From an uncultured Planctomycetales bacterium (GTDB lineage Bacteria > Omnitrophota > Gorgyraeia > Gygaellales > JAHJCI01), in contig CAZPQS010000003.1 of assembly GCA_964588765.1 (NCBI GenBank), positions 1-35,436 on the forward strand: DNA of 35,436 nt, in the 5' to 3' direction. The translations under genes and the position numbers were made by a program. Of the stretch, positions 1 through 35,436 are shown one piece after another (the first letter of the stretch is position 1; every line of letters begins with the position of its first letter). The notes under the pieces were generated by a model. It saw only the letters and a program-made list of their open reading frames with translations. It made no database searches and had not been told where the DNA came from.

Positions 1-15
1 GATTAGAATTTTCAT
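1..15 (-). CDS. 5' end of the next operon gene (MKILI...), truncated by the window edge; possibly an NAD-dependent epimerase/dehydrogenase
   Basis: The reverse strand reads AAGGAG-agagtt-ATG AAA ATT CTA ATC, 26 bp after the upstream stop. MKILI resembles a Rossmann first beta-strand, but only 5 codons are visible. Confidence 0.55.
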
Positions 16-21
16 AACTCT

Positions 22-27
22 CTCCTT
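22..27 (-). promoter_or_regulatory. Shine-Dalgarno site (AAGGAG)
   Basis: ctcctt on the + strand, 6 nt upstream of the ATG at 15. Confidence 0.7.
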
Positions 28-41
28 CTGTTGGATATATA

Positions 42-1826
42 TTACCTTATAAAAACACTCAAATTATCTTTATTAACGGGGATAAAATATTCATCCAAAT
101 AACTTTGCGCCTGTTTCAATTCCAATCTAAAACGATTATTATCAAGGCTTCTTATACGTTTAATCTTTGCGGCTAATTCGCCGGGGTCGCGGCAAACATC
201 TTTAAGGCTGAGGCACTCAAAAAGAGGGTCAACCTCAAGAGGATAATTCACGTCCAAATAAATAACCGGCCGGCCCATTTTTAATGCCTCCAGGCATACG
301 GTGGTCCAGGTATAAAGCACAACGCTGCATCTTTCAATTTCTTTCTGCATGGGGGGATTATCGGAGATAATAAAATTCTCGGGCAGACAAAAACCCAAAT
401 TGCTTAAAACCGTTTTAACCGGCGTCGCCGGATGAAATCTGAAATATACCTCTTCATGGCTCCCGTCCAATCCCGCTTTAAAAAGAAATTGAAAAACCTT
501 TACGCTATCATTGACGGTTATGGTCAAAGGAACAAAAATCCCGCCATTTTGATTTCTGGGCAGCTCATTCAGGCTAAAAATATATTCCTGGCGCAATGCG
601 CAGCCTGTCGAAAATATCGAATTGGGATAACTGCCCAATCGCCTCATAATCTCCTGGGTCTGCCTGCCCATTGTAACAATTTTATCCGGCAAGGGGATTA
701 TCTTTTCTTCTCCCGACCCCGGAAAATACTTAAAACTATTTTTTGAGACAAAGGCATGCTGAAAACCTATAATTACTGCCTTAGAAGACGCCTTTCGAAT
801 GCCTAAAATACTCATCTTCTCCCAGGCATAATTCTCAAAGGTATAGATAAATGTCTTTACGTCAATAGCTTGGGCAAGGCGCAAACAATAATAATAGTTC
901 ATAAGATTTCCGAAAAAGGAAGTGCCGATAATATCTTTGGAAGTCTCGGCGCAAAACAGGAAAGTTACATCGACGTTATCCAAAGTAATATTTGTTTCAA
1001 TTCTCGGACGGCTGAAATATGTAGAGAATAAACATCTGAATATATCTGTAATCTTAATATACAAGTTTGTCGGAATTATTAAATTGCCGGAGTCATTTTT
1101 AAACCGCGCTATTATCTTTTTGTAATCAGAAATTATTCCGGCGAAGGTAACTACCTTTTCATCGTGGGATGATAAAAAACCGGGCAGACTCTTAAAGTAA
1201 GAATCTTCGTAGGTTTTATCCTTGTAATTACGGTGGTCTACCCATGTTCTAATCACAATATAGTTATCTTTATTATTTATTAAACTTTTTTTATTTCTTA
1301 ATAAAATCCTGCACAAAAGAAGCTTTCCACATTCCCTGACCGCCGTACTTAGCTGCGAGAAAATACCTTTTATCTTACAAACAACATTCTTAAAATAGTA
1401 ACGATACCTGTTTCTGCGGCCGCAGTTCACTATATATTCCTTACGATAATTTAATATTATTTGTTCCTTTAGAACTTCATCCGAACAAATAACCATGATA
1501 TTGGATTCAATCTTGGTTATTATATTGTTAAAGCATATCATTTTATAAAGCCTCTCAAAAAGCTTTGAGTTAAGAGGGTTTTTCTCGGAAAGACAACCGG
1601 CCCACCAATAAATTGTTTTATTTTGGCTGCCTAATGAAGCAATCAAATCAAGATATCTTCGTTCAAACAAGGTCTTGTCCACATCTTTATTTAAATCAAT
1701 CCAGGATAAATCTCGAGGACAATTACAACGCAAATCATCGACATTAATAAAGCTAAAGTCAGTTTTATTAATCCCTGCACACTCGAAGGCCTGTTCTATA
1801 TTATCGAATAGGAAAATCCGTCTCAT
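42..1826 (-). CDS. Orphan surface-carbohydrate biosynthesis protein with C-terminal GT-B-like domain; candidate CMP-ulosonate transferase
   Basis: 594 aa. Motifs YTFENYAWEK, IIGFQH, PLPDKIVTMG, YFRFHP and TWTTVCLEALKMGRPVI resemble GT-B nucleotide-binding motifs. ATGA overlap with the kdsB-like gene. Confidence 0.6.
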   Translation of the reverse strand: MRRIFLFDNIEQAFECAGINKTDFSFINVDDLRCNCPRDLSWIDLNKDVDKTLFERRYLDLIASLGSQNKTIYWWAGCLSEKNPLNSKLFERLYKMICFNNIITKIESNIMVICSDEVLKEQIILNYRKEYIVNCGRRNRYRYYFKNVVCKIKGIFSQLSTAVRECGKLLLCRILLRNKKSLINNKDNYIVIRTWVDHRNYKDKTYEDSYFKSLPGFLSSHDEKVVTFAGIISDYKKIIARFKNDSGNLIIPTNLYIKITDIFRCLFSTYFSRPRIETNITLDNVDVTFLFCAETSKDIIGTSFFGNLMNYYYCLRLAQAIDVKTFIYTFENYAWEKMSILGIRKASSKAVIIGFQHAFVSKNSFKYFPGSGEEKIIPLPDKIVTMGRQTQEIMRRLGSYPNSIFSTGCALRQEYIFSLNELPRNQNGGIFVPLTITVNDSVKVFQFLFKAGLDGSHEEVYFRFHPATPVKTVLSNLGFCLPENFIISDNPPMQKEIERCSVVLYTWTTVCLEALKMGRPVIYLDVNYPLEVDPLFECLSLKDVCRDPGELAAKIKRIRSLDNNRFRLELKQAQSYLDEYFIPVNKDNLSVFIR

Positions 1827-2563
1827 GAGATATACCTATATTTTACTCTATCGGCCTCCATCAGCCGCCTGACTTCAACCAGGTCCTCCGGGATATCTAC
1901 GCTTATATGTGCGCCATCGACCTTAACCGCCCTTATCTTATAACCATGCTCCAATATCCGTAAATATTCGTTAAATTCAACTTCCTCCAGGGGGGTCTGC
2001 GGCCAGGAGGCGTATTTCAAAAGGAAATTTTTACGAAAAGGTACGATAAAAGACATCTTCCACATCGTATCGATTGGTGTACGGGCGTCACTGGGTAAAT
2101 CATTACGTGAACAGTAAAGTATATTGTCGTTTAAATCGAGAACGGCCTTTAAATCAGCGGGACTATTTCTCTTTTTATAGGGAGTAACCAGGACGCTTAC
2201 CTGTACGCTTTCATCTTCAATCAGAGGCTCGAGGGCTTTATCAATGTGCTCGGGATACAGCAGTGGTTCATCCCCCTGGATATTCACCACTATATCAGCA
2301 TCTATATTTTTAGCGGCTTCGGCAATTCTATCGGTTCCGGTTTGATGGCTGGCTGAGGTCATAATCGCTTTTCCCCCGTGATTTACGACAACATCATATA
2401 TCTGGCTGCTGTCGGTTGCGACAAACACATCATCCAGCAAAGAAGCAAGCTGGGCCCTTTTAAATACATGCACTACCATAGGAAGTCCGCCGATATCAAT
2501 AAGGGCTTTATTGGGAAGCCTGCTTGATTTAAGCCTTGAAGGAATAATGCCGACCGCTTTCAT
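1823..2563 (-). CDS. kdsB: 3-deoxy-manno-octulosonate cytidylyltransferase-like (CMP-Kdo synthetase family), divergent sugar-binding region
   Basis: IIPSRLKSSRLPNKAL, HQTGTDRIAE, VNIQGDEPL, LYCSR, LEEVEFNEYLRILEHG, ISVDIPEDL. Confidence 0.85.
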   Translation of the reverse strand: MKAVGIIPSRLKSSRLPNKALIDIGGLPMVVHVFKRAQLASLLDDVFVATDSSQIYDVVVNHGGKAIMTSASHQTGTDRIAEAAKNIDADIVVNIQGDEPLLYPEHIDKALEPLIEDESVQVSVLVTPYKKRNSPADLKAVLDLNDNILYCSRNDLPSDARTPIDTMWKMSFIVPFRKNFLLKYASWPQTPLEEVEFNEYLRILEHGYKIRAVKVDGAHISVDIPEDLVEVRRLMEADRVKYRYIS

Positions 2564-2565
2564 AA

Positions 2566-4122
2566 TTAGCTCCTTCTTAATATAGGCGATTTAATACCTG
2601 ATAGCAACATTTTAACCTTTTTAATAAAACGGAAAAAATACAAATCTATAACATAAAAATTGCTTCCGTGGGAAAGGCGCCATACAAATATTCTCCGGAT
2701 AATTTTAGCAAAAAGGCTGTTTTGATGTTTGGGCTTACTTAATATTGCGGTATATATACGAAGGTAATTCTGCATGCTTTCGTGATATTTGAAAAATCCG
2801 TCCCAAACCCATTGGTTGACATCAACAATTAATGCCCCGTCGACATATAAGCGTCCTTTCCATCCCTCGATTGATTCCGGAAGTTTAATATTATATTTTT
2901 TTATCATCTCTTCGAATATCGGGGAGCCGGGATAATAGCGAAATATAAAAGGCCCTGATATATCTGTGAAAGGATTAATTTTAAGTAATTTCGAACAAAG
3001 TCTATACGTTGCGAATGTGTCTTCCTTCTCCTCATTCGGCATACAAGTCATAAAAGAAAGGCGCGCCGTTATCTTTGTTTTTGCAAGTTCCCCTACCGCG
3101 CATACTATATCTTCTCTTTTAATATCTTTATGCATATAATCCAGCATTTTCTGTGAGCCGCTCTCTGCTCCCATGGCAATGGACTTTATGCCAATTCTTT
3201 CCATTTCAGGAACCAAAGCCTTAAATAAGTTATTGTTAAAATAAGATACTCTTGACCAAATTCTACCTAAGAATTTAAGATTCTCAGCCTTAACTAATTG
3301 AATGAGTTCAATTAGACGTCTTTTATTTATGCAAAAATCTTCATCCAGAAACAAAAAAGCATTAGCACCATATCGAGATTGCAGCTTTTTTATCTCTTGC
3401 ACGATAGAAATAGCTGACCTGGTTCTATATCGTCTTTTTAAAATAACATTGATACAAAAATCACACCTGAAACAACATCCCAAACCCGTTAAAATAGGCA
3501 TTAGTTTTATTTTCTCGTTACCGAACTCCCGCTCATAAACACTGGTCGCATTAAGGTATTTAGGTACATCCAAAAGGTCAAAATCAAAATAAGGAATCTG
3601 TGATATATCGTCGAGCTCGCGGGGTTCGGTAATTTTGACATTTCCATTCCTGTCGCAAAAAGCAATTCCTTTTATATCCTCGAGCTCTCTTTTCCCGGCA
3701 AAATAATCCATTATCTCCAAAACTGTCTCTGCCCCTTCGTTAACCACCGCTATATCAATATAAGGATTATCGACGGTTTGTTTCGGGAATAATGTCGGGT
3801 GTACGCCTCCAAAAATAATAGGTATATCGGGATTAACCTCTTTTATTTTTTTTGCTAATTCGTATGCCTTGATTACCTGCGAAGTCATAATTGAGAAACC
3901 GACAAAAATAACATCATCGGACAGCTTATCAAATATTACGCTTTCATAACAAGGGTCGACCTGAGCATCAACAAGAGACACGGGAAAACCATTTTTCCTT
4001 AAAATAGACCCTATCACCATAATCCCCGTTGCAGGATAAGTCTCTCCGGTTTTCCCATAGTGATAGTCAGACCCTGAGGGTAAATTAATGAGAATTATTT
4101 CTTTTTTTGATTCTGATTTCAT
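2566..4122 (-). CDS. Cobalamin-binding radical SAM protein (class B methyltransferase-like)
   Basis: N-terminal B12-binding domain (VGFSIMT, IIFGGVHPT, NEGAET), CxxxCxxC motif CCFRCDFC, FLDEDF, GAESGSQKML, YPGSP. Confidence 0.9.
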   Translation of the reverse strand: MKSESKKEIILINLPSGSDYHYGKTGETYPATGIMVIGSILRKNGFPVSLVDAQVDPCYESVIFDKLSDDVIFVGFSIMTSQVIKAYELAKKIKEVNPDIPIIFGGVHPTLFPKQTVDNPYIDIAVVNEGAETVLEIMDYFAGKRELEDIKGIAFCDRNGNVKITEPRELDDISQIPYFDFDLLDVPKYLNATSVYEREFGNEKIKLMPILTGLGCCFRCDFCINVILKRRYRTRSAISIVQEIKKLQSRYGANAFLFLDEDFCINKRRLIELIQLVKAENLKFLGRIWSRVSYFNNNLFKALVPEMERIGIKSIAMGAESGSQKMLDYMHKDIKREDIVCAVGELAKTKITARLSFMTCMPNEEKEDTFATYRLCSKLLKINPFTDISGPFIFRYYPGSPIFEEMIKKYNIKLPESIEGWKGRLYVDGALIVDVNQWVWDGFFKYHESMQNYLRIYTAILSKPKHQNSLFAKIIRRIFVWRLSHGSNFYVIDLYFFRFIKKVKMLLSGIKSPILRRS

Positions 4123-5186
4123 CGCTGTAATGCCTTAACAATATTTTGCCTTAACCAACGGATTACAAGCCCGCGCCTTGTTAAAGCACCGGAACATCTC
4201 CTGCAGGTTAACGGCATATTAGCGCCTTTCCTTAAATTATCTAAGAAGCCGGCGTTCTTCTCCAGAATATCATAGATGGATTCTCTTTTGATGTCGCCCA
4301 TACACAACAAATCATCATAAGCAAAGCAGCAGGGAACAACGTTTCCGCTAGCCAAAATACCTATAACCCTGCTTGGGCAGACATCCGGATTCCTGGAGGG
4401 ATAAAAAGTCGTCAGTCTATTCCAATCTACAAATCTCTTAATTTTAAAAGAAATGTTCTCGCTGAGAATCAGCGGCTTCTGATTACCGGCATAATGAACG
4501 CTCACCTTACTCAAATATTCATCTATATCAACATTGGACTTTAAACGGCTGTCATAGCGATTTAAATGCTTCAGGAATTGCCTCAAATCATCTCTGAGGT
4601 CCGAAAGGGTATCGTATAGATAAGGACTCCCGCATTCGGTCCCGAGTATTTTTGCTTTCAGCCTTTTACCCTTATGTGAAAAGTTGCAAATTAAATCAAC
4701 TACAACTTTTAATGAATTATCCTGGGCTATTTTTAAAAATTCCGAGATATTCTTTTTATACTCCTGAAAATCAATTTTAATCCCTCTTATATAGTTAAAA
4801 GACATTTGATTTAAAGTCTGCAATGATACTTTCACGCTATCCGGTCGTGCTTCTATCAGCTTGGATATCACTTCTCTTGAATTAAACAATATCCCGTTAG
4901 TTATAATATGTATAGCTAAGCCCTTGTCTTTTGCATATTTAATAAACCCGTAAATACGCTTATCCAGCAGGGGTTCATTAATATGTTGTAATAAAACTTC
5001 TTTAACACCCTTATCTTTCGACAATAAATCAATAATACTATATACGATATCGGTAGATAAAACCTTTCCCTTGTCGCGTCTTTGCGGATAAATACAAAAT
5101 TGACAGTTCATATTGCAGGTTGACATTGTCTCTATTTGAACGGCCGAAAAACCGTATTTAGAAATACTTATTTGTTGGGTATTCAT
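4119..5186 (-). CDS. Radical SAM protein with SPASM/twitch domain
   Basis: CNMNCQFC, NEPLLD, TNG, and C-terminal CPSR...GNVVPCC...GDI...CRRC. Confidence 0.88.
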   Translation of the reverse strand: MNTQQISISKYGFSAVQIETMSTCNMNCQFCIYPQRRDKGKVLSTDIVYSIIDLLSKDKGVKEVLLQHINEPLLDKRIYGFIKYAKDKGLAIHIITNGILFNSREVISKLIEARPDSVKVSLQTLNQMSFNYIRGIKIDFQEYKKNISEFLKIAQDNSLKVVVDLICNFSHKGKRLKAKILGTECGSPYLYDTLSDLRDDLRQFLKHLNRYDSRLKSNVDIDEYLSKVSVHYAGNQKPLILSENISFKIKRFVDWNRLTTFYPSRNPDVCPSRVIGILASGNVVPCCFAYDDLLCMGDIKRESIYDILEKNAGFLDNLRKGANMPLTCRRCSGALTRRGLVIRWLRQNIVKALQR

Positions 5187-5216
5187 GGTTTTTATTTATT
5201 CTATCTCCGCATAAGC

Positions 5217-6116
5217 TTATATTTTATAATCTAACTTAATCATTACATCCTTGGCAAACCTCATAAAGAATTCCAGGTCTGAATCATTAAAATAATTCTT
5301 CCAGTCGCCGATGATGCCCTTTCTTGGATGAGCAGGAAAAACAACCTTATAACGCTTGCTATCGTTACGATTAAAAAGGTACCTGAGAGTTCTTTTTGCC
5401 TTTCTTTTAGCTCTGGAGAATATATCGGACGAATAAGCAGAAACAAATTCAGGCCTTTTAATTTTATCGAAAAGGCGCTCTTGCATCCCAAGGGAAGATG
5501 CAAGATTTCTTATCGTCGCCTCAAAATCATTATAAAGCGTTTCATACTTTAGATGAACCGCGTCTTCCTTGGCTAACCACTCATTAACATGGGCGCGCCA
5601 ATACTCAACCCGATTCTTGTCCTTTTCTTCAAATCCCCTGATAGGCATATAATATTTATTCGGCATTCTTATGAACTCACTAAAAGTACATTCTTTGATT
5701 CGAATCTCAGTTCCTGTGGATAACCCCCCTGCGGCATCTTTCTGGTAAAAATACCATGAGAGGATAACATCTCTCCCGTCTCTATAAATATTCACTATTT
5801 TTGAATGTTCATAAATTGTCTTTATTATTGCTTTTTCTTTCTCATTCAAATAAAATTCATTGTCAAGGGCGCGTGAAATCTCAGAGGGCATAAGATGAGT
5901 TTTAAATACTTTTATCTTATTATTATCTTCGCTTAAGCATTGCTGCCATTCTTTCGTATATGTTTTATCGTGAGTCAGAAATAACCCTTCTAAAGTCGAA
6001 TATGTATTTCTTATTTGAGGAAATTCAACATCTCTAAAATTCATACAAAGTGCATTTATAATAAAGTGCGTTCCGGACCTGGGGTGCGTGGCAATGAGAA
6101 TAAATTTGTTTTTCAT
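5217..6116 (-). CDS. Sulfotransferase-fold protein (cytosolic SULT-like)
   Basis: 5'-PSB loop THPRSGTH, FKTH, 3'-PB motif YRDGRDVILS, LKYE, C-terminal RKGIIGDWKNYF. Confidence 0.9.
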   Translation of the reverse strand: MKNKFILIATHPRSGTHFIINALCMNFRDVEFPQIRNTYSTLEGLFLTHDKTYTKEWQQCLSEDNNKIKVFKTHLMPSEISRALDNEFYLNEKEKAIIKTIYEHSKIVNIYRDGRDVILSWYFYQKDAAGGLSTGTEIRIKECTFSEFIRMPNKYYMPIRGFEEKDKNRVEYWRAHVNEWLAKEDAVHLKYETLYNDFEATIRNLASSLGMQERLFDKIKRPEFVSAYSSDIFSRAKRKAKRTLRYLFNRNDSKRYKVVFPAHPRKGIIGDWKNYFNDSDLEFFMRFAKDVMIKLDYKI

Positions 6117-6119
6117 CTC

Positions 6120-6878
6120 TTAGATTATCCGTAACTCCGAGGCATCGTCAATCACATAAGGCGTAAATTGCAACAATGCATCTTTAGCCATTAGTCCGGT
6201 ACAAACGCCTATCGAAGCCTTAAATCCGGCATTGATTCCCATCTGGATATCGCTTTGGGCATCGCCTATCATTACGGAATTTTCCGGGCCTATCTTAAAA
6301 TACCGCCCTATAACTTCTAATGCCTGCGGATGAGGTTTTGGATTTTCCACCCTATTTGACCCGATAACAAAATCGACCATGTTATCTATTCTTAAGAAAT
6401 TTAAGGCAAGACGCGTTCTCTCTGTTATGTCCGATGTGGCTACGGCAATCTTTCCTCTGTTTTCTTTAATTTTTCTTAATAATCCAATCACGCCTCTGGT
6501 AGGCTTAATCATCTTATGCAATAAAGGCAAGGATAATTCGTCGGCCTGGCTAAAAGCTTCAAAGCAAACGCGAGAAACGTCCTTACAATTTAATTTAATA
6601 AGATAGTCCTCGGCTGTCCGTTGAACCATCTTTCTCGGCAGGAGTCCAACGGGACCCTCGGGCCTTAGTCTTCTTTTTTCAAAATCAATCCCCATCTCAT
6701 ACATCAGATTATTTTTATGTTTTCCGTAGGGCAAACGATAGAAATCGCATATGCCCCTGGCCCTGAGTTCGACCATATAATGCCAATAGTTATACAAATC
6801 GATAAGGGTTCCGTCTTTATCAAAAACAAAAAGTTCTATATCCTTGATTATTTTCTGACCGACAATTATATCTATCAT
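6120..6878 (-). CDS. HAD-superfamily phosphatase (phosphoglycolate phosphatase-like)
   Basis: Motif I FDKDGTL, motif II VATSD, motif III KPHP, motif IV IGDAQSD. Confidence 0.88.
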   Translation of the reverse strand: MIDIIVGQKIIKDIELFVFDKDGTLIDLYNYWHYMVELRARGICDFYRLPYGKHKNNLMYEMGIDFEKRRLRPEGPVGLLPRKMVQRTAEDYLIKLNCKDVSRVCFEAFSQADELSLPLLHKMIKPTRGVIGLLRKIKENRGKIAVATSDITERTRLALNFLRIDNMVDFVIGSNRVENPKPHPQALEVIGRYFKIGPENSVMIGDAQSDIQMGINAGFKASIGVCTGLMAKDALLQFTPYVIDDASELRII

Positions 6879-6898
6879 CTTGCAACAGCCGCGTTATT

Positions 6899-8536
6899 TT
6901 ATTTTGCCCTTAAATCTTTCAGCCGTTTATTTATCTCGCGCAATGCCAGGCCTTGAGGCGGTATCTCTGGAGTTTGATTGTTTAAAACCGGCAAATCTTT
7001 ACTCTTAGCTGCAGCGTTTTTCTTCTTATAATACTTCCGTTCAAATATTTTTCCCTCCACTATGGAAATAATCCTGCGTTTTGCAAGCAGAAATGTCTTG
7101 TTAAAACCGCGCTCTTTTAGTTTGCGAATAACTTTTTTGGTTAGCTTTAGAAACGATCTTCCTTCGGTATAGCTATTAATCTCATTTTCTAACAGTATCA
7201 TCCATTTCATAACAACCGGCGTCGGACTGGTTGTATAATTTATAAAATAATTATCGGGAGATAATTCTGCCGCCTCAACATTACTGATAGCCTCAAGATA
7301 TTTATCGACATCCGTTATATAACCCTTTAATTGTGCGTATTCGAATAAAGGAGCGCCCGGCATAGCCATAGGGAAAGTCGGCCGAAATTTTCTACTTGCT
7401 AAATTTGCCTTTCTTAAAAAATCTATTGTTTCATATATGGTTTCGAATGTTTCTCCGGGATAACCAATAATAATAAAAGGAATTGTATTGATACCCACCT
7501 CTTTAACCATACGGGATACTTCAATATTTTGTTGAACCGTTGTATGTTTTTCCATGATATTAAGTATTTTTTGAGAACCACTTTCAAATCCAAACTGAAT
7601 GTGCCAAATCCCCGCCTCTTTAAGGGCTTTCAATATATCTCTATCCATTATATCGACTCTCATTCCCGTAATATGAAAGGTTAAATCGAAATTATTTTTA
7701 CGAAGCATATCTATAAAATCCCAAACCCACTTTTTTGTTGAACCGAAGCACTCATCGCCAAAAGAAATATGACCTACATCATATTTCTTTTTTAAGTGGG
7801 CAATTAAATCTGCGATATACTCTAAAGAATGAATTCTTAAACCCGGCATATTACGATAACAAAAACTGCAACTTCCAATACACCCCCGGCCAATAGTAAC
7901 TCGCATAAACTTAGGACTGCGTCTTGGCTCAAAAAGCCTCTTGTCTAACCTGTCATTATCAACGTAACCTTTAATAAAATCATGTATGGTTAGAATATAC
8001 TTACTTGAATCGAGAATATCGTAGTCAGGGAATGGTAAATCATCCAAATTCATAATTAATCTTCTCGGCTTATTCTTGAGGGGCTTTCCTTCTTTTCTGA
8101 AAGAAATACCATCGATACCGTCTAAATCTTCCTTATTTTCAATGTTCTTCAGTAACTCTTTAAAAGTTATCTCCCCTTCACCATGAACTAAAACATCTAC
8201 TAATGTATGATTTAGAACTGTCTCCCAAGCTGCAGCCAGCCCTCCGCCGACAACAATAGTTACGTTAGGCATTTTCTGCTTTATGAGAACTGCCATCTCT
8301 TTAACATACTTATAACTTGTTGATACAACAGCAGATAAACCTACTACATCCGGCGATAGCTGTGATATTTTGTTAACCGCCTCTTCCTTGCTGCATCTAA
8401 GGGCATCTAAATCAATAAGATGCGCTTTGTGTCCGGCGCTGCGGGCGGCCGCTATAACACCCAACGCGCCGAAGGGAGGATAAAAAGATACCTTTTCCCT
8501 TACCGGCGGAACTATTATTGCTACGGTCAACGACAT
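6899..8536 (-). CDS. Cobalamin-binding radical SAM protein
   Basis: YPPFG, PDVVGLS, IVVGGG, GEGEITF, CxxxCxxC motif CIGSCSFC, FGDECF, GFESGSQKIL, GYPGET. Confidence 0.9.
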   Translation of the reverse strand: MSLTVAIIVPPVREKVSFYPPFGALGVIAAARSAGHKAHLIDLDALRCSKEEAVNKISQLSPDVVGLSAVVSTSYKYVKEMAVLIKQKMPNVTIVVGGGLAAAWETVLNHTLVDVLVHGEGEITFKELLKNIENKEDLDGIDGISFRKEGKPLKNKPRRLIMNLDDLPFPDYDILDSSKYILTIHDFIKGYVDNDRLDKRLFEPRRSPKFMRVTIGRGCIGSCSFCYRNMPGLRIHSLEYIADLIAHLKKKYDVGHISFGDECFGSTKKWVWDFIDMLRKNNFDLTFHITGMRVDIMDRDILKALKEAGIWHIQFGFESGSQKILNIMEKHTTVQQNIEVSRMVKEVGINTIPFIIIGYPGETFETIYETIDFLRKANLASRKFRPTFPMAMPGAPLFEYAQLKGYITDVDKYLEAISNVEAAELSPDNYFINYTTSPTPVVMKWMILLENEINSYTEGRSFLKLTKKVIRKLKERGFNKTFLLAKRRIISIVEGKIFERKYYKKKNAAAKSKDLPVLNNQTPEIPPQGLALREINKRLKDLRAK

Positions 8537-8545
8537 TTTTATTGC

Positions 8546-10276
8546 CTATGGCTCTGCTTCGATCCAGTTATAAATACTATTATAAAAATAATTATGACTT
8601 GTCGGCGTTATAATATGTAAATCTTCTTTATCGCTGCTTATCAAGAATGAATTAATACTATTAAGCATCGCCTCGTTAAAATTATGTTTTTCAATTAACA
8701 GCTTGAAATTCTCGGCTTCTGCTGACTCTCTATAAAAATGTATATTATTGGAAAGAAAGTTTTCTTTATTCTTATAGCCGTCCATTCCGGCAATAAAAAT
8801 TCTTTTTGCGCCCATAACGATTGCAACGGCTATCAGGAGTATTGAAATTGTCCGACAATTAGAATTAATTATTCCGTCTTTTATATCAAAGTTACTTGAG
8901 GTGCGGGCTAAATGCACGGCGCGTTCATAGCTTCGGCTGGTATATTCGTTTATAAAATCGGTGTCGAAACTGCTGGAAAGCAGGAGTTTAGATTCGCTAT
9001 CCACCTGGTCTATATAATCAATGAATCTCTTTTTGTTGCTGAAGCCGTGATAATGCGGTTTAAATAATCCTCCAAGATAGTTGGCCCCCATAACTATAGG
9101 GCTGTATTTGTTAATAAATTTATCGATATCGCTTTTATACTCCTTTAAAGAAGGGCCATTGGCAAGTATTAAAAAATCCTTTGCCTTATGCCTGTCTTTA
9201 TATTCGACAGGAAAATCTTTAGAAAGACTGACAAATTCTTCGGCAGTATGGTTAGGACATTCTACGTCAACGGACCCTACAAACCCGCTGTTAACTACCT
9301 TATCTAAAGTTTCTTTTTTGAATCCTATGTGCCCTATGCCTTTAATTATCTCCAGAACCTTTACTATATCATCTATTTTATATTCATGATAATCAACCAG
9401 GCTTTTTGCGTAATTAGGATGAATTTCGAAGATTCCGGATAGCATATAAGGCAAACTGTAGCCCCATTTAATATTGTCTTTTAAGCTAATGAAATAACGA
9501 TCGATTAAATCCAAAATGGGCAGGGAGTTATACTTCTTATTTCCCAACATTTTCTCAAGATATATTATCAATGCTTCAAGAGGAAGGTTTCCGGAACCTC
9601 TACCTATGCCGTAAATTGTCCCATCGACAATATCGATACCGTTATTAATGGCCTCCAAGGTATTAGCAAAAGCCAGCTGCAGGCTATTATGGGCGTGAAA
9701 ACCGATTTTCTTATTGGTTTGTTTGAATTTTTCTATATATCTTTTTATATTCTGAGGGAAAAGAGAGCCGTAACTGTCGGCAAAATAAATATAGTTGATA
9801 GTGGATTTCTCCAAGGGTTTAACGATAGCCTCCAGTTCTTTATTGCCGTAACCTACAATACCCATAAGTTGAATGGAAGTCATATAACCTTTGGATTTTA
9901 GTTCTTCACACAACCTTATGGCGCCGGAAACCTCATCTTTATGGCAGGCAACCCTATACATCTTAACCAGACTATTGCCGGTGAGAGGAATATTTGAGGT
10001 ATCGGCTCTTGAATAATCAAGCATCAACGCTATCCTTACTCCCCCCATATCTTTGAACAACCCATCAATCATATCCTCGCCGACAGAATACCAAGGGCCC
10101 ATACCGGATTTGGGAACATTTCTAAAGCCGAGCTCAATAACATCGACTCCCGTTTTTGAAATACTGCGGTAGATCTCTTTCACAATCTTCTTATCAAAAT
10201 TCCAATTATTTAAATAGCCTCCGTCGCGAATGGTACAGTCTAAAATTTCTAATTTTGGAAATTTAGTATTATTCAC
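8546..10276 (-). CDS. DRE-TIM (HMGL-like, 4-hydroxy-2-oxovalerate aldolase-like) aldolase fused to a C-terminal CstII/Maf(DUF115)-like domain
   Basis: N-terminal LDCTIRDGGY, YFADSYG, GFHAHNSLQLAFAN, GRGSGN. C-terminal ILANGPSLKE and AVAIVMGAKRIFIAGMDGY. Start moved from 10288 to GTG 10276 because GAGGT lies 5 nt upstream. Confidence 0.8.
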   Translation of the reverse strand: MNNTKFPKLEILDCTIRDGGYLNNWNFDKKIVKEIYRSISKTGVDVIELGFRNVPKSGMGPWYSVGEDMIDGLFKDMGGVRIALMLDYSRADTSNIPLTGNSLVKMYRVACHKDEVSGAIRLCEELKSKGYMTSIQLMGIVGYGNKELEAIVKPLEKSTINYIYFADSYGSLFPQNIKRYIEKFKQTNKKIGFHAHNSLQLAFANTLEAINNGIDIVDGTIYGIGRGSGNLPLEALIIYLEKMLGNKKYNSLPILDLIDRYFISLKDNIKWGYSLPYMLSGIFEIHPNYAKSLVDYHEYKIDDIVKVLEIIKGIGHIGFKKETLDKVVNSGFVGSVDVECPNHTAEEFVSLSKDFPVEYKDRHKAKDFLILANGPSLKEYKSDIDKFINKYSPIVMGANYLGGLFKPHYHGFSNKKRFIDYIDQVDSESKLLLSSSFDTDFINEYTSRSYERAVHLARTSSNFDIKDGIINSNCRTISILLIAVAIVMGAKRIFIAGMDGYKNKENFLSNNIHFYRESAEAENFKLLIEKHNFNEAMLNSINSFLISSDKEDLHIITPTSHNYFYNSIYNWIEAEP

Positions 10277-11699
10277 TGGATACCTCAATATTGTTTCTAA
10301 GTATATCCCGCGCGCGGCGCATTAATAATTTTGGCGAATTAACTATTTTCTTCAGCAAACGGATATATTTCCAGATATATGTTTTACCGAATTTTCTATA
10401 TAGATGCCTTTTTATATCAAAAGGATAAACTAATCTATCCCAATTATCTCTATAATAACGCAATCTCTCCTTGTAGGCATCAGGATAGTTTAAAACAGTA
10501 TCTCTTCTTTCATTGGAAAAATCGCGATAAAGGCCTTCGTTAACAAGGCGGTTGCGAAAACAGTAATCGCCGAGCTTAGTCCCTTTATACGGATAGAAAA
10601 TATTAATGCCGCTTGATACGGGGTTCGTCTTCCGGTTCAATTTAATTGTATCCCATATCATGCTTTCAGTTTCTCCAGGCGTGCCTATAATATTTAAAGA
10701 TATAGTTTTCAGCTTGTATTTTCGTCCCAAATGGAAGGCCTCCATAATCTGCTCATTAGACATATGCCGGTTCATAACCTTGTTCCTTATGTATTCATTG
10801 CCGGACTCAATCCCTATTGATACCGACCAACACCCTGTATCCTTTAACAAACGCATAAGCTCTTCATCGACAATATTTGCGTGCAATACACAGCTAAATT
10901 TTATTCCCACCCTTTTTTTGTATTTTTCGCAAAATTCATCTCTCCATTTTTTATTCACCCCGAAAATATCATCTCCGATAGAAATTGAATCTATGTCAAA
11001 TTTAGCAACTGCCTCTTTAATCTCGCCGATGCAGGACTCAGGGCTTCTGTATCGCGGATTATTTGCCGCTAAGCCATAAACGCCTGCAATAGCATGATTG
11101 CTGCAATAAGAACATAAATAAGGGCAGCCCCTTGAGAAAAAAAAGGGCGCAAAACCGGCTTCCTTTATTATATCCGCGAAAGGATACACTTCTCTGTCGG
11201 GATATGGCAGCCTATCCAGATTGGCTATCAATGGCTTGAGATTGTTTATAATAACTTCGCCGTTCTTTACATAGGCGAAATTATCCGTATCCTTATAGGG
11301 CTGGTTATTTTCAATTTTATCTAATAATTCGGCGAAGGAGTATTCCGATTCTCCGACAAAAATTCCGTCTAAAAAACTGCTCTCCAAGATACATCGTGCG
11401 TTTATGGTCGGGTGCACCCCTCCGCATATAGTAATTATATCCGGGAACCTTTCTTTAACTAATTGCGCCATTCTCTTTACGAAACTGAATTGCGAAGAAA
11501 CAGAAGAAAAACCGACCACCCGAGGCCTAAAGGCATCAACCTTATTTAAAAGGTTTAAATAGTCTTCCCTTTTCCTGATAACTACCAGCTTTGCCACGTG
11601 GCCCCTCGATCTGGTTATACTGATAATGGAGGCTAAACCAAATGAATAGTAGTCTTGATGAAAATCAGTAATGTTAGGGAATACGAACAAAACTTTCAT
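10269..11699 (-). CDS. Cobalamin-binding radical SAM protein
   Basis: MKVLFVFP, VVGFSS, CGGVHPT, GESE, SRGCPYLCSYC, GDDIF, GIESGN, GTPGET, PYKGT. Confidence 0.92.
   Translation of the reverse strand: MKVLFVFPNITDFHQDYYSFGLASIISITRSRGHVAKLVVIRKREDYLNLLNKVDAFRPRVVGFSSVSSQFSFVKRMAQLVKERFPDIITICGGVHPTINARCILESSFLDGIFVGESEYSFAELLDKIENNQPYKDTDNFAYVKNGEVIINNLKPLIANLDRLPYPDREVYPFADIIKEAGFAPFFFSRGCPYLCSYCSNHAIAGVYGLAANNPRYRSPESCIGEIKEAVAKFDIDSISIGDDIFGVNKKWRDEFCEKYKKRVGIKFSCVLHANIVDEELMRLLKDTGCWSVSIGIESGNEYIRNKVMNRHMSNEQIMEAFHLGRKYKLKTISLNIIGTPGETESMIWDTIKLNRKTNPVSSGINIFYPYKGTKLGDYCFRNRLVNEGLYRDFSNERRDTVLNYPDAYKERLRYYRDNWDRLVYPFDIKRHLYRKFGKTYIWKYIRLLKKIVNSPKLLMRRARDILRNNIEVSSE
10282..10286 (-). promoter_or_regulatory. 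Shine-Dalgarno site (GAGGT) for the aldolase fusion gene
   Basis: acctc on the + strand, 5 nt upstream of GTG at 10276. Confidence 0.55.
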
Positions 11700-13644
11700 T
11701 TTTAGTTAACTCTCTGATAAAATCCGGCAATTTTGTTATTTGCTCGGGTTTATATTTATATTCATCGAAAATATTGTTTAATAAATTCTTTCGCGGTAAA
11801 TGATTATTTAATATCCACTCGATAGCAAAACAAAGGTCGGCTTCGGAATCCACATTGTATACAGCTGATGGCATTATATTAGTAGCGGAAGGAAAAATTT
11901 TCGTGCCGCGTATATGCTGATAACGATTATATTTGTTAAATATTAATACGGGAACATTGTTATTTAACGCTTCTTCTATAGTAGAAGAAGAATAACTGAC
12001 AAGAAGGTCGCTGATAGAAAGACTATCAATGAAATTTCCGCCGGAAACGATAGAATATGAATTAGACTTCGGTAAACTGGCCTTCAAATCTTCTACACCT
12101 AATTCACCCTTGGGGCGATAACGAATAATAAGGAATATTCCTTTAATTTTTTCAATAGCTTTTATTAAAGCGCATATCCCGTCTACATATTCATCGACAG
12201 TCTCGTAATTTAAAAATCTTTGGCCTCGGCGGTCTTTCGGAGTGCTAGCATGAAGAATTATTTTTTCATTACCGGTTACATATTGCGAGCGTAAGATATC
12301 ACTTTGCCTGCCTCTTTTACAATTCCTTGCAAAAATTAAAGGACCGGTGATAATGAGTTTACTTTTAACGGGTATATCTAATATAAATTTTTCAATTAAC
12401 GGCGTTTGAAGAGCAAGGTATTTATAGGGGGCATTAACCTGCCCTAAGGCATTCTCGCGCCATTCTTTTTTAGAATATTCGTCCTCTACGGGAACAAATG
12501 AGCCGTGAGGCACAAGGAGAGAATCTACCTTTTTTAATTCGCAAATCTCTCCCCAAACAGAACCCATAGCACGGGCATGAGGAGATAATACGAGAACAGG
12601 CCTGAATCGATTAAGATATCTATCGATATTAACGGATTGATAATATGTTTTATCAATCACTGCCGGAGCCAGACCTTTTCGATATTTTATTTTTAACCAA
12701 TCAGAATTAACCCCGCGATAATTCCATTGCTCTATTAAATTATATAAGTTCTCTTGAAATTTATCTTTATCGTTTATAAAATCTTTGCTAAAGCGCCTCC
12801 TTCTGTTAATATTAAAAGGGAAATGCATATAAGATTCCGTTTGCCTAACACGCAACCCATCAAGAATACACCTAATTGTTTGAGTAACCGGTAAGTCTAA
12901 AATCGCGATATCATATTCCTGGCTAAGCTCTTTTCTTAAATCATCCAATAACGCCGCTATATTGTGAGTGCATGAAGTTGAAATAATTAATTTATGTTTT
13001 GCGTTCATTCTATATCTGGACAATACGCTTGCTAAATTCGTCAGCCAATTCTTAATACAATTAGATAGAGCCCTCTTCAGACGCTTAGAGCCGACTCTCA
13101 TAATTGTATTTACGACTTTAATATTCTTTTTAGAACATATTTGATTGACTATGTTGGTAATCGGGCGCTCTGTCGGTTCAACCAATATGCCCACTGCAAC
13201 ATTTATCCTATCGGGGCCTACGGTAAACACAACCTGTGGCTCATAATAATCTATGGCATTAGATATAGTTTCTACTCTATATAACCAATTAGTAAGAACG
13301 ATTCTCAAGGAAAATAGTAGATTCTCTGTATAGCTGATTGTAATTCCCACGGGATCACTCAAACGGCATTTCTCTCTGACTTGTTTTGTATATTCCTCAA
13401 GTTTGAGCAAAAGTCTGTGGCAAGATTTGATAGGGCAAAAATGAAAACTGTCTATTGACTTGACGTTATATTTTAATAAATAAGCCTTAATTAACGGATT
13501 AAAAGTTATAATCTTAAATTTCTCTGGATTGCACTTAATTTCTTTTAAACGCTTTTTTAAAAAAGCCTTTGCCTCATCAAGAAACTCTAAAAAAACAAGA
13601 TTCCTGACTGTCCCTTTATCTAAATCCGAAAAATCACTAAACAT
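11674..13644 (-). CDS. Orphan 656-aa protein with C-terminal GT-B-like domain; candidate CMP-ulosonate/capsule transferase
   Basis: LLVPHG, ITGP, IIRYRPK and SDLLVSYSSSTIEEALNNNVPVL resemble motifs of CDP-glycerol/capsule-synthesis/sialyltransferase GT-B proteins. RBS GAGGA at 13653-13657. Confidence 0.6.
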   Translation of the reverse strand: MFSDFSDLDKGTVRNLVFLEFLDEAKAFLKKRLKEIKCNPEKFKIITFNPLIKAYLLKYNVKSIDSFHFCPIKSCHRLLLKLEEYTKQVREKCRLSDPVGITISYTENLLFSLRIVLTNWLYRVETISNAIDYYEPQVVFTVGPDRINVAVGILVEPTERPITNIVNQICSKKNIKVVNTIMRVGSKRLKRALSNCIKNWLTNLASVLSRYRMNAKHKLIISTSCTHNIAALLDDLRKELSQEYDIAILDLPVTQTIRCILDGLRVRQTESYMHFPFNINRRRRFSKDFINDKDKFQENLYNLIEQWNYRGVNSDWLKIKYRKGLAPAVIDKTYYQSVNIDRYLNRFRPVLVLSPHARAMGSVWGEICELKKVDSLLVPHGSFVPVEDEYSKKEWRENALGQVNAPYKYLALQTPLIEKFILDIPVKSKLIITGPLIFARNCKRGRQSDILRSQYVTGNEKIILHASTPKDRRGQRFLNYETVDEYVDGICALIKAIEKIKGIFLIIRYRPKGELGVEDLKASLPKSNSYSIVSGGNFIDSLSISDLLVSYSSSTIEEALNNNVPVLIFNKYNRYQHIRGTKIFPSATNIMPSAVYNVDSEADLCFAIEWILNNHLPRKNLLNNIFDEYKYKPEQITKLPDFIRELTKNESFVRIP

Positions 13645-15000
13645 CTATGCAGTCCTCTTATTAGCGAACCAGCTCTTTGCTATTTCTTCCGCAAGCATAA
13701 AATCTTCTTCATCGCGCACCTTAATGATCGATATCGGATTATGAACTTCGAGAATACCTATGTTATCGCCGTATATTTTCTTTTTTCTCATGCAGTCCGG
13801 ATATATTACGTAGCCTAAGCCTTCTACTCCAATATACATTTTTTTCCTGAATTCCCTGGGGATATTCCCGGAATCAATCCTTTCGTAGCGGCCACCCTGT
13901 CTCTCCTGCCAGCAAGTCTCGAATATCGGCTTGACGGAAATAACGCTATCTAACCCCTTCGCAATAAGCTCGTGGATTAACTTATCAATATACCCGGCTT
14001 CTCTAAAGGGAAAGGTCGGCCACATAACGGCAACCATATCGGGAAAAATTCCCTGCGATTCAATCCTTTCAAGCGAATGCTGCAGTGTTTCGTCAAGACT
14101 GCCGTCTTCATTAGGCTTTCTTAAAAAAGGAACGCAGGCGCCAAGTCTCTCGGAAATCTTCTTAATTTTATGATTATCGGTTAAAATAAAAGTATTCTTT
14201 ATATATTTAGACTGCTTGGCATGTTCAATAGTATATTCAATGAGCGGCTTTCCTGCCAAATATTTAGGTTCGCCGCTCACGGGTATAAAAGCCGCAATAT
14301 CATACTCTTCTATCTTTTGGCTTCTTTTATCTGACTCGGGACCCAAAGATTCTATACTTTTTAAGACATTTATAACGCCGGCACAGCGTTCCATATTTCC
14401 ACTTTGATGTATGCCATGGTAATGATAAACGCTGGCCCGGGGTTCATAAATAATTTTATATCCTTTTGAAAGCATCTGCTTTGCCCAGGCTCTATCTTCT
14501 ATGTTTGATAGTGTATCGTCAAAGGAACACGCCTGCCAGAGATCGCGCCGAACCATACTATTGGCATTATGAAAAAAACTATCGTTGACTTGAATCTTCT
14601 TATCTAGGCCAAAGGCTATTAAAAGGTCTCTTTTGTCAAAGTCAGAGCTGAAAGACATCGGCTCTTGACGTCCATAAACCCCCGCTACATCGTCAGTTGT
14701 GAAATTGCTCAAAAGGGTGCTCAGCCATTTATTATTAACCGGTATGCAATGGGCGGAGAGGCAAGCGATATATTCGCCTTTTGAGGCTTTTATTCCTAAA
14801 TTCAAAGCCTTGCCCGGAAAATATTCGTCCACCGTCAATACCTTTACATTGAATTTTTTTGCCTTATCTAAGGTCTTATCGGTGCTTTTATTATCAACGA
14901 TTATAACTTCAAAATCCCGATAATCCTGGCTGAATACCGCTCTAAGCACCTCACTAATCCATCTCTCTTCATTCTTTGTCCTAATAATAATGGAAACCAT
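13645..15000 (-). CDS. Family 2 glycosyltransferase fused to a degenerate NeuA-like cytidylyltransferase domain
   Basis: N-terminal VSIIIRTKNEE, VDNKSTDKT, ACLSAHCIP, VYGRQ, EDRAW, VYHYH. C-terminal LAGKPLIEYTIEHA, VPFLR, WPTFPFR. Confidence 0.85.
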   Translation of the reverse strand: MVSIIIRTKNEERWISEVLRAVFSQDYRDFEVIIVDNKSTDKTLDKAKKFNVKVLTVDEYFPGKALNLGIKASKGEYIACLSAHCIPVNNKWLSTLLSNFTTDDVAGVYGRQEPMSFSSDFDKRDLLIAFGLDKKIQVNDSFFHNANSMVRRDLWQACSFDDTLSNIEDRAWAKQMLSKGYKIIYEPRASVYHYHGIHQSGNMERCAGVINVLKSIESLGPESDKRSQKIEEYDIAAFIPVSGEPKYLAGKPLIEYTIEHAKQSKYIKNTFILTDNHKIKKISERLGACVPFLRKPNEDGSLDETLQHSLERIESQGIFPDMVAVMWPTFPFREAGYIDKLIHELIAKGLDSVISVKPIFETCWQERQGGRYERIDSGNIPREFRKKMYIGVEGLGYVIYPDCMRKKKIYGDNIGILEVHNPISIIKVRDEEDFMLAEEIAKSWFANKRTA

Positions 15001-15004
15001 AATA

Positions 15005-15011
15005 CTCCCTC
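15005..15011 (-). promoter_or_regulatory. Shine-Dalgarno site (GAGGGAG)
   Basis: ctccctc on the + strand, 4 nt upstream of the ATG at 15000. Confidence 0.55.
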
Positions 15012-15019
15012 AAACTTCT

Positions 15020-16213
15020 TTAAAGCCCGACCCTGACCCAATAAGATTTATTTCTTAAACTTCGGTTAACAGCTTCTATTACTGCCGTGGAAACCAGAGC
15101 ATCTTTAAATGTGGGCCTTTTGCCTTCAAAATCTTTAGGTTTATTTAAACCGCGTTTAATATTTAGAACATCCTTGCAAAACTGGCTTATGCTTTCTATG
15201 CCGTAACCCTTAAAAACTTTTGTTCTTGAGCCGGAAGAGAGATAACTTTGCGTAAAATAAGGATTTATATCTTCTATGCCTTGCGCCTGGGTAACAACTT
15301 GCAAGCCCCTATTTTTCTGGTCACTCTCCAGCCTGCCCAGCGTTCCTATGATTTTTATTTTCTGGTCACTCATCGAAGACGTAGTATCAGGGTCAATCCA
15401 GTTAGTTAAAATGCTTGATACAAATTTATGTTTACCGGCGCCGGCCCACTCAATCAAGACCTGAATCGAATCGTAGTTATCGATACCGTGCCTGCTCAAG
15501 AGCTTTTTCTGTCCAGTGGCAAGAACTCTTAACGGCTTAGCTGCTGTAATAAAGTGAATTATGTCAACGTAATGCACCCCCAAATACTGAAAAATATTTG
15601 TATTTCTTACCCAGGCTTTAAAAATCTTCATGGGTACCTGACGACGCTGGCTGTATTCTACATTTATGTACAGCAAGTCCCCGACTTTGCCGCCGGCTAT
15701 AAACTCTTTCAATTTTAAGTTTGCCTCATCATATCTTTTATGAAATTCGACTGCGCCGTAAACCTTATTTTTTTCACAAAGGCGGATAAGCTTCTTGGCT
15801 TCGGCTACCGTAGGGACTAAAGGCTTAACCACAAGTGTATGTATGCCTGCCTTTATCAAGTCTTTTGCGACTTCATAATGAAGATGGTCGGGAACAACTA
15901 CTATAGCGCAATCCGGGTTAGAAGACCTGATTGCTTTCTCGTAGGCTTTTGTATCCTTCCCTTTCTGAGGAAATCCTTTAATTTTAATATTATTTTTGGT
16001 TATCCTGGCAAGCGAAGACATTTTTCTTTTTAGCTGCTTAATGCTTTCTGAATGCCTGGAGGCAACACAAACAGTATCTATAAGACCGCAACGGGATAAT
16101 TCATTTAAAGCAGGCATAATAGTCCCGTAGCCGGAAGTGCCTCTTCCTGTAACATACATACCCGCGCCTACTATCAGTACATTCAATTTTTTAGAATCTT
16201 TAGTTAATCTCAT
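15020..16213 (-). CDS. Gfo/Idh/MocA family NAD(P)-dependent oxidoreductase
   Basis: VLIVGAG, VVVPDHLH, LVVKPL, EFHKRYD, LGVHYVD. Confidence 0.85.
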   Translation of the reverse strand: MRLTKDSKKLNVLIVGAGMYVTGRGTSGYGTIMPALNELSRCGLIDTVCVASRHSESIKQLKRKMSSLARITKNNIKIKGFPQKGKDTKAYEKAIRSSNPDCAIVVVPDHLHYEVAKDLIKAGIHTLVVKPLVPTVAEAKKLIRLCEKNKVYGAVEFHKRYDEANLKLKEFIAGGKVGDLLYINVEYSQRRQVPMKIFKAWVRNTNIFQYLGVHYVDIIHFITAAKPLRVLATGQKKLLSRHGIDNYDSIQVLIEWAGAGKHKFVSSILTNWIDPDTTSSMSDQKIKIIGTLGRLESDQKNRGLQVVTQAQGIEDINPYFTQSYLSSGSRTKVFKGYGIESISQFCKDVLNIKRGLNKPKDFEGKRPTFKDALVSTAVIEAVNRSLRNKSYWVRVGL

Positions 16214-16214
16214 A

Positions 16215-16895
16215 TTACAATTTCTTACTCCTTTTCAAAGCATACAAGATTTCGGCAAGTTTAAAATCCTGCTCATAATCAACATCTACGCAATCAAGCT
16301 TGGATATCTCATATAGATAGGGCTTTAAACCGATCCAGTACCTCCATTCCATTTGATTGGCCTTGGAAGCAATGTAAACCGATCCTGTAATTGTGTAGTT
16401 ATTATCCAGCTCCTGGGTCAAAAGATGCCAATGCCCATAGGTACAATTAAGGGGCCTGCCATTTTCATTAATCAAAAATTCCTTGAAGGGAAGGACTGTT
16501 ATAAGGCTATCATAATCATTGGGTTCTAATCTTAAGAATTTCTCAACGACAGGCTTATAATCTTCAAAGAGAGGGGCTGTGACCATCGTCCAAGCCACAA
16601 CAGGGTCTCCCGGAACAGTCTCGAGCATATGAGTGTTATATTGATACAGCTTTGCGCTTGATTTACACATTTCCGAATCCCGCAACAGGAATGTTACCCC
16701 TAGTTCCTTGGCAATCCTTTTTGCTCTTTCGCTATCACTGGATACATAAATATGATCGAAACACCCCGCTTTCTTGAGTTGTTTTATCTTAAGATGTAAC
16801 AAGCTCTTTTCATCTGCGAAAGGACGAAAGTTTTTATCTTTAATCCTGCTTGAACCTTCGCGGACAGGTATTAATGCTACGATTTCTCTACTCAT
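16215..16895 (-). CDS. Acylneuraminate cytidylyltransferase family protein (NeuA-like)
   Basis: ALIPVREGSSRIKDKN, VSSDS, VTAPL, LTQEL, VDVDYEQDF. Confidence 0.85.
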   Translation of the reverse strand: MSREIVALIPVREGSSRIKDKNFRPFADEKSLLHLKIKQLKKAGCFDHIYVSSDSERAKRIAKELGVTFLLRDSEMCKSSAKLYQYNTHMLETVPGDPVVAWTMVTAPLFEDYKPVVEKFLRLEPNDYDSLITVLPFKEFLINENGRPLNCTYGHWHLLTQELDNNYTITGSVYIASKANQMEWRYWIGLKPYLYEISKLDCVDVDYEQDFKLAEILYALKRSKKL

Positions 16896-17686
16896 GATTT
16901 GACTCCGATTTGGTCCTGATTTTTTTTAAATTTATTGATAATATTTGAGCAGGCCTGATGAAAAATAGCGCAGTCCACCATATAAGGTATAAATTGTACT
17001 CCTATGTTTAACCACTGCTTGATATCATTCTCATTTTGTGCCAAGACCCCGGCGGCAATTCCCTTGGCTCTAATTATCTTTACGCAATCTTCTACTGCCT
17101 TAATCACTTTAGGGGAATCCACATTATCGGGTATACCCAAAGATTGCGATAAATCATAGGTGCCTATATATATAACATCGATATCTTTCACGCTGGCTAT
17201 CTTATCCAGATTATTAATGCCTTTGATATCCTCTACAAGAAGAACAATCATGGTCTCCTGATTCTCTTTATCCGTTCTCTGAGGCTGGTCAACGGCATAG
17301 TAACCGCAAGACCTGGTAAAAACAGACATACCGCGATTTCCCGAAGGGCTGTACTTAACTGCCGAGACTACCTCTTTTGCCTGTTGAGCTGTTGCTATTT
17401 GAGGAACAATTACCCCGTGGGAACCTATCTCAAGCGCACGCAGTATAGTCGGGGCATCGCAGGAAGGAACTCGCAGCAAAGGCGTGCAAGACTCGTTTTC
17501 CAGAGCGCAAACCATACCTTCGGCTGTCTCAAAGGACATCGGCCCGTGCTCCATATCGATAATTACGAAATCAAATCCTGCTGCCCCCATAACATTTGCC
17601 GCAGATACCGATGGTAGAACAGCCCATGTCCCTATACATGATTTCCCCTGCTTTAACGCTCTCTTCAAAACATTTGGCTTTCTCAT
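16892..17686 (-). CDS. HpcH/HpaI family class II pyruvate aldolase
   Basis: GFDFVIIDMEHG, LLRVP, GVIVPQI, GNRG, LLVE, YIGTYDLSQSLG. Confidence 0.9.
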   Translation of the reverse strand: MRKPNVLKRALKQGKSCIGTWAVLPSVSAANVMGAAGFDFVIIDMEHGPMSFETAEGMVCALENESCTPLLRVPSCDAPTILRALEIGSHGVIVPQIATAQQAKEVVSAVKYSPSGNRGMSVFTRSCGYYAVDQPQRTDKENQETMIVLLVEDIKGINNLDKIASVKDIDVIYIGTYDLSQSLGIPDNVDSPKVIKAVEDCVKIIRAKGIAAGVLAQNENDIKQWLNIGVQFIPYMVDCAIFHQACSNIINKFKKNQDQIGVKS

Positions 17687-17687
17687 C

Positions 17688-18743
17688 CTACTGCCCCCTT
17701 AATTCAATATTGTATTGTCTGCTAATTCGCATGAATGCATCCCAATCGGCAGGTTCCACAGGAATACCCTCTGCAGACCTTTTTTTGAAACAAGCCTTCT
17801 CCGGGTCATTAGCTACCTGAACTGCGATGTCTTTATATTTTGGCGGCTGACTCCTTATATCGTCTAATAGCTGCCGCATGCGTCTCTTAAAAATGCTTAC
17901 ATCTTGAAAACAATCGATACGGATTGCCGAGAAAAAATGTCCCAAACAGCGCTTTTTTTCTATTGGGTCTTTGTACATAGTAACAATATTTTTACCATAA
18001 GGCATACCTGTTACGATACTGCATAAAATTTCTACCATAAGAGAAAGACCAAAGCCTTTATATTGGCCTATGGGAAGAAGGCTTGTGACTTCCTCGCTGG
18101 CGGTGGTTTCGTTACCCTGGGAATCAGCGCTTGTGCCCGGGGGAACAGGCTCTTTGGCCTGCCTTAACTGAATGACTTTATTAAAATTTATCATACTCGT
18201 TGCCATATCTAAACAAAAGGGCTCTTCTCCTTCACAAGGAGCAGCAAAGCATATGGGATTAGTGCCGAGAAATGTCTCGGTGCTATTGTAAGTTAACATA
18301 AGCGAATCAGCGTGGGTAAAGCTCATACCAATCATATCGTGATTGACAATCTCTAAAGCATAAAAAGCCGCGGCGCCAAAATGAGAAGAATTTTTTACCG
18401 CAACCTGTCCGGTGCCGGAATCTTTGGCTAATTTGATTGCTTCTCTTACCGCACGCATACCCGCAGCATGACCATACGCATGATCGGCATCAAGTATGCC
18501 CGTACTCGCTGAAGTCTTTGAAAATTTATATTGAGGATTTTTATTAATCCTGCCCGCCTTTAAAGCCTGTAAGTAATGCGGGAAGAGCCGTATCCCGTGC
18601 GAATCAACTCCCCGCAAAGAAGTCTGAACTAATCCCCTGGCTACACAATCGGCATCAAAATCTGAGGCCCCTTCAGCAATCAAAACGTCTCTAATAAAAT
18701 CCTCGACCCCGGAATGCTTAATAATATTTAATCTTTCTTTCAT
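17688..18743 (-). CDS. Ldh_2 family oxidoreductase (ComC/AllD/YiaK-type 2-hydroxyacid dehydrogenase)
   Basis: RGVDSHGI, LDADHAYG, NSSHFGAA, GTNPI, LDMATS, YKGFGL. Confidence 0.9.
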   Translation of the reverse strand: MKERLNIIKHSGVEDFIRDVLIAEGASDFDADCVARGLVQTSLRGVDSHGIRLFPHYLQALKAGRINKNPQYKFSKTSASTGILDADHAYGHAAGMRAVREAIKLAKDSGTGQVAVKNSSHFGAAAFYALEIVNHDMIGMSFTHADSLMLTYNSTETFLGTNPICFAAPCEGEEPFCLDMATSMINFNKVIQLRQAKEPVPPGTSADSQGNETTASEEVTSLLPIGQYKGFGLSLMVEILCSIVTGMPYGKNIVTMYKDPIEKKRCLGHFFSAIRIDCFQDVSIFKRRMRQLLDDIRSQPPKYKDIAVQVANDPEKACFKKRSAEGIPVEPADWDAFMRISRQYNIELRGQ

Positions 18744-18761
18744 AGCGCCTCGGATTTAAAT

Positions 18762-20834
18762 TCAACTGCTTACAGAAATTGGAACGCCTATCTCGGCATT
18801 ACTATTGCTTACCAGGCTATCGTATTTTTCTCTTGCGATTCTTATGGCTTCTTTTCTTGAAGCACCGGCTTCAAAAGCCTTTTGTAGCTGGCTAATAACA
18901 AAACCGGTTCTTTTATATGATTGCCCGTCTTGAAAAGAATCGAGCATATCGTAATACCTGCGATAATCTGCGTAAGAATCTCCCCTGCCATCGATATAGT
19001 TCTGTATTACTGACTCTAAATCTTCAATCTCGCGAAAAACTATTTTACCCAAGCCTTGATTAGCAAATTCATTCTTTGTTAACCTGGTAAGGTCGGCGTG
19101 AAAGCTGACCGTCCCGGCAAAATAGCTTTCGGCCGCGGCGGTACTTAATCCTAACCCGATAACAAGATCGCTGGCCATTGCAATCTGGGCCGGGACAATC
19201 CGGTCATTAGGGCCACCTTTAAGAAAAACGGCTATTCGTTCTAAATCAATATAGCTTTTTAAATCTGGCAGATCTCTTAGTGCTCGAGACAGGGAATCCT
19301 TGCTTTTTGGCTTAAGAAAGACCACAATATTGCTGTTTTTCTCAATAAGTGAAATAATCATTTTATAAATCTGGGTATTACTCTTCCTGCCATATAAAGA
19401 ATCGTTACTCGGTATATTATCCTGATAGCATAGTACGAAATTCCCTTTATACCTTTCCCTTAATAGTTTTGCCTGAGGTTTAAGCTCCTCAAAATAGTGA
19501 TCAGAGATATATCCCGTAATAAAAATATCGAGATAGGGATATTTATTAAAAACGTTTTTTACAAAATATTGGCCCCAGGTAAATAAAATATCGCAACACT
19601 TCTCCATCCTGATATCCTGCGTGGGATAAAGACCCCAGTGACTGCTCATAAGCAGCCCATCTAATAACTCCAAGGCTTGGGCCTTAACCAACTTATCTGC
19701 TTCGGTATAATGCAAAGTCCACACCAGGCGTACCCCCATTTGACGATATAACGACTCCCAAACCAATACCCGATAAGCATACCCATCCTGACGGCATCTT
19801 ACCCAGTTGTTCTTATTCCAAAATAAAAGATACAAGAATGACCGCAATACATATTTAGCGGCTTTTAATAAATTCAAAATATCCACAGTTAAATATCGAC
19901 GTTCCTTAAGGTTCCTTTCGCTTATCGCGGAAAAACCTTGAAAGGGTCTCCTTAAAATCTTACAAAGATTAATCCCGCTTTTTTTAAGCTCATCTCTGGC
20001 TTCACGGTCATATTCTCTGAATTCCAGGCCATAAACAGTTTCTGGCGATATTGATGAGTTCTTTAACCAGTAAATATCATTGGGTTTATCGGCAGCGGTA
20101 GTTCCCTGAATCAATTCCACGCAAATATTTGAATGAGGCTTTTGGCTGTTTACGCTTTCTTGTCTTCTTTTTAAGAGTAGACAAAATACGACCCTGTTTA
20201 CCAGTAGCGAGACCCAGGACAAAAAGTGACGAACGACAAAACTGAATCGGTCAGTGTAATATTTTCTATTCAATATCGGGTCATATAAATAATCCGGTCT
20301 ATTTTGTATCTTTGCCAGATGGGCAAGGTAAGTCTTATAGAAAGAAATATTCTTGAAATCCAGAAATGCCGTGGCCATTTTAACAATTGGTGAGGAGCGA
20401 ACCAGATATAAAATATCATTCTTATTAGAAATCTTCTCGGATATAAATTGCAACTTAACTAAATAGATAAAATGATAATGTGCCTCTCTTTTAAGATGTT
20501 CCTTAAACTTTGTAAAATTATAGTTGTGCCTCTGGCAAAAAGTTTTGGCTTTCTCTATTGCTGGCTCTTTTTCCGACCACTCCTGTAATGCCTCATTGCA
20601 TTTTTTAATTATTAATTCGCACAATGAAACTCCGCCGATTTCCTCATCGCCTTCAGCCACATCCGTTACCTGGACAATGGGCCTTTTTATAAGCTTCTTG
20701 AGCAAGGAGGCAATAAAAGAAGAATAGCGGCAGCGATTAATATAATAAATCTTGTCAATCGGGTGTTTAATGTAAAGCCCGATTAGCTTAATTGCCGAGT
20801 TAAAAGTCAATAAATCTATCCAGATATCTTTCAT
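18762..20834 (-). CDS. Orphan 690-aa polysaccharide biosynthesis protein with GT-B-like C-terminus; paralog of 23608..25614
   Basis: DIYWL, FTWG, ITGY, FLKPK, ASDLVIGLGLSTAAAES, LDSFQDG. Confidence 0.6.
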   Translation of the reverse strand: MKDIWIDLLTFNSAIKLIGLYIKHPIDKIYYINRCRYSSFIASLLKKLIKRPIVQVTDVAEGDEEIGGVSLCELIIKKCNEALQEWSEKEPAIEKAKTFCQRHNYNFTKFKEHLKREAHYHFIYLVKLQFISEKISNKNDILYLVRSSPIVKMATAFLDFKNISFYKTYLAHLAKIQNRPDYLYDPILNRKYYTDRFSFVVRHFLSWVSLLVNRVVFCLLLKRRQESVNSQKPHSNICVELIQGTTAADKPNDIYWLKNSSISPETVYGLEFREYDREARDELKKSGINLCKILRRPFQGFSAISERNLKERRYLTVDILNLLKAAKYVLRSFLYLLFWNKNNWVRCRQDGYAYRVLVWESLYRQMGVRLVWTLHYTEADKLVKAQALELLDGLLMSSHWGLYPTQDIRMEKCCDILFTWGQYFVKNVFNKYPYLDIFITGYISDHYFEELKPQAKLLRERYKGNFVLCYQDNIPSNDSLYGRKSNTQIYKMIISLIEKNSNIVVFLKPKSKDSLSRALRDLPDLKSYIDLERIAVFLKGGPNDRIVPAQIAMASDLVIGLGLSTAAAESYFAGTVSFHADLTRLTKNEFANQGLGKIVFREIEDLESVIQNYIDGRGDSYADYRRYYDMLDSFQDGQSYKRTGFVISQLQKAFEAGASRKEAIRIAREKYDSLVSNSNAEIGVPISVSS

Positions 20835-20837
20835 AAA

Positions 20838-21740
20838 CTATATGCGTTTTGCTATTTTGCCGATAACGCTCTTGCCGATATTTTTAAGCCTTCGCACTGA
20901 CAGGTCTTTATAAGCTAAAGATTTAGCTAAAAAACTATACTTATTTCCGCTCAGATGATAACCCAGCCTGGCTATAACATCAGACATTAATATTTCCGGA
21001 TACTTTACCTCACTGCTATTTTTATCATTCATCCATCGAAAACAGGCCCTTTTATCAAACATCTGATCAATATCATGAAAACTTGAATTATTCGTCCAGT
21101 CCATCTCCCGGTCTTTAGCCAAAGACACCTCTCTCTTAACCGCTACACCTAAAAATCGCGATAACTGTTCTATAACCTTATCGGGATGAATAATTAAATC
21201 TTCGAATTTTACAACCAGTAACCTTTTATTTTTAATCTCTAAGGCGCTTTCTATGTCTGCTTTAAATTCGAGCATAGATTGGACGATGTCATAGTTGGCA
21301 AACCTATTTTTTGCGGACAATAGAATATCGCGGGGGTCCCGGTATATGTAGATAATATCGACATCGGTATCTCTGATAATATCGGTGAGTCGCTTACCCA
21401 GTATAGTTACTTTAGAACCAACGACTGAATACCTTTTATTCTCCTGCATCACATTAAGCGCTCGATCATACAACTGCTTTAAATTGGAAAAGTCTTTGCC
21501 GATATTACTCATCATATCGCTGCGTATTGCCCAGCTTTCCGCTTTAAGCTGAGAAAGTAATATATTTCTTTGTGTTTGGCTTAAAGGGTTTAAAAAAGAA
21601 GAAATCCCCATTTGGCTGGAAGCAGTAAAAATAGTTCTTAAAAAATCCCGGTAAATCAAAATGCCTTCCTGTGCATTTAAAAAATTGGCTAAAAGGGTTG
21701 TGCCGCTTCTTGTATAACCGGTAATTAACAACTTCTTCAT
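20838..21740 (-). CDS. Sulfotransferase-fold protein (bacterial type)
   Basis: ITGYTRSGTTLL (5'-PSB), YRDPRDILLS (3'-PB), VKFEDL, RFLGV. Confidence 0.85.
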   Translation of the reverse strand: MKKLLITGYTRSGTTLLANFLNAQEGILIYRDFLRTIFTASSQMGISSFLNPLSQTQRNILLSQLKAESWAIRSDMMSNIGKDFSNLKQLYDRALNVMQENKRYSVVGSKVTILGKRLTDIIRDTDVDIIYIYRDPRDILLSAKNRFANYDIVQSMLEFKADIESALEIKNKRLLVVKFEDLIIHPDKVIEQLSRFLGVAVKREVSLAKDREMDWTNNSSFHDIDQMFDKRACFRWMNDKNSSEVKYPEILMSDVIARLGYHLSGNKYSFLAKSLAYKDLSVRRLKNIGKSVIGKIAKRI

Positions 21741-21751
21741 CTCTCTCTACC

Positions 21752-22549
21752 TTATTTATAAATTTCCTCTTTAATGCTTTTTATTTTTTCTAAATTATCT
21801 CTGTAGTTCTTGGCAATTTTATTCTTGATTGACTGGTCAAGGTCGCGCTGCAGGCAATTTTGGTTAATTTTTATCACTTCGGGATGCTTATCCAGATAAT
21901 CAATAACCTCTTCTAAATTAATGATATCGACAAAGGGCACATTAGAATAAACATTGCTTATCATTTCGTAATCCTGGATATAGTCTAAGGTAAGACGCAG
22001 CTCGGGCCAGTTAAGTTTTCCTTTAATATCAATTGTTTTAACATTAAAAATTTCCGGTCTATTTATCAAATATTCCCAAATCTCGGTATCAACAATAGTT
22101 TTTACTCTGCAGACGGTAGCTAAAGCTTTCACGCGCATGCCATAAGTTGCTACGCCTAAAGGCAAACCCTTTAATCGGATAAAATCATAATTATTACTAT
22201 TAATCTCATCTACAATTAAATTAGAGTAGTTAACCGTAACAAAAGGATTATCCGCAGTAATACCGACAAAATAATCGAGATTAAACAAATTAGCCGCATC
22301 AAGCAGCCGCTTTAAAACATCATCTTCGTCTCCCCTGAAACAGCGAATATCATTTCTTCTTGCGATATCAACAAGGGGCTCATCTTGAGGATTAGTAGAT
22401 GTACAAAGGACTATCTCGCAGATGCCCTTTATCGCTTTTACCCGGTCAATTATCCTCTCAATAACTGTTTTACCGTTTAAGTCTTTTATTATTTTAAGCG
22501 GCAGCCGTTCTGACTTAAACCGCACAGTTATTAAAAACCCTATCCTCAT
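21752..22549 (-). CDS. SpsF-like cytidylyltransferase (CMP-ulosonate synthetase family)
   Basis: TVRFKSERLPLK, FRGDEDDVLKR, ITADNP, RLTLDYIQDY. Confidence 0.85.
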   Translation of the reverse strand: MRIGFLITVRFKSERLPLKIIKDLNGKTVIERIIDRVKAIKGICEIVLCTSTNPQDEPLVDIARRNDIRCFRGDEDDVLKRLLDAANLFNLDYFVGITADNPFVTVNYSNLIVDEINSNNYDFIRLKGLPLGVATYGMRVKALATVCRVKTIVDTEIWEYLINRPEIFNVKTIDIKGKLNWPELRLTLDYIQDYEMISNVYSNVPFVDIINLEEVIDYLDKHPEVIKINQNCLQRDLDQSIKNKIAKNYRDNLEKIKSIKEEIYK

Positions 22550-22561
22550 AATTAATACCTG

Positions 22562-23599
22562 TTATTTATTCTGACCTTCTGATTTACATTCAACTTTATT
22601 AAAATCTACAATCTCATCCGCGGCTATAGAAGCTTTAGCCTTAGCGCCGACTAATCGAAATAACTGGCTTTGCGATACAGCGCTTTCTTCTTTCGTCCTT
22701 TTAAACCAAAGGTCATCTAAGGAAATTATAGAGCCTTTATTAATGTTGCGCCGGGCGACAATTGCTTTTTTCATCGGCCCGATTTTGCCATAATCTATTT
22801 CACCCGGAGACATTTTTAACGACTCATCGCCATATACAGTCAAGGCTACGTCCATTAACTGCCTTATACGTATCATCTGCTCATTGCCCACTGCCGCCTG
22901 CCAGTCTATTCTTTCTTTGCCATAATCAGGCGTATAGTGTTTCTCCAGAATATTAAATCCCATGGTTGCGGCCATAACACTGATAATTTCGTTGTTTGGG
23001 TCATCCCAGGCAGTATGGTCGGCATAGCCAACGGACACCTTAAATAAATCGCGGACCTTCAGCATCTTAGACAAGTTGATATTTGCATAATCGGTCGGGT
23101 AGTTCTGGAACCCATACATCAATATAATTTCATTTTTTCCGGCGGATTTTAAAAAATTAACTGCGTATTCGATTTCATCCATGCCAGAGCCGCCAATCCC
23201 CAAGATTACAGCACCTTTAAACCTTGCGGCTTCATTAAGTAAGAACCAATCATTCAACCCCGTAGCATGAATCTCTACCGCAAACACATTCTTATTACCG
23301 CTATTGATATATTGTAAACTCTCAACATCATCGCAAAGCGCAACCACATCTAAACCTTTAGCGACTGAACGCTCAATAGCCGAATCCCACTGGTCTTTAG
23401 TAAAAACCCATTCTTTAACCTTCGGCATTAAGGGATGCCTGCTTTGCATATAACTTTCCGGATTCAATAATAGATGAAACTTAACCGCGTTAACTCCCGT
23501 GCCAGCTAAACCATCGATCATTTTATAAAGATAGTCGATTCGTCCTTCGTGGTTATAGGCTAATTCACCAATAATGTATGGTTTCGTTTTATCCCTCAT
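22562..23599 (-). CDS. neuB: N-acetylneuraminate synthase family protein with C-terminal SAF domain, atypical active site
   Basis: PYIIGELAYNHEG, AVKFH, NYPT, GYADHT, LEKHYT, C-terminal AIVARRNINKG...WFKR. Confidence 0.85.
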   Translation of the reverse strand: MRDKTKPYIIGELAYNHEGRIDYLYKMIDGLAGTGVNAVKFHLLLNPESYMQSRHPLMPKVKEWVFTKDQWDSAIERSVAKGLDVVALCDDVESLQYINSGNKNVFAVEIHATGLNDWFLLNEAARFKGAVILGIGGSGMDEIEYAVNFLKSAGKNEIILMYGFQNYPTDYANINLSKMLKVRDLFKVSVGYADHTAWDDPNNEIISVMAATMGFNILEKHYTPDYGKERIDWQAAVGNEQMIRIRQLMDVALTVYGDESLKMSPGEIDYGKIGPMKKAIVARRNINKGSIISLDDLWFKRTKEESAVSQSQLFRLVGAKAKASIAADEIVDFNKVECKSEGQNK

Positions 23600-23607
23600 A
23601 ATTCTTC

Positions 23608-25614
23608 CTATGCTGCACTTTGAACACCCTGCTTTAACTTAACCACCTTTTCCTCACCCCACTTACTAGAATATAAACTATCAGCCACAGCAAAAGCTCC
23701 TTGCCTGCTCATTCCCGAATTAAAGCCCTCTAATAGAGACTTGACATAAGAGCCTATGCGCAAACCCGCTCTTGCATCTCTAAATGGCTCTAATATATCA
23801 ATGTTTGAAGACCAATCACCAAGTCTGGATTCACTCTGGGGATTATCCTTATATCTTTTAAGTGCCTGCATTAAATCATCTAAATTATCATAAATTATTC
23901 TTTCCCTACCCCACTGATAATAAGGATGAAAATAAAACTTGGCAAAATCACAATGGACGCCTCGACACCCCGCTATAACCGCCTCATTAAGCGCCGAAGA
24001 TACTCCGGTTCCTACCGCAATATCCGCATTGAAAGATGCATCCGAAGGAAACCGCCCCACGGCATTATCTAATTGAATAAACCGTCCGGTATTTTGAGCT
24101 TTTGCGATTAAATCTTTGATTTCCGTTAACTTATGAAAAAACTTTAGTTTTTTTTCTTTGGCAATAAGGATAATATCCTCATCAGCAAATAGCCACTCAA
24201 AAAACTTACTGTAAAACTCTACCGTCATTCTGCGGGATATACGCGACTTCATAAGAAAACCACTAGGAAATAACGCAATAGTAAACTTGCGCCCGCCCTT
24301 TAAAGTAGCCGGGGCCTCCTGTTTCTGCTCCCGCTGACGCAAAGCCTGATCAAAAGGAAAACCCGATATAACAAGTCTTTCTACTACCCGACTTGTTCCT
24401 CTATGCGATATTGCTTCTTTACCCCAGATAAAAAATAAATGGTTAACGTTGTATTTCAAAAAAGGCTGCTCTTGGGGTATGGCTACGGTCGAACGCTGCA
24501 CACCCGCCCGCACTCCTCCGACAACATCTAAAGCTATGGTTTGCGCTATCAACTCCGGTAAAGATGCACCAATATCCATAACGACTTTAATATTAAAAAA
24601 CTTATAGAATGTTATCCAGCGATTGGTGTAGGCGATTAAATTCTTTACCCACAACAACAGCCATTTATCTACCGGGTTTAAAAACTCACCGCGCGATGCC
24701 AACTTTTTCCAATCCACAACCGGCTTGTCCTTCAATTTTATCCACTGATATTGCTTAGGATTAGCCAGGGCTTTTTTCTGCAAACAAACCACCTGCATAC
24801 CCATATTTTCTATTTTGCTTTGGATATCATCCGATATCGGCTCTTTTGCAGACTTATTCAAATCAAAATAAATAAGTACATTCTTTGGGTCAATATTTCC
24901 GCCGGGATACCAAAATAAATCGGAACGTTTTTCCAAATCAGCCCCCTCTACATAATGAACGGCTACCTTGGCTTGTCCCCCTGCTTTATCCAACGACGAC
25001 TTTTTTCTACCAATCAATAATCCCCGACTAATAAATAAACCCCGGACCCACTGCTTTAAGCCATTAATCTCCGGGCTCTTGTATCCACGGAATGAGCATT
25101 TATCATCGGCTACAATATTGGCAAATATAGCTAAAGTTGCAAAACTCTTACAAATAATAACATTTTGATTTACTCCTGCGTCAATATGATTTTCCCACTT
25201 AGAAGATAAAAACAGATGGAGCAGGGAGCGTATATCTTCAGCAATCTTGTGCTCAAAGAAGATATCAACATGCTCCGAAGGCAATAACTTACATATATCT
25301 TTATACAATTTAAGAGCCTTGATTGTTTCTTTTGTTTGCCTGGATATTTTCTGTAAATCAAAAATATACTCGGTAGCCATAGATTGATTGCCGACCCACA
25401 TATCGCCCAAAGGAACCTTAATCGCTTCGATCTTGAAACCGCCAAACTTAGCGACAAGAAGAAGTAAATGCTTTATTTTTTTGCTGGCTTCAAAATAGTA
25501 AACCCTGTCAACACCACCGCCAAGACAAGCGCTAATAACTCGATACAGACTAAATATTGACAATTTATCTACCCACAAAACCTTAATTCTCTTTCTATCG
25601 ACTACTTTATCCAT
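23608..25614 (-). CDS. Orphan 668-aa polysaccharide biosynthesis protein with GT-B-like C-terminus; paralog of 18762..20834
   Basis: RSDLFWY, FIWG, ISGFPFD, IAKEKK, ADIAVGTGVSSALNEA, LEPFRD. Confidence 0.6.
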   Translation of the reverse strand: MDKVVDRKRIKVLWVDKLSIFSLYRVISACLGGGVDRVYYFEASKKIKHLLLLVAKFGGFKIEAIKVPLGDMWVGNQSMATEYIFDLQKISRQTKETIKALKLYKDICKLLPSEHVDIFFEHKIAEDIRSLLHLFLSSKWENHIDAGVNQNVIICKSFATLAIFANIVADDKCSFRGYKSPEINGLKQWVRGLFISRGLLIGRKKSSLDKAGGQAKVAVHYVEGADLEKRSDLFWYPGGNIDPKNVLIYFDLNKSAKEPISDDIQSKIENMGMQVVCLQKKALANPKQYQWIKLKDKPVVDWKKLASRGEFLNPVDKWLLLWVKNLIAYTNRWITFYKFFNIKVVMDIGASLPELIAQTIALDVVGGVRAGVQRSTVAIPQEQPFLKYNVNHLFFIWGKEAISHRGTSRVVERLVISGFPFDQALRQREQKQEAPATLKGGRKFTIALFPSGFLMKSRISRRMTVEFYSKFFEWLFADEDIILIAKEKKLKFFHKLTEIKDLIAKAQNTGRFIQLDNAVGRFPSDASFNADIAVGTGVSSALNEAVIAGCRGVHCDFAKFYFHPYYQWGRERIIYDNLDDLMQALKRYKDNPQSESRLGDWSSNIDILEPFRDARAGLRIGSYVKSLLEGFNSGMSRQGAFAVADSLYSSKWGEEKVVKLKQGVQSAA

Positions 25615-26386
25615 TTCTGCTCAATCGCTTATCGGTTTTGCTTATTCGATGAAGATTAAGTTTTTCACCCGCGTCTATAATCGTAACGATAATCAAAACC
25701 AGCCCTAAAAGTGTGGCGGCAGCTAAATAAACCGTAAATAAAACGCGGCTCATACCAATAAACATAGCAATAAATAAAATTGCCATTCCCGCATCTGTAG
25801 TTAAGTTAGCGAATCTGCGTAAAGGGAATTTGCGAGATTTTATGGGATTAGTACTGTCGGCCTCTTCCAAGGCTTGATGCGAACCCTCCTCCGACTTAGC
25901 CCAATTATAAAAGAAAGAGGCACGATTAAGTAAATAAGCAGAAAAAAGTAAAATCATACTCACCGAAACCCCTAAAAAAAGAATAGTTAAATCTCCCTGC
26001 AATAAGAACAATCTGACTGCGAGCACGAAAGGCACCAGAACAACTATAATTGTATTCACTGTTCCGTCTAAGAATTTTCCATAATAGGTAGCTAAATCAG
26101 CACTGCGCGCTATGTTGCCGTCAACATGGTCGAATATGTACGATATAATATAGAAAATAACCCCTAAGGTAAAGAATTTGCCATAAGGCAAGGCCATAAA
26201 TATCAGACTCATTATCCCCGTAATAAAAGTAAGCACAGTTGCTTTATTTGGTGTATTTATACCGATTCTAAAACTAACAAAGGTTACATAAAAAGAAATC
26301 GGCCTGAAAATATATTTAAAAATAGCTGGATTAGTATCGCTGGCTTGATTGTACGATTCTTTTATTTGTTTAAGTGTATATTTCAT
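25607..26386 (-). CDS. CDP-alcohol phosphatidyltransferase family membrane protein
   Basis: RPIS, TPNKAT, signature DHVDGNIAR...GKFLD, about six hydrophobic segments. Confidence 0.85.
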   Translation of the reverse strand: MKYTLKQIKESYNQASDTNPAIFKYIFRPISFYVTFVSFRIGINTPNKATVLTFITGIMSLIFMALPYGKFFTLGVIFYIISYIFDHVDGNIARSADLATYYGKFLDGTVNTIIVVLVPFVLAVRLFLLQGDLTILFLGVSVSMILLFSAYLLNRASFFYNWAKSEEGSHQALEEADSTNPIKSRKFPLRRFANLTTDAGMAILFIAMFIGMSRVLFTVYLAAATLLGLVLIIVTIIDAGEKLNLHRISKTDKRLSRNG

Positions 26387-27081
26387 TGTCTTGCGCCCAC
26401 CTTTTCATTGTCGCATTTTAACCTGGCAATATGACGTAAAACCGGATGCATAATATAATAGGTCTGGCCCTTATCGCTATTTTGTTCATAAGCCTCTATC
26501 TGCTTATCTTGTAAATACTTCTTTATAATCTCAACCAGTAAATCGGCCCTTATTTTAGGGTCATAGGTATAATCGATATCAACGCCTTTAGGATGGTGAT
26601 ATTCTTTTATCGCCACAATGGAACCGCTATCAATATTCGAATCTAAGAATAACGCCGTAGCCGAACAGGTTTTGTCGGTTAAGATCTGATAATACACTGT
26701 AGTACTGCCTCTATACTCTGGAAGTCTTCCCGCATGAATATGCAGGAATCTTTTTCCCAAATTTAAAAAATCGGGTTTTAAGATTATCCCGCCGGGGCCG
26801 GAATAAATCACGATATCTGCCTTTAGCTCTCTCACTGCCTTTACAATAATACTATTATTGATACTATCGGTTTTGATAATCTGGTAGCTAGATTCAGTTC
26901 TATCTAAAAACTTTATAATCTCTTGCTTAATAGAAGAAGCCTTCTGGTCTAATAAAGAAGGTTCTTCCTGGAACAATATTACTTCACGGGGAATCAGGTT
27001 ATTCCTTGCCATCTCTTGCAGATATACTAGAGTTCTGACATTAAAAACAGCCAGCATTGAAAAGTTATTAAGCAATACCAT
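26383..27081 (-). CDS. Formyltransferase-family protein (N10-formyl-THF-dependent fold)
   Basis: YSGPGGIIL, LHIHAGRLPEYRGS, LDSNIDSG. Confidence 0.75.
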   Translation of the reverse strand: MVLLNNFSMLAVFNVRTLVYLQEMARNNLIPREVILFQEEPSLLDQKASSIKQEIIKFLDRTESSYQIIKTDSINNSIIVKAVRELKADIVIYSGPGGIILKPDFLNLGKRFLHIHAGRLPEYRGSTTVYYQILTDKTCSATALFLDSNIDSGSIVAIKEYHHPKGVDIDYTYDPKIRADLLVEIIKKYLQDKQIEAYEQNSDKGQTYYIMHPVLRHIARLKCDNEKVGARQ

Positions 27082-27739
27082 CGATTCCGATTGTTTTAGT
27101 TAATTTGGCTACTTCTTGCAGCTCTGCCGACAAAGCATTTTTCACCAGTAAAAGATCGATACATTCATTAATATCTTCGCTAACCGCGCACAATAAATCA
27201 TTAATCTTTAAGCAACAATTAAGATATTTCAAATTACCGGAAATACGATAATACAAAACGCAAAGCAAAGAAAGTAAGGCATAATTTGTTATATCTTTGT
27301 ATGTAGTTGCTTCTCTCTTAAATCCCTTGGCATAACTACAATATATTCTTTTAGTTACCTCATATTTGTGAACAAATTTATCTAACCAAAAGGTTACCTC
27401 GGTTTGCCTCCTACCTATATCCTCGGAAATAACCCCCAGGAGCGTTGCCAGCATCTCAACGGATTTAAACCCCTTATCCATGTAAAAATCCAGGAATCCT
27501 CCCTCGACATCCAAAGGTAAAAACGCAACACAGCGAGATAGAACGCCTAAAAGCTCTTCTAAGCTTAAATCCTTATTGCCCGAAACCGCTGTTTTTTGCG
27601 CTAATTTCTCCATAATTATTTCTCTGGATTCCTTATATGTTTGCATGAAGGCTAATCCCTGATAAGGTGGATACCAGTAATTGAGCGGATTTTCAAAACC
27701 ATTCGTTTTAGAATATGTATATTGTAGAGACGCTTCCAT
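27068..27739 (-). CDS. Hypothetical protein adjacent to the phosphoramidate genes
   Basis: 223-aa ORF coupled to both neighbours (2-bp gap and 14-bp overlap); no motif recognised. Confidence 0.7.
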   Translation of the reverse strand: MEASLQYTYSKTNGFENPLNYWYPPYQGLAFMQTYKESREIIMEKLAQKTAVSGNKDLSLEELLGVLSRCVAFLPLDVEGGFLDFYMDKGFKSVEMLATLLGVISEDIGRRQTEVTFWLDKFVHKYEVTKRIYCSYAKGFKREATTYKDITNYALLSLLCVLYYRISGNLKYLNCCLKINDLLCAVSEDINECIDLLLVKNALSAELQEVAKLTKTIGIDGIA

Positions 27740-27741
27740 AA

Positions 27742-28251
27742 TTAAATTTTTGGCATCCTTTTTAATATGGTATCAACTAAACCATCGATCAATTCTAAAC
27801 CCGAATCGTTACGTATAACTAAATCCGGATTCTCCGGCGGCATAAATTCTATATCCACGCCGGCAACATTTTTTATCTCGCCATTTAATGCTTTTTGATA
27901 AAGCCCTTTGTAATCTCTTTGCATTAACTCGTCCTGAGAAGCATCAATGAAAATTTCAAAATACCCGCTATAATTCTCTCTATTCCACCTTTGCGACTCA
28001 TGGAATAAAGAAAGAATACAGCAAACAACATTGATACCCTGGGAATCCAGCAATTTACACAGCTGGCACACCCTATCGGCATTTTTCTTTCGATCGTCTA
28101 AAGAATGCCCGAGGTCATTGCCAAAAATATCTCTCACTAAATCGCCGTCTAAAAATACTGTATTCTTATGTTCTGCTTTAAGTCTAGTGTATAAAGATTT
28201 TCCGATTGTTGTCTTGCCTGCCCCGGAAAGTCCGATTATCCAAATTACCAT
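27742..28251 (-). CDS. Adenylyl-sulfate kinase family protein; by context a cytidine diphosphoramidate 3'-kinase (Cj1415-like)
   Basis: P-loop GLSGAGKTT, LDGD, RDYKGLY, VAGVD. Last of four genes in the Cj1418-1417-1416-1415 order. Confidence 0.8.
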   Translation of the reverse strand: MVIWIIGLSGAGKTTIGKSLYTRLKAEHKNTVFLDGDLVRDIFGNDLGHSLDDRKKNADRVCQLCKLLDSQGINVVCCILSLFHESQRWNRENYSGYFEIFIDASQDELMQRDYKGLYQKALNGEIKNVAGVDIEFMPPENPDLVIRNDSGLELIDGLVDTILKRMPKI

Positions 28252-28272
28252 TTCTTCACCTTTAAAAAGTTT

Positions 28273-29010
28273 TTAGCCTTTAACTAATTTTTCTCCATAT
28301 AAGCGATTAGCCAAATTAAGATCGCCTATATTATCAATCTCGCACCAACTCTCTTTTATTGGCACTCCATAGACAGGATACCCCTTCTTTATTAATAAAC
28401 TTAGTAATGTGGTCATATCCATCCGGTCTACTTCTTCGCCAGTGAATTCAGCAACGATATCTTTTATCCAAGAAAACCCTTTGGCGGAAAAATAAAGCAG
28501 CCCCATATATTGACCCTGGATCTCATCAATTGACTCTACCTTACGTCCAATATCAGAGATTCTCCCCTCATTATCAATAACAAAGCTCTCTGCATCAGTT
28601 AAAGGATCCGGGAAACGCTCTTGCCAAAGCTCCAGCCAGTTAGGGTCATAACTAAGAACAATATCTTTATCCTGCTTCATAAGCTCGGAAACAGTACCTT
28701 GTCCATAGATAATATCGGCATAACTGACTAAAGAGCCGTCTTTAAATTCAGGCTCCGCACATAAAAGACTGGCTACCATATTTGTCTGCTCCCACCTGGC
28801 ATTATTGATTCGTAAAGTGCCAAACCCTTTTAGCATATCGGATTTGTATCCGGTAACAATAACCACTCGCTCTATACCGCAAGCAGAAAATGCCCTTAAT
28901 TGAAAACTCAAGATAGTAGAATCTCCCACCAAATTCAAGCATTTAGGTTTATCTTCGCTAAACCCTTTGAGACGACTTCCTCTGCCAGCAGCTAAAATTA
29001 TTGCCTTCAT
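28273..29010 (-). CDS. LicC-like nucleotidyltransferase; by context CTP:phosphoglutamine cytidylyltransferase (Cj1416-like)
   Basis: AIILAAGRGSRL, DKPKCL, TNMVASL, SYADI, QYMGL, WCEIDN. Start placed at the second ATG (29010) on RBS spacing; the ORF track gives 29019. Confidence 0.82.
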   Translation of the reverse strand: MKAIILAAGRGSRLKGFSEDKPKCLNLVGDSTILSFQLRAFSACGIERVVIVTGYKSDMLKGFGTLRINNARWEQTNMVASLLCAEPEFKDGSLVSYADIIYGQGTVSELMKQDKDIVLSYDPNWLELWQERFPDPLTDAESFVIDNEGRISDIGRKVESIDEIQGQYMGLLYFSAKGFSWIKDIVAEFTGEEVDRMDMTTLLSLLIKKGYPVYGVPIKESWCEIDNIGDLNLANRLYGEKLVKG

Positions 29011-29011
29011 C

Positions 29012-29680
29012 TTATACATTCACCTTATTACCAATAATCTTTTTACTAAATAATGCTTTTATCAGTTCGGAATCAAAGTTTGTTGCCGGGTTTTCTCTCT
29101 CTGGATGCCATTGGATACCGATAAACCTTGCTTGGCGATGATAAATGCCCTCAACAACGCCGGCAGGACTCTTAGCAAAAATATTGAATTTCGAAGATAG
29201 TCCTGCAGTCATAATCCCCTGATTATGAAAACTATTCACAACCAACTCTTTACCTGTTGTTTTATCGCTGAATAATTCTTCGATAATCGCCACCTTATGG
29301 TTAAAATTAGCGTGTTTTTCTCCACTGGCTTTATAAATATCCTTAGTCAATTCTCCGCCAAAGAAAACATTAAGAACCTGCATGCCGCGGCAAACCCCCA
29401 AAATCGGCAGATCATTCTTTAAACAATAGTCAATAATCCCTTTTTCTGTCTCGTCTTTTTGGGGAAAACTGCCCCAATCATTGCCGTTAGAAAGAATAAC
29501 CCCCTCAATCGGCAGACCCTTAAGCGTAGCTAAGGCTTTTTCAGGATGATTCACTAAGGGAACAAGCACCACTTGCGGCATAGTCCTATATATATAGATA
29601 TACCAATCCTGCGCCAAGGCATCCCTTGTCTCCGGATAATCCTGATTCTCCGCAACCCGCATTGTAATTGCTATAAGCAT
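29012..29680 (-). CDS. Class I glutamine amidotransferase-like hydrolase; by context gamma-glutamyl-CDP-amidate hydrolase (Cj1417-like)
   Basis: ETRDAL.QDW, nucleophile GVCRGMQ, VNSFH, QWHPER (Cys-His-Glu triad). Confidence 0.85.
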   Translation of the reverse strand: MLIAITMRVAENQDYPETRDALAQDWYIYIYRTMPQVVLVPLVNHPEKALATLKGLPIEGVILSNGNDWGSFPQKDETEKGIIDYCLKNDLPILGVCRGMQVLNVFFGGELTKDIYKASGEKHANFNHKVAIIEELFSDKTTGKELVVNSFHNQGIMTAGLSSKFNIFAKSPAGVVEGIYHRQARFIGIQWHPERENPATNFDSELIKALFSKKIIGNKVNV

Positions 29681-29694
29681 AATTTTATATATTT

Positions 29695-32097
29695 TTAAGC
29701 CTCGATTGATATAACATTGCCTTGAACACAGTTAATTTCTATTGCCCGCGAACGCAGCACACGGTCAAATATCTGCTCACCGCAGCCAATCGCCGCCGGG
29801 ATACCAAATTCGGCACAACGAATAGCCATATGCGAATTTGCCCCGCCATATTTGGTAATAAGGCCTTTTATTGAGCGGGAAAAAATCCAGTCAAAGCCGG
29901 GATCAGCCCCCTCGATCAAAACAATACAATCGGAAATATCTACCCCCTCATCGCTTTTACCGTCCAGTAATACATAATTACCTCTGACAATCTTTTTTGT
30001 TATAAAATTTGGCTTATTCAGTAATAAGGGAACGATTGCGACATCCTCGGGGGTCTCAATAATATAAGGTAAAGATAAAGCCATGGTAATTTCATGCCTT
30101 TGTTTTTCCTGATTAGCAATATCTCTTAAATGTTGTTCAATATTTTTATCGCAGGCAATACTCATCGTATCCAGAATGGACTTTAGGGAAATAAAGGACA
30201 GCTCTTCCCGATTTAAGCCGATATTCTCCCCCCAGGCGGCAATAAGCTCTAAAGCATCGCTAACATTTTTAGTAAAAATAAATTTGGCATATTCTCTAGC
30301 CTGAATTGCTTTTGCGATATATTCAAGTAGTTGATTAGCCTTTATGCTGAACCCAAAACTTCCAAGTGCCTCATCGATTTGCTTTAACTGCTCCTTAGAA
30401 AAAGAAAAACCTTGAGCGTCATCCCGACGCAAAGGCCGCTTTATATTACCGTTAATCAAATCGTCTCTTTTGTCATACCTTTTTGAAACAATATCATAAG
30501 TACCCGGACGCAGATGCCCGTATTTAGACATAAATTCTTTTGCGGTTAATTGTTGGCATATAAGCCGGTCAAAATCATCAACCACCTCGGTAGCTATTGT
30601 CTTTATTGATTTTTGGAAAGAATCTATCTGTGATTCAGTCGCTAAGCCGCAAGAAACAAAGGAACGCAAGAAATCCTTGGCAATAAAGGCATGCCTTGCC
30701 AAGATGCTGAAGGGCAGCGTTCCCCACCTCACGCAATCTTCCAGCAGGCTTGATACGGCTGATAGGTCTTTTAATTCACCAGAGGCAATTAAAGCCTTTC
30801 TTCTTTCTTCAAGGGCTTCTATCTTCTGCAAACTATTCTCTAAAGAAGCTACTCTACCGCTTATTAAATTATCGGTTAACTTAAGTAAACTCTTATAAAA
30901 ATTGTTCTCTTCATCCTTATTTAAAATTCCCGGTATCTGAGTTGATATTTTATTTTTAAAATCAAGGCTAAGCGCGGTTATTGCTACATCAAACTCAATC
31001 TTGTCCTGAAGCTCTTTATGCTCGGCGAGACGTTTAATCCAAGCATTAACTAATTTTTGAGAAATTACCGGATTAAGGTCACTAGGAAGAAAAGAATTAA
31101 AACTCGCACGGACATCAATGTAGGGCTGTCCACATAAAGAAATCATCAGCCTTACGCCTTTGGGCTCGTAATAGCCCATTAATTTACGGGCTTCACGCCA
31201 AGTATGATTCGTAATTAAATGCTTATATAAAGAAATAGCCAGCGGCCGCGGAGATGTTCCAATCATTTCTGCCGGATTCCAATCAGGCATTCTGCCGAAA
31301 AGGGTAGTATCGCCGTAAAGACCGTCTCTTGGCTTAAAGGACCTCTCAATAAAGTCTTGACTGTTTTTAATTGCTTCGTTAACTTTACTTGCGATATCCC
31401 CACTCCAGATGGGTTTAGTTGATATCCTGCGTACCTGGAAAATATAAACCTCCATTGCCGGACTAACCGCATATTCTATATCTAGAGAGTTATCGCCGGT
31501 AATTTGCTCTATTTCCTTTACCGCGAGCAACAATGATTTAAAACGCTCCGAGCGTAATTGCCTGATGGCATCGCGATTAACCAGCAAGGTCCGATTGCTA
31601 TTCTCTTTACCCGCAGTCACCGTATCGGTTAAACCTGTCTCATCATCATAATTGATTACATAGTAGGGAGCGCCAGTATTAAGGTCCTGTGTAAATATTA
31701 CCCCGCTCATCGAAACATTGTTTATCATAAGCTGCACTAAAACCTGGTCCTTAGGTTCGAATCTATCGCTCGATTTTCTGTAGCTGTCCATTACTTTATT
31801 AATGGCATCGCTAAGCGATTGTTTGTCCTCAGGCGAAACATTGGGCACTGAATCATGAATCCCGGCTAAAGATGCTTGATGATCGTCCTCAGTATAAGCA
31901 CTGGAACGCACGATAACCTTATCTTTACCAAAAAACTTCCCTAATTCACTAAGAATATAATCAGCGTCTTCTCGCCAATTTGCGGCAGAAAAGTAATAAA
32001 GCTTGGGAACCTTTGAAAGCTTAAGAACCGGAGATAGAAACTCTAAAGTCTTTGCCTTTGTAGTAAACTGATATTTGTTATTAATTACCTTTGTCAT
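29695..32097 (-). CDS. PPDK/PEP-synthase-like kinase; L-glutamine kinase (Cj1418-like, P-N bond forming)
   Basis: ATP-grasp N-terminus (TKAKTL, VIVRSS..ED, SGVIFT, DIEYA, FQVR), central MPDWNPAEMIG and YGHLRPGTYDI, C-terminal phospho-His domain ADPGFDWIF...GGANSHMAIRCAE. Start placed at ATG 32097, just after the upstream stop. Confidence 0.88.
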   Translation of the reverse strand: MTKVINNKYQFTTKAKTLEFLSPVLKLSKVPKLYYFSAANWREDADYILSELGKFFGKDKVIVRSSAYTEDDHQASLAGIHDSVPNVSPEDKQSLSDAINKVMDSYRKSSDRFEPKDQVLVQLMINNVSMSGVIFTQDLNTGAPYYVINYDDETGLTDTVTAGKENSNRTLLVNRDAIRQLRSERFKSLLLAVKEIEQITGDNSLDIEYAVSPAMEVYIFQVRRISTKPIWSGDIASKVNEAIKNSQDFIERSFKPRDGLYGDTTLFGRMPDWNPAEMIGTSPRPLAISLYKHLITNHTWREARKLMGYYEPKGVRLMISLCGQPYIDVRASFNSFLPSDLNPVISQKLVNAWIKRLAEHKELQDKIEFDVAITALSLDFKNKISTQIPGILNKDEENNFYKSLLKLTDNLISGRVASLENSLQKIEALEERRKALIASGELKDLSAVSSLLEDCVRWGTLPFSILARHAFIAKDFLRSFVSCGLATESQIDSFQKSIKTIATEVVDDFDRLICQQLTAKEFMSKYGHLRPGTYDIVSKRYDKRDDLINGNIKRPLRRDDAQGFSFSKEQLKQIDEALGSFGFSIKANQLLEYIAKAIQAREYAKFIFTKNVSDALELIAAWGENIGLNREELSFISLKSILDTMSIACDKNIEQHLRDIANQEKQRHEITMALSLPYIIETPEDVAIVPLLLNKPNFITKKIVRGNYVLLDGKSDEGVDISDCIVLIEGADPGFDWIFSRSIKGLITKYGGANSHMAIRCAEFGIPAAIGCGEQIFDRVLRSRAIEINCVQGNVISIEA

Positions 32098-32102
32098 TGT
32101 AG

Positions 32103-33125
32103 CTATATCGCCTTTTTGCATTTTCTACATGCTGAGGGCATCTCATCCTGGCTGCCATTTATTCTATCCCTCAACTCTTTAAGCTTATTACTATTCCAAA
32201 TCTCATAAATTGAATTATCATAGATATTACCCACGGGCATCTGATAGGCATAGCAAGAACAGCAAGGGAAAACTAACCCGCTGTTACGTATAATAAGCCT
32301 CTGATAAGGCATCGCACATTCTTTAAAATCTATACCGGCGATACGGAATCTCTCTTTAAACCTCTCATATTTTTCGGTTCCGACAAAAGGATTGGCTACC
32401 TCTTGTAAAGTTACATAGTCTACTCTTTTGGCCCAATAATCAGTAAACTCATCCACCTCGGATATATTTTCTTTAGTTTTAATAAATGAAACTCGGGTTA
32501 TCGGTAAAACGCTCCCCAGAGATTTTTTAACTTGAAGAAAAGTATCTATATTGCTCATTGTCTTTTCAAAATTAGCCCCTACGCGCATTTTTTCGTAAGT
32601 CTCTTTACGTATAGAGTCTATGGAAAATTTTATCTGGGTCAAACCAGCCTCGATAAGCTGTTTTGAATTTTGAGCATTAAGTAATGTTGCATTGGTAACG
32701 ATATAGATATCAATAACTCCCGCCTGCTTGGCATAATGGATATATCTTTCAATATCCTTTAATAAAAGGGGTTCATTATAGCCATTTAATTGCACCGAAC
32801 ATAGGCCATGCTTGAGGCCTTCATCGATGATTTCACAATATTTTTCAAATGATATCCTTGCCTTTTCATCTACGGTATAGCCTCTTTTATCAGGCGGAAT
32901 TGATAAGATGCACATCGAACATCTCAAATTGCAGCCATAAAAAATCTCAAAATTTAAATGCAGGGGGTATTTTTGCACCACCTGGCAATTAGATGCCCTA
33001 TCCCATTTATTGCGATAATCACGATATCTCTGCCCAAGTTCATCGGCCAGAATATCATGATACGACCTCTTTTTATAAATTACCGTGTGAGCTAAATCTG
33101 GTTTTTCTTTTAGATAAGCGCTCAT
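32103..33125 (-). CDS. Radical SAM protein with SPASM/twitch domain
   Basis: CNLRCSMC, NEPLL, TNATLL, FSIDS, CAMPY...GLVFPCC...GNI...IWNS...CRKC. Confidence 0.9.
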   Translation of the reverse strand: MSAYLKEKPDLAHTVIYKKRSYHDILADELGQRYRDYRNKWDRASNCQVVQKYPLHLNFEIFYGCNLRCSMCILSIPPDKRGYTVDEKARISFEKYCEIIDEGLKHGLCSVQLNGYNEPLLLKDIERYIHYAKQAGVIDIYIVTNATLLNAQNSKQLIEAGLTQIKFSIDSIRKETYEKMRVGANFEKTMSNIDTFLQVKKSLGSVLPITRVSFIKTKENISEVDEFTDYWAKRVDYVTLQEVANPFVGTEKYERFKERFRIAGIDFKECAMPYQRLIIRNSGLVFPCCSCYAYQMPVGNIYDNSIYEIWNSNKLKELRDRINGSQDEMPSACRKCKKAI

Positions 33126-33136
33126 ACAAAATTTCC

Positions 33137-34234
33137 TTATTCAAAACTGTTCAACAGATGCTTTGTGCTCTCCTTATAAGACTCCCATTGACCAATGTCC
33201 AACCAAGACTTCTCGCTAATCGGGTAAACCCCGATTGTCCCCTTCTTTGCTTTAACTGCGCGAATTAAATCGGTCATAGAAAAAGTTCCATTTTGAGAGA
33301 TATATTTCAAAACCTTTTTATCGATAACATACATACCGGTATTAACCAGGAAGTCATATTCGGGTTTTTCTTCAATTACCTTTAACTCACCGCCGGAATT
33401 TATCTTCATAACCCCATAGGGTACGACAAAATGCTGCATTGAGCCTACTACGGTAATGTCATAACCTTTGCTTTTGTGAAAATTATATATATCCACATAA
33501 TTTGCCTTGATTATCGTATCGCAGTTAGAAAGAAAAAATGTATTGGATAAATCCTTGGGAAGATGCTTCAGGCCTCCGGCCGTACCCAAAGGCTTCTCGC
33601 CTTCATTGATGTATTCAATGTCATAGTTGTTAGTAGTATTATTAAAGTAAGATTTGATCATCTCCGCCTTATATCCAAGAATGAAATATATTTTACCTGA
33701 AATCTCCTGCATAAAATGCTCCATTATAACTTCGATTACCGGCTTATCATGTATGGGAACCAAAGCCTTTGGCAAAATTTTAGTAAACGGAGCCAAGCGG
33801 CTACCTTGCCCTCCAGCCATAATAACAACCGAGGCATTCAAGATAGTTCTTTTAATCTCATGCCCGAAATCATCGCTAATAATATCTTTCCAAAAATACA
33901 TATCGACAATTTTCATATCATCGTCGACAACCGGCAAGGAGTGCCCGCCGGATTTAATGGCTTTATTGCGTATTTCTTCCTTAGAACCATTCTTGATTAA
34001 AATCTGATTAACGTATACCGGATCACTGTTGTATATCTTGTTAACTCGCTTGGAAAGTGCCCCATCGGCAAGAATCCACCGTCTGACATCGCCATCGGTA
34101 ACCGTACCCAAAAGCCTTTTGTTTTTATCAACGACAAAAAGTATTTTTTTGCCCGTCTGGTCCATCTGTCTCATGGCTTTTTTTATGGTCAGGGTTTTAT
34201 CAATGAAAAATTTTTTCCATTTATTACTCATCAT
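33137..34234 (-). CDS. CBS-domain sugar-phosphate nucleotidyltransferase (PtmE/LegX-like, legionaminic acid pathway)
   Basis: N-terminal CBS pair (GTVTDGDVRR), VIMAGGQGSRL..PKAL, PLGTAG, VPYGV, EEKP, WLDIG. AGGAG at 34241-34245 favours ATG 34234. Confidence 0.88.
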   Translation of the reverse strand: MMSNKWKKFFIDKTLTIKKAMRQMDQTGKKILFVVDKNKRLLGTVTDGDVRRWILADGALSKRVNKIYNSDPVYVNQILIKNGSKEEIRNKAIKSGGHSLPVVDDDMKIVDMYFWKDIISDDFGHEIKRTILNASVVIMAGGQGSRLAPFTKILPKALVPIHDKPVIEVIMEHFMQEISGKIYFILGYKAEMIKSYFNNTTNNYDIEYINEGEKPLGTAGGLKHLPKDLSNTFFLSNCDTIIKANYVDIYNFHKSKGYDITVVGSMQHFVVPYGVMKINSGGELKVIEEKPEYDFLVNTGMYVIDKKVLKYISQNGTFSMTDLIRAVKAKKGTIGVYPISEKSWLDIGQWESYKESTKHLLNSFE

Positions 34235-34950
34235 CACTTACTCCTTTTTAATTGCCGCCTATTATTTAGAAATTCTGCAAACATAAAATCTTGATTACTG
34301 TCAATATCGATTGACCGCTCTTCGGGCATTACATAAGCAAAGGTTTTATCCCCCCAAAAGCATTTCTTCTGCATTATATAGTCACAAAAAGCTACATATA
34401 CTGCCCCATTTACCTTGTAAAACTGAGGCAAATCTTGTCGATTAATCATTCTAAGTTTAAATCGGGTAAAGTTTTTCATACACCCATTCTTAGGCAGTTC
34501 ATTGGTTAAGTAAAACGGATAATCGGTTTTACATGTAGAAATCACAACCTTAGCCTTCTTAGAAAATAACGTCTCCACCGCCTTATCTATATCCTGTGCT
34601 ATCCTAAGCGGGGAGGTAGGCTGAAGTAGTATAATCAGACTAAAAGCCTCACCCACATCCTTAAACCAGTTAAGCGCATGCAGCATAACATCCATACCTT
34701 TAGCCGTATCCGTAGCTAACCTTTTTGGCCGTAAAAAAGGAGTCTTTGCGCCATATCTTTTGGCAACGGCTCTTATTTTCCTATTATCGGTAGAGACAAC
34801 AATTTCGTCAATGTACCTACTCTTCTTTGCCGCAGCGATAGTCCAAGCAATTAGCGGCTTGCCATTTAAGGGCTTTATATTTTTACCGGGTAAGGATTTA
34901 CTTCCTCCCCTTGCCGGAATTAAAGCTAAAACTCTTTTATTTTTGTACAT
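34234..34950 (-). CDS. neuA: Acylneuraminate cytidylyltransferase (CMP-NeuAc/CMP-Leg synthetase)
   Basis: ALIPARGGSKSLPGKN, VSTD, PFLRP, LLQPTSPLR, RQDLP, NGAVY, SIDIDS. Confidence 0.92.
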   Translation of the reverse strand: MYKNKRVLALIPARGGSKSLPGKNIKPLNGKPLIAWTIAAAKKSRYIDEIVVSTDNRKIRAVAKRYGAKTPFLRPKRLATDTAKGMDVMLHALNWFKDVGEAFSLIILLQPTSPLRIAQDIDKAVETLFSKKAKVVISTCKTDYPFYLTNELPKNGCMKNFTRFKLRMINRQDLPQFYKVNGAVYVAFCDYIMQKKCFWGDKTFAYVMPEERSIDIDSNQDFMFAEFLNNRRQLKRSK

Positions 34951-35436
34951 AATTATCTACTTCGTTTAAATCAAAAAATTTCTTTTTGAGAATACCGTTC
35001 AAATTGGTCTTTTTAATAATTTCTTTGATTTTCGAGGAAGTCTCGCCATCGCCATAAGGACTTACGACTGTTTTTAATTGACCTTGAAATTCACTTGAGT
35101 ATAATTTCTCGAATGCTTGCCTGATAGCCTCAACTGTTGGTTCGCAATCGATAACGCTTTTAGGCTTTAATCTCCCCTTTTGTCTGTCGCCTATATTAAT
35201 TGTACCTATATGAAAACTGGGAGCCTCTATAATCGCGCTTGAGGAATTCCCCGCAACAGCGTCCATAAACTGCAGCGTTGAAAGATATCTCATCTGCCCC
35301 ATTGAAGTAAAGGCAATTGATTTATGAGGATTATTCGATGCATATTTATCAATCATTCTATTAATGACCCTGCCGCCGGTATCAGCGTTAGCTTTTGTAA
35401 AGATAATATTGGTATCAATTAAGCCATTCAACACAT
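34937..35436 (-). CDS. neuC: Hydrolysing UDP/GDP-N-acetylhexosamine 2-epimerase (NeuC/LegG-like), C-terminal part only
   Basis: ANADTGG, GNSSS, EAPS, NIGDRQKGR, PYGDG, KKFFDL. The gene continues past the window edge. Confidence 0.88.
   Translation of the reverse strand, partial: VLNGLIDTNIIFTKANADTGGRVINRMIDKYASNNPHKSIAFTSMGQMRYLSTLQFMDAVAGNSSSAIIEAPSFHIGTINIGDRQKGRLKPKSVIDCEPTVEAIRQAFEKLYSSEFQGQLKTVVSPYGDGETSSKIKEIIKKTNLNGILKKKFFDLNEVDNYVQK

Follow-up and report, generated by a model that had tools for sequence, protein, structure and literature searches.

In Campylobacter, the enzymes Cj1415-Cj1418 yield CDP-phosphoramidate 3'-phosphate, according to the account in PMC11800397. The Pse/Leg transferases of T. 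forsythia, proven by knockout, are described in PMC5420450 as TagB/GT-B-like proteins with an HP motif, with BFO_1060 as their homologue in strain 92A2. Putative relatives of both systems are encoded in the 35.4-kb window analysed here (the whole stretch of DNA, one contig), which appears to encode the synthesis, activation and attachment of several sialic-acid-like sugars, partly through enzymes unusual for such work. The locus is best explained as a mosaic put together from five or more portable cassettes, all read in one direction and recurring across other Omnitrophota genomes. In the whole reading of a five-cassette mosaic with three CMP-ulosonates, a tailoring cassette, a phosphoramidate donor and GT-B/TagF-like transferases we place slightly better than even confidence; if it is true, the known chemistry of bacterial surfaces becomes wider.

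Genomic Setting and Gene Content

The window has 31 long ORFs, every one of them on the minus strand and spaced from its neighbours by -26 to +30 bp (Table 1); they may be transcribed as a single unit. Among RecA homologues of 76-90% identity, those named by organism all belong to Omnitrophota/Omnitrophica, bar one labelled just "bacterium". GC content is 38.6% in the window vs a genome median of 43.9%, and contigs C1 and C4 resemble the window in low GC, strand and glycan content. The best explanation is that the host is an uncultured sediment Omnitrophota bacterium and the window one part of an extensive surface-glycan island that is low in GC and hypervariable.

The CTP_transf_3 family (Pfam gathering score 22.6 bits) has seven matches across the 1.32-Mb assembly, and five of these lie on the 35.4-kb contig, i.e., on 2.7% of the assembly, in exactly the genes named in the initial annotation. 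Such abundance is also seen elsewhere, with 6-9 matches per genome in five other Omnitrophota genomes. The other genes listed in that annotation are likewise real, but it left out genes that account for much of the array: the phosphoramidate set, two sulfotransferases, two radical SAM/SPASM genes and three B12-radical-SAM genes. Roughly one quarter of the array (g27-g21) relates to a phosphoramidate donor and not to ulosonates.

Table 1. Genes of the window, their assignments and profile matches.
Gene	Position	Strand	Assignment	Profile match (bits)
g01	42..1826	-	594-aa member of large uncharacterised family; putative ulosonate transferase, cassette 2	
g02	1823..2563	-	KdsB-paralogue cytidylyltransferase, cassette 2	CTP_transf_3 175.4
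g03	2566..4122	-	B12-binding radical SAM enzyme	B12-binding 69.8, Radical_SAM 54.3
g04	4119..5186	-	Radical SAM/SPASM enzyme	Radical_SAM 73.6, SPASM 36.4
g05	5217..6116	-	Sulfotransferase	Sulfotransfer_1 63.5
g06	6120..6878	-	HAD-family phosphatase, cassette 2	HAD_2 81.9
g07	6899..8536	-	B12-binding radical SAM enzyme	Radical_SAM 87.9, B12-binding 71
g08	8546..10288	-	HMGL-like (DRE-TIM) aldolase fused to MptE-like domain	HMGL-like 99.7
g09	10269..11699	-	B12-binding radical SAM enzyme	Radical_SAM 89.3, B12-binding 56.5
g10	11674..13644	-	656-aa GT-B/TagF-like putative ulosonate transferase, cassette 1	
g11	13645..15000	-	GT2 with C-terminal pseudo-cytidylyltransferase, cassette 1	Glycos_transf_2 92.1, CTP_transf_3 34.2
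g12	15020..16213	-	GFO/IDH/MocA oxidoreductase, cassette 1	GFO_IDH_MocA 63.9
g13	16215..16895	-	NeuA-like cytidylyltransferase, unusual catalytic loop	CTP_transf_3 54.8
g14	16892..17686	-	HpcH/HpaI class II pyruvate aldolase, cassette 2	HpcH_HpaI 121.2
g15	17688..18743	-	Ldh_2-family 2-oxo/2-hydroxy-acid dehydrogenase, cassette 1	Ldh_2 340.9
g16	18762..20834	-	690-aa orphan, rare family; putative GT-B-like transferase	
g17	20838..21740	-	Sulfotransferase	Sulfotransfer_1 47.5, Sulfotransfer_3 44.7
g18	21752..22549	-	SpsF-like cytidylyltransferase	CTP_transf_3 66.5
g19	22562..23599	-	Divergent NeuB-family synthase with SAF domain	NeuB 99.3
g20	23608..25614	-	668-aa orphan, g16 family; putative GT-B-like transferase	
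g21	25607..26386	-	CDP-alcohol phosphotransferase-family membrane protein	CDP-OH_P_transf 48.5
g22	26383..27081	-	Formyltransferase-like, travels with phosphoramidate set	Formyl_trans_N 30.3
g23	27068..27739	-	223-aa protein travelling with phosphoramidate set	
g24	27742..28251	-	APS-kinase-family kinase, Cj1415-like CDP-amidate kinase by context	NF004041 186.1 (cut-off 127)
g25	28273..29019	-	NTP_transf_3 nucleotidyltransferase, Cj1416-like by context	NTP_transf_3 55.3
g26	29012..29680	-	Gamma-glutamyl-CDP-amidate hydrolase-like amidotransferase (Cj1417-like)	Peptidase_C26 108.5
g27	29695..32121	-	PRK05849-type PEP-utilising kinase	NF004508 912.2 (cut-off 501)
g28	32103..33125	-	Radical SAM/SPASM enzyme	Radical_SAM 58.8, SPASM 52.6
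g29	33137..34237	-	CBS + sugar-1-phosphate nucleotidyltransferase	NTP_transferase 115.7, CBS 43.2
g30	34234..34950	-	NeuA/LegF/PseF-like CMP-nonulosonate synthetase	CTP_transf_3 88.3
g31	34937..35434	-	NeuC-type hydrolysing UDP-GlcNAc 2-epimerase, C-terminal portion, truncated at contig end	

Cassettes with a Synthase and a Cytidylyltransferase

Synteny and homologues were surveyed in 400 other Omnitrophota genomes; since kin genomes among the loci are non-independent, independent events are fewer than the synteny counts suggest. The locus had initially been read as a series of synthase, synthetase and transferase modules, with their conservation as units named as a test. Sub-sets do recur by synteny in other genomes, so that the modularity stands, but with boundaries other than those proposed. 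The three types of condensing enzyme (NeuB-like, HpcH and HMGL/DRE-TIM) were located correctly, and all three look intact.

The truncated g31 covers positions 233-365 of the 365 in TIGR03568 (145.6 bits), and the end of contig C109 encodes positions 1-225 of a NeuC profile of the same family, straight after a canonical NeuB (TIGR03569, 509.6 bits vs a cut-off of 399.65). Judged by this junction, C109 abuts the window and its canonical NeuB is the partner synthase of g30. With the PseF model g30 scores 176 bits, under the cut-off of 205.7. Homologues of g29, which we take to be PtmE-like, follow NeuC in G174 (45% identity) and share an island with NeuC in G007 (46%). Together, NeuB, NeuC, g30 and this nucleotidyltransferase would produce a Neu/Leg-type nonulosonate.

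The second synthase, g19, is far more divergent, reaching 140 bits with the NeuB equivalog TIGR03569 (cut-off 399.65); its best match among solved structures is 6NCS (E 6.9e-21), with which the active-site positions align. Orthologues (41-58% identity) occur in four of the 400 genomes, and one of these, G174, keeps the g19/g18/g17 trio: the g18 orthologue (58%) lies downstream of that of g19, with one gene between, and is followed by the g17 orthologue (53%), within a shared order of NeuC (60%), CBS-NTP (45%), g19 (58%), g18 and g17. Near g19 in the three other genomes no homologues of window genes were seen. We suggest that g19, together with g18 (SpsF-like) and g17 (sulfotransferase), yields a second NeuB-type product, possibly sulfated; genes for PAPS supply are found elsewhere in the assembly (ATP-sulfurylase/APS-kinase on C105, CysD/CysN-like genes on C1).

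The third cassette (cassette 2) combines two aldolases with a KdsB paralogue. The N-terminal part of g08 matches the "putative aldolase" 3DXI (E 2.2e-45), while its MptE-like match (29.7 bits) is under the Pfam cut-off of 34.6, and g14 matches the 2-keto-3-deoxy-sugar-acid aldolases 1DXE (E 3.5e-39) and YfaU (2VWS, E 1.1e-38). A full-length HMGL-MptE fusion is present in nine of the 400 genomes and is adjacent to HpcH in five; HAD (g06 orthologues, 31-58% identity) accompanies it in five and g01 in three, and a KdsB-like gene lies within ~5 kb of it in five, three others being cut by contig ends. Collinearity with the window extends over HpcH, fusion, HAD, g03, g02 and g01 in two genomes (G077 and G095), at 41-71% identity, and g01 orthologues (52-54%) come after the KdsB-like gene in both. 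The conserved B12-radical-SAM gene of the cassette is g03 (orthologues of 61-62% in G077, G095 and G411, 39% in G140); no g05 orthologue was seen in the other cassette-2 loci. As HpcH is separated in the window from the remaining cassette by five genes, its assignment depends on other genomes, two of which (G052 and G267) have it directly beside the KdsB-like gene. The genes with which HpcH travels are the KdsB-like gene and the fusion rather than the NeuA-like g13. We read cassette 2 as encoding a pyruvate-aldolase pathway, independent of PEP, whose Kdo-like acid would then be dephosphorylated, perhaps C-methylated, CMP-activated and transferred.

The product of g02 could be ordinary CMP-Kdo, since it scores above the cut-offs of the KdsB models (NF009905, 257.6 bits vs 255; TIGR00466, 162.7 vs 155.2). 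In a phylogenetic tree, eight cassette-linked KdsB-like copies including g02 form a clade (96/99 support) apart from six housekeeping KdsB, and both copies are kept in all five genomes tested.

Synteny backs all three synthase/synthetase pairs. Since each cassette has an enzyme forming C-C bonds and its own cytidylyltransferase, the probable outcome is a different CMP-activated 2-keto-3-deoxy (ulosonic) acid from each of the three. Separate routes to three CMP-ulosonates are plausible, with a fourth possible; the initial figure of up to about four stays an inference.

Cytidylyltransferases and a Cassette without Its Own Synthase

Alignment places an Arg/Lys loop and an acidic motif in g30 (where the latter is C-terminal), g02, g13 (with DxD) and g18 (Arg/Ser/Lys loop), and four of the five domains look catalytic. 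In all nine g11 orthologues, 8 residues that would form the catalytic loop are deleted from the GT2-fused domain, and E-V-R replaces D-I-D. It is a conserved pseudo-enzyme, which reduces the five synthetases initially counted to four plausible ones. The cytidylyltransferases share 20-31% identity with g30, which marks them as old, divergent paralogues rather than recent duplicates.

One of them, g13, aligns over its full length with N. meningitidis CMP-NeuAc synthetase 1EYR (E 1.1e-10) and has orthologues (44-50%) in G095, G242, G016 and a Pelagibacteraceae locus. It belongs to cassette 1, whose GFO, Ldh_2, cytidylyltransferase, GT2-pseudo-cytidylyltransferase and g10 genes occur together in 6 of 13 g10-anchored loci; g11 orthologues (49-54%) adjoin g10 in eight of the 13. 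Orthologues of g12 (51-53%) are found in seven loci, those of g15 (55-59%) adjoin GFO in seven, and a B12-radical-SAM enzyme is part of the cassette as well, with g07 homologues (37-41%) sitting within cassette 1 of other genomes. In those genomes the conserved cassette around g13, g11 and g10 lacks a condensing enzyme. The most likely role of cassette 1 is to tailor and re-activate a ulosonate produced elsewhere and to transfer it.

Large Putative Transferases

Four proteins of 594-690 aa (g01, g10, g16 and g20) yielded no Pfam family at E<=0.001, as had been noted at the outset. Their proposed GT-B-like nature holds for g10 at least, by fold, but not as one family, for sequence comparison sorts them into three: g01, g10 and g16/g20. 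The g01 and g10 families are linked by hhalign (probability 60%, E 8.7e-5, 554 columns); no profile link from the g16/g20 family to either was seen.

The predicted model of g10 (pLDDT 88.2, pTM 0.89) points to a GT-B/TagF-like fold, with a Foldseek probability of 1.00 to GT-B proteins and VIA Z-scores of 14.0 to 7mi0, 11.6 to TagF and 11.4 to TarL. Homologues occur in 19 of the 400 genomes. The g01 protein, initially listed as an orphan, is not rare: 2,900 representatives match it at E<=0.001; with TIGR04326 it scores 66.9 bits, under the cut-off of 250. The family of g16 is rare, with five homologues in a 5.8-billion-protein search, presence in two of 40 relatives and, when species genomes were scanned, a single locus, in a single-cell genome of Pelagibacteraceae. 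Its predicted model is weak (pLDDT 61.5), and so is its resemblance to GT-B (E 4.2e-4 at best, with a TM-score of about 0.2). BLASTP aligns g20 with g16 at 19% identity over 693 columns (E 2e-19), and g20 homologues (27-34%) are present in G357, G140, G016 and G007. Atlas neighbours of g20, to be taken as leads only, are unnamed Omnitrophota clusters and LIC12162/Glyphos_transf/Capsule_synth clusters. We propose that these large proteins would be GT-B/TagF-like transferases using CMP-activated donors.

Putative Phosphoramidate Genes and Comparison with Known Systems

The kinase g27, read as a Cj1418-like L-glutamine kinase on its profile match, has homologues in eight of the 400 genomes, each beside homologues of g26 and g25, so that the triad is complete in 8/8 loci. 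With NF045546 g26 scores 108.9 bits, under the cut-off of 250. A g24 homologue joins the set in two of the eight loci; g24 is the second APS-kinase-family copy in the genome, separate from the ATP-sulfurylase/APS-kinase frame on C105. G115 is collinear through g22, with homologues of g23 (26% identity) and g22 (33%). Pfam and NCBIfam searches gave no match for g23, and the sole match among solved structures by sequence (E 0.027) was not meaningful. No g21 homologue was found in the eight loci at E<=1e-8.

The g27-g22 set is likened to the Campylobacter phosphoramidate set and would make a donor of that type (3'-phospho-CDP-amidate). The sole NCBIfam match of g10 is the BFO_1060 family, and is weak (22.8 bits vs a cut-off of 200). 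A His-Pro pair (H465-P466) is invariant across 35 aligned sequences of the g01 family, with Arg-Pro and Lys-Pro at this position in g10 and g16, and resembles the HP motif that PMC5420450 describes in the Pse/Leg transferases of T. forsythia.

Gene Content and Genomic Setting of the Array

The window comprises the whole of contig C3 in an assembly of 1.32 Mb (173 contigs, rated 90% complete) and carries 31 long ORFs (g01 to g31), all encoded on the minus strand and separated from their neighbours by gaps of -26 to +30 bp. The gene families listed in the initial annotation, i.e., five CTP_transf_3 cytidylyltransferase domains, a NeuB-like synthase, an HpcH-type and a DRE-TIM-type aldolase and four large orphans, were each recovered with Pfam and NCBIfam, and five of the seven CTP_transf_3 matches of the genome fall on this contig, which represents 2.7% of the assembly. 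The annotation had passed over three B12-binding radical-SAM genes (g03, g07, g09), two radical-SAM/SPASM genes (g04, g28), two sulfotransferases (g05, g17), a HAD-family gene (g06), a GFO-family gene (g12), an Ldh_2 gene (g15), a CDP-alcohol phosphotransferase-family gene (g21) and the run g27-g24. No Rfam family reached its gathering score in the window, and a Pfam scan found no methyltransferase family in it.

Homologs of the RecA encoded on contig C38 (76-90% identity) that carry an organism name are assigned to Candidatus Omnitrophota/Omnitrophica, with the exception of one labelled "bacterium." Two sequencing runs matched the locus; both are DNA runs of a single study labelled sediment metagenome, with no RNA run among them, and one, possibly the source sample itself, contained 99% of the words sampled from a 9.9-kb stretch of the window.

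The GC content of the window is 38.6% compared to a genome median of 43.9%, and two further contigs, C1 (51.6 kb) and C4 (30.8 kb), are equally low. The three contigs together span 117.9 kb (8.9% of the assembly), and of the 25 radical-SAM proteins that they encode, 14 belong to C1, 6 to C4 and 5 to the window. C1 and C4 are likewise single-strand arrays of glycan genes, which include proteins of 1315 and 1441 aa with three radical-SAM stretches each, an 807-aa fusion of GT4, radical SAM and SPASM domains, three Peptidase_U32, two PMT_2, a sulfatase, two Phosphodiest, CysD/CysN-like genes, three DegT aminotransferases and several methyltransferases. The seventh CTP_transf_3 gene of the genome is located on contig C76 beside a class-III aminotransferase, a GNAT and a DegT + aldo/keto-reductase fusion, and this group looks like another activated-sugar module outside the window.

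Cytidylyltransferase domains and coordinates of features in the window, in other contigs of the assembly and in loci of other genomes (Pfam gathering score of CTP_transf_3, PF02348, 22.6 bits)
Feature	Location	CTP_transf_3 score (bits)	Description
g01	window, 42-1826		orphan
g02	window	175.4	KdsB-like
g11	window	34.2	domain C-terminal to GT2
g13	window	54.8	cytidylyltransferase
g18	window	66.5	cytidylyltransferase
g30	window	88.3	cytidylyltransferase
g31	window, 34937-35434		C-terminal part of NeuC
C1 array	C1, 1-51588		glycan-gene array
CysD/CysN-like	C1, 16466-18492		sulfate activation
C4 array	C4, 1-30827 (L018-L022 for C1 and C4 together)		glycan-gene array
C76 module	C76, 799-6126 (L023)	110.9	SpsF-like gene and neighbours
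g13 orthologue	G016:C2, 310-3799 (L016)		with small-acid enzymes
g20-like gene	G357:C26, 11035-13632 (L060)		with APS-kinase-like and g10-like genes
820-aa protein	G077:C2, 1246-3708 (L138)		CTP_transf_3 at residues 586-776 only
333-aa protein	G077:C2, 10760-11761 (L138)		4Fe-4S/LdpA-like

Cytidylyltransferases and a Conserved Pseudo-Enzyme

The other four cytidylyltransferase domains share only 20-31% identity with g30, which indicates that they are old paralogues. In the family alignment A4, g30, g02, g13 and g18 retain an N-terminal Arg...Ser...Lys loop and a C-terminal acidic (DxD-type) motif, which we take, from the enzyme of N. meningitidis, to be the nucleotide-binding loop and the metal motif, respectively; g13 aligns over its full length with the CMP-NeuAc synthetase of that organism (1EYR, E = 1.1e-10), with loop and acidic positions matched. 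The domain of g11, in contrast, shows an 8-residue deletion over the loop and reads E-V-R for D-I-D. Since this defect is shared by g11 and all 8 orthologues (9/9; 49-54% identity), the domain is a conserved pseudo-cytidylyltransferase rather than a decayed copy. The count of five synthetase domains proposed earlier thus stands at the level of Pfam, where all five pass, but only four of them keep the catalytic loop and the acidic motif. The GT2 half reads S-G/A-H-C in 9/9 orthologues (g11 and those of L055-L059, L061, L063, L064) at the position of the DxD motif usual in GT2 enzymes, so that, together with the loop deletion, both halves of the conserved fusion are non-canonical.

Recurrence of Gene Cassettes in Other Omnitrophota

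All 31 window proteins were compared (tblastn, E<=1e-8) with loci of about 20 kb around their homologs in a sample of 400 Omnitrophota genomes; as kin genomes are not independent, the resulting counts express recurrence and not the number of events. Around the orphan g10, which served as anchor in 13 loci, GFO, Ldh_2, a small cytidylyltransferase (g13 in the window), the GT2-pseudo-cytidylyltransferase fusion and g10 itself occur together in 6/13 (G418, G105, G052, G235, G109, G140), with identities of 51-53% for GFO, 55-59% for Ldh_2, 49-54% for the fusion and 26-28% for g10, and in five of these six a B12-radical-SAM gene is located between Ldh_2 and the cytidylyltransferase. The fusion adjoins g10 in 8/13 loci; 12/13 have a CTP_transf_3 gene no more than a few kb away from g10, and that of G016 is found in the adjoining locus. 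We refer to this set as cassette 1; it has a cytidylyltransferase predicted from its sequence to be competent, but no synthase. None of the 13 g10-anchored loci contains HpcH inside the cassette, and HpcH is inserted into cassette 1 in the window.

In G016 the orthologue of g13 is followed by a 2-hydroxyacid dehydrogenase, a ketol-acid reductoisomerase and a short-chain dehydrogenase, which hints at a small branched hydroxy-acid in this version of the cassette. A 19-kb single-cell contig of a Pelagibacteraceae member (L017) combines a gene of the g16 family (34% identity) with two cytidylyltransferase genes, one of g13 type (44%) and one LegF-like (34%), and suggests that these glycan genes are shared across phyla.

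The initial annotation had described the array as a concatenation of modules, a claim for which conserved module synteny was the decisive check, and indeed sub-sets of the genes recur together in other genomes around the anchors g10, g08, g19 and g27. The array is a mosaic of portable cassettes. Adjacency, here or elsewhere, backs three synthase/synthetase pairs, namely NeuB of contig C109 with g30, g19 with g18, and HpcH (with g08) with g02, and the product of each cassette can be suggested only from the chemistry of the respective enzyme families.

NeuB-Type Synthases

The 4.1-kb contig C109 carries at its end a canonical NeuB (TIGR03569, 509.6 bits, cut-off 399.65) and, behind it, positions 1-225 of the 365 positions of the NeuC profile, and g31 at the right end of the window covers positions 233-365. 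This indicates that C109 abuts the right end of the window and supplies the synthase for g31/g30. An in-frame TGA flagged in NeuB homologs proved to be the natural stop codon of these genes, with which the match ends, and the NeuB ORF of C109 is intact.

The second synthase, g19, matches NeuB (99.3 bits) and SAF (31.8 bits) of Pfam, but remains below the equivalog cut-offs for NeuB (TIGR03569, 140 vs. 399.65) and PseI (TIGR03586, 100.1 vs. 340.25). Among solved structures, g19 best matches a sialic acid synthase of Leptospira type (6NCS, E = 6.9e-21), with SpsE (3G8R, 1VLI) and NeuB (1XUU) next, and it retains the Glu/His/Lys positions of 6NCS, which we assume to be the active-site residues in NeuB. 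Judged by sequence, g19 and the two condensing enzymes g14 and g08 look intact. Orthologues of g19 (41-58% identity) were found in 4/400 Omnitrophota genomes, and only G174 among them has kept NeuC, a CBS-nucleotidyltransferase, g19, g18 and the sulfotransferase g17 together.

Pyruvate Aldolases and a KdsB Paralogue

Cassette 2 consists of g14 (HpcH), g08 (a fusion of a DRE-TIM aldolase with an MptE-like domain), the HAD-family gene g06, the B12-radical-SAM gene g03, the KdsB-like gene g02 and the orphan g01. The product of g14 (PF03328, 121.2 bits) matches over residues 4-258 the 2-dehydro-3-deoxy-galactarate aldolase 1DXE (E = 3.5e-39) and the 2-keto-3-deoxy-sugar aldolase YfaU (2VWS, E = 1.1e-38), and it scores under the NCBIfam equivalog cut-offs for HpaI, GarL and RhmA. 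Residues 13-314 of g08 match a "putative aldolase" (3DXI, E = 2.2e-45) as well as 4-hydroxy-2-oxovalerate aldolases, and its C-terminal MptE-like domain is sub-threshold (29.7 vs. 34.6 bits). The full-length fusion was found in 9/400 other Omnitrophota genomes, while about 172 further genomes of the 400 encode only a stand-alone aldolase paralogue of ∼320 aa; in the genome of the window, a search with g08 returned no second match. This stand-alone protein has ∼40% identity to residues 11-297 of g08 and was seen in loci L118-L137 and some 150 more places.

HpcH adjoins the fusion in five of the nine genomes (G077, G095, G411, G262, G418), and a KdsB-like gene is found at most ∼5 kb from it in five (G077, G095, G262, G140, G191), contig ends cutting the loci of G411, G418 and G273; HAD is present in five of the nine, a g03-type radical-SAM gene in four and g01 in three. 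In G077 and G095 the order is HpcH, fusion, one gene, HAD, g03, KdsB-like gene and g01, at 41-71% identity, and in G077, which has the cleanest copy, the cassette follows a Pse-type cluster. The extra gene of G077 encodes the 4Fe-4S/LdpA-like protein, at the place where the window has the B12-radical-SAM gene g07, and upstream in the same locus lies the gene for the 820-aa protein. G052 and G267 have HpcH and the KdsB-like gene as immediate neighbours.

A tree of 16 sequences, none of which was dropped, groups g02 with seven copies that are linked to the cassette or adjacent to HpcH (support 96/99) and sets this clade apart from six housekeeping KdsB, and g02, being placed in this separate clade, is not an ortholog of the housekeeping KdsB of the phylum. 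Both kinds of KdsB were present in 5/5 genomes tested, each of which has 6-9 CTP_transf_3 matches.

A Probable Phosphoramidate Gene Set and Sulfate Activation

The four enzyme types of the phosphoramidate donor pathway lie contiguously in the window as g27 (NF004508, 912.2 bits vs. 501), g26 (NF045546, 108.9 bits, below the cut-off of 250), g25 (NTP_transf_3) and g24 (NF004041, 186.1 vs. 127). Homologs of g27 occur in 8/400 genomes, with g26 and g25 adjacent in 8/8 and g24 in 2/8; G115 is collinear with the window from g27 through g22, and in G100 a Neu/Leg set is located 3.6 kb upstream of the g27-type set. In C. jejuni, CDP-phosphoramidate 3'-phosphate is made by the Cj1415-Cj1418 enzymes, as described in part of PMC11800397, and the predicted enzyme types of g27-g24 match those of this pathway. 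A search of solved structures with g23 returned nothing.

Sulfate activation is encoded twice in this small genome, by a 637-aa ATP-sulfurylase + APS-kinase frame on C105 (L012/L014) and by CysD/CysN-like genes within the glycan array of C1. As g24 is a second APS-kinase-like copy beside the organism's own sulfate-activation genes, PAPS should be available to the sulfotransferases g05 and g17, which leaves g24 free for a phosphoramidate role. The presence of these genes led us to reject the idea that the sulfotransferases use the phosphoramidate donor for want of PAPS. The orphan g20 was also dismissed as a working candidate for the phosphoramidate transferase, since homologs of g16, g20 and g21 were found in none of the 8 loci with a g27-type set. 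A locus of G357 that lacks the g27-g25 triad has a g20-like gene (27% identity) directly adjoined by an APS-kinase-like gene (34% to g24) as well as by one resembling g10.

Large Orphan Proteins

The four orphans (g01, g10, g16 and g20; 594-690 aa, without a Pfam family) do not form one family at the level of sequence. BLASTP links only g16 with g20 (19% identity, E = 2e-19), and profile comparison with hhalign gave low probabilities for the g16 family (A1) against g01 (0.5%), g10 (0.1%), A3 (6%) and A2 (0.04%). The families of g01 and g10 are connected by hhalign at a probability of 60% (E = 8.7e-5, 554 columns), and neither is linked to the g16 family (6% and 0.04%). Sequence searches of solved structures with g16, g01 and g10 gave nothing meaningful (best E = 0.11-0.18).

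The g16 family is rare, with five homologs and presence in 2/40 relatives; a scan of species genomes gave a single locus, in a Pelagibacteraceae single-cell genome, but it used a narrow search pattern and is no measure of absence. For g10 we found 46 homologs, all unnamed proteins, from Omnitrophota, Brocadiaceae, Scalindua and unlabelled sources, and the family is present in 19/400 other Omnitrophota genomes. In one homolog (P0016, 979 aa), the protein is fused to radical SAM and SPASM domains, which ties the g10 family physically to radical-SAM chemistry. The g01 family is much larger, with 2,900 representatives at E<=0.001 and 470 at E<=1e-30.

The structural model of g10 (pLDDT 88.2, pTM 0.89) shows a GT-B region from about residue 215 to 651. 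Foldseek related it with a probability of 1.00 to UDP-GlcNAc 2-epimerases and GT-B glycosyltransferases, at target TM-scores of <=0.64, and VIA gave Z = 14.0 for 7mi0, 11.6 for TagF and 11.4 for TarL across residues 49-645. The model thus places g10 in the GT-B fold with two Rossmann-like domains, in a TagF/TagB-like subgroup. For g16 the model is weak (pLDDT 61.5), with marginal matches to GT-B. In the atlas, the nearest neighbours of g01 and g20 are clusters of unnamed ∼600-660-aa proteins, commonest in Omnitrophota, followed by LIC12162, Glyphos_transf and Capsule_synth, all of which are leads only.

The sole NCBIfam match of g10 is the BFO_1060 family (NF046086), at 22.8 bits against a cut-off of 200 and restricted to residues 492-589. 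According to passages of PMC5420450, BFO_1060 is the homolog in strain 92A2 of Tanf_01245 and TFUB4_00887, whose knockouts lose a Pse or Leg derivative from the O-glycan of T. forsythia and whose products are TagB/GT-B-like with D/E-D/E-G and HP motifs. A His-Pro pair (H465-P466) is invariant in 35 sequences of the g01 family, and the aligned site reads Arg-Pro in g10 and Lys-Pro in g16; by profile alignment, this site may correspond to the published HP motif of CMP-dependent GT-B sialyl/Kdo/NulO transferases. g01 matches the surface carbohydrate biosynthesis protein TIGR04326 at 66.9 bits, below the cut-off of 250. In Herbaspirillum, a "surface carbohydrate biosynthesis protein" and a "Lic12162 family" transferase are encoded just downstream of neuABC (sections of PMC6679464). 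A literature search for LIC12162, TIGR04326 and LIC13510 returned annotation only, with no experimental function reported.

Alternative Explanations

The array might make only one or two ordinary Neu/Leg-type acids that are heavily decorated, with the extra cytidylyltransferases re-activating tailored forms rather than other backbones, and with the aldolases, Ldh_2, GFO and radical-SAM enzymes building N-acyl or O-linked groups (hydroxy-acids, methyl, sulfate, phosphoramidate). The lack of a condensing enzyme from cassette 1 in other genomes, the small-acid enzymes (including Ldh_2) around the g13 orthologue of G016 and the usual position of the cassettes beside a complete NeuB/NeuC or Pse-type cluster would all fit, as would the more than a dozen Pse/Leg derivatives found as CMP-sugars in C. 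jejuni alone (part of the SugarBase preprint). We nevertheless consider it unlikely, given two distinct NeuB-family synthases within one array and a dedicated clade of KdsB paralogues co-inherited with pyruvate aldolases. HpcH-family enzymes, moreover, yield 2-keto-3-deoxy acids, the substrate class of these cytidylyltransferases, and we know of no KdsB-type enzyme acting on nine-carbon diamino sugars. It is quite improbable that g02 is simply a capsule-type second CMP-Kdo synthetase, such as KpsU, fed by the housekeeping Kdo pathway, with HpcH, the HMGL-MptE fusion and the adjacent radical-SAM genes serving unrelated functions and without any new ulosonate from the cassette. g02 does exceed the KdsB-named cut-offs of NF009905 (257.6 vs. 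255), NF003952 (244.2 vs. 193) and TIGR00466 (162.7 vs. 155.2), GT-B-type beta-Kdo transferases with an HP motif are known, and a housekeeping KdsB on C13 implies that a Kdo pathway presumably exists. But g02 stays below two other such cut-offs (NF003950, 190.9 vs. 234; NF003948, 180.3 vs. 281), the cassette copies are separated by long branches from housekeeping KdsB, the gene order from HpcH to g01 is kept over several families of the phylum, and HpcH adjoins the KdsB-like gene directly in two further genomes. We prefer to read the array as making several CMP-ulosonates from portable cassettes.

Part of the array could also serve a small CMP-linked secondary metabolite instead of a surface glycan, much as phosphonate biosynthesis employs a B12-radical-SAM enzyme to methylate a cytidylylated intermediate (Fom1/Fom3). 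This would account for the many radical-SAM genes and for the matches of the B12-radical-SAM genes to models of P-methyltransferases and natural-product methylases, all of them far under cut-offs; it is very improbable in view of the Pfam scan of all 31 proteins, which detected neither a PEP-mutase family nor another hallmark of phosphonate pathways, the wealth of glycosyltransferases, NeuB/NeuC, PMT_2 and an ABC transporter in the array and its neighbours, and the GT-B-like nature of the large proteins. Finally, a chimeric or foreign contig, in which the co-occurrence of modules would not be biological, could be suspected from the fragmented metagenome assembly and the GC content five points under the genome median, but strand, spacing and GC are uniform along the contig, long stretches are collinear with other Omnitrophota genomes, including a contig of 404 kb in G077, the C109 junction matches within a few residues of the NeuC profile, and a sequencing run, though maybe the source sample, covers the stretch sampled from the window almost completely. 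An assembly or binning artefact of this kind is extremely doubtful.

A Possible PEP-Independent Route and Its Significance

To our knowledge, every described pathway to an ulosonic acid uses a PEP-dependent synthase of the NeuB or KdsA type. Speculatively, and with considerable doubt, cassette 2 might represent an undescribed, PEP-independent route to a CMP-ulosonate with C-methylation by B12-radical-SAM enzymes, and it might be a candidate for the genetics of the "higher-carbon" acids of Magnetospirillum. HpcH, possibly together with the DRE-TIM fusion, would build the 2-keto-3-deoxy backbone, and B12-radical-SAM enzymes would C-methylate the acid of cassette 2, or Neu/Leg-type acids, so that the chain would be extended or branched. 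The proteins g03, g07 and g09 pass the Pfam cut-offs for B12-binding and radical SAM domains, remain far below those of all named equivalogs and, with the B12-binding domain at the N-terminus, have the architecture of B12-dependent radical SAM methyltransferases, as which they are predicted to act. In Magnetospirillum, mass spectrometry revealed unassigned CMP-ulosonic acids with an extended C10-marker backbone and a series spaced by 14 Da, as reported in part of the SugarBase preprint (2026), in the main text of which neither "radical" nor "cobalamin" appears. B12-radical-SAM methylases conserved in ulosonate cassettes would be natural candidates for such extended-backbone chemistry.

Nonulosonate clusters, KdsB paralogues, the phosphoramidate donor pathway and GT-B transferases are known kinds of systems. 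What appears to be new is the conserved pairing of pyruvate aldolases with a dedicated clade of KdsB paralogues, the GT2-pseudo-cytidylyltransferase fusion, the B12-radical-SAM genes embedded in these cassettes and the density of all these in a small Omnitrophota genome; no description of any of them was found in the portions of the literature covered by our search. Among the texts covered, those on Omnitrophota, radical SAM and glycosyltransferases contained nothing on this kind of locus, the listed matches on nonulosonates made no mention of Omnitrophota/Omnitrophica, and the listed ones on cytidylyltransferases and ulosonic acids made none of HpcH.

Bacterial surfaces are capped by ulosonic acids (sialic, legionaminic, pseudaminic acid, Kdo), which determine how hosts, phages and immune systems recognise them. 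Cassette 2 would represent a different way of making or diversifying such sugars and, if this is true, the Omnitrophota islands would be a rich source of new acidic sugars. The loci also offer testable functions for large uncharacterised families (the g01 family, LIC12162-like proteins and the GT2-pseudo-cytidylyltransferase fusion) and would extend the Campylobacter phosphoramidate donor pathway to an environmental phylum. In a streamlined genome of 1.3 Mb, glycan islands rich in radical SAM take up about 9% of the assembly, which bears on the self-presentation of these very small, possibly host-dependent cells.

Comparison With Known Systems

With the neuBCA, leg/ptm and pse clusters of Campylobacter, Leptospira, Tannerella and other bacteria, the pair of C109 NeuB and g30 shares a NeuB-type synthase, a NeuC-type epimerase, CTP_transf_3 and a CBS-nucleotidyltransferase, and the second pair, g19/g18, resembles SpsE/SpsF. 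However, g19 differs from the synthases of these clusters in lying far under the NeuB and PseI cut-offs and in being coupled to a sulfotransferase, and the window lacks the dehydratase, aminotransferase and acetyltransferase that would complete a Leg pathway.

Cassette 2 resembles the Kdo pathway and capsule-type second CMP-Kdo synthetases in that g02 passes some of the KdsB-named cut-offs, in its HAD phosphatase, KdsC being the HAD phosphatase of the Kdo pathway, and in the transferase-like protein that follows. Unlike that pathway, it lacks a KdsA-type PEP-dependent synthase and has instead the class II pyruvate aldolase HpcH, the DRE-TIM-MptE-like fusion and a B12-radical-SAM gene, and the clade of g02 is separate from housekeeping KdsB.

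The phosphoramidate set shows the same row of PEP-utilising kinase, amidotransferase-like hydrolase, nucleotidyltransferase and APS-kinase-like kinase as Cj1415-Cj1418 of C. jejuni, but here it occurs in Omnitrophota beside Neu/Leg genes (as also in G100) and is accompanied by two unexplained genes, g22 and g23, which are conserved in G115; the window, moreover, has no recognisable methyltransferase for an O-methyl phosphoramidate. To the TIGR04326 and "LIC12162-family" proteins of Leptospira-type O-antigen loci there are connections, all below cut-offs or leads only, through the weak TIGR04326 match of g01, one g10 homolog with PF27859 ("LIC12162") and the atlas neighbours of g01 and g20. The Tannerella Pse/Leg transferases and TagB/TagF/TarL, finally, share with g10 the GT-B fold with an extra N-terminal region; further likenesses to the former are the site of g10 beside cytidylyltransferase genes and, possibly, the His-Pro pair of the g01 family, an HP motif being described for the Tannerella enzymes (PMC5420450). 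The orphans of the window differ from them in their size of ∼600-690 aa and in being unrelated at the level of ordinary sequence comparison, and the window in combining three separate families in one array.
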